DNA from: Phallusia mammillata
Lineage: Eukaryota
Assembly (NCBI GenBank): GCA_965637545.1
Contig: OZ281496.1
Coordinates: 4,092,001 to 4,156,000, forward strand
Direction of reading: 5' to 3'
DNA length: 64,000 bases
Shown: positions 1 to 64,000 of the stretch, piece after piece
Layout of the letters: the number at the start of each line of letters is the position of its first letter
Numbering within the stretch: position 1 is the stretch's first letter
Made by a program: the position numbers and the translations under genes
Notes under the pieces: generated by a model
Seen by the model: the letters and a program-made list of their open reading frames with translations, nothing else
Told to the model about the DNA's origin: nothing
Database searches by the model: none

Positions 1-451
1 GCTGCTAGATTTATAGCAACTACGTTATAGCGTAGGGGACGTTAATGTAGTGCAATCCGTCGGGTTTCCCTGGGTTAGAGCAATGCCAATTAAGTTTTTT
101 GCCCAGGGAAACGCAAGCTGCCGTCACAGGATTAGAACCCACAAACTATTGAATAAAAGTCGGTTGCACTTGTCAGTCGACCATCTTGGCAAACTTATGC
201 ATAGCTTGACTCCTAAAGTCACTTTTCGTTTTGTTTTGTGTGTAAGAAACATACATTGCCTTAACCAGGAATCAAAATTTAAAGTTTCGTTTTGAATTGG
301 CTTTCAATCTCTCGCAAGCTTGGCCTACTTCGAAGTTGATACAAGAGTGGCATTATTTTTAGTCTGTATGAGGTGTTAATCTCTAGTTCCAGTATCAAAT
401 GCTTTGGCACGCATATATGTTTATTTAAGTTAAACATACTTTTTATCGCAG

Positions 452-606
452 ACACTCCAGCAGACAGAGGTGAAGTAAATGAAGCAGCTGGCAACATCTT
501 TCTACTTGTGATGTTTGTTCTTCTGGCTGCTGTAATTATCGCAGCCGGTTACCTCGTACGGGGCAAAATTGCTCAAGATGTAAATTCTAAACAAATTGGT
601 CTGTAG
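452..606 (+). CDS. Terminal (transmembrane + short tail) exon of an upstream A-type CUB-ZP gene (A0); rest of gene lies outside the window
   Basis: tcgcag|AC acceptor, phase 1, reads (D)TPADRGEVNEAAGNIFLLVMFVLLAAVIIAAGYLVRGKIAQDVNSKQIGL*. Paralogous to the last exons at 21867-22030 and 46893-47023; the upstream intron resembles 46370-46890. Confidence 0.85.
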
Positions 607-1868
607 ATAACTTTTCGTAATAACTTTTCACAAATAACACTGTACTGTTTCTCACGACATAAAATCGCTTTAAATTTTCGTCAAAACAACAAACTAGGCA
701 GCGATTTATTCTCAAATTTGTGAATGTTAAATTTGCTAGAGTTTTCAAAACCAGTCATTACAGTACATGTAATATTTACTGCTTTATTGTTGTCAGATAC
801 CTTGTCAAAGTTTTTTTTTGTTTCTGTGATTGTAGAACAATATAATCGGATACAATTAATTCTGTGTGTGTGTATTGGTTATATGACCACCAAAGTCACA
901 TTTTTGCTTTTCAATTTCCTAGTTTAGATTAGCATGTGTCTCTTAATTAAATTGTGATGAGAAGTATTACTAAGTTTGAAACATTGTTAGCAATTTTCAT
1001 AAAATTAGCTTGTTTTAACTCCCTTTCAAACGAGCTGTTTTTGAAACTAATTGCTACATTTGTACAATTCATGGGAACCACTAACCTACACAAAAATAAA
1101 AGTTTAGAAATGGCAGTCACAGCCAGAATGAAGTTTTATAGTCAAAACCTTTACTGAAGTATTAAATAATTTTTAGATATCAAGAGGAAATAATCTTAAC
1201 AAGCTTATGTTTGTTGGATTTTGTTAGCAAGTTGGGATTTTTTACTATGATGACTGAATACGATTTTATTTTATACTTAATGCTTCCACCGAGTGTATCG
1301 CTTGTATCCAACGTTTTATTTAGTTTCGGTTACAAACCAACCTACTGCAAACGTCTGTAATCTGATGAAGCAAATCTTCACAAACAAATACAAATTTTAC
1401 ATACTTATGTTTCGAAGAAAATCCATATCAAGTTCTTTGCTTTCATTTGACTTTAAATTTGGCGGTTTAAATCTATGGTCTGATCCATTTTCAAATTTTT
1501 ATTCATTAAATGTTAAATCGTTGAATTTTGTACTACTTTGAACCAAAGTGGCTAAACTCCTGGTCAATCGCCAAAACGTTCAGTATAACAAATTGTAAGA
1601 CGGTAAAGCGCGTACAACAACAACTTTGTGAAGCAGGACACAAAGTGAAAACGAAATGAAAAAACTCCATACAAAAACATAGGCTGAATATGTCCATATA
1701 TTTGCAAGGTACGGCAGATATGCGTGGTGCTGCAGTTTCGAGCTTAATTGTTTAATTGCTTTGTCGACCTGTTTAATATTTCAATAGCGGCGACAACTCG
1801 TTATGGAACTTTATGTTTTTCAATGTTTGTTTGGTTCTGCATGATTATGATGTACGTTGCAGCAAACG

Positions 1869-2757
1869 TTAGTTATCATGAGTTTGGTTTTGTTCTGTTT
1901 GCTGCTGGTTGTCCGGGTTTCGATCATCATCGCCATCCATTTGAGCTGGTTCTTCTGCTGGGGGTCCATTAGGGTCAAAAATGTCAAATGCAAATAGGCC
2001 TGTAAAAAAGACGCCTTAATTTAACAAAAAAATGGTTGCGTTCATCTAGATTCACTGTCAACCTTCAAATTATACTACCTACCTTGGTTTGGAGGTGGTC
2101 GGTTTACGTTGGGTGGAGGTTCCACGATATTTTCTACATATATCTACACAAGAAAATTGGATCTAAAACTGTGAATGTGTCTTAAGTATATATTTGTTTG
2201 CCAAGAATTTTACTACATGGTGACTTTACCTCTTCAGACGAGCTGGACGATGATCGCCTGAAGGAAGAATACTAAAAAAAAAATTCCGGTTACTGTTAAA
2301 ACGAAGTTGCACTCTCAAACACTGTTGCTCCATGGGCCTGAAACGCCATTGCCATTTTAACCGAGCTTACTCAAGGTAATGGTAGGAGAAGTTATTGACC
2401 CCCTTGGATTCTAGTTGGTAATAATCGTCTCGGATTTAAAATTATCTCTCAACAGACTTGCATTTTGTACCGCAGGATGTAATTTTTTTACTTACCTCCA
2501 CTCCAGAATCCAACTCCATCTCCATCTTCTGAAAGGAACAAAATACCGTGTTAACGCATTTATTATAACGATTTGTTTGTTGTTGGTTTGTAGCGGCCAG
2601 CAGATATAAAACTGGTGACCAAATACACAACAAACATTTACCGGAGGTTATTAGTCCCAGTCATACTTTTTAAACTTGACATTTTCCCTCAACAGTGTTG
2701 CATGTTTAAAAACAGAAGGTATTTTTTACTTACTCCCCTACGTGGCTGACCCTTCGT
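1869..2757 (-). pseudogene. 3' half (5 exons) of a mini-exon gene of an unrecognised family; 5' exons not found, probably truncated
   Basis: complement(join(1869..1999,2083..2143,2230..2271,2496..2528,2734..2757)), all GT-AG (donors gtaagt, gtaagt, gtaaag, gtaggt). Open 96 aa: TKGQPRRG|KMEMELDSGVE|YSSFRRSSSSSSEE|IYVENIVEPPPNVNRPPPNQ|GLFAFDIFDPNGPPAEEPAQMDGDDDRNPDNQQQTEQNQTHDN*. The 24-nt exon and its flanking introns are homologous to 63620-63980. Confidence 0.6.
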
Positions 2758-3043
2758 CTGAAAACAACATGTCACGGCGTTAGGGCATTTATTACAACGT
2801 TTCCTTCTTAGGGGTTTTTGTAGAATTTAATAGGGATTTTTTACGGTTAATTTGGTTGAACATGAACATACATTCAAAATACAAAACCCACTTAATTTCA
2901 GCTATCTGTTATTTAGTCGAAATCGTGACGTCACACAATGCGCATCAACGATATGATTCGATTCGCTCATGTAAAAAGGCTTAATGTCTATAAATTAGAC
3001 CATGGTACTGTTTTGCGATCTCAGGTATTTGTTTATGTTTTAG

Positions 3044-3162
3044 ACCGAATTGCATTCGACCATTTCGACCCAGCAGAAGAACCAGCGCCAATGGATGGAG
3101 ATGAGGTTCAAAACCCGGAAAACCAGTTGCAACCGGAACAAAACGAGCCTCATAGCAACTAA
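3044..3162 (+). pseudogene. Orphan terminal exon of the same mini-exon family, inverted relative to 1869-2757
   Basis: gttttag|AC, phase 1: (D)RIAFDHFDPAEEPAPMDGDEVQNPENQLQPEQNEPHSN*. Clearly similar to the 1869-1999 and 33085-33188 exons. Confidence 0.6.
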
Positions 3163-4453
3163 TGTTGCTGTAGATAACCTGCTACTGATGCTTAAAATGT
3201 AAATATATTCGTTGAATTTTGTTGTATTGTTTAATGCACAGATTCTTATACTGGGATCTTCGATTCTTTAGCAGCCCGTAAAGCAAATCGGGGAAAATGC
3301 CAATAGTTTAAAGTTACTATACAAGCTATTTTTATATCTTCTAAAACTGTGTATATGAAGGTGTATGTATCAAGGTACAATTTGAGGACCGTCTTCATTC
3401 GCAGAACAGTTATCCATTGCTGAAACTTTTAAAAATGCAATTGTTCGGGCACACGCTTGACGGGACTTTTTTGTAAACTTTAGCTGCCTTCGGATGAGTG
3501 ATAAGCGTAATTTCTTCAATTCTGCGTGTGGCAGTACAAATAATGGGCCATTGTTTGTTAGTTTCAGCTTTTATTTTCGAATATAATGACATTTGTGCAA
3601 ATATAATTTTGAGGGAGCTCATAATCGAGAAGTTGTTGAACCACCGGTCTAAAGCAGTGGTTCTTAACCGGCGGAAAATTATGTACAGACTGTACTACTC
3701 AATGGTACTTAAATTGTTTTTTTAAGTTTTTCTCGATAATTTAACGGTCACAATCTGCGTTTCTAGACATTTTGAGTAAGTTGGTTACTAGTCTATGTTG
3801 TCACTAGTGTTCGTGTAAATTTGGAGCAACAACATTTGCCTATTTATGCAAATAAATAGTTTATGTAATTAATTTGAGACTTAATGAAGTTACGTTTGTT
3901 TGTTTTTGGCAGTGATATACATGCATGACAAAATGCGCCACACTAATCACTAACTTTTAAACTTATTTACTTACATAAGTTTCTAAATCAAAATCCCCGA
4001 AGCAGTTTCCGTCCCACCCAAATTCACTGTCAACATCAAAATCATCCGGAAAATAAGAATCGAGGTTCTTTAGACTCAGCTTTGATTTTGAAGGACCCAC
4101 TTTATCTTTTTCTGACAAAAACACAAAAAAAGAATGTTTAGATCTTTTTTGCGCATTTTTTTCAAAAAAGCAAATTCATTTTCGAACACTATCTGTTTAA
4201 AAATTTAACGGTTAACAAAATAGACGTAAAAAGCGACATGCTTTATTTTTCAACCGTTTCGTCTAATGCTTATTTCACCATCAGTGACATGAAGGGCCAC
4301 ATCAGTTACACCCGTTTATGCGCACTTAGGTCACGTAAAAGAATGACAAAAAGGTGAAACAAGTGTCGCTTAAGAATAGTAGATAAACAAGATTTGGGCA
4401 CTCATTTTTGTCGTTAGATCATTTTAGTTTTATAATTTGAATGCATTCTAGTC

Positions 4454-4527
4454 AATTCGAGAAATTCGGGAAATTCGGGAAATTCGAGAAATTCGAGAAA
4501 TTCGAGAAATTCGAGAAATTCGAGAAA
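4454..4527. repeat. 9-bp minisatellite (AATTCGRGA)x8; 5 units in the paralogous spacer at ~34525-34570
   Basis: Direct reading of the tandem units in both spacer copies. Confidence 0.85.
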
Positions 4528-7500
4528 ATTCTTCGTGTGTTTTCCAGAAAAAAAGACCAAATTACTTGGTACCCTTCAGTTTAACTGTTACTCAATAAAC
4601 CATCGTCAATCGTGAATATGGTTTATTCTAATTAAATATGTCACTATCGTCAAATACCCACGTGTGATCCTCGGCTTTTGCGTTGCTGGTTTTGTTTTTT
4701 GTGAAATTATTTTCTGTTTTGCTGAAAACAGAAATGCTTGATTAAATACTGACACTTTTTGATACGTTCGTGACGAATTAAACGCAAAATTATGGATGAG
4801 ATATAATGACACCATACATCACGACAGCTTCACACTTTGCATAATTCCGATAAGTGGCGCAAAGAGCTGGGTTATTAATTTAACAACTATAGAGGGGTAG
4901 AGTTGGGAAGTACGTTTCTTTCAAATTTTAAATTTGCGAACTAACTTTTCAAGTTAGTTTTATTGAACCTGTGATGAAAATGTCTTACCCCAACCAAAAC
5001 AACCCTATCCGTCAGCATTTTTAGAGATATATACAATCAGAATATTTACTCATAATTACGTTTCAAGCAAGTTTAAAACGATGTACAAATATTCAAGCGG
5101 CTTTTTCCATCGCTGGAACAAGAAGTGTTTGAAAATGCAGCAGAGCACACTCCTTATGGAAACACTAGCCATGTACAAGTCTGTTAGAAAAATATGACCA
5201 TGAACTCTTTATAAAGTGTCGTTTTTCTCATACTTACTTGAACCTGAACAGAAACCCACAAAATTATTACCAGTATACGTACAATGGCTCCTTAACTTTT
5301 ATGTTTCCTGGTTAATGATTTTCGGATTCACTGGTACTTGTACTAGCAACAAAAAAAGCTTCTATTTTTTTGAAAAATATGTTTTTTATTACTTCTTTAT
5401 ATGTCTCAGAATTTATTCGCGATCGATGTTATGTTTGAAAAGCAGCTAATTTTAACTTTCTATCTTTTGTAATTTGATTTTTATCAAACAAGCCTTTTTC
5501 AACGAAACCCAGTGTGTTTGTTCAATGTACGCAAATAGACAAAAAATCTACGAGCCTGAATTTCCTATTACCTGTGTATTGTGGCGGTGAGGACATGCTG
5601 TATTCATTTTCACCGTATTTGACATTGCATGAAACCTAGATGACAAATCATTTTTTTAACGTTTTACTTTTATGTTTGATTGCTAAATACAAATTAAAGG
5701 AGAAAGACAAATTTTCTCTTAAAATTTCTTTGCATTTTTTACTACAAAGAGCTTTCTTACCCATGAATGATTGTTTTGGTAATTTAATAAGCAACGTAGG
5801 TCCTCGCAGTATTGAATTTTACTTGTTTATTATTATACGTGATGGTGGAATGAAAACAAATGAAGCATAATTGTTAATTAATAGTGTCATTATTTTAATT
5901 TCTTTACCGGTTTTACTTCAACACTTTCGGTACCAGCATTCGGAATGTTGATTGGTTGTTCCACTGTTTGATCTTTTAAAGTTAATTTCACCGTTTTCTT
6001 TTTCGCTATATTACAAAAAAAGTTTACTTTTTAATGCTTACATTAACCAATATTTTGCTTTTTAATAAACAACTTTAGATCATATAAAATGTGGAAAACT
6101 GACCTTTTTTAGTTGATCCCTTCATATTTTCCGAAGCTTCTTCTGTTTGTGATCGTTTTGAAACACGTGCATCCATAATTTAGGCAACAGACTGAGCAAT
6201 GTGAATACTAACACGCAATCAATGAATTTGCCGGTTTAATGTTGACTACTTAGGTTTTGTAGTTGACAGGTTGAAAAATGAAAATGTCTAAAAAGCTAAG
6301 ACGGTCTTGGAACACTGCAGCACAAGAAATTTAATTAAAATTAACCTTTTTCGGACCAATGATTTTGGACACAAATCAGGACCGTGTAAGTCTCTTATTT
6401 CGCGAATGCCTTTGCACTCAGAAACATGATCCGGGGCTTAACGTCGACACAGGGTCTATGTCTTTGCGTCTATGAAACAACTAAGCCTTACCTCCCGTCA
6501 TCAACACTTGTTTAATCGTCGATTTTAACTATTTTTAAAAATGTAAAAACGCAATAAAATTCTGGACCGAAACTCGCATAAAAACTGATAACAAAGTTAC
6601 TAAATTGACTTGAGCCAAATCCACAAACAACCTTTTAAACGTAAAGTTCTTGCAGAAAACGCTTTATACATTGTAAGCACACGAGCTGAACTGACGCACA
6701 GCGCAGAAAAACACAATTGGTCGCCGACATGTTACACATCAGCACGTCCAAACGTTTAATATCGTGGGTGCGTACGGGACGTAATTTGATCGTTGAAACG
6801 AAAGCTTTTGTTTGGAGCTGTTCCAAAACATTTTCCTGATGTCAGACGAAACGCTCTCTTTTAATTCATAACTGTTAGGCAGAGCAACGGCTTGAAACAT
6901 TATACAGGAGATTAAAAGCAATTTAATTAAAATTAAGCCCGTGTCAGGCTCTTATTTCTCTCAGCGTCTATGTCTTTGCGTCTGCTCATCACCTGACCCA
7001 TTTTCCTGTGCTTATCGTTTCGTTAGACCTACTTGTGTAATCGTCGATTTTAACTGTGCAAGTTGTAAAAATTTTTAAAACGCAATAAGGTTAATTCTTT
7101 AGCGAAACATTCACAATAAAATGGTAACGAAGTTACCAAGATCTACTTGAGCCAAGACAATACGCCTACAATCAACCCTTAAACTATAAAGGCCCGTTTA
7201 CACTGAGCGTAGCGTAGCGAAGCGAAGCGAACTTGGGCGAAGTTGAGCGAAGTTGAGCGAACGGGGTGTTTACACTGGACGTAGCGTAGCGAAGCGAAGT
7301 TGGGCGAACGGTTAACTTTTTGTTAAAAGTTGTACAAATACCACAACTGTTTGACGGAAGATATAAATGTTATTAATTATTTATCTGACACAAATGCCTT
7401 TATGTATGAATTGTATCAAAGTAATTTAAATTAATTGCTATTGTGACGTCATATTAACACATGTTTTGACCGGAAAATAAATATACGTTTAAAATTTAAG

Positions 7501-7533
7501 TGCTAGAAGGTATAGTTATTGCTGGATATAAAG

Positions 7534-8912
7534 ATGAACAACCGCTCCGCATTAAAAAGGGCTCGAGTAGTCCGATTACTCGCCATTCATCGCCTTTCTA
7601 GTCAGAGCAGAACAGGAAGAAGCATCTGGGTGAAACCTACCAGACAACGACGACCTGTTTTAAGTAAGTGTAGGTTGCAAAACGGACTTTAAGAAAAAAT
7701 AACATGACTGACGTTCAATCCTTTCAGGTGAATATTATCGCCTGGTACAGGAACTGCGACTTGAACAGGTTGCGGAGTTCCAATCTTACTTTCGAATGTC
7801 GCCCGCAACTTTCGACCAGTTGCTTTCGTTGGTCGGGCCTCTCGTTTCGAGACAAACAACGAATTTGCGGAGTCCTATTTCACCCGGTGAACGACTTGCA
7901 GTAACTTTAAGGTTAGTTATAAGTTGTGTTTTCTTGCACTTGATTTCAACAGTAATATTTATGTTTTTCCAGGTATTTAATCGGTGGGATGACGTACGAG
8001 AGTTTATCACATGCTTATCGTATGTCAAGAGCATCGGTATGCTTGATAATACCTGAAACTTGCCAAGCCATTTGGCAAGTTTTGCAGCCAAACCACCTGG
8101 TAAAACCGAATGAAGATGATTTCAAGCGAATTGCCTCTGATTTTCGCAGGTTATGGCATTTTCCTAACTGCCTTGGTAGCATGGATGGTAAGCACATCCA
8201 AGTACAGGCTCCTTCCAATTCGGGTTCCCTGTACTATAACTACAAGGGCACTTTTAGTGTTGTTTTGTTCGCAGTAGTTGATGCTAACTATCGTTTTACG
8301 ATGGTTGACATCGGGGGATACGGCAAACAAAGCGATGGCAGCATTTACAGCAATTCTGTATTTGGAAGGCAGTTATCAAGCCACCAATTACCAGTTCCTC
8401 CACCACAAGCCTTGCCTGGATCATCGGAGGCCCTACCATGCGTTTTTGTTGGGGACGAAGCGTTTCCGTTACAGGAAAACTTGCTTCGTCCTTACCCAGG
8501 GAGGCAATTATCCCACCGCCAACGGGTGTTTAATTACCGGCTTTCTAGAGCCAGGCGCATCGTAGAAAACGTATTTGGTATAATGGTTTCCCGCTTCCGG
8601 GTGTTTCGCGGGCCGATTTGTTTGGCACCAGAAAGGGTGGATAATGTGGTAAAGGCGTGCGTCGTTCTTCACAACTTCCTTCGCCATGAAAGCATGTACG
8701 TTGGACCGAGTGATCTCGACCACGAAGACAGAAGTGGCGAATTACATCCAGGCAGTTGGCGCGACGAGCAAGAAAATAGTCTAGGGTGCATTCAAAGGGT
8801 TGGGCGACGCCATAGCACGCAGGCATTTGAAGTGAGGGAAAAGTTTGCCGAATACTTCTGCAGCGAAACAGGATCTGTGTCTTGGCAAAATGCCATTATT
8901 TCAAGGTGTTAG
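7534..8912 (+). CDS. Harbinger DDE transposase (HARBI1-like), 417 aa, 3 exons
   Basis: join(7534..7663,7728..7911,7973..8912) = 1254 nt, open. Motifs FRMSPATFDQL, ISPGERLAVTLRYL, GSMDGKHI, YYNYKGTFS, VGDEAFP, RARRIVENVFG, LHNF; the D-D-E triad is intact. Confidence 0.93.
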
Positions 8913-9151
8913 TTAGTTTGCATGTAAACGGCTCTTTTTAGAGCCATGTTTGTCCTGTAACTGTATGTCTATATGTCTGTTTGTGGGAAAGTTGATGGCA
9001 ACCTTCACGTGGTCTTTCCTGTTACAGTGTGAAAACACGAACCAATGCCATCTTAGATTAACTTCATGTTTATTTAAAACAACAATAAAAAATAAAATCG
9101 AAAACTAAAATATGTTGTGAAACAAAGCACTGCCCTACTGTAGTGAAAATT

Positions 9152-10818
9152 TCACTTTTCAGACTCCAATTTTTTTTCAATGTCCAACATCAGAGTTCTA
9201 ATTTTTAATTTGAACTCGCATTTCACTACAGTAGGCCAGTGCTTCGTTTCACCAGCCACTCCAAGAAAAAACAGCTCTTCAGGGTCTTGTGTCTCCTCTG
9301 AAAAACAAAACAAAAACACTACATAAAAGGTCTGGTTTCAGAAATTACAGGTCTAAACTGTGTTAGCATGTACACATTAAAACTTACTTCTAATTTTGAG
9401 TTCTAAACAGAACGCATACAAAAATGAAACTGTGGGTAAAATTATTGACTACTATTACCTGTTGTTTTTTGTAAGGCATGTAACAATGCCAGATCCATGT
9501 CCGGTTTCCTTTTTTTCGACTTTCCTTGGTTGTGGTGTTGACTGGTAGGCTTTGTTGGTTCTGGTGTTGAATGTGTTTCTGGTGTAGAAACGGTTTCTGG
9601 GAAACAAACCGATTCCACACCAGAAACATCACTCTCACAGAGCGAGTTCTCCTCCAATACAACGCTGTAGTTTGATGATGTACTAAACAAATAAAAGCAC
9701 CAGCAAGGAGGGTTGAGAAATATATCCACAATTAATCGTGCAATTATAAATCTTTTAATATAATTTGTAACAGTGTGCACTGTCTTTGGGTGCATGAGAA
9801 GTTCAGTTATATATAGCTAAGTGAGATCTAGACATATACTCTCACCCCCTGGGCTCCATTTGTTTTTCTAAAAACTGCATCACAGGGTACAATGACCACT
9901 GCGATGCAGTTTGGGCTTCTGAGCCAGACTTTTTCAGAGATTTTTTTTTCTCCCTGGTAAACTTGTCCCGCAGGGACTTCCACCTTTTTTTCATTTCATC
10001 ACCTGATTGAAATTCAAGTTAGTGCCTATGTATTAAAGTTTAAAGGCATGCCATAGCTATATTTACTATAGCTATACTTAAATGCTATGAATATGTTACC
10101 ATACAATACAGCCAAATATGGGAATCCAAACAGCCAAGACATGGAAAATCCCCACAGGCCATACAGGAATCAAGGATATGTACTGCATAAAATTAAAACA
10201 AGTTTTCCTGAATGACAGAAAATTTGGGAATCCAAACAGCCAAGAAATAGAAAATCCCCACAGGCCATACAGGAATCAAGGATATGTACTGCATAAAATT
10301 AAAACAAGTTTTCCTGAATGACAGTAAAATTTGGGAATCCAAACAGCCAAGACATGGAAGATCCCCACAGACCATACAGGAATCAAGGATATGCACTGCT
10401 TAAAAATTAATACAAGTTTTCCTGAATAACAGTAAAGTATACTACATTATACACACATACAATCACATCCTTATCAGTATTTTATTACCTGGCCTATACA
10501 TAATAAGGGGAAATTTTGTCTTGGCAACTGATACATAATTATTAATTTAAGTTGCACATGACATATAGTCTATAACATGCACATGTTTTCGGTATTTAGT
10601 ATTCCAAGGAATATAAGTTTTTAGTATTCTAAATCTATCTGTCTGTCTGCTTTTACATCACACTAAACTGTACCTTCCATGTTTAAACTTTGCCCGATTG
10701 CTCTCCAGGCATTTTCTTTCGCAAATTTGTCACGATACCCATGAAACGATAGGTCGTACAAACACCTGTATTTTTTTATTTCTTTAACAAGAATTTCATC
10801 GACTAGTTCAAAATTCAT
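9152..10818 (-). CDS. Harbinger ORF2: MADF (Myb/SANT-like) DNA-binding protein with a C-terminal BESS-like motif, 223 aa, 4 exons
   Basis: complement(join(9152..9297,9459..9682,9846..10002,10674..10818)) = 672 nt, open. Reads MNFELVDEILVKEIKKYRCLYDLSFHGYRDKFAKENAWRAIGQSLNMEGDEMKKRWKSLRDKFTRE...DPEELFFLGVAGETKHWPTVVKCEFKLKIRTLMLDIEKKLESEK*. Confidence 0.88.
10119..10436. repeat. Three tandem ~106-107 bp units in intron 1 of the Harbinger MADF gene
   Basis: tgggaatccaaacagccaag recurs at 10119, 10225 and 10332. Confidence 0.9.
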
Positions 10819-13800
10819 CTTTCTCTATTTTGCTAGCTGCTGAGCAAAAACACTTGAATGAACAATCTCTCAACAACCACATACCGGCAAACAATTACCA
10901 AATTTTTGCCCAACTTGACCCCTTGACCTTGTCAAACAAAATCTCAGTCACATAGAAATATTTATTTAATGTCACCCAACTATCTTTCGTCAAATTCAAG
11001 CAAAACCTTTGTTCATTTTAAAATTTTATTGGCAAAAATTTACGACTGAACGGGAACCTTCGCCCAACTTCGCTCAACTTCGCCCAACTTTTTCGCTACG
11101 CTCACGAACCTCGGCGAATTCGCCCGAATTCGGGCGAAGGCTGCGCTCAGTGTAAACAGTCCCATTGAAACCCATTGTAGCGAAAGGTTCGCTCAACTTC
11201 GCCCAACTTCGCTTCGCTACGCTACGCTCAGTGTAAACGGGCCTTAAAGCTCTAACACAAATCGCTTCATACAGTATAGGCACAAGAACTGAATTGGGGC
11301 ACAGCGCTTAAAATAACAATTGGACTACGACATTTAATACTTCAACGCCTCCAAACAACCTCATACCGTGGGTGTGTACGCGAAGTAATTTAATAGTTGA
11401 AACGAAAACTTTGTTTCGTTGTTTTGGCAAAACATTGTTTTCATTGCTGCAATAACGTTACGTTTTCCATATCAAAGCTTGTGCACAAGTTTCACATAAT
11501 ACATTTCATTTGTGGTTCAAACTAAGACTTCTTTGAAGGCCAGAAAATTCGTGGCAGTACTATTAAAAGTGAGCTGCATCTATAGAAACATTTGTTGCAG
11601 TAATACATGACAACGAAAGCATTGCATAGTTATGGTGCAGCATAATGAAAGTACCAGCTGTGCTTTGTAATTGTGTGAAGCTGACACACACTGACTTAAC
11701 TGTTGAAAAGTATGACCCAACCATCGCAATTACCAATTCTCGGATAAGCCATTTCCATCATGTTATAAAAACGTTGGACTTATTTCTAGTAAAACACGTA
11801 ACTAGCAAAAATAATTCGCTGGTTGCAGAAAAACCTTTCTAATGACCGCATTAAATGTTTTCGCGGTCATGAGTTTTTGTATACAAACATAAGTACGATT
11901 CTATTTGATGTTTTTTTATTGGGCAGATTAACAACCCACATCCTACGAATGGCATGTGACAAGCAACAAAGACAATGTGCATGGGATTGGAGGCAAGGAA
12001 TCGGGAACTATAGGTCAATGGCAGGCTGAGCTAAAATTGAAACACGTTTTAAAGGTTAAATGCTAATTTTGTTTTAATGGCGACGTTCAGTCACTTGATC
12101 GAACTTATATATCAGTACTAATAGAAGATTGTAGCGACCTCACTAGCGTATTTGCTTATGTGCATCAAAGCGTGGTATATGTCTTGCAACATGTAATCAC
12201 CGCCTTATTCTGTAGGGTTCTACATTGTCAGAAGATGTATCACAATTCTAATCAGCAGTCGACACGCTACAGTTCTGCATGTATTGTGCAGCACTGTACG
12301 TTGCTCCTTTGGCTGCTTACCAAGCGGTATAACAGAGAGAAACAGAATCAATCTAATAACTGTAGATCCATTAATATAATGCATAAATAAGTTTTACAAA
12401 TATATTTCACAAGGTTTCACATACATTAAACAGTTTAGGGATTGATTTCTGGGTAAACCAAGCCACTTAACCCAGTTGCAATGTAGCAGTTAACATTGTA
12501 ATGATTAAAAGATCCCACCCTGGTTTACAAACTATTAGTGCATACATGCTATAAACCTAGGTTGAAAAGCGGAACGTGCTTTTCGCGTAGATTTCTGGCT
12601 CGAATTTCAATAAATCGACCTAACTTTATAATTGACATCAACATTTTTTGTTGTGGGTGGTAACTATGTAATTGAGAAGTACTAAGTTTTGCATGTGGTT
12701 GGAAATCAAATTGAAGGCAGTTTATGTAAAGAATAACAGCAAATGTGTAAAAAGTATGTTTTTATTACCGAATGAATTTGTACGATTGAAGCACAAATTT
12801 CATATTTCAATTTCAGTAATAAAACTAAAACGGTTAGAAAGTAACGAAATAATTAAACACAGGTTCCATAATATAGTCGAACCACATGAGTTATGTATTA
12901 CGCGTCAAACCCAGTTGCATAGAGCGGCATCGCTATCGCATAGGCGCCGCAAGTGTATTGATCCGGTTTGAATCACCTGCATTGTGTTACGAGGTTTGTG
13001 ATGGTTTGCGCTGGCAATCTCTAAGTAGGCCGCAGTGTGTTCGGGGTATATGAGGAAACATGAAGCATACAAAGCATTTTAGCTGAGATGTAGCATTATG
13101 ATACTGGTATAGCTGAAACGATTTAAACAAAGCTTTTGCAACACTTGACTCAGCAATTCAGTCACTGACCGATTGATTCAACTGTAAGAACTGGTATTGG
13201 ACAAAGTTTGCTAAATACCGATAGATGGCACAAAGAGCATTTGTAAATTGTCAAGGAAGATTGTATGAAAACGCTGACGGTTTATGCGATTACAGTTGAG
13301 GTGAGGTTTTATAATGAAAATAATTTTAACCTACAAACTTAGTTCTCGTGTTAAATTTAGCCCCTAACTCTATCCCAGACGATCTGTAGTTAAATAATTG
13401 TGCTCTTTACGCCATCTATCGAAACTTAAGAAACTTTATCTGTTGCAAGTTTATTAGTAGCTCTACCCTCGTATACACCCTTGTATAGCAAACGATTTAA
13501 AGGTGTAAGTAAAAGAGGGGGTGCCCAGTCGTGGGGAGCCCTGCAAGCTAACCAACCGTGTTAGGTAAGGGGTGGGGCTTTGATCTTGCTCATTTCAATT
13601 TTAAACTTGGGCGCCAAAGGACTTGTGAGTTTTTTTGTATAATGACCAGGGAAAAAATGCTGTCTTGCCAAATAAAATTAAAAATCGTGCAAACTGCTGT
13701 AAACACGAAAACGTGTTCTGTAAAGCTTACTATTATTAGACTTTTACTATGAGTTTCAGTACATATAGATGGTTAAAATCTTAAATGGTACACTTTATAT

Positions 13801-14388
13801 CAGACTGTTACTCCCAACAAACTGGAGTGGCGTTACAAAAAAACAGCAGCTGCAATGACGGGACTTGTGGATTAAAACAATGGGCACTGTGTGCAGCTTG
13901 CTTCCGCGGAGTTTGAAAAAAGAACGACGACTCACGTGAACAACGTAATACGCGTTTTAACCCAGTTAGATGTAGCGGCATCGATACAGGGTAAGCGTCG
14001 CAACTGTATTGATCCGGTTTGAATCACCTGCGTTGTGTTGCGGGGCTTGCGGTGTGTACGACTGTTTATTAGACCACAGTGTGTTATAATGTCGAAAAGG
14101 AAATTGGCGCATACGAAGAGTTGCAGCTGAGAGGTAGCATTATAAGACTTGTATTGCTAAAATGATTTAGGCAAAGTTGTTGCCACACTTGACTAAACAA
14201 GTTCAAATAAAACATGTTTAAATATAGAAAAGCAAAAATATGCGTACGTAGTATATGTGCAAATATATATAGTTGTAGGTTATATTGGTAGTAGTAACTT
14301 AGTATGTTTAATGATTTATATGTATTGTATATTAGCAGGTATAGTTGATGTATCAAACAGTTGTGTTTTGTCAAACAAAACGTCCAAA

Positions 14389-17300
14389 ATGTCAATTTTG
14401 CTGGTAAAGTTTGCTCTTTTCGTGGGCCTAATGACTTTATTGCATCGAGGTAAGTAAGTTTTGGCAACTATAGCAATAAAACATAGCCATTCAAAAAAAA
14501 TTGTACTCGCGGCATATAAATTTACAAACTAAATATTGCAATTTATCAAATAAAACCATTGAACAATGTGTAAGTTTATTTCTAATGGTAAATCTCATGT
14601 TCAGTGTCGGACGGTCAGTGTCACGAAGCGGAAATAACTACAAGTTCGCTAGGAGTGAACATTTTACCTCAATGTACCACATATACTCGACGTGTCATCC
14701 ACTCACTGGGGGCCACAAGAATGATTACTTATTTTGGAAGTGGAGAGCTAGCTGCAGACAACTTTTGTAAGGTAAAGTCTTATGAGTATAACCTTTAACT
14801 TCGGTACACAAAATGCTGTTGGTGCATTTCTTTTTAAACTGTAGGGCGGACAGTTTGCACACTTTCGATCTTTCTACATCTTATTGCAAGCCGTTGATTA
14901 TTATTTTTTCGATGTTTTAACCAGAAAAAAAAACAGTTTGTATGACACACGTGCGCATATAACACATTTATCTCAACTAGACGATTAAAGTAACGAACCA
15001 AAATCACTTCTTTTTAAATACTTTAACTCGATTTCTGGCTTGTTTCATATTGCCTGCTTGAAAAAAAAATTGTCGTAGACTTGATTTGGAGTTTTAATTG
15101 AAACAAAGTGGTTTTCGGAAAACGTTCGAAATTTGGTTTTGAACAAAACAGGCTGAAATTAGCCTTGACTTTTTACTCGGCCACATTTCTGTCTTATTTG
15201 TTTGACTTGGTTTAAACTGACGTGTTTTACACAATAGTTCGTTCAAGCTCGGTAAGAAGTCTTAACGAAACAAATTGTCATGAATGTGTAAATTTTAACC
15301 TTTAGCCTCATTGTGTTTAACCTAGATTTACGAGGGACCCAACGAGGAAGGTACATTGGCTGGAACGTTGGAAGGTGGAGGTTTATCTTTTCCGGTTTTT
15401 ATTGAAAGCTCTACTGTTTATATAGCTTGTGTCACAAACCTCACAACGGGAACAGTAAAAATCGTATTGCACGCTGGTAAGTCAAATTTAACACGTTTTC
15501 CAAAAAGGTTTCATTTTGTGCAATTCTGAAAAGTCACTTCGTGAACTTGGCCATCCTCTTAAGTTTATGAATTTGGAGTCAAGAGAATATGTTTATTGTG
15601 TGTTATTTTAAGGTTAATACAGGCAAAGACTTTCATTCTGTTAAGTCTCATCAGTGAAACGGGTGAACATTAAGGGTAGAGGTTTGCGCAGCCAGGCCAA
15701 ACAAGTCTCATGTTTTTTGAGTAACAGTTTAAATACATGTGGTTAAGTAACTAAGTAACTGTTCAGGATTCACAGTTGTTTTTATCGGCTGTAATGTGTG
15801 CAGTTGAACTATCAAACAACTTACGCTTATTGTGCATCAGCACGAAAGCTCCTATGGAGTTTTACATTACTGTTTTCTATGTATTTTAGCTACTTTGTGC
15901 GGAGAAGATGCTACCGGCCCGGTTTATAACTTACAGTCTCCAAACTTTCCGAGTAACTACCCAGCTACGTCTGGTTGTGTTTGGAGATTTCGCATGGAAA
16001 GCAGCACGTCCTTGGTGTTTCAATTCTCCACTTTTACCATCGAAAATAACTTTGACCTTTTATACGTAAGTGAGTGGTTATTTCTTTTTAAATTACATTG
16101 CAGAACCAAAACGGACCGAACCAGGTTTTAATCAAGCCTCAGTTTGTTCCGAGTTTGGATTTTTTTTCAAACATGTTTTATTGACACAAAAGCCGAACCT
16201 ATTTTGAAACGCCTGGCTCCAAACAAAACTTTTATTTAAATCACAACTAAGATGAACATCAATTCATAACTGGGATCAGCCCTGAAGCGTCTATGCAGAC
16301 CAGCCATCACGGCACACTCATGTATAAATCACAGTACGCCAGGCCCATTGAAGGCGCTATACCGAATCAGCCGGTCACCAAGCATTCACCACCATATGGC
16401 AAGGCGTAGGCTAGAAAAATCTAGCCTGCGGTGGGATTCGAACCCACGACAGGAGTCTTTCCGGGACTCGCGCTCTACCAACTGAGCTAAACAGGCCCAG
16501 TGGAGAATCCGCCGAAAGTCGAATCACAAGCACCGTTGCCTGCCTCGTATGCTGCACATGTCAGCTTCGTAGTAGGGGATCGCCAGATTGACCAGTATCA
16601 GGTAAGATGAACATAAATTCATAACTGGGATCAGCCCTGAAGCGTCTATGCAGACCAGCGATCGAGGCACACTCATATATAAATATCACAGTACGCCAGG
16701 CCCATTGAAGGCGCTATACCGAATCAGCCGGTCACCAAGCATTCACCACCATATGGCAAGGCGTAGGCTAGAAAAATCTAGCCTGCGGTGGGATTCGAAC
16801 CCACGACAGGAGTCTTTCCGGGACTCGCGCTCTACCAACTGAGCTAAACAGGCCCAGTGGAGAATCCGCCGAAAGTCGAATCACAAGCACCGTTGCCTGC
16901 CTCGTATGCTGCACATGTCAGCTTCGTAGTAGGGGATCGCCAGATTGACCAGTATCAGTTAAGATGAACATAAATTCATAACTGGGATCAGCCCTGAAGC
17001 GTATATAGAATACATCGTTCAGACGTTTTAATAATCTCTGTTGTCATCATCAGTGGAGGTTGTCAATCAAGCTGTAGAACGCGGTATATAAAGCACTAAG
17101 AAAAAAAGGTAAATGCCAGGTGTGTGAAGTGACGTTACAGGCGATAACAGGGAACTGGCGTTTAGAACGGTGACGTAGAAAAAAGATAAGAACCGAAGAA
17201 ATAGGTCAGGTGTTGAACAGACGCAAGGGCATGGAAACTGTGTCGATGTTGAGCTCGGAGTCATGCTTTTTGAATAGAAAGCGATTCGAGAAACAACAGT

Positions 17301-20300
17301 TTTACACGGTCTTGGCTCGGCAAAATTAACTTTATGTGTGGGATTCGAAAAAATGTGCCGACACACTTCTGAATTTTGGTCCATGCGATGTTCTTAGAGT
17401 CCTACAGACAGATTTGGTCGCGTTTCCCCAATATATGAAGCGCCGCAGTTGCAAACCAACCGGTAAACAACGTTAGTTCTCTCGATATGTTCCTGGTGCT
17501 TTTTTACAGGAAAATACTGTGAAAGTTTGTTCGTTTCATGGATAAGACGCAAGCGGATGTTGGCCCTGGTTCGACAAATATAACGCTCCAATTTCCTATT
17601 GACTCTCACATCACAGATCGCCATTTTACCAACAGCATTTTTGTTTTGATTATCTAACTAAACCACTCAAAGAAATCCATTTTACCGTTGCCTAAAAATC
17701 TAGAAAAAAATTGTTATTCTTTCACTCGTAGATAGAGATTATTTTGAGTGCAATCACGTCCTGACTGTTGTTTATTTAGTATTTGTTCCCAATGGTTACT
17801 TAGCCGCTAACAAACTCTCCAGGCACTCGAAACCCAGTCAGAGCGGTTATTACACCCAAATTTCTGTGAAAAGCAGTTTTATTCCATTGACCAACCCCAG
17901 ACATGTTTTTGCGGCGTCATCACTTCCCTTTTTTCTCCCGCGCCTTATGCACCCCCGATTTAAACCAGAGTTTTTCCACTAGATCAATGGAGCGAAATTA
18001 TTTTCAGTTTAAAGACGACCAAGGAAATGTAGAAAGATTGACTGGACATTATGGTGGAGGATTGAATCACACAGTTACTGCGACAAATCTTACTCTTATC
18101 TTTATCAGCGACGTTTCCGGTACTCAGCAGGGATTTAATGCGACGGTCAACCTTCCCTCAGGTTAGTGCTATTTGGTTTTAGAAAGCAAAAGACAAAAAA
18201 CAAATCGGACAATGAATGTTTTAGGTACATTTTCAAAGGTTGATACTGATGGAAAAAATTAAACTTTCCGAATTACCCGTAAAGTAAATGAGATTATATT
18301 AAATTGATTTGCACCATATCATGTTCATTATTTGCCATTTTGTCAATTCAGTGGCATCGAGCTGTAATTTTTTAGGTTGTGAAAAAGGGAAAACAAAACC
18401 CATTAGGTTCTTCTTGTAGAAAACTACAAAAATAGTTTTGAAACGCAAGTTTAGTGAAATGGGCTGAAGCAAAATTTTATCTATGCAATGCGGAAATGCA
18501 GATAATTTAATCAATCTTGTTATTTGGTTCAAAAACTTTATCTATCCAATGCAGCAAGGTGCCTGTTATTTAGTTCAAAAGGGGTAACCTAACTAAAAGT
18601 AATGTAATGTTTTTTGCAGGAACGGAACAATCAATGAGCGTGTGCCAGACTGAAAGTTTGACCATCCCGTAAGTTCTTCTTTTTTTTCTTTTTGATTGAT
18701 GTAACATTAATAAACCTTAAGAGATTAGTAATGATTGGGTTACTTTAGATATTTGATTTTTGGCATAGTGTTTTTAGACATCGCACAAAAACTTCGATTG
18801 TACAAATAAAATATAAGCTTTAAAGGTATAAAGGTATAAAGAAGGAAGAATTGGATTCAAAGTTTCCAACCAAATAGTTCAAAAACCAGTTACGTTACGC
18901 ATTGAGCAAAACGCAAACGTATCAAGTATACTGTCACCGCTATAGTTGCTATTCGCAGGGTAACAGCTGATGAACAGACCACATTAGACTATGAACTCGG
19001 TGACACACTCTACATCGCATTGGACAGGGAAACTCCCCTTTCTCTACTTAATGACAACTGCAAGGTCACGGGGGCAGACCCGGTGTTTGTGTTTGACATT
19101 GGTCAGTGTGAAGGTGCCTACAAGGTAACATACGATTATTTTATATATTGACGCTGCATAAACTGATTAACAACGCTCAGGCAAATCATCGGTTACTTAT
19201 TTAAACAATGAAAAAACATAGTTAGCAAAGATGAATGGTATTTGAATTTAACGCGCCAATAAACTAAAGGATTAACATTGTTTGGTTTTGTAAACTTTTT
19301 TGCGTTTGTACTGAGAATGATTACGTACATTTTTTGTAATAACAGAATGAGAACGATATGGTGTCAGTGTCGTTCCTGATCTGGAGATTCCTAGCTCCGT
19401 CTACTGCCGTGATCCAACGCGACGTGCAAAACAAGCTCAATGTGACTTGTCTATTTGAAGCCGATCAACTTCTCACGTCATCCAACGTCCAACCTCAAGC
19501 TGGGTAAGGCGACAACAAAGGCACATGCCATATGTTACTTGGCACACGACATCAGTTGGTAATTATTTCATTGTGCAATGTTAGTTTTATCATCACTAGT
19601 ACTAGCCAAACATTATGAAAAGTAACCAATAAAAACAAGAAAATGAAACTATAGTTCTAAATCCCTATAGAAATATGTTTAATTTTCTTCGAAATAACAA
19701 TGTGCAGATCCGTTGAAATTTCGGCCGAGAATACAGGAAACTTTGACGTCGCTCTAAATCTTTTTACAAACGAACATTTCAACGAAAGCTTGCCCGGGGA
19801 AGTCACTGTGCCCAAAAACATTTTTGCTGAAGTTAAACTTGAAGAAATTTCTCCAAGCAACGATGACTTCATTGTCCAGGTAAAAAAGTAAAACAAACTT
19901 ATTGAAGCAAAATGGATAACAAACTCACATGATACACTTGTGTTTTTTAGTTGAACAGAAATATGTTACTTAAGTCATTGTTTTGCTTTGTATGCAACAT
20001 AGTTGAGAGCTCACCCGAAATTCAAGCCCGAACCCGAATCGTTTTGAATAAGCCGGTTAAGGCCCAAAAGTTTGTCTGACAGACATATACATCAAAGCCT
20101 GCAAAAGTACAGAATATGTAATTACAATGGTTACGGTCATACAATGTGAAGTCAGGTCCGAATTAACCCAATTGGTAAAAAATAACATCTGAATCGACCC
20201 AAAATGTCCGGTCCGTACTCTGGTGTGTAACTTGGTTTTGTATTTTAAACATAACTCCATCTTTAAGCCTTCCTTTAAATAAAAATTTTGAAACCTATCT

Positions 20301-22030
20301 AAAACAAACCTTATTCCGTGATTTAATATTGAACATCCAAACAATATATAATATACTGTTCATATGAATTTGGTACACTGTTTGTGCACAGCTTGAAGAA
20401 TGTTGGGCGACACGAGTTGAAAACGCCAGTGGTTTGCCGAACTACCTTGTTGTAGCAAGCGGGTAAGCAGTAGTTGTGTTTGACATGCTCTTGCTTTTCG
20501 AACGGTGCATTCTATTTCAACTTTTTTTTTTCACGGGGTTCGAACCCAGGACTCTCCCGGGGACGAATCCCGATCAGGTTTTTTATGTCTGTATATGGGT
20601 CAGGCGCGCCAGACCGTTCGGCCAAGTTCCTGCCCTATTTCAACTTGCTTACATTGATGTGAATATTATTAGATGCATTGCGCCACCCAGTGGAGGCGAG
20701 GCAGCCGATGCAAAGATGTTAATGCGGAATTACAAATCCAACTTTGCGACGTTCAAGCTGATGAGCTTTGTGTGGACAAACTTTACCGACGCAGAACAAT
20801 TTATCTACATCCACTGCGACGTGACCATCTGTCAAAACTCAACTGGACAATGTCCTGGACAGGTGAGTTGAGTTTGTTTGTTGTGTTATGCTCATAAAAA
20901 GTACTTCGTCCAGCTGCTTACATCATTGCAAGTAAAGTGGATTATATTTGATTTACTTATTTGTCAATAAGTTTGCTTTAATTGAAATTAACATAGAAAA
21001 AACAAGATGTTTGAGTTTTTTCAGATTACATTTAGCTGCTTCATTTATCCTTAATAATACTTATATACATCAAAAAAAATTATAAATATTATACTGATTT
21101 GCAGATGTGTGGTGGGAAAAAAAGACGATCTTTTGACAACAAAGGACGCAGCCATCGAGTTTCTGCAGGGCCAGTGCACTTCTTACAAACTACCAAGTAT
21201 TTGCTTATGCAAGGTACCAACACAATAATTAAACTCTTCTACATATTAACTTAGTTCAGGACAAATTACTGCAGTTGCCTATGTTTCAAGTTATCAAATT
21301 GTTGTATTTATCAAGTAAAACCATTGGGGACATATTTACTACAGCTATATTAGGCCTCAATTATTAAATATTTCTCCTGTTTCTATGACAGTGAATTTGT
21401 TTGTTTGTTTTAATTTCATCCTCGATGGGCCGGCAACGCCTAAATGCGTTAACTAACAGTCATTAGAACTCACAAACTATTGAACACAAGTCGGTTGTAC
21501 TAAACCACTCGGCCAACTTGGCTAACTTATGCATCGCTTTTTTGAAGTTTTATGTAGGAAACATTCTCGGCCTTGAGTTGACCAGAAAACAAAAAAGTTA
21601 CTTTAAAAACGAAATACTTAGTACTGAATAATGGTATGCGATGGGTTCGAATCCCACCATCAACTGAATGTTTAATCTACGACTTCTGGTCGCACTGAAA
21701 TGCATTGATAATCAGCTTGATTCGGCATTAAGTTTCTTGGTCTCGTTCGATGTATATATAAGAATAGTATTATTTTTAGTCTGCATGAAGTGTTAAGCTC
21801 TAGTTCCCGTAACAAATGCTTTCCATGCACATATGTTTATCTAAGTTAAACCTTCTTTTTCTGCAGACACTCTAGGAGACAGAAATGAAGCTAATGAAGC
21901 TAATGAAGCAGCTTATAACATCTTCCAACTTGGGATGTTTGTTCTTCTGGCTGCTGTAATTTTTGCAGCCGGTTACCTCGTATGGGGCATAATTGCCCAA
22001 AATCCAAAATCTAAACAAACTGGTCTGTAG
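14389..22030 (+). CDS. Gene A1: signal peptide - divergent CUB-like - CUB - ZP module - furin site - TM, 595 aa, 13 exons (CUZD1-like architecture)
   Basis: join(14389..14449,14605..14771,15326..15476,15890..16065,18008..18161,18620..18668,18959..19124,19346..19503,19708..19879,20392..20462,20673..20862,21105..21213,21867..22030) = 1788 nt, open, GT-AG. Signal peptide MSILLVKFALFVGLMTLLHRVSDG; CUB LQSPNFPSNYP..CVW..FISD..GFNA; ZP LEECWAT, IYIHCDVTIC; KKRR followed by VSAGPVHF (EHP-like); hydrophobic TM. Confidence 0.9.
16248..17002 (-). repeat. Two full (355/357 bp) and one partial head-to-tail units containing a tRNA-like Pol III cassette (SINE-like) in A1 intron 4
   Basis: Units start at 16248, 16603 and 16960. 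The tRNA-like segments at 16423-16496 and 16780-16853 have A box TAGCTCAGTTGG, B box GGTTCGAATCC and a GAGTC/GACTC stem. The unit body is homologous to 63030-63150 and is absent from A2 intron 4. Confidence 0.8.
17003..17640 (-). mobile_element. Decayed 3' fragment of a Penelope-like retroelement (GIY-YIG endonuclease)
   Basis: VVYRLVCNCGASYIGETRPNLSVGL*EHRMDQNSEVCRH, with an in-frame stop; tail carries a degenerate ctgatgatgac...aaaacgtc motif. Confidence 0.8.
20524..20634 (-). mobile_element. Short tRNA-derived retroposon (~111 bp, poly-A tail, 12-bp TSD) in A1 intron 10
   Basis: CTATTTCAACTT at 20512-20523 and 20635-20646; A box TGGCCGAACGG, B box GGTTCGAACCC; the equivalent A2 intron is 103 bp vs 210 bp here. 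Confidence 0.75.
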
Positions 22031-23732
22031 ATAACATTTCGCAATAACTTTTCACAGATAACATTGTACTGTTTCTGACCACATAAAAACTCTTAAAATT
22101 TTCCCCCAAACAACAACTAAACTTAGATTTCAAACTAGAGGGTTCAAAGCTAGTCATTACAGTACATGGAATATTTACTGCTTATATTTACTATTGTTGT
22201 CTGAAAAAATACCTTGTCGAAGTGTTTATGTTTCTATGACTGAAAAACAATATAATCGGATGCAATTGATACTGTGTGCGTATTGGTTATATGGCCACCA
22301 AAGTCACATTTTTGCTTTTCACGTTTCAATTAGCCATTTTAGAGTAGCATGTATCTCTTAATTAAATTGTGAGAGGAACTACTACGAAGTTTGTAACATT
22401 ATAAGCAAATTGCTGTTTTTTTAATAGTTGCTACATTTGCATGATTCATAGGAACCACTAAGTAAAACTAGAATGGAAGTTTAGAAATGGCAGTCACAGC
22501 CAGAATAAAGTTTTATGGTCAAAACATTTACTGGTTAAGTATTAAACAAGTTTTTGGATGTCGAGAGGAAATATGCTTAACAAGCTTATTTGTGGTGGAT
22601 TTGGTTTGCAAGTTGGGATTGTTTCTTATGGTGACTGAATACGATTTTATTTTTAACTTAATGCCTCCACCTAGTGTATTGATTGTTTCCAACGTTACAT
22701 TTAGTTTCGGATACAAACCAACCTACGACAAACATGTATAATCTTTTGAATCAAACCTTCACAAACAAATACACATTTTACATATTTATGTTTCAAAGAA
22801 AATCCATGAGTTTCGTTGCTCTATTAGTCTGGTATTTTAACGGTTTAGATTTCGTTGGTCTTATCTATTTTAACATTTTTATTCATTAAATGTTTTGACC
22901 AGTGGAAACACATATGTTTATATTTAACTGTAATTGTTTAATAATTTGGATTTCACCTTATTTTTTATTATGGCACCTTTAAAACGTACCGCTAGTTTGC
23001 CATATTTATTAACTACTGTCACGCACCAATGATTTTGACATCGACGAGTCGCGCCTGCACATCTGTAATTGTCCGGAGAGGTCATGTGAGTTTTGTGCTG
23101 CCATGTTTCGTGCTATATTTAAGGTAGTTCTTGCCTGGGCCTTATGGTGTTTAGAGCGTTCGCATTGTAGCTGCAAAACATGGCGGTGTTGTGTTGTAAC
23201 TTATTGAAACTTTGGAGATAGCCAACGTCCTTTCAGTTTTATATTTATTATTTGTATTAAACTTACATTAGTTGTTCAGTGTGAACATTACACCTTTGTC
23301 TTTAGCAGTCAGCCGTCAGTGCAGGAGAAATCTATTAAGTTAAAGGCGGTGATCCGCTATAATAGTGGATAGGGTTGGGTAAGCTTACTCTGTTCAGTGA
23401 AAGTTAACCACCTCGCCTTTCCCTAAAATCCTAGGCCAAATCCGGGTTCACCTAACTAATTTCGGTTACAATTATACCGATTTTTAATATTTTTACCTGA
23501 ATCAAATGGTGTGTCGGTGGCGTTGTAAATGACCAAAATGTTTGCTTGTGCTGGGAAAGTCTCTGGCATGTTCGACCGAACGTCAATTCACCAGTTTGAT
23601 TGCTTCCTCTTGTATTTGAGCTGTAACTGTGTCGTCATTGGCGTCGCTTTGCAAGTAGGCGCTTGATAAATAAATGTGAGGCAATATTGAGAAGTTTCAG
23701 GTTTCCAACCGGAGTGCCGCTATACCCTAATG

Positions 23733-24058
23733 CAGGGGTTCCCAACCTTTTTACGATCTCATACCAAATGGACGCTCTCTACTGCCACGCGTACCACTTC
23801 CTGCAGAACAACTAATTGGCTCGACATATATTTAATTGAGAATAATAATATTGGCCTACTAAACACTAAAGCACCACAACCAAATTTAACGAGATTTTTG
23901 TGTTTGTTTACTGTCTACCAATTGGTCGATGCGCGGTGTAAATTTGCTAACAGCGCATCGAAAGTCATTTCCGGGCGCACCCAGTTTTTGTGAAAAAAAC
24001 GGAAGCTACTGGCGTACCACCTGAAAAACCTTCGCGTACCACAGGTTGGGAACCCCTG
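23733..24058. mobile_element. hAT-type MITE, 326 bp, just upstream of the B1 start codon
   Basis: TIR CAGGGGTTCCCAACCT / AGGTTGGGAACCCCTG; perfect 8-bp TSD CCCTAATG at 23725-23732 and 24059-24066. Confidence 0.9.
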
Positions 24059-24141
24059 CCCTAATGTGACATGTTTGTTGCAGAGGGTGCAGATTTCAGG
24101 TACTTAGTGATATTGCTGTTAATTATATCTCCAAAGTAAAA

Positions 24142-27100
24142 ATGTCAAGTCGACTATTAAAAGCGGCACTTTTTGTGAGCGCTCTGAGTATGCTCCTCCG
24201 AGGTTAGTGACTTTATTGATTTTTGTTGTGATTTCAACTTAAGTGGTATGCATGATAAGTCAAATTCTGGCAGTACGACAACATTAAGCTTTGCTGTGCG
24301 TTTTTCTGGAGGACCACGAGTACAAGCTCAGTAGAAACGACCAAAACAGTGGTCGGCAACCGCCGGTACGCGACGAGTTCGTTATCAGGCTGTATAATCT
24401 TTAAGGTTTTAAATGGTCTAAAACATTTTGTCCATGTATCCCGGGGAATACAAACTAATTTAGGTTTTTTCATTGCCAAATATTTGTAGTTTTTTTTAAG
24501 ACCGGTCCGCGATAAAACTTTAGTTTCAAAAACGGTCTGCAGTAGAGAAAAGGTTGCCGACACCTGCTCCAAAAGACATTAATGTTGTGTTGCAAATATC
24601 ACGGATGTTATATAAAGGGAGCTATGGGTCCCGAGGGTTACTTAAAGGGGTAATCGATCTATAAAAGGCTGGGAATCACTGTTCTAGTATTGAGAAATCA
24701 GAGAGAGTAACACGAGGACAAAAATTCAGGCCCCACATTGATTAGATATAGTTTAGTATTTAAAAAAATATTTTCTACTTTAGTATTAATGCGACATCTT
24801 TAGGCGAGCATTCTTCTTGGCTAATACGTATATATCAAGGGAAATATTGGTTGTGGCCAGGAGAAGTCCTGCAAAGCATCGTTTTCAACTTGATATAGAT
24901 TTTCGTCTTTTTTTTTTTTTTTTTCGTTTTTTTTTAGTATCCTATAATGCCGCTTTTCGTATTTTTTGCAGCTGAAACTGCTTCCTAGCATAATAAACAG
25001 AGTGGCAATATCCATCGTTGCACCTTTTTTAATTTTTATGTATTTTAGTTGCACACCAACCAAGTAACATCCCACAAACCCTTTATGTCATACAACAATA
25101 CCTGGTCATACGGCACAAGGGGAGACTGTCCGTTATATTGTCGAACATTGAAAGATATATTTTCGTAAATTGAAAACTTTGGAATATGTAGGCTTAAACA
25201 AGTAAATTGGGCGAAAATACGCCATGGTGGCGAACAGGCTTGTATGAGAGCTAAAGCTTGTTAAACAGCATGTTATACTGTTTTACTTAAAATGGTGCTT
25301 GTATCATTTAGTTTCCGACACACTGTGTGCAGTGGAGAATGTAAGCGGTGCTCATTATTATACACCAATTGCCCCTAACTGTAACACATGGGCCCGACGA
25401 TTTGTTTCAACTGGAGATTCTTCTCGGTTAATTGCACATTTCCGTTTGGGACAGCTTGCTGCAAACAACTTTTGCAAGGTAAAACTTTACGAACTTAGTC
25501 CTTGAAATGAGCCTAATTCGAAATTCGTCCGTTCGTTTCCGCGTAGGTTCGAATTTCATTTCTTTCAGTTAGATTTTAAATACTTTCCTAACCTTATGCG
25601 CAAATCGTGAACAAAAAACATCTAGATTTACGAGGGATCCGACGACCAAGGTAAATTAGCTGGAACGTTGGAAGGTGGAGGCTTATCTTTTCCAGTTATC
25701 GTTGAAAGTTCGTCTGCTTATATATCTTGTGTCACAGACCTCACATCGGAATCTGTGTCGTTTTGTCTACAACCATGTAAGTCAGGCTTACGATTCATTT
25801 AAAACCGAAACTTAAAGCATATATTGTAGATGAAACATGTTTTCGGGTCGATATCAGGAACAAATAAAATGATGTCAAATCTATTATTTTGCAGACATTG
25901 AAAAAAAAAAAAATTTGCAAACATAGTTTTAATGTAAAAAAATCGCAGTTGATGAGCACTTTTTAAACAGTGGTGATATTCCATTGCTTATCGGATCGAC
26001 AACTACACATAAGTCACAGAAAATCGACAACACGATGGTCAAAACAATTGCTTGGAACTATTTTACCAGCTGTGTTGTCTCAAGCTAAACTTTTTGTGTT
26101 TTATAGTTACTTCGTGCGGGGAAGATGTTGCTGATATACCGTACAATTTACTATCTCCGATGTTTCCTGGTAACTACCCCAACCTTGCTGGTTGTATTTG
26201 GAGACTTCAAATGAATTGCAGCACAACCTTATTGTTCCATTTTTCCTCATTTGACACTGAAACCAACTACGACATTCTATACGTAAGTGTCTTAACTTAT
26301 AATATAACCTAAAAATCCAGGAGATATTGACAACGCATATAATCGAGTGGAAACGGTTTGTTATCTGTGGGACATTTCCTGCCGCACGCACTGAAAGTAA
26401 TACATGATTAAGTTTTTTTTTAAATGTATTTTAGAGTAACATATTTATTATAAACTGATTTTGCAGTGCGAAAAAGTTCACTTCTAATATTGAGGAAAGC
26501 AATAAATTTGTTTAAAGTGAAATCCTATTTTTGTTAAGCGCCTAACTAAATGATGAAAAACTTGCGGCTTTAAGAAGGTATGCGGCCTTTTATGACAAAA
26601 AGTGCGCCCCCCCTGCGGCATAATGTTAACATTTCTGAACATACGAAAAGTAACTAAATGGAGTATTGTTTTCAGTTCAAGAACGAAGAGGGTATTGTGG
26701 ACAGATTTTCTGGGACGCTTCGATCATCTGATTACACGATGACAGCAACAAATCTTACTGTTGTGTTTTTGACCGACGGTAGCGGGCAATACAGAGGATT
26801 TAATGCGACAGTAGGTGAGGCAAATCTTCTTTCAGGCACACAATTTTGACATGCAAATAATAATAATACACTTGATCTCAGCTAGCATGGGTTGTGGTAC
26901 GATGTAAAAAAACTTCAATATTTATTTTAAAAACTAAGATCTAGTCAATAAGATAACACCGAATAATTGCGACAAGTGCTATAGATTTCCTTTTGGTTTA
27001 GCTAATTACATTCTAGAGAGTTCCCCACGGGCTCTTTTGACATCAAGTTCTTATTTTTGGTTCTGTCTCACCAAATTACATCATTTTGTTAGTTCGCTGA

Positions 27101-30100
27101 TGCCAAGCTGTACCATTTTATATGATAAAAATGCGGGGTAAATAAAATCCATTAAATTATTATCACAATATAAAAGCCATGAAATGTTTGAAATAACAAA
27201 TTTAATAAAAGCAATGAAATAACAAATTTAATGCGTGGAAGTAAATTTTAATCCATAAAAAGTGGACTAGTGCTCGAACTTTATTATCACGGTTTAAGAA
27301 TGCTTTTTGTGTAGAAATACAACCAACTGTTGAATGTAGGACTGCAAATTTGATCATAAGGTAGGTTAATACTTTCTTTTTGATTCTTTTGTGAAATTTA
27401 TTGATAATTGTTGAAAGTAATAATCAGAAGATTGTTGAAAAAATTTGAAGTATTTCAAGCATTTTGTTGTGCTGCCTGTTTTTGTCATAAGCCTGCAATT
27501 GCTTGTTTTTCATTGATTGAGACATCTTTTACTTATCAGCAATGGGTCTTCTAATGGGATGCCGCTAGAAAAACTGCAACATAGTATAAATGTTTGGAAA
27601 ATAAAAAAAATGACAGGTTGTCTAGACTTTTATAATGCCCAAAAACACGACAGTCCAATTTTCGCAGAGTAACAGCTGATCAACAGAACACATTAGATTA
27701 CGAACTCGGTGACACACTTTACATCGCATTGGACAGGGAAACTCCCCTTTCTCAACTCAATAACAGCTGCAAGGTCACGGGGTCAAACCCAGTGTTTACG
27801 TTTGACATTGGCCAATGCAAAGGTGTTTTTAAGGTAAAATTGGATTTTGTTCTGAACTCATAGACTATATGTCCTTATTATTTTTTTAGACAACATTATT
27901 CGTTAGAAGTAATAAACATTGCATGGCTAGGGGTAATAATAAAGTGCAATAAGCTTTTTATTGCTGCATAATAAAAATGAAATACCAATTTTGAAATATA
28001 ATGTAATTTTCGTGCTCTTATACAGAATGAAAACGGTATGGTGTCGGTGTCTTTCCTGATCTGGAGGTTTCTAGCTCCATCCCCTGCAGTGATCCAGCGT
28101 GACGTTCAAAACAAGCTCAATGTGACTTGTTTATTTGACGCGGACCTTCTTATCTCGTCATCCAAAATTAGTACACAAATCGGGTAAAGAGACGAAAAAC
28201 AAACCATTATATAACAGCTATGGAGTGGCATTCGGCACAAGACATCATGTACAAGACACACAGTAGGCGTCATAAAACGTAACACGTAGTCTTTTGTTGA
28301 CATCACTTTGAAACAAATTGACACTGGGAAAACAGAAATGTTCCATATGATACAAAACATCCAACCACACCACGAATGGCATACAGCAGTTAACACATTA
28401 CACACGACACAGAACACATCAATCTACCCATGGCACAAACCACATGACACGCACGACACATTTGACATGAAATACAGTAAAAGTATACCACATCTGCCAC
28501 ATGTAACAAGACATGCACCCAACAGCACCTGCCGCACTATGTCTGACACGCATCACAGTTTGTCTTTCCCTTTCAATTTTTATTAATCGCAAACATTTTA
28601 TTTATTGTAGATCTGCCGAAATTATCGCAAAGAAAAAAGGAAGTTTGGATGTCGACCTAAATCTCTTCAGCAACGAATATTTTACCGAAAGCTTGCCCGG
28701 AGAAGTAACTGTGCCCAACTACATTTTTGCTAAATTTAAACTAGATGGGATTTCTGTAGGCGATGATTACTTTATTGTCCAGGTGAATTGAAAACAAAAT
28801 GCTTTTAGTGCAAGAAAACACTGCATTTACTAGTTTAGTTTTTAATAGTTCTGGCATCGTTGCACTGGTTTGTAAATTGAACTGTTAAAGTGGAATACCT
28901 TTCTTACAGCTGGAAACCTGTTGGGCGACACGCAGTGGAAACTCCAATAGTTTGCCGAATTATCAAATTGTACAAAGCGGGTAAGATATACTTGAATTAC
29001 CTCAACATTTTTTTCTCGTTTGGGAGCTTATTTCTTCAATGATTAATTTTCCACACCTGTATTTCACTCTGTTTAACTTGGAATCGAAATATTTAGATGC
29101 GTAGTGCCACCCAGTGGAGGCGAGGCTGCCAACGCTAAGACGTTGATACGAAATTACGAATCCAACTTTGCAACTTTCAAGTTGATGAGCTTTGTGTGGA
29201 CAAACTTTACCGACGCAGAACAATTTATCTATATCCACTGCGACGTGACCGTCTGTCATAATTCAACTGGACAATGCCCTGAACAGGTGAGTTGAGTTAA
29301 GTATGTTGCTTCCAAACTGGTGTGTCCTAGGTTCGCTTGCCAATACGGTATATTTTCTGACACCAGCTGCACTCATGAGATTTTACTTGTTTAATCAGTA
29401 CAAAGGCCGAGTAGTCTGGCGCGTCTGACCCAAAAAGGCGCGTCTGACCCAAAAAAAAAAAAAACTTGATCTGGATTAGTCCCCCATCCCGCCGTCTCGG
29501 GTCCGAACCACATGATAAAAACGATGTTTACTGTCCATAGCTTACATGCAAACTAAAGAGTATTTGAACCCTCTTGTTTGGTTCAGCTGATAGAGTAATA
29601 GCACGGATAATACGCGGTGCCGTGTAGGAATGCTTGGGAGACCGGCCTTTAATCGGCCTGACGCACTGTGTTTATATATATGTGTGTAATTCGGTATGAC
29701 GCCTTCAATAAAACTGGTGTACAATGAAATATCAATATGAGTGTAATTGTTTTGCAGACTTGTTCTGGTAAGAAACGGCGATCTGTTGAAGACAATGGTC
29801 GCCATCAACTGCTTTCTGCAGGGCCAGTGCATATCGTTCAAGGTACCGGTTATATGCACTTGCTTGGTAACGCAATTTAAACATCATTTAATCTATATTC
29901 TAGATAATATTGCTGATACACGAGCTTTTGCTAAGCAAATTTGTAGTTCTAGCAAGCAAGTCACACCTCTTGGGGCATAATAACTTAAGTTTTCGAAATA
30001 TTTTCCCCATTTATTGTACTGTGGCTTGGTGACTACTTACATAGATGTATATGTGATTAACTTGACTGGTAACATTAACAACCGCACCTTTGTTAACTGC

Positions 30101-30549
30101 CTTGACTTACTTCAAAAAAAGGCTATGTTTGCATCAAAAGACACATATAAATAGGTAAATAAAATTAGACAATTACCTTAAAACATATTTCATGGGTTCG
30201 AATCCCATCTCTAATTTTATTTTCTTGTATCCGTTGCTGTAACAACGAGACTGGTTCGATGGCTTCTTGCAATCTTGACATATACTGCGATTTTTATTAT
30301 AGCGAACACATGACCGTTTCATGGTTGGCTACATCAATAAATAAACAATTCTTCACACATTTTGTTTTTGTTAAGCATGACTTTTTTATCGCTTATACAA
30401 CAGGAGAAAGAAACGAAGCTATAGAAGGAGTTGGCAACAGCTACCAACTTGTGATGTTTGTTCTTCTGGCTGTAATTATTATAGGAGCTGGTTACATCGT
30501 ATGGGGCAAACTGACCCAGGGTCGCAATGCGAGACAAAATCGCCAGTAA
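24142..30549 (+). CDS. Gene B1: signal peptide - CUB-like - CUB - ZP - furin site - TM, 575 aa, 13 exons
   Basis: join(24142..24202,25312..25478,25626..25776,26107..26282,26676..26814,27315..27360,27668..27833,28026..28183,28611..28782,28910..28980,29097..29286,29758..29842,30404..30549) = 1728 nt, open. Same exon phases as A1; MSSRLLKAALFVSALSMLLR; KKRRS; LSAGPVHIV; TM LVMFVLLAVIIIGAGYIVW. Confidence 0.9.
24347..24566. mobile_element. hAT-type MITE in B1 intron 1
   Basis: Imperfect TIR CAGTGGTCGGCAACC / GGTTGCCGACACCTG; flanks gaccaaaa / ctccaaaa (6 of 8 match). Confidence 0.6.
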
Positions 30550-33084
30550 ATGAACTTTTTATTATTCTCATCATAGCATTGTTTGTGTGCATGTAAATAA
30601 CTATTTACTTTTGAAGATAAAAACAAATAACAAATTAAAGCTGTTTTTCATTTAAAAAAACGCTGTTTAAAATTTTGTAAATAAATATTATGCATCATTT
30701 CACTTAATACATGCATCATTCATAGCTAAAGTGCTGACATGAAATTAGTTGTCAAAGTATTGTTGTGTATCTGTTTAATTGTTATGTACAATATAATCAC
30801 ATAGGGTCAAAACTGTGTCTTTTGGCTTAGCTTATGCAATGAATCAGGAAATAACATTTTCAATTATTTTAGCGCGGTAGCCTCTGTTGAGCGTGGTTAT
30901 ATTCACCTTTGAATCTCATTTATGGTATTAAATTTAACACAAATTAAACCCATAACAAAATGATTTTTGTCTGGGGGTCACTAACCCTATGCCCGCTAGA
31001 CTAATTCTTAAAAGAGCCGGTTGGGCACCGTTGGTAAAACCAGTCAAGTTGAGAACTAAAGCTAACCACCCGTGTTAGGAAAAGAGGGTGGGGTTTAACA
31101 GGAAAAGAAACCACCCAAAGAAACCCTGTTGGATAGTTTCAGGCGCCGAAAGAAAGGATGCAGCACAAAACACAGTGACGATATTAAACAATATGTAGTT
31201 TTACTACATTACTAAAAAATGGCACAAAAAATGCAAGCAGAAGTTTCAAAAGAGATTGGGCCCTGTTTTTGTTTGAATGAAAATCATGACATGCTAATTT
31301 GAACAAAGCCACTTTGACAATAGCACAAAACAATTTATATAAACGCATTGCTTCAACACGTTTATACTTATGTTCTGAACTGGTAGCCTTTGAACCATTT
31401 GGTTATCTTAAGGTAGCACTCGGGTTTTAAAAAATGTAAATAACACGATAGTTTTGAAAGCCTAATTTCCGTACGAATTTGAGCAATAGATAGTGTTTGT
31501 TACAAACAAGGTGTTGCATGCTTATATTTAAAGATTTCATATTATAATCTTGGCTAGTTATATTTCGATGTATATGGTCGATTCCAATTTCTTCTTTGTA
31601 ATCCATTTCACACACGCAAAAATCAATATCTGCCGGTCTGGAAAATGCAGTAGGCCTGCGTTCTGAAGATTTCTGTGTTTCTTCTTCCAAGGCTTCTGTC
31701 GCCAAGTTGGTCCCCATTGTATTGATAAATGCATGGCTTGGCTCTTGATACACATTAAACATTATTCATATTTTGTTGTGATGTGTGGTTGTGTAATGCA
31801 GTAAAAACAACTATCTGATTTTTCTGTGTTTTATAGCTCTTGTTAATTCAGTACAACAGGTTTGAAGTACCTTATGTAGACCTGAAACCGCTTGTTTATT
31901 TGTTGGTCTGAACAATGTGTGGACATTTCTGATTAGCAGTAAGGAAAACCTAGACAACCAGTTGCAACCGGTACGAAACCAGCCAAATTACAACTATAAT
32001 TTGCTTTAAATTTGATTATTTAAAGAAGAATATATTTTTTGACATTGCAGATTTACATGTTAGTACAAGTAGCTTTCCACCTACAATTTTTAACGTTGTA
32101 TTGAAGGTGTTATCTAATGTCGCGTATAAACCAATTTAATCGTGATATTTATTCATCAACGCGGGAAACACCTTTTGTATATGGCACAGTATACTAAAAG
32201 GTCATGCATGTCTGTAGGCAATATGCTACGTTGCTTTTGAACTCACTCTTTGGTGAGCACCCTCACTCAACAATTCTGACACAAAAATTGCAACACAAAC
32301 CGAAGTGTGTTGGAAATTATGCGGTATATTTATAACGTTTTCGGGTAGAATGCCAGTTTACAATACGATAAAAACGATCTCAATTTTTTTTTTCGATCGA
32401 GTTATATCACGTTCTCGTACATTGTTTTGACTGATTTCACAAAACAGAAACATTTTAAGTCCTGACATTGCAGGCATTTATTACACAAATCGTATACAGC
32501 ATAAGAGTTTCTGTATAACAACCACATGTTCTTGTTTATGTTGAAAGGGACAGTGTAAGTAACACATTTTGAGTGTGACACATTGCAAGATGAAGTACTA
32601 AGCCACACTAGAGCAAAGAGTACCGGAAGTCAATCGGGAAAACTTTTCTCAAAAATTCAAAGTAATAAAAATTCTGTTATTCACGATTTAATGGAGATTT
32701 ATTAATTGATTGGTTAGTTTTATGCCACAGCAAATACAAGACTAGTATTTTCGATCTTTTTAAATTTGTTTCCAAAAACATTACAGAAAGCAAAATGTCG
32801 CACGTGCCGCAAAATTTTAAAACTGATCGGTATTTGGGAAACTAGGTAATGATGTAGAATCACGTTTTGTACAATTTAAAGTCTATGTGCCCAGGGTTTT
32901 TTTAAGATTTGGTTTGGGTGACCGCTAAGTAGTTTTAAGAGACCGCAAGTGTTTCATTTAAATACCAAAAACTGTAGTTGTAGTTGCAAGTCCAAATTTT
33001 GGGAAACCGCTGGAGAAAACACCTTGAAAAAACACTGCATGTGCCCTGAAATTAACGATAACGGGTAGAGCCCCGATATATTCC

Positions 33085-33302
33085 CTAATGCAGCTGGTTG
33101 TGGCGAATTCCTCCCCTGTTCTCATCCCTTTGCATTCGCTCTTGTGCTGGGGCTCCATTGGGGTCGAAATGGTCAAAGGCGATTCGTGCTAAAATATGAG
33201 GAAAAATTGCTTAAATGAAGAGTTTTTATATTAAACATGGTGTTTATTACCCTTGTTTTGTGGTGGTCGGTTATGTCGGTCGGATTTTACCTTGGGTAAA
33301 AC
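33085..33302 (-). pseudogene. Last two exons of another mini-exon family copy
   Basis: complement(join(33085..33188,33251..33302)): VLPKVKSDRHNRPPQNK|ARIAFDHFDPNGAPAQERMQRDENRGGIRHNQLH*. Same phase 0/1 structure as 2083-2143 plus 1869-1999. Confidence 0.6.
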
Positions 33303-33819
33303 CTAAAACGGAAAATGTCATCAAAGTTTTTATATTAAACGTATCCAATGTTTTTCTGAGATATTGTGGCAAAGCTATGACCACTAAAAAATCTCAATCA
33401 AAATCATTGAGTTTGCAAAACAAATATTTTTATTTGTTAAATACGGATAATAATTCAATACTTCATGAGAAAATGTAATTCTATTTCAAAAATGTTAAAG
33501 CGTTTTGTGGGGAGTAGAATTAAATTCCCAGCAAAAATAAACTGAAACATCATTTATTTTCCTACTTGATCTACGGTAGCTTAACTTTATGTGGAATGCA
33601 AATATGCTGGATAAATCAACTAACTATTGTAATGAGTTTGATATGACTGGTCAAAATAATTCAATCAGTTGTTAAACATAATAACTGATAAGAATGTATA
33701 GAAAATCTGGTCTGAATACAAGGTCAGCAAACACGAAAAACCTTAACCAGAACTGAACTGATTTGTGTTTTGCAAGAGCTATCATAAAGGGTATGTTGAC
33801 ACCTTCACAAAGTTTTTAA

Positions 33820-36800
33820 CTAGACATTTTGAGTAAGTTGGTTACTAGTCTACGTTGTCACTAGTGTTCGTGTAAATTTAGAGCTACAGCATTTGCCTGT
33901 TTATGCAAATAAATAGTTTATGTAATTAATTTGTGACTTAATGAAGTCATACGTTTGTTTGTTTTGGCAGTGATATACATGCACGACAAAATGCACCACA
34001 CTAATCACTAACTTTTAAACTTATTTACTTACATTAGTTTCCAAATCCTAATCCCCGAAGCAGTTCCCGTCCCACCCAAATTCACTGTCAACATCAAAAT
34101 CATCTGGAAAATAAGAGTCGAGGTTCTTTGATTTTGAAGGAACCACTTTATCTTTTTTCTGACAAAAACACAAAAAAAGAATGTTTAGATCTTTTTTAAT
34201 TTTTTTTTCGAACACTATCTGTTTGAAAATTTAACGGTTAACAAATTCATTTTCGAACACTATCTGTTTAAAAATTTAACGGTTAACAAAATAGACGTAA
34301 AAAGCGACATGCTTTATTTTTCAACCGTTTCGGCTAATGCTCATTTCACCATCAGTGACGTGAAGGGCCACATCAGTTACACCCGTTTATACCCACTTAA
34401 GTCACGTAAAAGAATGACAAAAAGGTGAAACAAGTGTCGCTTAAGAATAGTAGATAAACAAGATTTGGGCACTTATTTTTGTCGTTAGATCATTTTAGTT
34501 TTATAATTTGAATGCATTCTAGTCAATTCGAGAAATTCGAGAAATTCGAGAAATTCGAGAAATTCGAGAAAACTCTTCGTGTGTTTTCCAGAAAAAGGAT
34601 TATCAGAAGCGGTAACCAAATTACTAGGAACCAATCAGTTTAATTGTTACTCAATCAACCATCATCAATCGTGAATATGGTTTATTCTAATTAAATATGT
34701 CACTATCGTCAAATACCAACGTGTGATCCTCGGCTTTTGCGCTGCTGGTTTTTTTTTTGAAATTATTTTCTGTTTTGCTGAAAACAGAAATGCTTCATTA
34801 AATACTGACACTTTTTGATACGTTCGTGACTAATCAAACGCAAAATTATGGAAGAGATAATGACACCATACATCACGACAGCTTCACACTTTGCATAATT
34901 CAGATAAGTGGCGCAAAGAGCTGGGTTATTAATTTAACAACTAAAGAGGGATAGGATTGGGAAGTACGTTTCTTTTAAATTTTAAATTGCGAACTAACTT
35001 TTTAAGTTAGTGTTATTGAACTGGTGATGATAATGCCTTACCCCAACCAAAATAACCCTATCCGTCAGCATTTTTAGAGATATATACAATCAGAATATTT
35101 ACTCATAATTACGTTTCAAGCAAGTTCAAGACGACGTACAAATATTCAAGCGGCTTTTTCCATCGCTGGAACAAGAAGTGTTTGAAAATGCAGCAGAGCA
35201 CACTCCTTATGGAAACACTAGCCATGTACAAGTCTGTTAGAAAAATATGACCATGAACTCTTTATAAAGTGTCGTTTTTCTCATACTTACTTGAACCTGA
35301 ACAGAAACCCACAAAATTATTACCAGTATACGTACAATGGCTCCTTAACTTTGATGTTTCCTGGTTAATGATTTTCGGATTCACTGGTACTTGTACTAGC
35401 AACAAAAAAAGCTTCTATTTTTTTGAAAAAGATATTTTTTATTACTTCTTTATATGTCTCAGAATTTATTCGCGATCGATGTTATGTTTGAAAAGCAGCT
35501 AATTTTAACTTTCTATCTTTTGTAATTTGATTTTTATCAAACAAGCCTTTTTCAACGAAACCCAGTGTGTTTGTTCAATGTACGCAAATAGACAAAAAAT
35601 CTACGAGCCTGAATTTCCTATTACCTGTGTATTGTGGCGGTGAGGACATGCTGTATTCATTTTCACCGTATTTGACATTGCATCAAACCTAGATGACAAA
35701 TCATTTTTTTAACGTTTTACTTTTATGAAATAAGCTATTGCTGCCAGGCATAATGTTAGACCAAGTATTGCTCATCCAGCAGTTTTTATTGTAAACAATC
35801 GACGTTTCGACGTCCTATACAGTTTTACTTTTATGTTTGATTGCTAAATACAAATTAAAGGAGAAAGACAAATTTTCTCTTAAAATTTCTTTGCATTTTT
35901 TACTACAAAGAGCTTTCTTACCCATGAATGATTGTTTTGGTAATTTAATAAGCAACGTAGGTCCTCGCAGTATTGAATTTTACTTGTTTATTATTATACG
36001 TGATGGTGGAATGAAAACAAATGAAGCATAATTGTTAATTAATAGTGTCATTATTTTAATTTCTTTACCGGTTTTACTTCAACACTTTCGGTACCAGCAT
36101 TCGGAATGTTGATTGGTTGTTCCACTGTTTGATCTTTTAAAGTTAATTTCACCGTTTTCTTTTTCGCTATATTACAAAAAAAGTTTACTTTTTAATGCTT
36201 ACATTAACCAATGTTTTGCTTTTCAATAAACAACTTTAGATCATATAAAATGTGGAAAACTGACCTTTTTTAGTTGATCCCTTCATATTTTCCGAAGCTT
36301 CTTCTGTTTGTGATCGTTTTGAAACACGTGCATCCATAATTTAGGCAACAGACTGAGCAATGTGAATACTAACACGCAATCAATGACTTTGCCGGTTTAA
36401 TGTTGACTACTTAGGTTTTGTAGTTGACAGGTTGAAAAATAAAAATGTCTAAAAAGCTAAGACGGTCTTGGAACACTGCAGCACAAGAAATTTAATTAAA
36501 ATTAACCTTTTTCGGACCAATGATTTTGGACACAAATCAGGACCGTGTCAGTCTCTTATTTCGCGAATGCCTTTGCACTCAGAAACATGATCCGGGGCTT
36601 AACGTCGACACAGGGTCTTTGCGTCTATGAAACAACTAAGCCTTACCTCCCGTCATCAACACTTGTTTAATCGTCGATTTTAACTATTTTTAAAAATGTA
36701 AAAACGCAATAAAATTCTGGACCGAAACTCGCAGAAAAACTGATAACAAAGTTACTAAATTGACTTGAGCCAAATCCACAAACAACCTTTTAACCGTAAA

Positions 36801-39800
36801 GTTCTTACAGAAAACGCTTTACACATTGTAAGCACAAGAGCTGAACTGACGCACAGCGCAGAAAAACACAATTGGTCGCCGACATGTTACACATCAGCAC
36901 GTCCAAACGTTTAATATCGTGGGTGCGTACGGGACGTAATTTGATCGTTGAAACGAAAGCTTTTGTTTGGAGCTGTTCCAAAACATTTTTCTGATGCCAG
37001 ACGAAACGCTCTCTTTTAATTCATAACTGTTAGGCAGAGCAACGGCTTGAAACACTATACAGGAGATTAAAAGCAATTTAATTAAAATTAAGCCCGTGTC
37101 AGGCTCTTATTTCTCTCAGCGTCTATGTCTTTGCGTCTGCTCATCACCTGACCCATTTTCCTGTGCTTATCGTTTCGTTAGACCTACTTGTGTAATCGTC
37201 GATTTTAACTGTGCAAGTTGTAAAAAAATTTAAAACGCAATAAGGTTAATTCTTTAGCGAAACATTCAGAATAAAATGGTAACGAAGTTACCAAGATCTA
37301 CTTGAGCCAAGACAATACGCCTACAATCAACCCTTAAACTATAAAGCTCTAACACAAATCGCTTCATACAGTATAGGCACAAGAACTGAATTGGGGCACA
37401 GCGCTTAAAAAAACAATTGGACTACGACATTTAATACTTCAACGCCTCCAAACAACCTCATACCGTGGGTGTGTACGCGAAGTAATTTAATAGTTGAAAC
37501 GAAAACTTTGTTTCGTTGTTTTGGCAAAACATTGTTTTCATTGCTGCAATAACGTTACGTTTTCCATATCAAAGCTTGTGCACAAGTTTCACATAATATA
37601 TTTCATTTGGGGTTCAAACTAAGACTTCTTTGAAGGCCAGAAAATTCGTGGCAGTACTATTAAAAGTGAGCTGCATCTATAGAAACATTTGTTGCAGTAA
37701 TACATGACAACGAAAGCATTGCATAGTTATGGTGCAGCATAATGAAAGTACTAGCTGTGCTTTGTAATTGTGTGAAGCTGACACACACTGACTTAACTGT
37801 TGAAAAGTATGACCCAACCATCGCAATTTCCAATTCTCGGATAAGCCATTTCCATCATGTTATAAAAACGTTGGACTTATTTCTAGTAAAACACGTAACT
37901 AGCAAAAATAATTCGCTGGTTGCAGAAAAACCTTTCTAATGACCGCATTAAATGTTTTCGCGGTCATGAGTTTTTGTATACAAACATAAGTACGATTCTA
38001 TTTGATGTTTTTTTATTGGGCAGATTAACAACCCACATCCTACGAATGGCATGTGACAAGCAACAAAGACAATGTGCATGGGATTGGAGGCAAAGAATCG
38101 GGAACTATAGGTCAATGGCAGGCTGAGCTAAAATTGAAACACGTTTTAAAGGTTAAATGCTAATTTTGTTTTAATGGCGACGTTCAGTCACTTGATCGAA
38201 CTTATATATCAGTACTAATAAAAGATTGTAGCGACCTCACTAGCGTATTTGCTTATGTGCATCAAAGCGTGGTATATGTCTTGCAACATGTAATCACCGC
38301 CTTATTCTGTAGGATTCTACATTGTCAGAAGATGTATCACAATTCTAATCAGCAGTCGACACGCTACAGTTCTGCATGTATTGTGCAGCACTGTACGTTG
38401 CTCCTTTGGCTGCTTACCAAGCGGTATAACAGAGAGAAACAGAATCAATCTAATAACTGTAGATCCATTAATATAATGCATAAATAAGTTTTACAAATAT
38501 ATTTCACAAGGTTTCACATACATTAAACAGTTTAGGGATGGATTTCTGGGTAAACCAAGCCACTTAACCAAGTTGCAATGTAGCAGTTAACATTGTAATG
38601 ATTAAAAGATCCCACCCTGGTTTACAAACTATTAGTGCATAGATGCTATAAACCTAGGTTGAAAAGCGGAACGTGCTTTTCGCGTAGATTTCTGGCTCGA
38701 ATTTCAATAAATCGACCTAACTTTATAATTGACATCAACATTTTTTGTTGTGGGTGGTAACTATGTAATTGAGAAGTACTAAGTTTTGCATGTGGTTAGA
38801 AATCAAATTGAAGGCAGTTTATGTAAAGAATAACAGCAAATGTGTAAAAAGTATGTTTTTATTACCGAATGAATTTGTACGATTGAAGCACAAATTTCAT
38901 ATTTCAATTTCAGTAATAAAACTAAAACGGTTAGAAAGTAACGAAATAATTAAACACAGGTTCCATAATATAGTCGAACCACATGAGTTATGTATTACGC
39001 GTCAAACCCAGTTGCATAGAGCGGCATCGCTACCGCATAGGCGCCGCAAGTGTATTGATCCGGTTTGAATCACCTGCATTGTGTTACGAGGTTTGTGATG
39101 GTTTGCGCTGGCAATCTCTAAGTAGGCCGCAGTGTGTTCGGGGTATATGAGGAAACATGAAGCATACAAAGCATTTTAGCTGAGATGTAGCATTATGACA
39201 CTGGTATAGCTGAAACGGTTTAAACAAAGCTTTTGCAACACTTGATTCAGCAATTCAGTCACTGACTAATTGATTCAACTGTAAGAACTGGTATTGGACA
39301 AAGTTTGCTAAATACCGATAGATGGCACAAAGAGCATTTGTAAATTGTCAAGGAAGATTGTATGAAAACGCTGACGGTTTATGCGATTACAGTTGAGGTG
39401 AGGTTTTATAATGAAAATAATTTTAACCTGCAAACTTAGTTCTCGTGTTAAATTTAGCCCCTAACTTTATCCCAGACGATCTGTAGTTAAATAATTGTGC
39501 TCTTTACGCCATCTATCGGAACTAAAGAAACTTTATCTGTCGCAAGTTTATTAATAGCTCTAACCTCCTATACACCCTTGTATAGCAAACGATTTCAAGG
39601 TGTAAGTAAAAGAGGGTGTACCCAGTCGTGGGGAGCCCTGCAAGCTAACCAACCGTGTTTGGTAAGGGGTGGGGCTTTGATCTTGCTTATTTCAATTTCA
39701 AACTTGGGCGCCAAAGGACTTGTGAGTTTTTTTGTATAATGACCAGGGAAAAAATGCTGTCTTGCCAAATAAAATTAAAAATCGTGCAAACTGCTGTAAA

Positions 39801-40080
39801 CACTAAAACGTGTTCTACGAAACTTACTATTAAACTTTTACTATGAGTTTCAGTACATATAGATGGTTAAAATCTTAAATGGTTCACTTTATATCAGACT
39901 GTTACTCCCAACAAACAGGAGTGGCGTTACAAAAAAACAGCAGCTGCAATGACTGGACTTGTGGATTAAAACAATGGGCACTGTCTGCAGCTTGCTTCCG
40001 CGGAGTTTGAAAAAAGAACGACGACTCACGTGAATAACGTAATACGCGTTTTAACCCAGTTGGATGTAGCGGCATCGGCA
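33820..40080. repeat. Intergenic spacer, copy 2, paralogous to 3763-13980; lacks the Harbinger element
   Basis: Colinear near-identity with copy 1; contains the empty Harbinger site and a private 94-bp insertion. Confidence 0.9.
35728..35821 (-). mobile_element. 94-bp 5'-truncated Penelope-like 3' end
   Basis: 14-bp TSD GTTTTACTTTTATG at 35714-35727 and 35822-35835; shares ataagctattgctgc-aggcata and cgacgtttcgacgtcctataca with the 59930-61166 element; absent at the paralogous site near 5670. Confidence 0.8.
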
Positions 40081-40516
40081 CAGGACAAGCGTCGCAACTG
40101 TATTGATCCGGTTTGAATCACCTGCGTTGTGTTACGGGGCTCGCGGTGTTCGCGCCGGTAATCTCTAAGTAGGCCACAGTGTGTTATAATGTATAAACGG
40201 AAACCCGCTTGACGCATATGAAGTGTTGCAGCTGAGAGGTAGCATTAGAATACTTGTATTGCTGAAACGATTTAGATAAAGTTGTGGCCACACTTTAATT
40301 AACAAGGGTGCCGACCTCAAGAAAGTTCAAATAGAAAATGTTAAATATTGATAGGCAAACATATGCTTACGTACTAGTTGATGTGCAAATACATATAGTT
40401 GTAAGTTATATCGGTAGTATTAAATTAGTATGTTTATTCATTTATTTGCATTGTATAGTAGTAGATATTAGTTGGTGATATAAAACAGTTGCTATTTGTC
40501 CAACAAAACGACCAAA

Positions 40517-43500
40517 ATGTCAATCAGGCTGATAAAGGTTGCTCTTTTCGTCTGCTCTATGAGTTTATTACATCGAGGTAAGTAATTTTAAAACATAGCC
40601 AGTCGAAAGTAATTGTTCTAATGGCGGCATACAAAACTTACAAACTTCATAGACTTAGATGACATTTTACTGCAATGTATCAAATAAAGCCCTAATTGTG
40701 TAAGTTTAAATATTGCATTTGCACGAACAGCTTTGAGTTGTTTGCGACGAGCTTCAAAATATGGTTTCCCGTCATTTAAAACAAGGTTAAAAAACAAACT
40801 ATTTAGTCGCTGCAGAATCTTTTAAGTTTTAATCATTTTCGAACTATTGAAATCAAACAAATACTTTGACAAAACCATTTTATTAGGGTCTTATGGGCTC
40901 GGTGTAAAATATTGTTCCAGTTAACTGGTAAAACATATTCACCAGGCTTAAAATAGCGACGCAAAGTTGCGATGTCATAAACCGCGAGAAAGCGGATGGC
41001 ACATTGGCGGAAATATAAAAAAACGCGCTGCAGCTATGCCGAACTCTCTATGTAGCAGCTTATTGGTGTCAGGATTGTAAAGGGATGGTCGATTGTTAAA
41101 ATTTATTTTTCTGATGGTCAATTTCATATTAAGTGTCGGACGGTCAGTGTCACGACGGGGATGTAACTACAATTCACTTTTCTGACAACATTTTACCTGA
41201 ATGTACCACATATACTCGCCGCTTTATCCACGATCAGGGTTCCACAAGATTGGTTACTTATTTTCGAAGAGGAGAGCTTGCTGCAGACAACTTTTGTGAG
41301 GTAAAGTTATATGAGTATAGCTTTCGACTTCGGTACATAAGATTTTGTTGGTTTGGTTCTTTTTTAACCTTTAGGGTGGAGGTCACGCACACAGTGAGTC
41401 TGCATCGTATTGCTAGTTGTTAGTTACTTTATTTGTTGATATTTTTTTATCAAAACAGGTTCACACGTGTACGCATATAACATATTTTCCTCGATTCGAC
41501 TTGAGTAACGAACCAAAATCTATTTTTTAAACTATTTTAACTCGATTTGTGGTTTGTTTCAAATCCATGGATTAAAAAAATACTTTGGAATGTTGTAGAT
41601 TTATTATGATTGGGAGTTGTTCTTGAAACAAAGTTGTTTTGGGAACAAATTTGGACTGGTTTTAACCAAAAGGGCTCATTTTTTGCCTGACTTTCTACTC
41701 GGCTACATTTGCTGCGTTTTTTTCGAGTTGGTTAAAACGAACGGGTTTTCTTTTAAAAAGTTCGGGTTTGGCGTTTAGGGCTCAGACGTTCGGGCTCGGT
41801 AACAACTCGTAATAAAACTAATTGCCACTAATGTGCAAATTTTGAGCATTATCCTCATTCTGTTTAATCTAGATTTACGAGGGATCCGACGACCAAGGTA
41901 CATTGGCTGGAACGTTGGAAGGTGGAGGCTTATCTTTTCCGGTTTTCGTTGAAAGCTCGTCTGCTTATATATCATGTGTCACAAACCTCACAACGGGAAC
42001 TGCAAAAATTCTTATGCACGCTGGTAGGTCACATCTATAAGTTTTCTCAAAATTTGGGCTTTTTAGTTGATAAGTAAGCTGCAGTCAGAGCGTCACTTTC
42101 GTTCTGTATCATCTCATCAGTGAAATGGTGACAAAAAATTGAGTGTGCAAATTCTTGCAGCCAGACTGTGTTGCGTTTCATGAGTAAGAGGTCAAAAGTA
42201 ACTGCACAGAAACCAAATTTGTTTTACCAGCCGGACTGTCTGCAGCTAAACTAACAAACAATTAACGCCTTTTGTGTATTTTAGCTACTTTGTGCGGGGA
42301 AGATGCTACAGGACCGATATATAATTTACAGTCTCCTAACTTTCCAAATAACTACCCAGCTACGGCTGGTTGTGTTTGGAGATTTCGCATGGAAAGCAGC
42401 ACGTCCTTGGTGTTTCAATTCTCCACTTTTACAATCGAAAATAACTTTGACCTTTTATACGTAAGTGAGTGGTTATTTCTTTTTAAATTACATTGCAGAA
42501 CCAAAACGGACCGAACCAGGTTTTAATCTTGTTTCGAGTTAACATTTTACAACATAATAATTTTTGGCAATGTAAAAAAACATAAGGACACACGGTGGCT
42601 GAGATGGCAGTCAGGTCCAAATCAAACATATTTTGTTGAAACAAAAGTCGTACCTAAGCCGAAAAGCCTGGCTCTACATAAAACTTTCATTTGAACCAGG
42701 AGTGCACAACAAACAAATCCGTTCTAACGTTGCATAAAAATCTAGAAAACAATCTCTTTTATAGAGATTAATTTGAGGGCAATCATGTCCTAAATATTTA
42801 GGACGCCATCATCTACATTGCACGTTGTACGTTGGTTTATTCAGTATTTGTACCCAATGATTAATAAGCTGGTAACAAATCTTTCCAGCCCCACGAAACC
42901 CAGTCCGAGCGGTTTTCCAACCTTAATTTCTAAAATAAGGCATAATCCATTAACACCCACTGTACATGTATTTTTGCGGCCTCATACTTTTGTCAGTTTT
43001 GCCGCGCCTTATGCACCCCCGATTTAAACCAGAATTTTTTTACACTTGTTGACTGATGCGACATTATTTTCAGTTCAAAGACGATCAAGGAAATGTAGAA
43101 AGATTGACTGGGAATTATGATGGAGGATTGAATCACACAGTTACTGCAACAAATCTTACTCTTATCTTTATCAGCGATACTGACGGAGCTGAGCAGGGAT
43201 TTAATGCAACAGTCAACCTTCCATCAGGTTAGTGCAATTTGTTTTCAAAAGACAACAGACAAAAACGCAAATCTTACAATGAAAATGTTGGGTACATTTT
43301 CAAAAGTTTATACGGATGGAAATCATTTTAAACTTTGCGATTTACTCTCCATGCAAATCAGATTATTTTTAATTGATTTGTACCATGTCATGTTGGTTAT
43401 TTGTCGTTTTCTTAATTAAGTGGCATAATTTGTATGTTGTGGAAAAAGGAAAACAAAACCCATCAGGTCCATTTTATGGGTAACGACAATAAATTATGTT

Positions 43501-46500
43501 TTGAAACACAAACTTGGTGGAATATGATGAAGCAAAATTTTATCTATCCAATGCAGCAAAGTAATCGTTGTTTTGTTCGAAAGTGTAAGCTAACCGTAAG
43601 TAATGCAATGTTTTTTGTAGGATCGCAACAATCAACGATGGTGTGTCAGACCGAAGGTTTGACCCTACCGTAAGTTCTTTTTTAGTGTTTAGGTTAACAT
43701 TAAATAATCCTTAAGAAATATATAATGATTTTAGAATTTTTGTGGGGGGCATGGCGTTTTTAGACATTGCACAAAGAAGTCGTTTGTGCAAAAGAAATAT
43801 AGGCACCATCACAGGAATAAATAAGTAAGAAGTGGGTAATAATTTGACATGTCTGAACTTAATATTTCAAATTGCAGTTAATTTAGGTTGCACATTGAAA
43901 AGTGCGCATACATATAAATCTATTGAAATGTCACCGCTATATAATACCCGTTACAGCCACCGTTCTGCGCTTGATAACGTTTTGCCGATACCAAGCTGGT
44001 TTTAAAGCAATTGTGTCTCTACAAGTGTTCTCTTCCCAAGCGATCAAAGAAAAAATTAACGCAACCCAACAACAAAAATAAGATTACCTTCTAAACAGTG
44101 TTGTTAATGTAGTAGGCAGTTTCTTTGAAGATGCTGCATTAAAAGTGTTGTTGCTCTACAAAAACTCTAATGTCCAATATTCGCAGGGTTACGCCTGATG
44201 AACAGAACACATTGGACTACGAACTCGGTGACACTCTTTACATCGCATTAGACAGGGAAACTCCCCTTTTACAACTCAATGACAACTGCAAGGTCACGGG
44301 GTCAGATCCGGTGTTCGTGTTTGACATTGGTCAGTGTGAAGGTGCCTACAAGGTAACATGCGATTTTATATATTAATGGTGTATAAAAAGATTGACAACG
44401 CTTAAACAAATCATCGGTTACATTTTAACAACGAAAAAGGATAGTTAGCAACGACCAAATGTGTTAAAATTTATCGCACCAAATAAAATAAAGTATTAAG
44501 ATAGATTTGTTTCGTAAACTTTGTTGCGGTCGTATAAAAAATGATTACGTACATTTTTGTATTAACAGAATGAGAACGATATGGTGTCGGTGTCTTTTCT
44601 GATCTGGAGATTTTTAGCTCTATCCCCTGCCGTGGTCCAACGCGACGTTCAAAACAAGCTCAATATGACTTGTGTATTTGAAGCCGATCAACTTCTCTCG
44701 TCATCTAATGTCCAACCACATGTCGGGTAAGTGGACAATAAGGGCACATGCCATATGTTACACGGCAAACGACATCAGTTGGTAATTGTTTCAATGGACA
44801 ATGTTAGTTTTATCATCACTAGTACTAGCCAAACATTATGAAAAGTAACCAATAAAAACAAGAAAATGAAACTATAGTTCTAAATCCCTATAGAAATCTG
44901 TTTAATTTTCTTCAAAATAACAATGTGCAGATCCGTTGAAATTTCGGCCGAGAATATAGGAAACTTTGACGTCGCTCTAAATCTTTTTACAAACGAACAT
45001 TTCAACGAAAGCTTGCCTGGGGAAGTCACTGTGCCCTACTACATATTTGCTGAAGTTAAACTTGAAGAAATTTCTCCAAGCAACGATGACTTCATTGTCC
45101 AGGTAAATCATTAAGGCAACAAAGGTTACTAAATTGTAGTTCGCGTTTTGTAGAAAATGCACATTACAGTCGTTGCATTATTTTGTGTGTGACGTTATCC
45201 ATCTTCTTGAGTAAAGATTTTAAAACTGTAAAACACTTTTGAGTTTTTATTCCCATGTTAAGTATTTAAGCATCATTTAGGTGCTCTAGGGGTTGCACAT
45301 TTAATTTCATTACAATTTTGTATACAGCTTGAAGAATGTTGGGTAACACGCGTTGAAAACTCTAGTGGTTTGCCGAACTACCCTGTTGTAGTAAGCGGGT
45401 AAGCAGTACTTGCATTGGATTTGTAGTGTGTACTCTTGCTTTTCATAAAACTGCACGGCACACTGTTTTAGCCTTGCGTAATTTTGTGCCAATATGAGTA
45501 GATGTGTTGCGCCACCCAGTGGAGGCGAGGCTGCCGACGCAAAAATGTTGATGAGAAATTACCAAGCCAACTTTGCAACGTTCAAGCTGATGAGCTTTGT
45601 GTGGACAAACTTTACCGATGCAGAACAATTTATCTACATTCACTGCGACGTGACCATTTGTCAAAACTCAACTGGACAATGCCCTGGACAGGTGAGTTGA
45701 GTTTGTTTGCTGCGATAGATTCAAAATAAGTCGGCCGTCGAGATGCCCACATCATTGCTAGTAAAGTGGATTATATTTGATTGATTTATACGTCAATAAG
45801 TTTGCTTTATTAAATTAACAGAGAAAAAACACGATATGTCTGAGTTTTTTCAGATTACATTTAGATGCTTTATTTATTCTTAATAATATTTATATACATC
45901 AAAAAAATTATAAATATTAAACTGATTTGCAGATGTGTGGAGGGAAAAAAAGACGATCTGTTGACAACAATGTACGCAGTCAACGACTTTCTGCAGGGCC
46001 AGTGCACATCTTACAAACTACCAAGTATCTCCTTATGCAAGGTACCAACACAATAGTTAAACTCTTCTTTCCTATATATTAACTTTGTTCAGGGCAAAAT
46101 ACTGCAGTTGCCTGTGTTTTAACTACTCAAATCATTGCATTTATCAACTAAAACCCTCGGGGACATATTTACTTAAGCTATATTAGACCTCAATTATCAA
46201 ACATTTCGCTTGTTTCTATGTCTAAAATTACTGCGCCTTAAAGTGAATTTGTTTGTTTGTTTTATTTAATCCTCGATGGGCCGACAACGCCTGAATGCGT
46301 TAACTAACAGTCAGTCCACAGTCGAGCTGCCTGATTTGTTGCAACTCAGTTGAATATTTATTATTTGAGACTTATAGGGGACGTTAATGTAGTGCAATCC
46401 TTCAGGTTTCTCTGGGTTAGGGCAATTTCAAAGTTTCTTGCCTAGGGAAACACAAGCTGCCAAGACAGGATTGGAACCCACAAACTATTGAACACAAGCC

Positions 46501-47023
46501 GGTTGCACTTACCACTTGGCCATTTTGGCAACTCATGCATGGCCCTTAATGTAGTTTTTTTCGTTTTTTTGAAGTTTTGTATAAAAAACATACTCCACAC
46601 CGTCATAACCAGCAAACTTAAATTAAAAGTTACTTCAAAAAAGAAACACTTAATTCCGAATAATGGTAAGCGGTGAGTTCGAATCCCACCATTAACTGAT
46701 TCTTTACAATCTGAAGTGTATTGAGAATCAACTCGATTCGGCGTTAAATATTTTGCAAACTTGGCCCACTTCGAAGTATACATAAGAGTGGTATTAATTT
46801 TAGTCTGTATGCAGTTTTTAATCTCTAGTTCAGGGGCAAATGCTTTCGCACGCATATATGTTTATCTAAGTTAAACTATCTTTTTATCGCAGACACTCCA
46901 GGAGACAGAGTTGAAGTAAATGAAGCAGTGTATAACATCTTTCAACTACTGATGTTTGTTCTTCTGGTTGCTGTAATTATCGGAGCTAGTTACATTTTGT
47001 GGGGCAAAATAGCCCAGATGTGA
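40517..47023 (+). CDS. Gene A2: paralog of A1, 584 aa, 13 exons, cytoplasmic tail shortened by a 1-nt deletion
   Basis: join(40517..40577,41134..41300,41873..42023,42285..42460,43074..43227,43621..43669,44187..44352,44569..44726,44931..45102,45328..45398,45502..45691,45933..46041,46893..47023) = 1755 nt, open. Exons 1-12 are identical in size to A1; the exon 2 acceptor is AAG. Confidence 0.88.
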
Positions 47024-48377
47024 ATTCCAAACAAATTGGTCTGTAAATAACATTTCAGATAGTTTTCACAAATAACATTGTATTAATTCTCATGACATAA
47101 AAAAAATCCCCAAAACAACAAATTTGGCAGCGATTTATTCTCAAATTCGTTGATAAATTTGCTAGAGGTTTCAAAACTAGTGATTACAGCACATGTAATA
47201 CTTACTTCTTTATTGTCGTCAGAAAAATGCCTTGTCAAAGTGATTTTGTTTGTATGACTGTGAAACAATATAATCGGATGCAATTGATACTGTGTGTGTG
47301 TTGGTTATATGACCACCAAGATAACATTTGCGTTTGGCACGTATGAATTAACCAGTCTAGAGTAACGTGTGTCTCCTAATTAAATTGTGATGGGAAGTAT
47401 TACGAAGTTTGAAGCATTGTTAGCAATAGACAGAAACTAGCTTGTTACACGATTTGACTTCCAAACGAGCTGTTTTTTTTAAATAATTGCTAAATTTGCA
47501 CAATTAAGGGGAACCATTAAATAAAACTGGATTGAAAGTTTAGAAATGGCAGTCACAGCCAGAATGAAATATTTTGGTCAAATAATTTACTGGTGTATTT
47601 TTTGTAATGCCACTTTTAAAACGTACCGCTACTGTGCCATATTTATTAACTACTGTCACGCACCAATAATTTTGACATCGACTAGTCGCGCCTGCACATT
47701 TGTAATTGGCCGGTAAGGTCATGTGACTTTTCGTCTGCCATGTTTTGTGCTATATTTAGGACAGTTCTTGACTGGGCCTTATGGGGTTTGGAGCGTTTGC
47801 GTTATAGTAACAAAACGTGGTCTTGTTGTATTGTGTTGTGTTGTAACTTATTGAAACTTTGGAGATAGCCAGCGTCCTTTCAATTTTGTATTTATTAATT
47901 ATATTAAACTTGTATTAGTTGTTCGGTGTGAACATTACACCTTTGTCTTGAGCAGTAAGCCGTCAGTGCAGGGGAAATCTAGTAAGTTAAAGGGCGGTGA
48001 TCCTGCTATTAACGTGGATACGTTTGGGCAATCTTACTTTGTTCAGTGAAAGTTAACCACCTCGCCTTTGTCTAAAATCCTAGGCCAAATCCGGGATTAC
48101 CTAACTAATTTATGTTACAATTATACCGATTTTTAAGATTTTCACCAAAATCGAATGGTATCTCGATGGTATTGCAAATGAACAAAATGTCTGCTAATGC
48201 TGGAAAAGTCTTTGGTTCGACCGAACGTCAATTTACCAGTTTGATTGCTTCCTCTTGTAGTTGAGCTGTAATTGTGTCGTCATTGGCGTCGCGTCACAAA
48301 TCGGCGCTTCATAAATAAATGTCAGGCAATATTGAGAAGTTTCAGGTTTTCAACTGGAGTGCCGCTATACCCTAATG

Positions 48378-48797
48378 CAGCGGTTCCCAAACTGGTGTCT
48401 GCGGTCCTTTAGGGGTCCGTGAGGCAATTTTGGGGGACCGCGAAGCGGTTGAAGTAATTCTATAATCTTATTTGGCGTCAGTTTGTGCCACTAAATAAGT
48501 TGAAATCAAAGTAGAATTGAGAATCGACTGTCTCCATTGCTAAACAATGGCCTTTATCGATTGACAACTATCAAAAATGCAATTGTTTGCGCACAATTGC
48601 GATGGGTTTTGTCCTGTTTGTGATGTCACATGCTGTCTCTGAATGATGTTTTGCGCAATTTTGCATAACTATCTAAAATCATGCAATCAACTTTTGTTTT
48701 TATGAAATACACATTTAGGCTTAAGGACCGCTAGCCCTCGAAATAATGGCAAAGGGACCGTTTTGAAAAAAAATATGAAAATGTTTGGAAACCACTG
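48378..48797. mobile_element. hAT-type MITE, 420 bp, just upstream of the B2 start codon
   Basis: Termini CAGCGGTTCCCAAAC ... TTTGGAAACCACTG; TSD CCCTAATG / CCGTAATG; internally homologous to 62087-62516. Confidence 0.8.
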
Positions 48798-48868
48798 CCG
48801 TAATGTGAAATGTTTTGCAGATTTTAGGTAGTTAATGACATTACTGTTTATCATTTTCCAAGGTAAAA

Positions 48869-51800
48869 ATGTCAAGTCGACTATTAAAAGCGGCGCTTTT
48901 TCTCAGCGCTCTGAGTATGCTGCACCGAGGTTAGTGAATTGATTGATTTTCTTTGTAACTTTAACTTGTGTGGTATGCATGATAATCAAATTGTGGCAGT
49001 ACGGTAAGATTAAACTTTGCAGTGCTGTTTTCTGGAGGATCACGGGTGTAAGATTACTAGAAACATCTTTTAAAAGAAAAGCCCTGAATCAAAGCATAAA
49101 CTAATAAAATAAAAAGCTCATATTCCGCGTTATTTTGGTCACAAGTCGTTTTACAGCAAAAATAGTAGACCACTGCAAGTGTTAAAATAAGCACATCTAG
49201 ACAAGCAGCGGGGAGTCCAACATTGCAACTCCAGTCGCTACACCGCCATCATTTTGGTCCTTGGGTTTCGAACAGAGCAGATGTCCAGCAGCGTAATTCT
49301 CCAGCATCCAAGGTAGACTCCGTATATTCCTAATTCCGAAATAACTTCTTCCTTTGTGGCGGTTCCACCACAAATGGCATAGTTCGGAGTCGGTTTTGGA
49401 TTGATAAGATCCATGAGGGTGTAGGCACTACGTCGGCTGTCGTTTCCGATTTCTCTCAACAGTTTTGCGATGTCTTCGCCATAAATGTTGTTTCCTCCCC
49501 CTTCGCGTTGTGGTTTCAAAACATATTTTTGTGGATTTTCAATTGCCATCTTATATAATATGAGCTTTTATAACAATTGCTTATATAATAAAAAATGGCT
49601 CTGAAACAACGTATTGCGAGCGACAAGAGAGAAAAAACGGCGGGATTTGTTGAAAATTAATTACACAATAACAAAGGACATCCGAAAAGAATTGCGCTCG
49701 TTACAAAACGATCAAGCTGAACTAAAGTCCGAAATTTGATGGAGAGAGCGGACGTAAAATGTCGCGGAAAACCGGGCTGACAGCCCGCTGTTCTTGCGCT
49801 TTCTCGCTTGTTGCTCGCAATACTCATTCATTGCTCTGATGAAGCCTTGTCGTTGTGATTGGCGAAACGTTAACAAATACAAGTTCTTGAAACAACAACT
49901 AGTGTTTTGTTTAGCATTACACCAGTTGAATGACAAATTTGTTAGATATGCAATCTGGTGGACAAAATGCTTGTTCAGTATTTTCTATGATTTTTATCGC
50001 TGTTTACAACGAGGCATGTCTCGATGCGTCTTTCAATTATGAAAAAAAACTCTTTTAATATTTATGTGTTTTTTTGTTTGTACACCAACCAAGTAGTATC
50101 CCATATACCCGTTATGTCACATGTTGAATACCTTGTCATCATGCACAATGAGAGCTTTTCCGTTATATTTTCGAATATTACAATATATATTTTCTTAAGT
50201 TGAAAGCTTTGGAAAATGTTGGCTTAAACCAAATTGGGCGAAATACACCATCGTGTCAACACTGGTATATAGGGTTAGTTCGGATATCAATAATTTCCAC
50301 TATCCGGAAAACGGATATATATACGGATATTTTGAATTTAGCTATTCGGTTAACCAGATAATAATAAGCCTGTTACAAAATCATTCAATTGCGGCACAGA
50401 TTTCGTTTCAGTGTTTATAATTGTCCGGCATATATCAAATTTACGCTATTTAATTACTGCTTAAGCAGTGTAGTTCTGAAAAAGCATGATACATCAGTTG
50501 TTTCATATTTTGCCCTACAGTCAATTTTCAGAGAGAAAATAAGCCCCAAACTTTGTTATTAAACGTATACATTTCTTTTTCGAATCTCAAAATTTATCCT
50601 TTCGGGCAAAGCACCTTACAATGGATGCATTTTCTATTTTATAAGTGTGACTTCAATTCTCTCGTGAATTTTAACATCAGTATAGGGAAATGTACAACAA
50701 CATCAGTAGGGAATATGTACAACAAAGTGAATATTCGTATTAATTAGGATTAACATAAAGTCGTCTGTTGCATCTGTCACTGCACAGTAACTGCGTGTTT
50801 TCTAAAATTATGTTAAAATGCATAAAATGCTTACGCAGGCAGCTCTATTCTTTTGTTATTCGGTTAACCGACACAAAAATATACGGATATCGGATAGCAA
50901 AAAACTCTTCGGTTATTCGGTTAACCGGTTATCCGTTATCCGGATAATTCAACCCTACTGGTACAGGATGTATGGGAGCATAAGCATTTTATACTGTTTT
51001 ACTTTTAAATGTTTTTAGGTTCAAACACACAGTGTGGAGTGCGGAATGTAAGCGGTACCTCTCATTCTACAACAATTTCCTCCGCCTGTAACTCCTGGGC
51101 CCGACGATTTGTTTCCACTGGAGTTTCCTCGAGGTTAATTGCCGATTTACGTTCGGGGCAGCTTGCTGAAAACAACTTTTGTGAGGTAAAATTTTACAAA
51201 CGTTGTTCTTGAAATGATCTTAATTTGAAATTCACCCGTTCGTTACCTCGTACATTCGAATTTCATTTCTTACAATAAGGATTTTGATACGCATTCCTAA
51301 CCTCAACGTAAGCAAAAAAATAGATTTACGAGGGAACCGACGACCAAGGTAAATTGGTTGGAACGTTGGAAGGTGGAGGTTTTTCTCTTCCAGTTTTCTT
51401 TGAAAGCTCATCTGCATATATATCTTGTGTCACAAACCTCACATCGGAATCTGTGTGGTTTTATCTACAACCATGTAAGTCAGGCTTTCGATTCATTTAT
51501 AACCGAAACGTAAAGTATGTAGATGAAACATGGTTTCGTGTCGGTATCAGGAACAAATAAAATGATGTCAAATCTATTATTTTGCAGACAAACATAACAA
51601 TTAATGGAATAAAAGTATAATTTGCAAACATAGTTTTAATAAACAATCAAAGCGTAGTTTATGAGCGCTTTTCAAAAAGTAGTGATACTCCATTGCGTAT
51701 CGGATCGTCAACTAGACAAAAGTCACATGAAATTGACAACTCGATGTTCATAACAACTGCTTGGAACTATTTTTACTAGCTGCTAATCTTTTTGTGATTT

Positions 51801-54800
51801 TTAGTTTCTTGCGGGGAAGATGTTGCTGATATACCGTACAATTTACTCTCTCCAAGCTTTCCTAGCAACTACCCTAACTCTGTTGTTTGTGTTTGGAGAT
51901 TTCAAATGAATATCAGCACAACAATAGTGTTCCAATTCTCCACATTTTACACTGAGGGCTATACCGACTTTCTATACGTAAGTGTCTCAACGCATATTAT
52001 AAACTAATTTTGGGTTTGCAGGAGATGAAATCCAGACATAAGAAGATTTAGCGTGAAAAATGAGCGTAGTGTAAAGAAAATATTTTTTCTCTCATTATTG
52101 AAAATGGTAATATTGTCGACGCATATAATCGAGTGGAAACGGTTGGTCATTTTTAGGAGATTTTCCGCAATACGTATGAAATTAATATATGTTCATTTAA
52201 AAAAAACTGGATTTTTTAGAAACCTATTTATTATAAACTGCATTTCCAGGTGGAAAAATTGTTTCTAATATTAAGAAAAGCAATAAATATGCTTAAGGTG
52301 GCAGAAATCCTATTATTGTCAAGTGCCTAATTTAATGATATGAAGCTTGTGGCTTTTAGGAGATATGCGGACTTTTAGAACAATTATTAGGGCTATCAGT
52401 GGCTAAATATTAGCATTTTTTGACAAACCTAAAATAACTAAATATTGTACTGTTTTCAGTTCAAGAACGAAGAAGGTAAAGTGGACCAATTTTCCGGGTC
52501 GCTTGGGTCATTTAACCACACGGTGACAGCAACAAATCTTACTGTTGTGTTTGAGAGCGACTATAGCATTCAAAACAGAGGATTTAAAGCGACCGTAGGT
52601 GAGCTAAATCTGCTTTCAGGCACAAAATTTCGTAATGCAAATGTTAAAATTAAATACCTTGTCATACGGCACAACTAGAGATTTAGCGTTATGTTTTCGA
52701 ATATTGAATAATATATTTTGGTAAATATGAAAGCTTTGGAATGTGTTGACTTAAATAGCCAAATTGAGCAAAATACGCCGTCGTGCCAAAAGTGGTACAG
52801 AATGTAAGGGATCATAAGCTTTTTATACTATTTTACTTATAAATGATGCTTATATCATTTCGTTTCAGGCACACCGTGTGGATTTCATAATTCAAGCAGT
52901 AACTCCTATGGTGCAAGAATTTCCCCCAACTGTAACACATGGGGCCTACGATTTGTTTCAACTGGAGTTTCCTCTCGGTTCATCGCCTATTTCGGTTCGG
53001 GACAGCTTGCTGCAAACAACTTTTGTGAGGTAAAACTCTACAAACTTTGTCTTTAACTGAGATTAATTTGAAATTGTCCGTTCTTACCCCGTAGGTTTGA
53101 TTTACATATTTTACAATTGTTATTTAAATACTTGCTCTTAACCTCATGCGTAAATCGTAAACAAACAAAATCTAGATTTACGAGGGATCTGATGATCGAG
53201 GTAAACTGGCTGGAACGTTGGAAGGTGGAGGCTTATCTTTTCCGGTTATCATTGAAAGCTCGTCTGCTTATATATCTTGTGTCACAAACCTCACATCGGA
53301 ATATGTGTGGTTTTGGCTGAACCCACGTAAGTCAAGCTTACGATTCATTTATAGCCGAAACTTATGTAACCGAAATTAGTTGGGTGATCCCGAATTCGGC
53401 CTAGGATTTTTTTGAGGGGCGAGATGGTTATCTTTTACTAAATATAACTAGCTTACCCAACCCTAACCACAATTATAGCGGGATCCCCGACCCTAACTTG
53501 GTAAATACCGAAAACGAAACATGGCAGTCACAAAGTCACGTGATCTGAACACCCAATTACAACGCACAAGCGCAACACCTCGATATCTAAATCATTGGTA
53601 ATTGATTTGATTACGGCAATTGATTAAGGAAGTGAATGAAGCGCTGCATAAGAACGTGTTAAGTATGAAATGTGAAATACAAATACAAAAAATGAAGTTG
53701 AACAAAAATGTACGTAAACAATATTAACAAAAGTGTGCGTGGTTGATAATAGAAAAAGTTTACGTGATTAATATTAACAACATATAAACAAGTTACATAT
53801 AAACAAATAGTGAGGAAAATCATAGGAAACACAACTGTGTGATTAATGCAACAAACTATAACTATTAAAAGTGCTTAAATAAGACAAAGAAATGTTGTGC
53901 AATAAAGAAAGAAAATAACAATGTGTGTACGCGCACATTACACTTAAACCATGCAGATGAAACATGTTTTCGGTTCGGTAGGAACAAATAAAATGGTGTC
54001 AAATCTATTTTTTGCGCTCAAATATAACGAATAATTGAATAAAAGTGTATTTTGCCGACACAGTTTTAATGTACAATAAAAGCGTAGTTTATGAGCACTT
54101 TTCAAACAGTGGTGATTTTCCATTGCTTATCGGATCGGCAACCAGACATAAGTCAAAGAAAATTGACGACACGATGACCAAAATAACTGCTTAGGACTAT
54201 TTTTACTAGCTGCACTGTCTCAAGCTAATCTTTTTGTGTTTTTTAGTTACTTCGTGCGAGGAAGATGTTGCTGATATACCTTACAACTTACTCTCCCCAT
54301 TGTATCCCAGAAACTACCCCAACTACGCTGGTTGTATTTGGAGATTTCAAATGAATAGCAGCAGAACTTTGGTGTTCCATTTTTCCAAATTTTACATTGC
54401 GAACTGCTGCGACTCTTTATACGTAAGTGTCTCAACGTATAACATATCCTAAAAATCCAGGAGAGGGAATCCCAAAATGAGAATTTTTTGCGTGTAAAAT
54501 GAGGATAGTGCAAAGAAAATGTGTTTTTTCTCCCATTTTTTGAAAGGATAATATTGTTGACGCATATAATGTGGAAGAGTGGAAACGGCTTTTCATCTCT
54601 ATAAGATATTCTGACATACGCACTGAATTAATAGATGTTTTATTTTATTTTGGTAAACAGGATTTTTAGAATGTTTATTATTTATTCCAGTGCGGATTTC
54701 AGTGAGTTCCCTTCCAATATTAAGAAAAGCAAGAAATACCTTTAAAGTATCAAAAATCCAGATTTTCAAGCACCTAATTTGATTATGAGAAACTTGCGGC

Positions 54801-57800
54801 TTTAAGGAAGTATGCGGCCTTTTGGGGCAACAAGTGCGACCCTCTGCGGCTAAAAATTAACATTTTTATTGTGTTGAGTTCAAAAACGAAGCGATATTAA
54901 CATTTTTATTGTATTAACATTTTTATTGTTTTTAGTTCAAAAACGAAGCGGGTATTGTGGACAAATTTTCGGGGCGGCTTGGGTCATTTGATTACACGGT
55001 GACAGCAACAAGTCTCACTATCTTGTTTGTGAGCAGCTATAGTCATAGGTCGAGTACTGGATTTAGGGCGACAGTAGGTGAGACAAATCTCTTTTTAGGC
55101 GCAAAATGTAAACATGCAAATGATTAAAATACACTTGAACTCAGCCAGCATGCGTTATAGGTTAAGGGTGGTCTGAAAATAAATTTTCAATATATGTTTC
55201 AAAAACTTGAATTAACAAATTAAATTTGATGTGTTGAAGTAAATTTTAATCCACAAAAGGCAGAATAGTGCTCGAACTTCTATATTTCGTTCACAAATTG
55301 TTTTTTATATATATACAGTAGAAACACAATCATCAGTTGAATGTAGGACTGAAAACTTGATCATCAGGTAGGTTACTATTTTCTTTTTAATTATTTTGTG
55401 AAATTTATTGATAATTGTTGAAAGTAATATTCAGAAGATTGTTGAAAAAATTGTAGTACTTCAAGCATTTTGTTGTGCTGCCTGTTTTGTCATCAGCCTG
55501 CAATTGCTTGTTTTTTATTGATTGAGACATCTTTTACTTATCAGCAATGGGTCTTCTAATGGGATGCCGCTAGAAAAACTGCAACATAGTATAGATGTTT
55601 GGAAAATGAAAAAAATAACTGGTTGTCTAGACGGGTGACATTAAAACGCTGAATGGGCGGGATGGGCGGGATGGGCGGGACGAGTGGGCAACCGCTAAAT
55701 ATCGGGTAAATTGCTGACGGTTAGTGCTATTAGGGTTGGGTTGAGGTTTTATAATAGTATATGAATCAAAACAATGTCCCTGCCTAAAACTTATTCAGCT
55801 ATTTCCTGACATTCGGCAAAAATGCTATGGCGGGAGATTGCCTGACGTCTCAGGCGCAAGATGTTTAACTCGGTTGCGGAATGTATCCGGCGGAATTATT
55901 TTTAATGATTTTCTATTACAAAACCTTATCCCAACCTTAATAGCTCTAACCGTCAGCAATTTAACCCGATATTCAGCAGTTTTCACGACGTCCCGCCCAT
56001 TCAGCGTTTTAGTGTCACCCGTCTAGACTTATAAAATGTACATAAACTTAACAATCCAATATTCGCAGAGTAACAGCTTATCAACAGAACAGATTAGATT
56101 ACGAACTCGACGACACTCTTTACATCGCATTGGACAGGGATACCTCCCTTTCTCAACTCAATGACAGCTGCAAGGTCACGGGGTCAAACCCAGTGTTTAC
56201 GTTTGACATTGGCCAATGCAAAGGTGTTTTTAAGGTAAAATTGGATTTTGTTCTGAACTCATAGACTATATGTCCTTATTATTTTTTAAGACAACATTAT
56301 CCGTTTGGGGGTAATAATAAAGTGTAATAAGCTTTTATTGCTGCATAATAAAAAGCTGCCAGCTTTGAAATATGTAATTTTCGTGCTCTTATACAGAATG
56401 CAAACGGTACGGTGTCGGTGTCTTTCCTGATCTGGAGATACCTAGCTCCATCCCCTGCAGTGATCCAGCGTGACGTTCAAAACAAGCTCAATGTGACTTG
56501 TTTATTTGACGCGAACCTTCTTATCTCGTCATCCCAAATTAGTACACAAATCGGGTAAGGAAAAGAAAAACAAACCATTATATAACAGCTATAGAGTGGC
56601 ATTCGGCACAAGACAACATGTACAAGACACACAGTAGGTGTCATAAAACGTAACACGTGGTCTTTTGTTGACAACACTTGGAAACAAATTGACAAAAGTA
56701 AAACAGGATGTTGCACATGACAAAAACATCCAACCACTCCACGAATGGCATACGGCTGTGGACACATTACACACGACACAGAACACATAAATCTACCCTT
56801 GGCACAATACACCTGCCCCCCACGACATGAAATACGGTAAAACTATATCACATCTGCAACATGTCACAAAGCATGCACCCAACAGCACCTGCCACACTAT
56901 GTATGACACGGATCACAGTTTGTCTGTCCTTCTATTTTTCGGTAATTTCGGTTGTTATGTGCACTTTGCCATATTAGGTGGCAAAATCGTTACGGGGTGG
57001 CTTAGTACTTCTCAGATAATGCCAAAATGTTGTGGAGAGGGGGTTTGTATTGCTTTCTTTTGTAGATACAATTTCTGATACAATCAAAGCACAACATGAT
57101 GATACAAAAAAGGACAGAATTGATTCTGTACGTTTCTAAAGACATGGTTTTAATGAACTTTGTTATTTTGCTTTTAAAAACCCCGCGAGCACCTAAGGAG
57201 TTAAAAACAGTGAGCTGTTTGTTAAACTTTTATATGTTTTAGATTTGACGAAATTTTTGAAATTTTCAACGAATGCTTCAACGAGAGCTTGCCCAGAGAA
57301 GTAACTGTACCCACCTACATTTTTGCTAAACTTAAACTTGATGAGATCTCTGCAGCCGATGATTACTTTATTGTCCAGGTGAATTGAAAAAAAAACTGCT
57401 TTTTGTGCAAGAAAACATTGCATTCTTTGATTTAATATACATTATTCTGGCATCTTTGGTCTAGTTTGCAATTTATACTTGAAAGTGGAATACCTTTTTG
57501 CACAGCTGGAAGGCTGTTGGGCGACACGCAATGAAAACTCCGATAGTTTGCCGAGTTACCAAATTGTACAAAGCGGGTAAGATATACTTGAATTACCTCA
57601 ACACATGTTTTTCTTAGTAGCGAGTTTATTTGTTTAGTGATTAATTTTGTATCTGTATTTCACTATGATTAACCCAGCATCGAAACTATTAGATGCGTTG
57701 CGCCACCCAGTGGAGGAGAGGCTGCCGACGCGAAGGCGTTGATACGAAATTACGAATCCAACTTTGCAACTTTCAAGCTGATGAGCTTTGTGTGGACAAA

Positions 57801-59251
57801 CTTTACCGACGCAGAACAATTTATTTACATCCACTGCGACGTGACCGTCTGTCATAATTCAACTGGACAATGCCCTGGACAGGTGACTTGATTAAAGTAG
57901 AGTTTGTACTTGCAACAGAGAATAAAGTTTAGCAAAATAGTGTTGGTCGAAAAAAAAAGGTCAAGGAAAATGATATGTTTTTTTTTCAGAACAAAATTCC
58001 TGAGTATTGCTCTAAAACAATCGAGATAGTATGTCTCTAAATAACTTAAGAATTTATTTGGCGTTTGTGTCCAGTTGTAGCATTAAAATTATTAGTGTGG
58101 AATGGCTTTATATTCTGTTGCTTCCATACCAAAGTTTTCTAGGTTCGTTTGCCAATACGGTTTATTTCCTGTCACCAGTTGATTTTATGTGGCTAATCAG
58201 CAAAAAGGCTGAATGGTCCGGCGCGCCTGAATCATAACATAACCTTGATAGGAATTCGACCCCCATCCTATTTGGAATCCGAACCACAATAAAAATACGA
58301 GGTTTACTGTGTGTAGCTTACATACAAATTTGAAAGTAATTTTAACCCTTTTATTTGGTTGGAGTGCGAGCAACGGTAAATATTCCGCCACAGGCTACGC
58401 TGTCCTATCTTGAAATCGCTAGGGATACCGGCCCTTAATCGGCCTGGAGAACTATGATGTAAATATATGTGTGCCGGGATGGGCTTAATTCTGTATGACG
58501 CCTTCAATGAAACTGGTGTACAATGAAATATCAATATTTGTATGATTCTTTTTGCAGTCTTGTTCTGGTAAGAAACGGCGATCTGTTGAAAACAATCGCC
58601 GCAATCAACTGCTTTCTGCAGGGCCAGTACACATTGTTCAAGATACCGCTTTCCAACTTGGTAAGACAATGAGAAAAATTTAATCTCTTTTCTAGATAAT
58701 ATTGCTGATACACGTGCTTTTGCTAAACGAATTTGTAGTTCTAGCAAGCAAGTCGCACCTCTTGGGGCATAATGACATAAGTTTTCGAAACATTTTCTCG
58801 GTTTAATATACTGTGTCTTGGTGATTGATTAGTTGGATGTATATGTGATTAATTTGACTGCTAACATTACCAACCGCACCTTTTATTCGATTTTCATAAG
58901 TTGTTTTAAAAATAAGACTGTAACTAGCATTAAAGGACACATATAAAAGGCAAATAAAATAAATGTTTGTCACAAAATATATTTCATGAGTTCGAATCCC
59001 ATCACTTGTTTTCTTTTTTTTTGTATCCGCTAATCAATCAGTACAGTTCTTCCCATATTTTTTGCTATATTTGTTAATTATGACTTTTTGTCTCTTATAC
59101 AACAGGAGAAAGAAATGAAGCGATGGAAGGAGCCGGCAACAGCTACCAACTTGTGATGTTTGTTCTTCTGGCTGTGATTGTTATTGGAGCTGGTTACATC
59201 GTATGGGGCAAACTGACCCGGGATCGCAATGCGAGACAAAATCGCCAGTAG
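48869..59251 (+). CDS. Gene B2: signal peptide - (CUB-like - CUB)x2 - ZP - furin site - TM, 778 aa, 17 exons
   Basis: join(48869..48929,51019..51185,51324..51474,51805..51977,52460..52598,52869..53029,53176..53326,54247..54422,54936..55077,55322..55367,56069..56234,56397..56554,57243..57378,57506..57576,57693..57882,58558..58660,59106..59251) = 2337 nt, open. Three splice sites differ from B1 and are inferred. Confidence 0.78.
49197..49549 (-). pseudogene. GSS: Glutathione synthetase C-terminal fragment with a frameshift, in B2 intron 1
   Basis: YVLKPQREGGGNNIYG...ISELGIYGVYLG, then after a frameshift MLENYAAGHLLCSKPKDQNDGGVATGVAMLDSPLLV*. These are hallmark eukaryotic GSS motifs; no intron lies within the fragment. 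Confidence 0.85.
50270..50957. mobile_element. hAT-type non-autonomous element, 688 bp, in B2 intron 1
   Basis: TAGGGTT...AACCCTA ends; TSD CTGGTATA / CTGGTACA; subterminal CGGATA and CGGTTAACCG repeats; empty site in the duplicated cassette near 52795. Confidence 0.8.
53365..53942. mobile_element. 578-bp solo-LTR-like insertion in a B2 intron
   Basis: TGTAA...TTACA termini and apparent 4-bp TSD CTTA; absent from the equivalent introns of B1 and B2 cassette 1; its first ~250 bp match, inverted, the regions ~23020-23470 and ~47650-48120. Confidence 0.5.
55631..56022. mobile_element. MITE, ~392 bp, in a B2 intron
   Basis: About 30-bp TIR ACGGGTGACATTAAAACGCTGAATGGGCGGGA / TCCCGCCCATTCAGCGTTTTAGTGTCACCCGT; TSD CTAG (or TA); empty site gtCTAGactt in B1 near 27620. 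Confidence 0.85.
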
Positions 59252-59929
59252 ATGATTTTTTTATTATTCTTAGCATGGCATTGTTTGTATGCATGTAAAA
59301 CTGTTTCTTTCTGAAGATAAAAACAAATAACAAATTAAAGCTGTTTTTCATAAAGCTGTTTGTTAATTTAGTTATCAAATAAATATTATGCATCATTTCA
59401 CTTATTACATGCATCATTCATAGCTGACATGAAATTACTTTGTCAAAGTATTGTTGTGTATCTGTTTAACTGTTATATACTGTACAATATAATCAGATGG
59501 GGTCAAAACTGTGTCCTTTGAATTAGCTGATATCATGAGTCAGAAAAAAAAACATTGTTAAATATTTTAGCGTGGTAGCCTGTGTTGAGCGAGGTTATAT
59601 TGGATTTTCGCACAAACCAGGTTATAATGATCTCTGTATTTTTCGTTTTTTGTTTTGAAACACTATCTGTTTATGAGTATCTTTTGACATGTGGTAGAAA
59701 ACCACTGGTGGGGCATAATCTAGTGGCTTATTTGTTTATGCATTCATGCCAGTATCTAAGTCTCATTGTTTTGAGTTCCATGAACGTCAATCGCTGCAAT
59801 CGCATAACCCACGCAACAATCGTGACGTAATAAAGAGATAGCAAACAGTAAACAGGAAAGAAGGCGTTGATAACTGATCTTAACCATTGTCTTTGTACTG
59901 CCAAATGATTAGCAAAGAGAAGTTAGTTG

Positions 59930-61166
59930 TATAAGCTATTGCTGCGAGGCATAGTATCAAGTTTAAAGAGCTCTTCTGGCAAATGTGATTTTATTCCGAC
60001 GTTTCGACGTCCTATACAGGTCGTCTTCATCAGGGTAAATAACACTGAATGCGACTAGTACAGTGCACGATAAACAAAGGAAAAAAGGAAAAAAAGAATA
60101 GAACGCAAGCACGTAACAACGCAACGAAAACACCGCGCGATAACAAATGATTGACCCTCTAATCAGGTGCCTGTAGCACGCTGGAAGCATCACGTCTGTT
60201 TTGATGTTCATTGTTTTGACCCGTTGGTGAATATTCCATGACTCAAGAAATAGTCTTTTCCTGTAGTCAGGCTCCCGGGCCACAACAGAAGCCGCATTAA
60301 AATCCATACGGTGGCCTTGTGATACCGCGTGATTGGACAGGGCCGACTTCTTTGCGTCGCTGTTGGCAACATCCCGCTGATGCTCTTTTCGGCGGGTGTT
60401 GAGTGACCTTCCAGTCTCCCCGATATATACTAACGGACACTCGGCGCAGGGAATAGAGTATACAACACCACGTTGTTCAAGGGTGTCGATTGGATCTTTC
60501 GGGTGACTCAGTAGCTTGCGGAGAGTATTGGCAGGTTGAACGCCAACCGCTACGCCGAAGTCACGCAACATACGCCGTAGAATATCCGTCAATTTCGGTA
60601 TGTACGGAAGTGTCACAAAACCCTCTGTTTTTGGATGGGTCACCTGTTTGGGAAACGTTGCCCGTCCATCACGGAGAATCCAGTTGGGGTAACCGTTGTA
60701 TTTCAAGGCTTTGCGAACCTTGGCCAGTTCCGCCTCGCAGTCGTCGCGATGAGTGCACAAGCGTCGTGCCTGATCTTTTAGGGAACGAACCACCCCTCTT
60801 TTCTGGTATGTGGGGTGATGCGATCGAAAATTGAGATACCTGCCGGTACTCGTTGGCTTGTGGTACACTCTCGAGTACAAGACGCCGTCATCGGTTCTTG
60901 TGACTTGAACGTCTAAAAATGGAAGACAGTTTACCGATTGGAGTTCCATGGTAAACTGAATGCCTGGTTGCGCCTCGTTGAGATGCTGTAAAAATGCCTC
61001 AACCTTGTTCTTAGCAATGACACAAAAAATGTCGTCAACATATCGCCGCCAGAATCTTGGTGGGTTGGCAAATGTTGATAAAGCTTTTCCCTCAAGCGCT
61101 TCCATTGTCATGTTTGCGACAACCCCGGAGATAAAATCACATTTGCCAGAAGAGCTCTTTAAACTT
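59930..61166 (-). mobile_element. 5'-truncated Penelope-like retroelement (RT C-terminus + GIY-YIG) with an inverted tail copy
   Basis: ORF 59963-61111: ANMTMEALE, WRRYVDD, LPFLD, VVYSIPCAECPLVYIGETGRSLNTRRKEH, RLFLES. 13-bp TSD GAGAAGTTAGTTG at 59917-59929 and 61167-61179; 61131-61168 is the reverse complement of 59957-59994. Confidence 0.9.
59985..60045 (-). ncRNA. Candidate minimal type I hammerhead ribozyme in the Penelope-like tail
   Basis: GTGTTATTTACC-CTGATGA-AGACGACCTGTATAGGACGTC-GAAA-CG-TC-GGAATAAAATCAC. Core CUGAUGA/GAAA, stem II GACG/CGTC, palindromic ACGT stem III, bulged stem I (CC/GG, TTATT/AATAA, GTG/CAC). Confidence 0.6.
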
Positions 61167-61290
61167 GAGAAGTTAGTTGGTTGGGTGAAGTTTGTTTTGT
61201 GACGAGCGTCTGTTTCGTTTCAGTGCTATATATTTTGCAATTGGTACCTTGCTTTAGTGAAAAAAAGTATCATTGGCTGCTTTGCATACT

Positions 61291-63794
61291 ATGGGTTCAT
61301 GTTTTTCGAGAAACGTGACAGAAACAAGAAAACATCAGGAAAAACACGAGTTTTGCCACAATGGTAAGTCTTTCATCGATCAGTGAGATTTTTCCGTTGT
61401 CCCAAAAATTAGCTCAGTAATGCCAGTTGTAACGCAAGTACCAGTAATGTATATTATGTTTTTTTGCAAGAATTCGTATGTGAGATCTCTGAAAATTAGA
61501 GATTTTGAATGATGTGAGATTTTTTTATGTCCCGTTTGCTGGACGAAATTGGCAATATTTTTTACCAGCTTACATGAACCGTTGTCAGTAGATACGATTA
61601 TTCTCTTTTGCGTAGATACGGTTAGACGTCCACTCTGGTGCTTCAAATTAGATTGAAAAACGCGCATGTCAGATCTCAACTATAGGCTTCTTCCCACTAA
61701 CACTCCACACAAGGTTCCAACAGTTTACTTGTAACAAATCCCTTGCTGGCTTCAATTAGCAAGATGTAGTTTCTTCAACGGAAACCAGATGGATAAACTG
61801 GCGGACGGTTTTCAAAGGAAATATCAGGGCATAAACACAATAGAAAAATGCCGGTCTAAACAATATCACCGTAGCTTTTGGACGAGGACTTTAAAATAGT
61901 TATTTGTTGGCGAGCTACGTCATACTGCAGGTAACAAAGTACACTTCAAATCAGGCATATTGTCACAACAAAAGGTTTAACAATACAAGACGATGGTTAT
62001 TGGCTAATTATTGACAAAGATACACAAGCAAACAAAACAACACTTACCAAAACAACTTGGTCATGAATTGCTGGCAGACTTTAGACCAGCGCTTCCCAAA
62101 CTCGGGTGCGCGGACCTTCAGGGGTCCGTGAAGCAATTTTGCGGGGTCCGCGAAAAGGTTGACGTGCCTCTATAATCTCATTTGGCGTCAATTTGTGTCA
62201 TTGAATAGGTTTAAATCAAAGTACAATTAAAGATCCACTGTCTCCATTACTATACAATAGATAGCCTTTATTGCATGGCAACTATCATTGTTTGCGCAAT
62301 ATCGTAATGTTTTCTGTTTTGTCTGTGAAATCACCAACCGTCTTTGGATCGTTGTTATGTGTAATTTTGCATACCTAATAAGCTAAAATTCTGTAAATCA
62401 ACTTTCGTATTGCTAAAATACACCTTCAGGCTTAAGGTCCGCGCGTGTCCTCGATATAATGGCAAAGTGACCGTTTTGCAAACAACAACAACAATGAAAA
62501 CCTTTGAAAACCACTAAGTTAGAAAGTTATTACATTCAAAAGAATCGTGACTGTACTAGTGTACTAGAAGAAACAATGGTTTTGCTTTTTTTCTATACCA
62601 TTCTTTGATTTTTTATAGGGCCGCGAAATATCAAAATAATTGCAAAGGGTCCACCAGGCAAAATTTTTAGAAGAGTTTGGGAACCGCTGCTTAAGACGTT
62701 AGACAAAGAATTAATTCGTAACTTAACAAATATATTAGTATCATGTTTATGTGTTTTTCCTGCAAATTCCTTTTTGTACAAAAAGCTTTTTTTATGTTAA
62801 AATGTGTTTTTCTTTTTGACAAATATGGCAAAGACCTGTTTTTGTTTAATTTAGTTGAGAAAAAAGCGATAAGAATAAGTTTGAAGAAGGAACCAGGGCA
62901 TCCCCCACCACTTACTATAATCCCTACACCAGAAATTGATGATAATGACGTGAGTAGAGTGGATAGAAGGTTTATGGTTTAGGTCCTTACATACTAGAAC
63001 TAGTTTGCAAATATTAACAATGCGTAGGAGACCGGCTTAACTTGGTATAACGCCTTATTGGGCCTGGCGTACTTTGGTTTGTACATGAGTGTGCCGTGAT
63101 CGCTGGTCTGCATGACCGCTACAGAATTCCAGTATGAATATATGTTTAACTAAGCTATGTTGTTTTTATTGCTAACTTTTAAATCTTAGGAATGGTCCTC
63201 TGCATCAACACTGAACGAGTTTCATATGCGGGTGAGAACATAAACTTCATTTGCTAACATTCGGAAATACCTGTATTATATTCGGAAATAACATTCGGAA
63301 ATAACGATTATATTGTCGGGTGTGTTACCTGTCGTTACTTGTGACAGTCGCTTTTACATCTCAAAAGCAGCAATTTCGTAATTGGACGGAGTTTCATTTA
63401 GTATTACTACATTTACGAACAAGTAAATTACGCTTTTTAGCGTGAGTAAAATGGATAACAAATAAGGTGTAAAATCGAACATAATTTATATGATCCAAAT
63501 ATAATTAACCAACAAAATACGAAACTGCGCGTTTTTATAATATCTCTGTAAAACTAATTTTGTGGTGAACCACTAAATCAATCCAGAAAACCTAATATTG
63601 AGAAAAATATTCGACGAAAAATAGTTGGCTGAAACTGCGTGGTTTTTGTATTTTAAATGTATCATATTCAACCAAGCTAACTGGTAAAATATAGCTTTTA
63701 AATACTATATAAACTCCCAGAGATAAAATGTTGTAATGAATGTCCTAACACTGTGATGTGTTGATTTCAGGAGACGGAGTCGGCACGTAGGAGG
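61291..63794 (+). CDS. 5' part of a mini-exon gene encoding a candidate N-myristoylated, low-complexity protein; continues beyond the window
   Basis: join(61291..61363,62855..62949,63190..63231,63771..63794), GT-AG, phases 1,0,0,0: MGSCFSRNVTETRKHQEKHEFCHN|VEKKAIRISLKKEPGHPPPLTIIPTPEIDDND|EWSSASTLNEFHMR|ETESARRR. The last exon and its introns are homologous to 2529-2925 (- strand). Confidence 0.6.
62087..62516. mobile_element. hAT-type MITE of the same family as 48378-48797
   Basis: CAGCGCTTCCCAAAC ... TTTGAAAACCACTA ends; colinear internal similarity (ggggtccgtga, caaagta-aatt, cttaagg-ccgc); TSD decayed. Confidence 0.7.
63030..63150 (+). repeat. Diverged copy of the body of the tRNA-derived repeat found at 16248-17002
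   Basis: gggcctggcgtact...catgagtgtgccgtgat-gctggtctgcat matches the minus-strand unit body. Confidence 0.7.
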
Positions 63795-64000
63795 GTAAGT
63801 AAAAATTATTTGTTGTTTTAAAACATGCAACACTGTTGATAGATAATGTCAATTTCAAAGACAAATTTTACAAAAAAAGTATGCTTGGGGTTGATAACCA
63901 CCGGTTAATGTTTGTTGTGTATTTGGTCACCAGTTATATATTTGCTGGCTGTTACAAACCAACAAAAGACAAAAAGTTGTAATAATTTCGTGAACTCCAT

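What the first reader, a model, noticed from the sequence alone, without database searches (positions are those of the whole stretch)
452..59251. Tandem A/B array of CUB-CUB-ZP-TM genes: candidate diversified extracellular recognition locus
Seen: four complete genes plus the tail of a fifth, all on the + strand, in the order A0-spacer-A1-B1-spacer-A2-B2, with shared exon phases; A1 and A2 start codons are 26128 bp apart. Each gene has a signal peptide, CUB-like + CUB domains, a 10-Cys ZP module, a KKRR furin-type site, an EHP-like SAGPVH segment and a TM. Established: ZP modules polymerise into egg coats and mucus-type matrices after furin cleavage, CUB domains mediate ligand binding, and vertebrate CUZD1 has this architecture. 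Inference: a lineage-specific expansion that displays variable CUB heads on a conserved ZP filament, e.g. for gamete, microbe or self/non-self recognition.
Basis: partly seen in the sequence, partly recalled or inferred. Interest (0 to 1): 0.75.

Follow-up and report, generated by a model that had tools for sequence, protein, structure and literature searches.

The report
Sea-squirt CUB-CUB-ZP gene array
The window holds four intact, intron-rich sea-squirt genes, plus the tail of a fifth, for membrane-anchored filament-forming (ZP) proteins with two CUB-type binding heads; they belong to an array of over 100 copies on one chromosome, a large expansion of a known protein type whose tissue and ligands are unknown.

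Summary
All five units are on the + strand at the stated coordinates, and the A1 and A2 start codons are 26,128 bp apart. The genes have 13 exons (17 in B2), every intron is GT-AG, and all frames are open.

**Domains.** Pfam recognises the second head as CUB and the ZP-C domain. The first head is CUB-like only by a middling fold model of a 30%-identical relative. The ZP module has 10 Cys, a KKRR site, a SAGPVH strand and a TM segment. Its nearest solved relatives are uromodulin and GP2.

**Transcription.** RNA-type contigs lie on exons only and confirm the splice joints. They come from paralogs, so expression of these four copies is not shown.

- The locus is a small piece of an array on contig C3: about 87 of at least 105 genomic copies lie between 2.9 and 5.8 Mb, on both strands.
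- That array is built from segmental duplications of about 100-130 kb. A1 has ten copies at 98-99% identity elsewhere.
- The heads vary 2-5 times more than the ZP part. The hottest loops flank a conserved calcium-site triad and evolve at about the neutral rate.
- The ZP half also has 2-3 times lower synonymous divergence, so gene conversion contributes to its uniformity.

Function in gamete, microbe or self recognition is untested. Earlier follow-ups in this scan found the same family on other DNA.

The parts
452..606 (+). A0: last exon (acidic linker, TM segment, short tail, stop) of the upstream family member
   Evidence: 68% identical to the A1 last-exon peptide. The acceptor CAG lies just before 452. 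The rest of A0 lies upstream of the window. Exons 4-11 are found there, but no exons 1-3 within 4.1 kb.
607..14388 (.). Spacer 1, including a Harbinger/PIF transposon insertion at 7191-11245
   Evidence: 3763-7191 and 11245-14530 are 92-98% identical to 33820-40646. It holds no family exon remnants, all E>0.03. The DDE_Tnp_4 ORF at 7956-8909 scores E 5.6e-36. Copies of 12000-13000 occur only beside other family members on C3.
14389..22030 (+). A1, 13 exons, 595 aa: signal peptide, CUB-like domain, CUB domain, ZP-N, ZP-C, KKRR (21117-21128), SAGPVH (21162-21179), TM (about 21914-21982)
   Evidence: Exons: 14389-14449, 14605-14771, 15326-15476, 15890-16065, 18008-18161, 18620-18668, 18959-19124, 19346-19503, 19708-19879, 20392-20462, 20673-20862, 21105-21213, 21867-22030. 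All introns are GT-AG and the frame is open. Pfam finds CUB and ZP-C. Exon 4 matches cubilin CUB domains at E 2.3e-18.
24142..30549 (+). B1, 13 exons, 575 aa, same architecture
   Evidence: Exons: 24142-24202, 25312-25478, 25626-25776, 26107-26282, 26676-26814, 27315-27360, 27668-27833, 28026-28183, 28611-28782, 28910-28980, 29097-29286, 29758-29842, 30404-30549. RNA-type contigs give GT..AG joints at 25478/25626, 28183/28611, 28782/28910 and 29286/29758, and exon starts at 26107 and 27668; introns have zero depth.
30550..40516 (.). Spacer 2, homologous to spacer 1 but without the transposon
   Evidence: Self-comparison. No family exon remnants.
40517..47023 (+). A2, 13 exons, 584 aa, same architecture with a shorter cytoplasmic tail
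   Evidence: Exons: 40517-40577, 41134-41300, 41873-42023, 42285-42460, 43074-43227, 43621-43669, 44187-44352, 44569-44726, 44931-45102, 45328-45398, 45502-45691, 45933-46041, 46893-47023. It is the window model closest to the database cDNA-derived fragment P0001, at 73% over 271 aa and collinear.
48869..59251 (+). B2, 17 exons, 778 aa: head cassette (CUB-like + CUB) duplicated, ZP-C start shortened by 12 codons
   Evidence: Exons: 48869-48929, 51019-51185, 51324-51474, 51805-51977, 52460-52598, 52869-53029, 53176-53326, 54247-54422, 54936-55077, 55322-55367, 56069-56234, 56397-56554, 57243-57378, 57506-57576, 57693-57882, 58558-58660, 59106-59251. The second CUB lacks the Glu and the last Asp of the calcium triad. 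56939-57267 does not align to B1.

Best explanation
These are genes for type I membrane glycoprotein precursors built like vertebrate CUZD1: signal peptide, a divergent CUB-like domain, a calcium-site CUB domain, a 10-Cys ZP module of the uromodulin/GP2 kind, a polybasic cleavage site, an external hydrophobic patch and a membrane anchor.

**Most likely mechanism (inferred from uromodulin and egg-coat ZP proteins).** The precursor reaches the apical or outer cell surface. A convertase- or hepsin-type protease cuts at KKRR. The SAGPVH strand and the anchor are lost. The freed ZP modules then polymerise into extracellular filaments that display the CUB heads. Those heads would bind partners through the conserved Glu/Asp/Asp calcium site, with specificity set by the variable flanking loops.

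**Genomic picture.** The four genes are a small sample of an array of at least 100 genes on one chromosome. The array grew by tandem duplication, by direct and inverted segmental duplications of about 100-130 kb, and by duplication or loss of the head cassette. Gene conversion keeps the ZP half similar while the heads drift apart.

**What is shown and what is inferred.**
- Shown: gene structure, domains, family size, splicing of family transcripts, and the pattern of variation.
- Inferred: cleavage, polymerisation, calcium-dependent binding, and any physiological role.
- My guess for the site of action is an epithelial or mucosal surface matrix at about 40%, the egg coat at about 35%, and other at 25%.
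For: **Genes and domains.**
- The models are intact and share phases.
- CUB and ZP-C are over Pfam cut-offs on single exons.
- Exon 4 matches cubilin and MASP CUB domains, with its Glu aligned to their 'F.lE' Glu.
- A profile of relatives hits uromodulin at E 1.3e-23 and GP2 at 2.1e-22. The GP2 match spans ZP-N and ZP-C, and the uromodulin alignment printed there runs through the cleavage site to the 'GP' patch.

**Fold models.**
- The family member P0001 gives a ZP-C core at pLDDT 71-88, a disordered loop at the polybasic site, a strand at RLSAGPVHIVQ and a TM helix.
- Its 30 best Foldseek matches are all ZP-C domains, including uromodulin and GP2 filaments.
- Domain 1 of the relative P0013 folds as a beta sandwich. 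Most of its top 20 matches are CUB domains at Z 8.1-9.8.

**Transcription.** Contigs lie on exons only, with GT..AG joints. P0001 is collinear with exons 7-11.

**Family.**
- There are at least 105 exon-9 copies at 78% identity or more, about 87 of them in C3:2.94-5.84 Mb.
- There are 99 exon-3 copies, at 39-100% identity.
- A1 has ten copies at 98-99% identity, in both orientations.

**Selection and variation.**
- dN/dS is below 1 in every domain.
- Column entropy is 0.8-1.4 bits in head exons against 0.24-0.57 in ZP exons. The triad is conserved and the flanking loops are hypervariable.
- dS is 2-3 times lower in the ZP exons.
- An island at exon 4 is 95.7% identical between A1 and A2, with flanks at 73-74%.
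Against: - No tissue, protein or cleavage data exist.
- Expression of these four copies is not shown. At many positions every contig differs from B1.
- Domain 1 has no Pfam hit and no significant profile similarity to domain 2 (hhalign E 0.18). Its CUB fold rests on a middling model (pLDDT 59-73) of a 30%-identical relative.
- KKRR has Lys, not Arg, at P4, and some paralogs have only GRRS, so furin itself is not certain.
- B2 lacks the first strand region of ZP-C.
- Several of the 20 sampled paralogs are fragments.
Confidence: 0.7

Rival explanations
1. Egg-coat (vitelline coat) components. Oocytes or accessory cells would secrete many CUB-ZP subunits into the coat, where the variable heads take part in sperm binding, species specificity or self-sterility.
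For: - Ascidian vitelline coats are built of ZP proteins. Eleven were found in the Ciona coat, and polymorphic ZP genes are expressed in oocytes (PMC8849226, read).
- Family transcripts occur in all four RNA-type runs laid.
- Fast-changing heads fit reproductive proteins.
Against: - None of the coat proteins named in the two reviews read has CUB heads.
- No tissue label could be obtained.
- Loop dN/dS is about 1, not clearly above it.
- More than 100 copies with many 98% duplicates is more than known egg coats use. This last point is my own knowledge, not a test.
Confidence: 0.3
2. Mucosal or epithelial decoy and barrier filaments, like uromodulin, GP2, CUZD1 or DMBT1. Gut, pharynx, endostyle or epidermis would shed filaments whose varied heads capture microbes or particles.
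For: - The nearest solved ZP modules are uromodulin and GP2. They score far better than ZP2 or ZP3 (1e-23 and 2e-22 against 1e-10 to 1e-11).
- The architecture equals CUZD1, and NCBI gives that name to a Clavelina relative.
- Exon 4 is most like the ligand-binding CUBs of cubilin.
- Large, rapidly duplicating arrays are typical of invertebrate immune-type families. This point is my own knowledge.
Against: - There is no expression or binding evidence.
- Tunicate egg-coat ZP proteins are not orthologs of vertebrate ZP1-4, so the better score to uromodulin does not exclude a coat role.
Confidence: 0.35
3. Non-polymerising surface receptors. The ZP module would serve as a membrane-proximal stalk or co-receptor, as in endoglin or betaglycan, and the proteins would stay anchored.
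For: All four genes keep a TM segment and a short cytoplasmic tail. Betaglycan ZP-C is among the fold matches.
Against: - The polybasic site and the SAGPVH patch are conserved across 24 paralogs, just before the anchor.
- A complete ZP-N + ZP-C with 10 Cys resembles the polymerising uromodulin and GP2 type.
- The tails carry no conserved motif and differ in length.
Confidence: 0.1
4. Mostly a by-product of an unstable, duplication-prone region. Recent segmental duplications would have multiplied genes of which few are used, and many are decaying.
For: - Ten A1 copies at 98-99% identity and inverted blocks.
- Among the 20 sampled paralogs, eight lack several exons (L001, L004, L005, L006, L011, L012, L013, L015; L011 also has an assembly gap), including three tandem 3' fragments in L004 and the 5'-truncated A0 type.
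- B2 has a damaged ZP-C start.
- No contig evidence shows that the window copies themselves are expressed.
Against: - All four window genes and at least 7 of 20 sampled paralogs have complete open frames with canonical splice sites.
- dN/dS is 0.15-0.7 in every domain.
- The calcium triad, the cysteines and the processing motifs are conserved.
- Many different paralogs are transcribed: 124 contigs in run X6, across identity classes.
Confidence: 0.15

Closest known systems
Vertebrate CUZD1 (CUB and zona pellucida-like domains 1)
   Same: The domain order is the same: signal peptide, two CUB-type domains, ZP module, cleavage site, TM. NCBI's pipeline gives this name to a Clavelina relative.
   Different: Orthology is not shown. 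The 22 nearest proteins in 1.84 billion representatives are mostly tunicate proteins and none is named CUZD1. Domain 1 is too divergent for Pfam. The copy number is above 100, against one or a few, and some paralogs have 4-6 heads or none.
Uromodulin and GP2 (polymerising ZP filaments of kidney and pancreas/gut)
   Same: They are the best sequence and fold matches to the ZP module. They share the 10-Cys type, a cleavage site followed by a 'GP' hydrophobic patch, and a C-terminal anchor.
   Different: Their heads are EGF/D8C domains, not CUB. They are GPI-anchored rather than TM-anchored (my own knowledge). They are single genes.
Ascidian vitelline-coat ZP proteins (HrVC70/120, CiVC57)
   Same: They are tunicate ZP-module proteins with a C-terminal TM and proteolytic processing (PMC8849226 and PMC9265791).
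   Different: Their heads are EGF repeats (with vWF in CiVC57), not CUB.
Tunicate relatives: P0013 and P0001 (Phallusia mammillata), P0003/P0007/P0011 (Clavelina), and shorter ZP proteins of Ciona
   Same: P0001 is 65-73% identical and collinear with exons 7-11. P0013 is about 30% identical over the full length with the same domain order. The Clavelina proteins are 26-34% identical over 210-530 residues of the ~640.
   Different: The Clavelina and some Ciona proteins carry an extra EGF-like (FXa_inhibition) domain before the TM. The Ciona hits are only 176-460 aa long, too short for two heads; one of them (P0010) was domain-scanned and showed ZP-C plus that EGF-like domain but no CUB. None is known as a large array.
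Cubilin and MASP/C1r/C1s calcium-binding CUB domains
   Same: Exon 4 matches cubilin CUB5-8 at E 2.3e-18. The Glu of 'F.lE' aligns, and the Asp residues of the triad are conserved in the family.
   Different: The second CUB disulfide is absent; domain 2 has only 2 Cys. Calcium binding is untested.

Membership tests
ZP-module proteins | ZP-C domain recognised by profile | tested here: met
   PF00100 is over its cut-off on exon 9 alone (27.8 and 29.2 bits). It scores 77.7 bits on the family member P0001. The fold model matches only ZP-C domains in the top 30.
ZP-module proteins | ZP-N domain with four conserved Cys ahead of ZP-C | tested here: met
   Four Cys lie in exons 5b, 6 (two) and 7 in all four genes. 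A profile of relatives aligns to GP2 over ZP-N plus ZP-C (profile 227-531). There is no Pfam hit on single exons.
ZP-module proteins | Consensus cleavage site, external hydrophobic patch and membrane anchor after ZP-C | tested here: met
   KKRR, SAGPVH and one hydrophobic segment are present in all four genes. They are conserved in 24 paralogs, with variants RKRR, MRGRR and VGRR. The model puts the patch in a strand and the site in a loop.
ZP-module proteins | Polymerisation into filaments after cleavage | not testable with these tools
   This needs protein expression and electron microscopy.
CUB domain (domain 2) | Profile match over the curated cut-off and the calcium-site Glu/Asp/Asp | tested here: met
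   PF00431 scores 39.1 and 33.2 bits on exon 4 and continues on exon 5 at profile positions 52-109. Exon 4 matches cubilin at E 2.3e-18. The triad is conserved in the paralog alignment except in B2's second CUB.
CUB domain (domain 1) | CUB beta-sandwich fold | tested here: inconclusive
   There is no Pfam hit, and hhalign against domain 2 gives E 0.18. A model of the homologous domain of P0013 (pLDDT 59-73) matches PCPE-1, TSG-6, neuropilin and cubilin CUBs at Z 9.3-9.8, but PliG ranks first at Z 10.4. The window's own domain could not be folded, because spliced models were not submitted.
CUZD1 orthologs | Same domain order | tested here: met
CUZD1 orthologs | Orthology to vertebrate CUZD1 (reciprocal best match or phylogeny) | not tested
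   No CUZD1 sequence was on hand. The nearest hits in the representative search are tunicate proteins.
Egg-coat ZP proteins | Expression in oocytes or accessory cells and presence in the coat | not testable with these tools
   Run and sample labels are coded. No paper was found.

The most novel reading that the evidence does not exclude
The megabase array would be a germline-encoded recognition repertoire. More than 100 ZP filament subunits would differ mainly in the loops around a calcium-dependent CUB binding site. They would be used either in the egg coat for gamete or self/non-self discrimination, or on mucosal surfaces as a diversified microbe-trapping mesh. Segmental duplication, cassette shuffling and gene conversion would act as the diversity generator.
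Probability: 0.2. Interest if true: 0.8.

Novelty: new member of a known kind. Interest (0 to 1): 0.4.

Why it matters
Filament-forming ZP proteins with binding heads build egg coats and mucosal barriers, and CUZD1 itself is poorly understood. A chordate relative that has multiplied this design more than 100-fold offers a natural experiment in how a ZP scaffold can present diverse binding heads. Variation is focused beside a conserved calcium site, and the filament half is homogenised. The array is also a clear case of domain-specific concerted evolution inside a megabase of segmental duplications. If the family proves to be an egg-coat or mucosal recognition repertoire, it would bear on ascidian fertilisation specificity or invertebrate-chordate immunity. 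As it stands, it is a well-documented lineage-specific expansion of a known architecture. I found no paper on it in the library searched.

Tried and rejected
- **Eleven-exon models failed.** The exon 5 donor (phase 1) and the exon 6 acceptor did not fit. RNA-contig joints revealed two extra small exons.
- **Word-index protein search gave nothing new.** This says nothing about absence.
- **Fragment rows misaligned.** Alignments that mixed full-length relatives with single window exons were badly misaligned and were not used for folding.
- **Domain 1 against domain 2.** hhalign was not significant.
- **Domain 2 of P0013 did not fold** (pLDDT about 30), so nothing is read from it.
- **Only 20 paralog loci were fetched.** They are biased towards copies that resemble the references.
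- **No family remnants in the spacers**, so the spacers are not dead genes.
- **No alternative signal-peptide exon was found for A0**.
- **The species is not settled.** The Phallusia mammillata cDNA fragment P0001 finds its best genomic match at only 80-95% amino-acid identity, at C3:1.625 Mb. I therefore do not assert the species.
- **Literature searches found nothing** on ascidian CUB-ZP proteins, LOC100182005, or CUZD1 in tunicates.
Full report
**What is in the window.** The window is G000:C3:4092001-4156000 of a 240-Mb genome. Earlier notes of this scan call it a sea squirt, and my protein hits agree.

Self-comparison shows a duplicated unit:
- 3763-7191 and 11245-14530 match 33820-40646 at 92-98% identity.
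- 14579-30903 matches 41108-59601 at only 72-90%.

The extra 4 kb in the first spacer (7191-11245) is a Harbinger-type transposon. Its ORF matches DDE_Tnp_4 at E 5.6e-36. Exon-sized open frames on the + strand recur in the order A0 tail, A1, B1, A2, B2.

**Gene models.** An eleven-exon reading did not close the frame between the second CUB exon and the first ZP exon. I laid contigs of four RNA-type runs on B1 at 80% likeness. They lie on exons only and all sampled intron bins have zero depth. They give GT..AG joints at 25478/25626, 28183/28611, 28782/28910 and 29286/29758, and exon starts at 26107 and 27668.

The contigs also revealed two small exons I had missed:
- a 46-nt exon at 27315-27360
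- a 71-nt exon at 28910-28980

With their homologs, all four genes become complete ORFs with canonical splice sites and identical phases:
- A1 14389-22030, 595 aa
- B1 24142-30549, 575 aa
- A2 40517-47023, 584 aa
- B2 48869-59251, 778 aa

The joined models were assembled only inside local scripts from the window file, for frame checks, local alignments and substitution counts. Those searches used single exons by reference, or proteins returned by the tools. The joined-search step is therefore left out.

**Domains.**
- *CUB (domain 2).* Pfam finds CUB over its cut-off on exon 4 (1e-9 and 7e-8), continuing on exon 5. Exon 4 of A1 matches cubilin CUB5-8 at E 2.3e-18, and its Glu aligns to the 'F.lE' Glu of cubilin and MASP.
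- *ZP-C.* Pfam finds ZP-C over its cut-off on exon 9.
- *ZP module.* It has 4 + 6 Cys, followed by KKRR, then SAGPVH and a single hydrophobic segment. There are 8-14 N-glycosylation sequons per protein.
- *Nearest solved structures.* A profile of relatives hits uromodulin (1.3e-23) and GP2 (2.1e-22; that match covers ZP-N and ZP-C), far ahead of ZP3 and ZP2. The uromodulin alignment runs through the cleavage site to the 'GP' patch.
- *Fold model of P0001.* It has a ZP-C core at pLDDT 71-88, a disordered loop at the polybasic site, a strand at RLSAGPVHIVQ and a TM helix. Its 30 best Foldseek matches are all ZP-C domains.
- *Domain 1.* It has four Cys and the same two-exon, phase 1-0-1 layout as domain 2. 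It has no Pfam hit and no significant profile similarity to domain 2. The homologous domain of P0013 gave a middling model (pLDDT 59-73). Most of its top 20 matches are CUB domains at Z 8.1-9.8, although PliG ranks first. 'CUB-like' is therefore reasonable but not proven for the window's own sequence.

**Relatives.** An exhaustive HMMER search with exon 9 found only 22 proteins. The best of them are tunicate proteins:
- P0001 is a 278-aa Phallusia mammillata fragment. It is 65-73% identical and collinear with exons 7-11, which independently supports those joins.
- P0013 is from Phallusia, 597 aa, about 30% identical over the full length, with the same order of parts.
- The Clavelina proteins are 635-646 aa and carry an extra EGF-like domain. 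NCBI names one of them CUZD1.
- The Ciona hits are shorter ZP proteins of 176-460 aa. The one I domain-scanned (P0010) has no CUB head.

P0001's best match in this genome is only 80-95% identical, at C3:1.625 Mb. The species is therefore not settled.

**The larger picture.**
- Exon 9 has at least 105 copies at 78% identity or more. About 87 lie in C3:2.94-5.84 Mb, on both strands, and ten are identical in protein to A1's.
- The whole A1 gene has seven full-length copies at 98% nucleotide identity and three split copies at 98-99%. They are spaced about 97-135 kb apart, some inverted.
- A1's nearest kin are therefore not in the window. The A/B 'array' is a fragment of a megabase array made of large, recent segmental duplications.
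- Exon 3 has 99 copies spanning 39-100% identity. Some genes have three head cassettes.
Two of these loci contain 200-N gaps, which I left as they are.
- Seven of the 20 gave complete ORFs automatically. Five lack only one tiny exon in my search. The other eight lack several exons; among them are three tandem 3' pieces in L004, the A0 type without exons 1-3, and L011, which also has an assembly gap.

**Pattern of change.**
- Within the window, dN/dS is 0.45-0.70 in the heads and 0.15-0.50 in the ZP module. It is never above 1.
- Across 13-24 sequences per exon, mean pairwise identity is 0.47-0.69 for head exons and 0.77-0.90 for ZP exons.
- Column entropy is 0.8-1.4 bits in head exons against 0.24-0.57 in ZP exons.
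- The hot spots are the stretch between the first two Cys of domain 1, and in domain 2 the residues flanking the conserved Glu, Asp ('F.x.E.x.x.D') and Asp ('SD').
- Those loop columns give dN/dS of 0.69-1.07, against 0.20-0.27 for the rest of the same exons. I chose the columns for their variability, so this shows neutral-rate change, not proven positive selection.
- Synonymous divergence is 2-3 times lower in ZP exons (0.26-0.47) than in head exons (0.85-1.05).
- ZP-region introns of A1 and A2 are also more alike than head-region introns. A 254-bp island at exon 4 is 95.7% identical between flanks of 73-74%.
- Gene conversion therefore helps to keep the ZP half uniform, alongside purifying selection.

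**Expression.**
- Run X6 gave 124 contigs across identity classes; the other three runs gave 2-5 each.
- The joints prove that spliced family transcripts exist.
- At many positions every contig differs from B1, so I cannot say that the window's own copies are expressed.
- Sample labels are coded, and no tissue could be inferred.
- One DNA-type run labelled as another organism holds 35% of the words. I did not follow this up.

**Interpretation.** The genes encode CUZD1-like precursors of a uromodulin/GP2-type ZP polymer that carries calcium-site CUB heads. Cleavage, polymerisation and ligand binding are inferred from the conserved motifs and from what is established for uromodulin and egg-coat proteins.

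The claim of a recognition function is open. I found no paper on such a family in ascidians. The reviews I read describe ascidian coat ZP proteins with EGF heads.

Other follow-ups of this scan reached the same family on other stretches of this genome. They reached similar conclusions: mosaic evolution, hypervariable calcium-site loops, a hypervariable exon 2, and a headless paralog. My tests were made independently on this window and on 20 other loci, and they agree.

**Verdict.** This is a real and carefully observed locus. It is a lineage-specific, very large expansion of a known protein architecture. Interest is moderate because tissue, ligand and adaptive diversification are all untested.

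Noticed in passing
window 7191-11245 (ORF 7956-8909, +): A Harbinger/PIF-type transposon is inserted in the first spacer only. Its 318-aa open frame matches DDE_Tnp_4 (E 5.6e-36). It contains 107-bp tandem repeats at 10108-10436.
   Followed up: partly
window 16248-17006 (tRNA-like at 16422-16497 and 16779-16854, - strand): A 355-bp tandem duplication in A1 intron 4 carries two tRNA-Ser(GGA)-like sequences (46.5 bits). Copies at 95-99% identity lie on contigs C1, C4 and C5, so it looks like a young tRNA-derived SINE.
   Followed up: partly
window 59966-61111 (- strand): A 382-aa ORF just after B2 has only a weak GIY-YIG hit (E 0.0038). It may be a mobile-element gene.
   Followed up: no
window 15880-16133 versus 42275-42528: Exon 4 of A1 and A2 is 95.7% identical while the flanking introns and exons are 73-74% identical. 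This is a short gene-conversion tract.
   Followed up: partly
window 51019-55077 and 56939-57378: B2 has its four-exon head cassette duplicated, and the second CUB has lost two of the three calcium-site acidic residues. The 5' end of its first ZP-C exon is replaced by unrelated sequence, which removes 12 codons.
   Followed up: partly
L015 (C3:4083698-4093598), with twins at C3:2.97 Mb (-) and 3.285 Mb (+): The A0 gene has exons 4-11. No exons 1-3 or signal-peptide exon were found within 4.1 kb upstream. The same truncated type recurs in other duplication blocks.
   Followed up: partly
L004 (C3:5717145-5727045, - strand): Three tandem 3' gene fragments (exons 8b-11) repeat with a period of about 4.15 kb.
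   Followed up: no
C3:3430088-3434457 and C3:4581186-4585555: Three copies of head exon 3 lie within 4.3 kb. These paralogs probably carry three head cassettes.
   Followed up: no
window 4436-4612: A hexanucleotide-type simple repeat in the spacer reads as (REI)n, (NSR)n or (KFE)n in the three frames.
   Followed up: no
window 24060-30600, run X3: A DNA-type run labelled as a different organism holds 35% of the 31-letter words of the B1 region. That suggests a very close relative or a labelling difference.
   Followed up: no

What the first reader, a model, noticed from the sequence alone, without database searches (positions are those of the whole stretch)
14605..53029. N-terminal CUB-like exon changes mostly at the amino-acid level while the ZP-C exon changes mostly synonymously
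Hand-counted. A1 vs A2 exon 2 (14605-14771 vs 41134-41300): 19 of 56 codons differ non-synonymously and 4 synonymously. A1 vs A2 exon 11 (20673-20862 vs 45502-45691): 3 non-synonymous and 11 synonymous. B1 vs B2 exon 2 differ at 20 of 56 residues versus 4 of 63 in exon 11. Variation clusters between the first two cysteines (HEAEITTSSLGVNILPQ / HDGDVTTIHFSDNILPE; AVENVSGAHYYTPIAPN / GVRNVSGTSHSTTISSA / GFHNSSSNSYGARISPN), while the cysteines and the GxLAxxNFC motif are fixed. Inference: diversifying selection on a surface loop, as in gamete-recognition or immune receptors.
Basis: partly seen in the sequence, partly recalled or inferred. Interest (0 to 1): 0.8.

Follow-up and report, generated by a model that had tools for sequence, protein, structure and literature searches.

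The report
Fast-changing tip of CUB-ZP proteins
In a large family of membrane-anchored CUB-ZP surface proteins, the exon for the outermost tip changes its amino acids about as fast as silent DNA while the polymerising ZP tail stays nearly constant. The contrast is real, but the tests run here do not show that selection for diversity drives it.

Summary
For A1/A2, exon 2 has 19 non-synonymous and 4 synonymous codons of 55, and exon 11 has 3 and 11 of 63 (Fisher p=0.0004). For B1/B2, 21/55 and 4/63 residues differ. The genes are real: RNA contigs from two studies confirm every A2 splice junction. The architecture is signal peptide, unclassified head domain (exons 2+3), CUB, ZP-N/ZP-C, KKRR site, membrane anchor.

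The genome holds about 100 copies. Across them, identity to A1 falls to 31-47% in exon 2, 61-73% in exon 3, and stays at 81-100% in exon 11.

Exon-wide dN/dS of exon 2 is not above 1 (0.6-1.1 pairwise, 0.81 by ML). The loop between the first two cysteines has omega 1.3-1.7, never significantly above 1, and its synonymous rate equals that of the rest of the exon.

Standard M1a/M2a and M7/M8 tests are "significant", but a parametric bootstrap shows them badly miscalibrated here. With among-site rate variation the signal drops to p=0.055. In clade A it rests on two adjacent codons (33-34) outside the loop.

Verdict: a near-neutral loop on a constrained scaffold. Diversifying selection is not shown and not excluded. 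The scan noted the same pattern elsewhere in this array (s1-351731).

The parts
14389..14449 (+). A1 exon 1: ATG and signal peptide (MSILLVKFALFVGLMTLLHR), phase-1 donor
   Evidence: Sequence read. The homologous A2 exon 1 is joined to exon 2 in RNA contigs.
14605..14771 (+). A1 exon 2: N-terminal half of the head domain, the first residues of the mature protein
   Evidence: An identical peptide occurs in about 10 further genomic copies.
14622..14672 (+). A1 variable loop, codons 6-22 between Cys5 and Cys23
   Evidence: Omega 1.47, not significantly above 1. Its synonymous rate equals that of the rest of the exon.
14703..14708 (+). A1 codons 33-34, the only place with model-robust omega>1 (clade A only)
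15326..15476 (+). A1 exon 3: C-terminal half of the head domain, conserved (61-100% identity across the family)
15890..18161 (+). A1 exons 4 (15890-16065) and 5 (18008-18161): canonical CUB domain
   Evidence: Pfam CUB 1e-9. PDB cubilin 6e-20.
18620..19503 (+). A1 exons 6 (18620-18668, 49 nt), 7 (18959-19124) and 8 (19346-19503): ZP-N part
   Evidence: The A2 homologues of these junctions are seen in RNA contigs.
19708..20462 (+). A1 exons 9 (19708-19879) and 10 (20392-20462): start of ZP-C
   Evidence: Weak Pfam ZP-C hits.
20673..20862 (+). A1 exon 11: ZP-C core, 81-100% identical across about 100 copies
   Evidence: Pfam ZP-C 27.8 bits against a cut-off of 24.6. dN/dS 0.05-0.16. Family-wide identities.
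21105..21213 (+). A1 exon 12: KKRR consensus furin-type cleavage site and following segment
40517..47023 (+). A2 gene, 13 exons. Exon 1 is 40517-40577, exon 2 is 41134-41300 (loop 41151-41201), exon 3 is 41873-42023, exon 11 is 45502-45691, and exon 13 is 46893-47023 (transmembrane helix and stop).
   Evidence: Model. Junctions 1-2 to 8-9 and 10-11 to 11-12 are seen directly in RNA contigs of three runs from two studies; 9-10 and 12-13 are seen as overhanging contig ends that match the next exon. Exons 1 and 13.
25312..29866 (+). B1 gene exons 2-12. Exon 2 is 25312-25478 (loop 25329-25379), exon 11 is 29097-29286. The exon 5 donor at 26836 is GC.
51019..52619 (+). B2 extra head+CUB cassette (exons 2a-5a). 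Exon 2a is 51019-51185.
52863..58666 (+). B2 second cassette and ZP part. Exon 2b is 52863-53029 and is preceded by CG instead of AG. Exon 9 is shortened (57243-57378). Exon 11 is 57693-57882.

Best explanation
Exon 2 encodes the first ~55 residues of the mature protein, directly after the signal peptide. It is the N-terminal half of a ~105-residue head domain on CUZD1-like type-I membrane proteins. The full architecture is head domain, CUB, ZP-N/ZP-C, furin-type site, transmembrane anchor.

Within that head, a 17-residue segment closed by two invariant cysteines tolerates almost any residue (omega about 1-1.5). Its length, the cysteines, the GxLAxxNFC strand and the whole of exon 3 are held by purifying selection.

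The ZP module is strongly constrained (omega 0.05-0.16 in pairs). Between gene types it is also partly homogenised by gene conversion. The exon 2 / exon 11 contrast is therefore mainly domain-specific constraint: a permissive loop on a constrained scaffold.

Shown: the gene structure, transcription, the rate contrast, the near-neutral omega and the mosaic of ages.

Inferred from established knowledge of ZP proteins: after cleavage at KKRR the ZP modules polymerise and display the heads outward, so different paralogues carry different tips.
For: - Gene model and transcription.
- Domains: CUB, ZP-C.
- Pairwise dN/dS: exon 2 is 0.61-1.09, exon 11 is 0.05-0.16, with comparable dS within the A1/A2 and B1/B2 pairs.
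- ML omega: exon 2 is 0.81, not different from 1 (p=0.16). All other exons are 0.26-0.60, each significantly below 1.
- Loop omega is 1.47 against 0.56 for the rest (heterogeneity p=0.0017). The loop does not differ from 1 (p=0.13).
- Counting on the tree gives 99.5 N / 23.5 S in the loop, ratio 1.29 (p=0.13). Synonymous changes per synonymous site are identical in the loop and the rest (1.97).
- No indels in the loop among 17 sequences. 93 of 95 genomic exon-2 copies keep an open frame.
- Family-wide identity to A1: exon 2 is 31-47%, exon 3 is 61-73%, exon 11 is 81-100%.
- Gene conversion: identity along the duplicated unit swings between 73% and 98.6%. dS is 0.057 in exon 9 of A1/A2 and 0.06-0.09 in exons 7-8 of B1/B2. 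A-versus-B dS is 0.35-0.40 in exon 11 against 1.1-1.8 in exon 2. Some copies have an A2-type 5' half and an A1-type 3' half.
- The plain site tests are miscalibrated and weaken with rate variation.
Against: - Point estimates of the loop omega are above 1 in the whole set and in both clades (1.42-1.67).
- M2a/M1a and M8/M7 are nominally significant: 2dL 15.3 and 18.6.
- With rate variation the whole-set test is borderline (p=0.055).
- Clade A keeps 2dL=14.6. Nine null replicates reached at most 4.5.
- No recombination was detected inside exon 2 that could explain this (PHI p=0.99).
- Only 17 distinct exon-2 sequences out of about 95 could be analysed, so power is low.
Confidence: 0.6

Rival explanations
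1. True diversifying selection. The heads are ligand-recognition tips (gamete, self/non-self or microbe binding), and paralogues are selected to differ in the Cys5-Cys23 loop and at codons 33-34. The tests here are merely underpowered.
For: - Loop omega is above 1 in every estimate.
- Standard site models place the omega>1 class at codons 8, 12-14, 16-18 and 22, plus 33, 34 and 44.
- The clade-A test survives rate variation. Nine null replicates stayed below 4.5.
- The frame is kept open in 93 of 95 copies despite more than 60% amino-acid divergence.
- The position at the extreme N-terminus of a displayed protein fits a recognition surface.
Against: - The loop never differs significantly from omega=1 (p=0.13-0.38).
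- The plain tests give about 60% false positives under the fitted null.
- The clade-A signal vanishes without codons 33-34, and the loop alone gives 2dL=1.7.
- Clade B is not significant.
- About 16 A1-type and about 10 A2-type instances carry one non-synonymous and two synonymous changes in all.
- A second individual's A2-type exon 2 is identical over 160 nt, while intron 2 has 9 substitutions in 600 nt.
Confidence: 0.3
2. Artefact. The contrast comes from dead or unspliced exon copies and from gene conversion erasing differences in the 3' exons, not from different selection on functional proteins.
For: - B2 exon 2b follows CG instead of AG, and B2 exon 9 is shortened.
- One exon-2 type has an in-frame stop.
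- Conversion tracts exist. Recombination is detected in exon 3 (PHI p=0.002).
- For A-versus-B comparisons, dS of exon 11 is 3-4 times lower than that of exon 2.
Against: - A2 is transcribed and correctly spliced.
- 93 of 95 exon-2 copies are open.
- The scaffold residues of exon 2 are invariant.
Confidence: 0.1

Closest known systems
CUZD1 (CUB and zona pellucida-like domains 1) and other CUB/ZP surface proteins such as DMBT1
   Same: Signal peptide, a CUB domain, ZP-N/ZP-C module, basic cleavage site and a C-terminal transmembrane anchor.
   Different: Only one CUB is recognisable. The first domain has no detectable sequence similarity to CUB or to anything in the libraries searched. The gene is amplified to about 100 copies in a ~2.3 Mb array.
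[quoted passage not shown]
   Same: A ZP-type extracellular protein in which a terminal part diverges fast while the repeated or polymerising part is kept uniform by concerted evolution. The VERL pattern is as summarised in PMC9265791.
   Different: In VERL, positive selection on repeats 1-2 is established and the partner (lysin) is known. Here omega>1 is not robust, the variable units are separate genes rather than repeats, and no partner or tissue is known.
Ascidian HrVC120/HrVC70 egg-coat protein
   Same: An N-terminal head region carried on a C-terminal ZP domain and released by proteolysis (PMC9265791).
   Different: The HrVC70 head is EGF repeats. Here the head is an unclassified domain plus CUB, no allelic polymorphism was seen, and egg-coat expression was not tested.
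Uromodulin / GP2
   Same: Membrane-anchored ZP proteins that are cleaved at a basic site and polymerise, displaying N-terminal domains (established knowledge).
   Different: Their N-terminal arms are EGF and D8C/D10C domains rather than a CUB (own knowledge, not tested here), and neither was named as a large tandem family in anything read here.

Membership tests
CUZD1-like CUB-CUB-ZP-TM proteins | N-terminal signal peptide | tested here: met
   Exon 1 of A1 and A2 encodes M-S-I-(L/R)-L... followed by a hydrophobic stretch of 20 residues. It is joined to exon 2 in RNA contigs. No signal-peptide predictor was run.
CUZD1-like CUB-CUB-ZP-TM proteins | Second (membrane-proximal) CUB domain | tested here: met
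   Exon 4 hits Pfam CUB at 1e-9 (39.1 bits against a cut-off of 21.4). Exon 5 matches the C-terminal half of the profile at E=0.0088, 16.8 bits, below that cut-off. A profile of exon 4 hits cubilin at 6e-20.
CUZD1-like CUB-CUB-ZP-TM proteins | First CUB domain (exons 2+3) | tested here: inconclusive
   No Pfam hit at E<=1. hhalign gives exon 2 vs exon 4 prob 0.2%, and exon 3 vs exon 5 prob 6.7%, E=0.0055 over 17 columns. No PDB hit. In favour are only the same two-exon layout, the same phases (1-0-1) and similar sizes (167/151 against 176/154 nt). The joined domain was not searched or folded.
CUZD1-like CUB-CUB-ZP-TM proteins | ZP module (ZP-N + ZP-C) | tested here: met
   ZP-C: exon 11 hits Pfam PF00100 at 27.8 bits against a cut-off of 24.6, and exons 9 and 10 hit weakly. 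There is a weak match to betaglycan ZP-C. ZP-N is inferred only from position and cysteine pattern, with no hit.
CUZD1-like CUB-CUB-ZP-TM proteins | Basic cleavage site after ZP-C, then a transmembrane anchor | tested here: met
   KKRR is present in exon 12 of all four genes. Exon 13 of A2 encodes a hydrophobic helix and a short tail.
Loci under diversifying selection (VERL/ZP3-type gamete recognition, immune receptors) | dN/dS significantly above 1 at a class of sites, robust to rate variation and recombination | tested here: inconclusive
   The plain tests are significant but miscalibrated. With rate variation: p=0.055 for the whole set, p=0.0007 for clade A, p=0.18 for clade B. The clade-A signal rests on codons 33-34 only.
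Loci under diversifying selection (VERL/ZP3-type gamete recognition, immune receptors) | Selected sites lie in the proposed loop | tested here: not met
   Loop omega is 1.42-1.67, never significant. The loop-only site test gives 2dL=1.7.
Loci under diversifying selection (VERL/ZP3-type gamete recognition, immune receptors) | High allelic (within-copy) amino-acid polymorphism | tested here: inconclusive
   One other individual's contigs show 0 differences in 160 nt of A2-type exon 2, against 9 substitutions in 600 nt of intron 2. Contigs drop rare variants, and paralogues cannot be separated.
Loci under diversifying selection (VERL/ZP3-type gamete recognition, immune receptors) | Variable residues exposed on the protein surface | not tested
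   No database homologue is available to fold instead.

The most novel reading that the evidence does not exclude
The ~100-gene array is a germline-encoded repertoire of recognition heads. Each paralogue displays a different N-terminal tip (the Cys5-Cys23 loop plus the codon 33-34 patch) on a common ZP filament. The tips would be diversified by selection for binding different partners such as sperm, non-self tissue or microbes. The head domain would be a fold variant with no described relatives.
Probability: 0.2. Interest if true: 0.6.

Novelty: new member of a known kind. Interest (0 to 1): 0.3.

Why it matters
If the tips were shown to be selected for diversity, this large expressed array would be a candidate recognition system (fertilisation, allorecognition or microbe binding) built on a ZP scaffold, and it would be testable by binding assays.

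As it stands, it is a clean example of domain-specific constraint plus patchy gene conversion in a tandem family. It is also a warning about method: M1a/M2a and M7/M8 gave about 60% false positives on data of this size simulated from the fitted null (M1a with gamma rate variation, no positive selection).

Tried and rejected
1. Homologues of the head domain. A phmmer search of exon 3 against 1.84 billion representatives gave two spurious repeat-driven hits: an invasin and a proline-rich protein. ESM Atlas look-alikes of exons 2 and 3 gave nothing usable. PDB profile searches of exons 2 and 3 gave nothing.

2. Fetching all ~65 further gene copies. Only 17 intact distinct exon-2 sequences could be analysed.

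3. IQ-TREE does not report omega in its .iqtree report. I wrote my own codon-likelihood code, which reproduces IQ-TREE's lnL to 0.01.

4. Positive results for exons 3 and 4 under the plain site models are rejected. They vanish with rate variation (2dL 0.01 and 0.08), and exon 3 shows recombination.

5. Intron divergence from forced global alignments (K up to 0.7) is inflated. I rely on the local 74% identity only as a rough neutral yardstick.

6. The literature search found no description of a CUB-ZP array in ascidians.

7. The organism could not be named here because run and organism names are coded.
Full report
WHAT IS THERE

The window is AT-rich eukaryotic DNA. A ~26 kb unit (3763-30903) is repeated at 33820-59601. 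Each unit carries gene A followed by gene B on the + strand.

I rebuilt the gene models by hand from frames, AG/GT sites and conservation among the four genes. Each gene has 13 exons:
- Exon 1 encodes a signal peptide (A1 14389-14449, A2 40517-40577).
- Exons 2+3 encode a ~105-residue head domain.
- Exons 4+5 encode a canonical CUB domain. Exon 4 hits Pfam at 1e-9, exon 5 matches the C-terminal half of the profile at E=0.0088 (below Pfam's cut-off), and a profile of exon 4 hits cubilin at 6e-20.
- Exons 6-8 are the ZP-N part. A 49-nt exon (A1 18620-18668) had to be added to keep the frame.
- Exons 9-11 are ZP-C (Pfam 27.8 bits against a cut-off of 24.6).
- Exon 12 carries a KKRR cleavage site.
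- Exon 13 encodes a transmembrane helix (A2 46893-47023).

Contigs of three probable RNA runs from two studies show ten of the twelve A2 junctions directly at exactly the predicted positions, including the 49-nt exon. The 9-10 and 12-13 junctions appear as overhanging contig ends that match the next exon. A DNA run shows none of them. So A2, or one of its near-identical copies, is transcribed and spliced as modelled.

THE OBSERVATION

- A1/A2 exon 2: 19 non-synonymous and 4 synonymous codons of 55.
- A1/A2 exon 11: 3 and 11 of 63.
- B1/B2: 21 of 55 residues differ in exon 2, and 4 of 63 in exon 11.

The contrast is far beyond chance: Fisher p=0.0004 on codon classes and p=0.0014 on Nei-Gojobori counts. 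The cysteines and the G-x-L-A-x-x-N-F-C strand are invariant or nearly so in 14 distinct paralogues.

The contrast in these two pairs is not a difference in age or conversion. dS is 0.29 (exon 2) against 0.41 (exon 11) for A1/A2, and 0.27 against 0.17 for B1/B2.

At family scale the pattern is striking. The genome (240 Mb) holds at least 95 exon-2, 105 exon-3 and 150 exon-11 matches, mostly on one contig between 2.9 and 5.2 Mb. Identity to A1 falls to 31-47% in exon 2 and 61-73% in exon 3, but stays at 81-100% in exon 11.

WHAT THE COUNTS HIDE

Classifying codons as 'non-synonymous' swallows the synonymous changes inside them. Nei-Gojobori gives 23 N and 9 S changes for A1/A2 exon 2: dN 0.207, dS 0.286, ratio 0.72. 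The other pairs give 0.95 (B1/B2), 0.61 and 1.09.

From the loci I could fetch I collected 17 intact distinct exon-2 sequences, and 8-20 for the other exons. I fitted codon models with my own likelihood code, which reproduces IQ-TREE's likelihoods.
- One-ratio omega is 0.81 for exon 2, not different from 1 (p=0.16).
- It is 0.60 for exon 3, and 0.26-0.42 for exons 4-12, all significantly below 1.

THE LOOP

- Omega is 1.47, against 0.56 for the rest of the exon. The difference is significant (p=0.0017), but 1.47 does not differ from 1 (p=0.13).
- Counting changes on the tree after ancestral reconstruction gives 99.5 N and 23.5 S in the loop, ratio 1.29 (p=0.13).
- Synonymous changes per synonymous site are the same in the loop and the rest (1.97). 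The loop is therefore not a mutation hot spot; it is simply less constrained.
- By clade, the loop omega is 1.42 (A, p=0.38) and 1.67 (B, p=0.15).

SITE MODELS

The standard tests look convincing:
- M2a vs M1a: 2dL=15.3. M8 vs M7: 18.6. M8 vs M8a: 16.0.
- 22% of sites have omega 2.8, mostly at loop codons 8, 12-14, 16-18 and 22, plus 33, 34 and 44.
- Exon 11 shows nothing.

But exons 3 and 4 also come out 'positive' under these tests. Adding gamma rate variation among codons removes those signals (2dL 0.01 and 0.08) and lowers exon 2 to 5.8 (p=0.055).

I ran a parametric bootstrap on clade A under the fitted null (M1a with rate variation, no positive selection). It gave 2dL above 5.99 in 18 of 30 replicates, and at or above the observed 20.8 in 2 of 30. 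The plain test is therefore badly miscalibrated on data like these.

The rate-variation version behaves better: nine null replicates reached at most 4.5. It still gives 14.6 for clade A (p=0.0007) and 3.4 for clade B (p=0.18).

That clade-A signal comes from two adjacent codons, 33-34 (A1 14703-14708: SL, SV, DQ, TL, ST, NT, GV, AE). These lie outside the loop and are constant in clade B.
- Without codons 33-34, 2dL is 2.3.
- With the loop alone, it is 1.7.
- Without the loop, it is 11.4.

Adjacent multi-nucleotide changes of this kind are a known source of false positives. I could not separate that explanation from real selection.

PHI finds no recombination inside exon 2 (p=0.99) but does find it in exon 3 (p=0.002).

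RECENT COPIES AND ALLELES

About 16 instances of the A1-type exon 2 and about 10 of the A2-type are nearly identical. Together they carry one non-synonymous and two synonymous changes. Recent ~100 kb duplications have therefore not been followed by diversification.

Contigs from another individual show no difference in 160 nt of A2-type exon 2, against 9 substitutions plus indels in 600 nt of intron 2. This is weak evidence, but it does not point to hypervariable alleles.

MOSAIC HISTORY

- Identity along the duplicated unit swings between 73% and 98.6%, introns included.
- dS drops to 0.06 in exon 9 of A1/A2 and in exons 7-8 of B1/B2.
- Some copies combine an A2-type 5' half with an A1-type 3' half.
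- Between A and B genes, dS is 1.1-1.8 in exon 2 but 0.35-0.40 in exon 11.

For comparisons across gene types, homogenisation of the ZP part therefore adds to purifying selection in producing the contrast.

WHAT THE HEAD DOMAIN IS

The 'CUB-like' label rests only on gene structure: two exons with phases 1-0-1 and sizes 167/151 nt, like the CUB pair at 176/154 nt. By sequence there is little or nothing:
- Pfam: nothing.
- hhalign: exon 2 vs exon 4 gives prob 0.2%. Exon 3 vs exon 5 gives prob 6.7%, E=0.0055 over 17 columns.
- PDB: nothing.
- The 1.84-billion-protein library: only spurious hits.
- ESM Atlas: nothing usable.

The joined exon 2+3 (or whole) protein was neither searched nor folded. 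Surface exposure of the variable residues therefore remains untested.

CONCLUSION

The best-supported reading (about 0.6) is a permissive, disulfide-closed loop at the very N-terminus of a displayed CUB-ZP protein, evolving at about the neutral rate. It sits on a scaffold and a ZP module that are held by purifying selection and patchy gene conversion.

Diversifying selection (about 0.3) is not excluded:
- All point estimates for the loop exceed 1.
- 93 of 95 exon-2 copies keep an open frame.
- Codons 33-34 may be a real target.

An earlier follow-up in this scan reached the same view on a stretch about 1 Mb away in the same array (s1-351731). Another note calls the genome an ascidian (s1-380845); I could not test that here.

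Noticed in passing
window 26836-26837, 52620-52621, 55099-55100: All three B-type copies of exon 5 (B1, B2 cassette a, B2 cassette b) are followed by GC instead of GT. This is either a conserved GC-AG intron or a different splice pattern. The A genes have GT here.
   Followed up: partly
window 52861-52862 and 57243-57378: B2 exon 2b is preceded by CG instead of AG, so it may not be spliced in. B2 exon 9 uses an acceptor 36 nt further in, losing about 12 residues.
   Followed up: partly
G000 contig C3, about 2.9-5.2 Mb (window = C3:4092001-4156000): The family is a very large array. There are at least 95 exon-2, 105 exon-3 and 150 exon-11 matches, in both orientations. The A-B unit recurs about every 100 kb, and about 10 copies are identical to A1 in exons 2-8. 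This is either very recent segmental duplication or assembly redundancy.
   Followed up: partly
L042 (C3:2938523-2948522), L046, versus window A1/A2: These are chimeric copies. Exons 2-7 are 100% A2-type, while exons 9-12 match A1 better than A2. That indicates recombination or conversion between gene types around exon 8.
   Followed up: partly
L024, L025 (C3:4710767-4710931 and 4824458-4824622, minus strand): One exon-2 type carries an in-frame TAG. These two were the only ones among the 95 exon-2 matches with a stop.
   Followed up: no
window 25338-25346, 51045-51053, 52889-52897 and B-type loci: Nearly all B-type loops keep an N-x-S glycosylation sequon (NVS or NSS) at loop positions 9-11. 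A-type loops lack it. A glycan may cover part of the variable loop in B-type proteins.
   Followed up: no
window 16248-17006 and 10114-10436: There are tandem repeats inside intron 4 of A1 (a ~355-nt unit at 98% identity) and upstream of A1 (a ~106-nt unit at 94%).
   Followed up: no
window 15452-15475 and homologues (exon 3 codons 43-50): The last eight residues of the head domain (TVKIVLHA / SVSFCLQP / YVWFWLNP) form a second variable patch. It looked positively selected under the plain site models but not once rate variation was allowed, and exon 3 shows recombination.
   Followed up: yes

What the first reader, a model, noticed from the sequence alone, without database searches (positions are those of the whole stretch)
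61291..64000. Unrecognised mini-exon gene encoding a candidate myristoylated/palmitoylated disordered protein beside the ZP array
Seen: exon 1 starts MGSCFSR and ends in a gtaagt donor. Exons of 95, 42 and 24 nt splice in frame, and the paralog at 1869-2757 supplies downstream 33-, 42-, 61- and 131-nt exons (MELDSGVE, RRSSSSSSEE, PPPNVNRPPP, FAFDIFDPNG, acidic Q/N tail). The run of phase-0 exons of 42/24/33/42 nt is symmetric and so freely skippable. Established: MGxxxS with a nearby Cys is the N-myristoylation/palmitoylation consensus, and DSGxx(x)S is a beta-TrCP-type degron. Inference: a lipid-anchored, phosphoregulated adaptor co-duplicating with the CUB-ZP genes, possibly a partner. The AFDxFDPNG motif weakly recalls an EF-hand entry helix. 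None of this is visible in the ORF track.
Basis: partly seen in the sequence, partly recalled or inferred. Interest (0 to 1): 0.7.

Follow-up and report, generated by a model that had tools for sequence, protein, structure and literature searches.

The report
Lipid-anchor-type mini-exon gene family
The flagged stretch is the front half of a real-looking nine-exon gene for a small, acidic, floppy protein with a fat-anchor type start. It belongs to a sea-squirt-specific family that has been copied along with neighbouring CUB-ZP surface-protein genes, but no RNA evidence could be obtained and its function is only inferred.

Summary
Exons of 73, 95, 42 and 24 nt at 61291-63794 have canonical splice sites and join in frame. 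Five more exons lie just past the window end, giving a 174-aa acidic protein with no hydrophobic segment and a disordered tail.

- **Family:** 16 copies of the MGSCFSR first exon lie on contig C3, plus one solitary, divergent complete gene at 10.3 Mb that starts MGACLSK with the same exon phases. The tail exon has at least 125 copies, nearly all in a 2.2 Mb stretch.
- **Coding signal:** exon-length changes are multiples of 3, a -1/-2 frameshift pair in this copy restores the frame, tail-exon dN/dS is about 0.45, and exons are indel-poor compared with introns.
- **Neighbours:** the genes sit tail to tail with CUB-ZP genes far more often than chance.
- **Relatives:** none in Pfam, PDB or 1.84 billion protein representatives.
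- **Not supported:** the beta-TrCP degron (absent from this copy) and the EF-hand hint.
- **Untested:** lipidation, expression and partnership with CUB-ZP.
- **This copy's blemishes:** altered exon-5 acceptor, promoter cut at -115, MITE in intron 1.

The scan had already noted this paired cassette on other DNA of the same chromosome (s1-375439).

The parts
61190..61290 (+). Conserved promoter-proximal block and 5' UTR, with a TATA-like box at about 61228-61234, 57-63 nt upstream of the ATG
   Evidence: about 115 nt upstream of the ATG align across nine copies of both subtypes. In this copy the similarity stops at about -115; similarity to the neighbouring copy starts at 61190. Promoter function is inferred.
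61291..61363 (+). Exon 1 (73 nt, ends in phase 1): start codon and MGSCFSR acylation-type N-terminus
   Evidence: Relative to all other copies (76 nt) it carries a -1 and a -2 deletion that together restore the frame.
62087..62689 (.). MITE-like insertion of about 600 bp in intron 1, with 17-nt terminal inverted repeats
   Evidence: One search shows the inverted repeats; dozens of roughly 90% identical copies on seven large contigs and one small one, and the insertion is absent from most paralogs of the gene.
62855..62949 (+). Exon 2 (95 nt, phase 1 to 0), the fastest-changing exon of the family
   Evidence: dN/dS is about 0.9, and 16-30% of its nucleotides differ between copies whose intron 1 differs by 5-8%.
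63190..63231 (+). Exon 3 (42 nt, phase 0), present only in the A-type copies
63771..63794 (+). Exon 4 (24 nt, phase 0). The gene continues beyond the window in locus L009: exon 5 at 3020-3043, exon 6 at 4612-4644, exon 7 at 4919-4960, exon 8 at 5182-5242, exon 9 at 5323-5453 with stop TAA
1869..2757 (-). 5'-truncated paralog with exons at 2734-2757, 2496-2528, 2230-2271, 2083-2143 and 1869-1999. It lacks exons 1-3, and similarity to the full gene ends near 2921
3046..3162 (+). Isolated tail-exon relic (36-residue version of the AFDxFDP acidic tail plus stop) with no upstream exons of its own
59099..59251 (+). Terminal coding exon (transmembrane helix, short tail, stop) of the upstream CUB-ZP gene. 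It shows that gene ends before exon 1
59963..61111 (-). 382-aa ORF of a mobile-element fragment inserted about 115 nt upstream of the start codon
   Evidence: ORF; GIY-YIG match below threshold, E 0.0038; promoter similarity to paralogs breaks here. 'Penelope-like' is my recollection and was not tested.

Best explanation
This is one copy of a sea-squirt-restricted protein-coding gene family. Nine small exons encode a 174-aa acidic, intrinsically disordered protein.

Its start (Met-Gly-Ser-Cys-Phe-Ser-Arg) fits the rules for co-translational N-myristoylation of Gly2 followed by palmitoylation of Cys4. The protein would then sit on the cytoplasmic face of a membrane. From there a basic, variable proximal segment, a serine/acid cluster, a proline-rich NRPPxN stretch and a conserved C-terminal F-x-F-D-x-F-D-P motif with an acidic tail would hang free, most plausibly as docking motifs.

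The middle of the gene is a chain of duplicated phase-0 mini-exon units whose number differs between copies. The gene is physically coupled to CUB-ZP membrane-protein genes (ZP gene, then this gene, then a convergent ZP gene), and the block has been amplified as a unit.

Shown here: exon structure, frame conservation, family size, motif conservation, genomic pairing, and absence of detectable relatives. Inferred: transcription, lipidation, membrane location, motif function, and any link to CUB-ZP proteins.
For: **Gene model.** Canonical splice sites and closed frames for all nine exons.

**Copies.** 16 first-exon copies, plus a solitary complete gene at C3:10.306 Mb whose first exon is only 42% identical yet keeps M-G-x-C-x-S and the same phase-1/phase-0 exon pattern.

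**Motif.** A PS00008-type N-terminus with Cys in positions 3-6 occurs in 16 of 17 first exons, against 5 of 1546 open ATGs in the window.

**Frame conservation.**
- Exon-length differences between copies are all multiples of 3: exon 1 73/76, exon 2 92/95/89, exon 5 24/27/33, exon 8 55/61/64, exon 9 119/131.
- In this copy a -1 and a -2 deletion 27 nt apart restore the frame.

**Selection.**
- dN/dS is about 0.42-0.48 for the tail exon and 0.2-0.6 for exon 1.
- Exons 7-9 are 83-91% identical with 4-23 gap columns. Flanking introns are 76-83% identical with 137-419 gap columns.
- 110 of 125 tail-exon copies have no stop. A simple neutral simulation gives 47-68% open frames at comparable divergence.

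**Regulatory region.** A TATA-containing upstream block is conserved.

**Protein.** Net charge -13, mean hydropathy -1.16, no hydrophobic segment. The AlphaFold2 model of the tail has no secondary structure (pLDDT 63).

**Pairing.** 33 of 125 tail exons have a convergent ZP terminal exon within 4 kb, 30 of them at 1.2-1.75 kb, against 10 +/- 3 by chance.
Against: - No RNA evidence.
- The profile search of 1.84 billion representatives found no protein with this tail. Either the family is unannotated and lineage-restricted, or it is not a gene product anyone has seen.
- Exon 2 evolves neutrally or faster (dN/dS about 0.9).
- Many array members are truncated or rearranged, and some close copies have broken splice sites: c7 has lost the exon 9 acceptor, and c5 has a GC donor at exon 3.
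- This copy has an altered exon-5 acceptor (CAG to CAA). Use of the first remaining AG would shift the frame into a stop; only the next AG, or skipping the exon, keeps the frame.
- This copy's promoter is cut at -115 by a mobile-element fragment.
- Paralog copies are not independent, so the open-frame and dN/dS statistics overstate the support.
Confidence: 0.6

Rival explanations
1. Passenger or pseudogene. The family, or at least this copy, is no longer functional. The exons are relics carried along because they lie inside the block that is amplified together with the CUB-ZP genes, and the open frames persist only because the duplications are recent.
For: Many truncated or rearranged copies exist: the window's minus-strand paralog lacks exons 1-3, there is an isolated tail exon at 3046-3162, and c3 and c6 are truncated. 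A-type copies are 94-100% identical, so little time has passed. This copy has an altered exon-5 acceptor, a truncated promoter and a MITE in intron 1. Exon 2 has dN/dS of about 0.9. There is no matching protein in public collections.
Against: - The frame was restored by two compensating deletions in exon 1.
- All exon-length changes are multiples of 3.
- Tail-exon dN/dS is below 0.5.
- Exons are indel-poor compared with introns.
- The acylation motif is kept in the 42%-identical solitary gene outside the array.
Confidence: 0.25
2. The mini-exons are alternative 3' exons, giving a long cytoplasmic tail, of the upstream same-strand CUB-ZP gene. On this reading the MGSCFSR exon is not a true first exon.
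For: Ten of the eleven plus-strand first-exon copies, this one included, have a same-strand ZP terminal exon 1.1 kb upstream (2.2 kb here because of the insertion). None was listed upstream of the five minus-strand copies. The transmembrane exon is followed by phase-0 exons that could in principle be joined in frame.
Against: The ZP transmembrane exon carries its own conserved stop 6-15 codons after the helix in all five window copies, and has no conserved donor. Exon 2 needs a phase-1 partner, which only exon 1 supplies. The solitary gene at 10.3 Mb has the same structure with no ZP exon within 100 kb. A conserved TATA-like block precedes exon 1.
Confidence: 0.04
3. The exons belong to a transposable element or are chance open segments inside repeats.
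For: Intron 1 contains a MITE, introns 2 and 5 contain SINE-like repeats, and a mobile-element ORF lies 180 bp upstream.
Against: The exons themselves occur only in the C3 array and at C3:10.3 Mb, not genome-wide. The intronic MITE, by contrast, is on seven large contigs and one small one. No transposon domain was found in any exon.
Confidence: 0.02

Closest known systems
Dual-acylated (SH4-type) N-termini of Src-family kinases, G-alpha i/o and protozoan HASPB/GAP45 (from my own knowledge)
   Same: Met-Gly at the start, a small residue at position 3, Ser at position 6, a basic residue at position 7 and a Cys within residues 3-6. That is the pattern that directs myristoylation followed by palmitoylation and membrane anchoring (pattern test).
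   Different: Only the seven-residue motif is shared. There is no kinase, G-protein or other domain and no homology, and lipidation was not shown.
MARCKS / BASP1 / GAP-43 type acylated, acidic, natively unfolded membrane-associated proteins (from my own knowledge)
   Same: Small, acidic (net charge -13), predicted disordered, with a lipid-anchor-type N-terminus.
   Different: No sequence or Pfam relationship. No basic effector domain. Multi-copy and lineage-restricted rather than conserved and single-copy.
Schistosome micro-exon genes (MEGs; bioRxiv 10.1101/2023.06.21.545858, abstract seen)
   Same: Lineage-specific multi-copy genes built largely of very short symmetric exons (here 24, 24, 33 and 42 nt, all phase 0) separated by long introns. 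The number of mini-exon units varies between copies.
   Different: MEGs encode secreted proteins with a signal peptide. This product has a hydrophilic acylation-type start and no hydrophobic segment. There is no homology, and exon skipping was not shown here.
Tightly linked receptor/partner gene pairs in ascidian self-recognition, such as Ciona s-Themis/v-Themis (from my own knowledge)
   Same: A diversified extracellular-protein gene physically coupled to a second, unrelated gene, with the pair inherited and duplicated as a block.
   Different: Different protein types. Nothing here shows polymorphism, gamete expression or any interaction, so the resemblance is only in the linkage.

Membership tests
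N-myristoylated proteins (NMT substrates) | Gly2 after the initiator Met, an uncharged small residue at 3, S/T/A/G/C/N at 6 and no Pro at 7 (PROSITE PS00008-type pattern at the true N-terminus) | tested here: met
   met in this copy and in 16 of 17 first exons. The one exception (Gly2 to Asp) is a copy with other defects. Background is 5 of 1546 open ATGs.
N-myristoylated proteins (NMT substrates) | Myristate actually attached to Gly2 | not testable with these tools
   Needs metabolic labelling or mass spectrometry.
Dual-acylated membrane anchors | Cys within a few residues of the myristoyl-Gly, available for palmitoylation | tested here: met
   Cys4 in all 17 first exons. Cys4 is invariant even in the 42%-identical solitary gene. 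Palmitoylation itself was not tested.
EF-hand calcium-binding proteins | 12-residue Ca-binding loop flanked by helices, with a Pfam EF-hand match | tested here: not met
   no EF-hand match at E<=10 for the tail exon; no helix predicted. By my reading the DGDEGR stretch lacks Gly6, the hydrophobic residue at position 8 and Glu12.
beta-TrCP substrates (DSGxx(x)S degron) | D-S-G-x(2,3)-S present in the protein and conserved | tested here: not met
   this copy reads D-S-R. D-S-G occurs only in the truncated paralog at 2496-2528, and other copies read E-S-G or E-C-G.
Schistosome-type micro-exon genes | Run of short symmetric exons | tested here: met
   internal exons of 42, 24, 24, 33 and 42 nt, all phase 0; variable numbers of 21-42 nt units in other copies.
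Schistosome-type micro-exon genes | Signal peptide / secreted product, and homology to MEG families | tested here: not met
   hydrophilic N-terminus and no hydrophobic segment; no relatives.
Cytoplasmic tail of the CUB-ZP gene (same transcription unit) | ZP transmembrane exon open at its 3' end, with a conserved donor compatible with the mini-exons | tested here: not met
   a conserved in-frame stop 6-15 codons after the helix in all five window copies, and no conserved donor.
Transposable element | Dispersed copies and/or a transposon protein domain | tested here: not met
   the exons occur only on C3; no domains. The intron 1 insertion alone behaves as a MITE.

The most novel reading that the evidence does not exclude
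The acylated disordered proteins are the intracellular adaptors of the neighbouring CUB-ZP membrane proteins. Each amplified cassette would then encode a matched surface receptor plus its own membrane-tethered signalling partner. The hypervariable exon 2 and the variable mini-exon chain would diversify in step with the variable CUB heads, making a receptor-adaptor recognition system (for example for allorecognition or gamete self/non-self discrimination) of a type not described before.
Probability: 0.08. Interest if true: 0.8.

Novelty: new variant of a known kind. Interest (0 to 1): 0.4.

Why it matters
If expressed, this is an unannotated, taxonomically restricted gene family invisible to ORF-based and homology-based annotation, because its longest coding exon is 131 nt. 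It sits inside one of the largest gene arrays of this sea-squirt genome.

It would add a cytoplasmic, lipid-tethered component to a locus so far described only by its extracellular CUB-ZP proteins. It would also give a concrete candidate to test for coupling between the two. And it is a clean example of mini-exon unit duplication outside schistosomes.

If it is not expressed, it is simply passenger DNA in a segmental-duplication array.

Tried and rejected

**Joined model.** All searches were exon by exon and by reference. Whole-protein homology, structure prediction and exact-protein look-up in assemblies were therefore left out.

One script containing typed peptide strings came back unrun. 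I redid it using references only.

**Searches that found nothing.**
- Pfam on exon peptides: nothing.
- Profile of 15 tail exons against 1.84 billion representatives: only two unrelated repeat proteins, an arthropod-like chitin-binding-type repeat and a bacterial PKD-like repeat, both matching a short F-D-x-x-D-P string.
- PDB profile search: only chance FDPN strings.
- ESM Atlas: no usable hit.
- Literature search on ascidian CUB/ZP arrays: nothing on this locus.

**Readings rejected.**
- EF-hand, beta-TrCP degron, and FFAT, AP-2 or GAE-type motif readings of the tail. The motif comparisons are from memory and none fits the consensus.
- ZP-gene cytoplasmic tail.
- Transposon origin of the exons.

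**First exon of other copies.** A first exon for the roughly 100 other tail-exon copies was sought by regex, profile and DNA similarity. None was found. Those copies have unknown 5' ends or are relics.
Full report
**Position and context**

The window is C3:4092001-4156000 of a 240 Mb assembly. Earlier notes of this scan call the organism a sea squirt, which I did not verify independently.

The finding covers the last 2.7 kb of the window. I fetched the next 20 kb (loci L009 and L010). An L009 position equals the window position minus 61000.

**1. The observation**

Reading the sequence and translating the proposed exons confirms the four exons:

| Exon | Window coordinates | Length | Notes |
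|---|---|---|---|
| 1 | 61291-61363 | 73 nt | ATG, 24 codons beginning MGSCFSR, one extra base, donor GTAAGT |
| 2 | 62855-62949 | 95 nt | frame closes, 73+95 = 168 |
| 3 | 63190-63231 | 42 nt | phase 0 |
| 4 | 63771-63794 | 24 nt | phase 0 |

All four have pyrimidine-rich AG acceptors and GT(A/G)AG donors. An in-frame TGA lies 33 nt upstream of the ATG, directly after a possible acceptor, so the ATG is the first usable start in that frame.

The gene's own 3' half lies just past the window:

| Exon | L009 coordinates | Length |
|---|---|---|
| 5 | 3020-3043 | 24 nt |
| 7 | 4919-4960 | 42 nt |
| 8 | 5182-5242 | 61 nt |
| 9 | 5323-5453 | 131 nt, stop TAA |

Counted exon by exon and never joined, the product is 174 residues. 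It has net charge -13 and mean hydropathy -1.16, is rich in E, P, S, R, N and D, and has no hydrophobic segment.

**2. Family**

DNA search of the genome found a 100% identical twin 74 kb away and about ten further copies on the same contig. It also showed that window 62080-62693 is a separate repeat with dozens of copies on seven large contigs and one small one. That repeat has 17-nt terminal inverted repeats, so it is a MITE sitting in intron 1 of this copy and its twin only.

- **First exon.** The peptide has 16 matches, all on C3:3.09-5.13 Mb. A profile adds only one more, at C3:10.306 Mb.
- **Solitary gene.** That copy (L025) is a complete six-exon gene starting MGACLSK. It has a 73-nt phase-1 first exon, an 89-nt second exon, phase-0 internal exons, a 55-nt phase-0-to-1 exon and a 131-nt tail exon.
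- **Tail exon.** It is far more abundant, with at least 125 matches. All but the solitary copy lie on C3:2.93-5.16 Mb, and 110 have no stop.
- **Subtypes with the acylation-type exon 1.** A-type has nine exons and 174-175 residues (this copy and about six others). B-type has exons 1, 2, 4 and 5, a 64-nt exon 8 and exon 9, about 138 residues.
- **Other tail-bearing loci.** They contain variable chains of 21-42-nt phase-0 mini-exons with conserved TTTCAG / GTAAGTAAAA borders but very different contents, or tandem repeats of single units. No recognisable first exon was found within 8-9 kb. Their 5' ends are unknown, or they are relics.

**3. Is it coding?**

Evidence for:
- (a) Every exon-length difference between copies is a multiple of 3.
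- (b) This copy's exon 1 differs from all others by a -1 and a -2 deletion 27 nt apart. Together they restore the frame while changing nine residues. Either deletion alone would run exon 2 into a stop.
- (c) Nei-Gojobori counts on three independent pairs give pN/pS of 0.42 for the tail exon and 0.59 for exon 1, the latter on very few changes. Pooled over all pairs the values are 0.48 for the tail exon and 0.24 for exon 1.
- (d) Across four divergent comparisons, exons 7-9 are 83-91% identical with 4-23 gap columns. The flanking introns are 76-83% identical with 137-419 gap columns.
- (e) 88% of tail exons are open. A simple neutral simulation gives 47-68% at similar divergence.
- (f) About 115 nt upstream of the ATG, including a TATA-like box, is conserved across subtypes.

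Evidence against:
- Copies are not independent.
- Exon 2 shows pN/pS of about 0.9.
- Exon 2 differs by 16-30% of its nucleotides between copies whose adjacent intron differs by only 5-8%. Silent and replacement changes are raised alike, which fits a mosaic history (gene conversion around exon 1) better than positive selection.
- Several close copies have broken splice sites or are truncated.

There is no RNA evidence.

**4. State of this particular copy**

The frame is open throughout, but the copy has four blemishes:
- the compensated frameshift in exon 1;
- the exon-5 acceptor changed from CAG to CAA. The first remaining AG would give a 26-nt exon that shifts the frame and brings a TAG into frame; only the AG two bases further on (24 nt) or skipping keeps the frame;
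- promoter similarity cut at -115 by a 382-aa mobile-element ORF at 59963-61111;
- the MITE in intron 1.

The twin at C3:4227.4 kb is identical over at least 6.8 kb, starting inside that mobile-element fragment. This is either a very recent duplication or an assembly duplicate.

**5. Surroundings**

The upstream CUB-ZP gene ends at 59099-59251. The transmembrane exon carries its own stop 6-15 codons after the helix in all five window copies, and there is no conserved donor. The mini-exons are therefore not its cytoplasmic tail.

A convergent CUB-ZP terminal exon lies 1.35 kb beyond exon 9. Genome-wide, 33 of 125 tail exons have such a convergent exon within 4 kb, 30 of them at 1.2-1.75 kb, against 10 +/- 3 for random placement in the array. 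Ten of the eleven plus-strand first-exon copies, this one included, also have a same-strand ZP terminal exon 1.1 kb upstream (2.2 kb here); none was listed for the five minus-strand copies.

The amplified unit is thus ZP gene, then mini-exon gene, then an inverted ZP gene. This agrees with earlier scan note s1-375439, made on DNA 265 kb away. Linkage alone explains the co-duplication, and nothing shows a functional tie.

**6. What the protein would be**

The N-terminus meets the PROSITE-type myristoylation pattern with Cys4 in 16 of 17 first exons. The exception (Gly2 to Asp) is a copy with other defects. The pattern is met by only 5 of 1546 open ATGs in the window. M1, G2, C4 and S6 are invariant even in the 42%-identical solitary gene.

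By established knowledge of N-myristoyltransferase and of dual-acylated proteins (Src-family SH4 domains, G-alpha i/o, HASPB), such a start predicts myristoyl-Gly2 plus palmitoyl-Cys4 and binding to the cytoplasmic face of a membrane.

The conserved C-terminal module is NRPPxN-G-x-x-A-F-D-x-F-D-P-N-G, then P-A-E-E, D-G-D-E-G and a Q/N/P-rich end. AlphaFold2 predicts it to be unstructured. I read it as a short linear docking motif of unknown partner.

- **Degron.** This copy reads D-S-R, and D-S-G occurs only in the truncated paralog.
- **EF-hand.** No Pfam match at E<=10 and no helix.

The serine-acid run (RRSSSSSSEE) is present in A-type, the truncated paralog and some others, but absent from B-type.

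**7. Comparison with what is known**

No relatives were found:
- Pfam: nothing.
- 15-sequence tail profile against 1.84 billion representatives: two unrelated repeat proteins only.
- PDB: chance strings only.
- ESM Atlas: no usable hit.

Because the spliced model could not be submitted as one protein, whole-length searches were not done. The absence of relatives therefore rests on the 42-residue tail and short exon peptides only.

Functionally the nearest kinds are dual-acylated anchors and MARCKS/BASP1-like acidic disordered proteins. Architecturally the nearest is the schistosome micro-exon gene, from which it differs by lacking a signal peptide.

**8. Verdict**

This is a real sequence feature and very probably a genuine, lineage-restricted gene family. 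The lipid-anchor reading is well founded as a prediction. The degron and EF-hand readings fail, and the partnership with CUB-ZP proteins is unsupported beyond linkage. Interest is moderate until transcripts are shown.

Noticed in passing
window 59963-61111 (-), with 43-nt inverted copies at 59957-59998 and 61126-61168: A 382-aa ORF with a sub-threshold GIY-YIG endonuclease match (E 0.0038). It looks to me like a Penelope-type retroelement fragment. It is inserted about 115 nt upstream of the gene's start codon and is shared with the identical twin copy from 60917 onward.
   Followed up: partly
window 7989-8912 (+): An intact 307-aa Harbinger/PIF-type DDE transposase ORF (Pfam DDE_Tnp_4, E 5e-36) inside the CUB-ZP array.
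   Followed up: partly
window 63019-63154; also window 16247-16386 and 16610-16743 (-), and L009 4100-4330: A SINE-like repeat. In L009 it is preceded by a tRNA-like segment with a GGTTCAAATCC box. It is present in introns 2 and 5 of the gene and elsewhere in the window.
   Followed up: no
L012 3659-3784 (intron 5 of the copy at C3:5.08 Mb): A His/Asp-rich repeat (HGDDHH-type units) is open in one frame inside the intron of one paralog only. Its origin is unknown.
   Followed up: no
L028 (C3:3856101-3866100, minus strand): Four tail exons in tandem at a spacing of about 780 bp, each followed by a partial second copy of the tail end. This is local amplification of the last exon alone.
   Followed up: no
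L038 (C3:3778001-3787000, minus strand), rc positions 5914-6713: The serine-run exon unit (exon 7 plus flanks) is repeated three times with a 334-bp period in another family member.
   Followed up: no
Exon 2 versus intron 1 in copies c4, c9, c11, m32 and m33: Exon 1, its promoter and the first 250 nt of intron 1 differ by only 5-8% between subtypes, while exon 2 differs by 16-30% and the intron before exon 9 by up to 32%. This is a mosaic pattern suggesting gene conversion around the 5' end.
   Followed up: partly
window 2925-2935: A perfect TGACGTCA (CRE-like) palindrome lies at the junction between the truncated minus-strand paralog and the plus-strand tail-exon relic.
   Followed up: no
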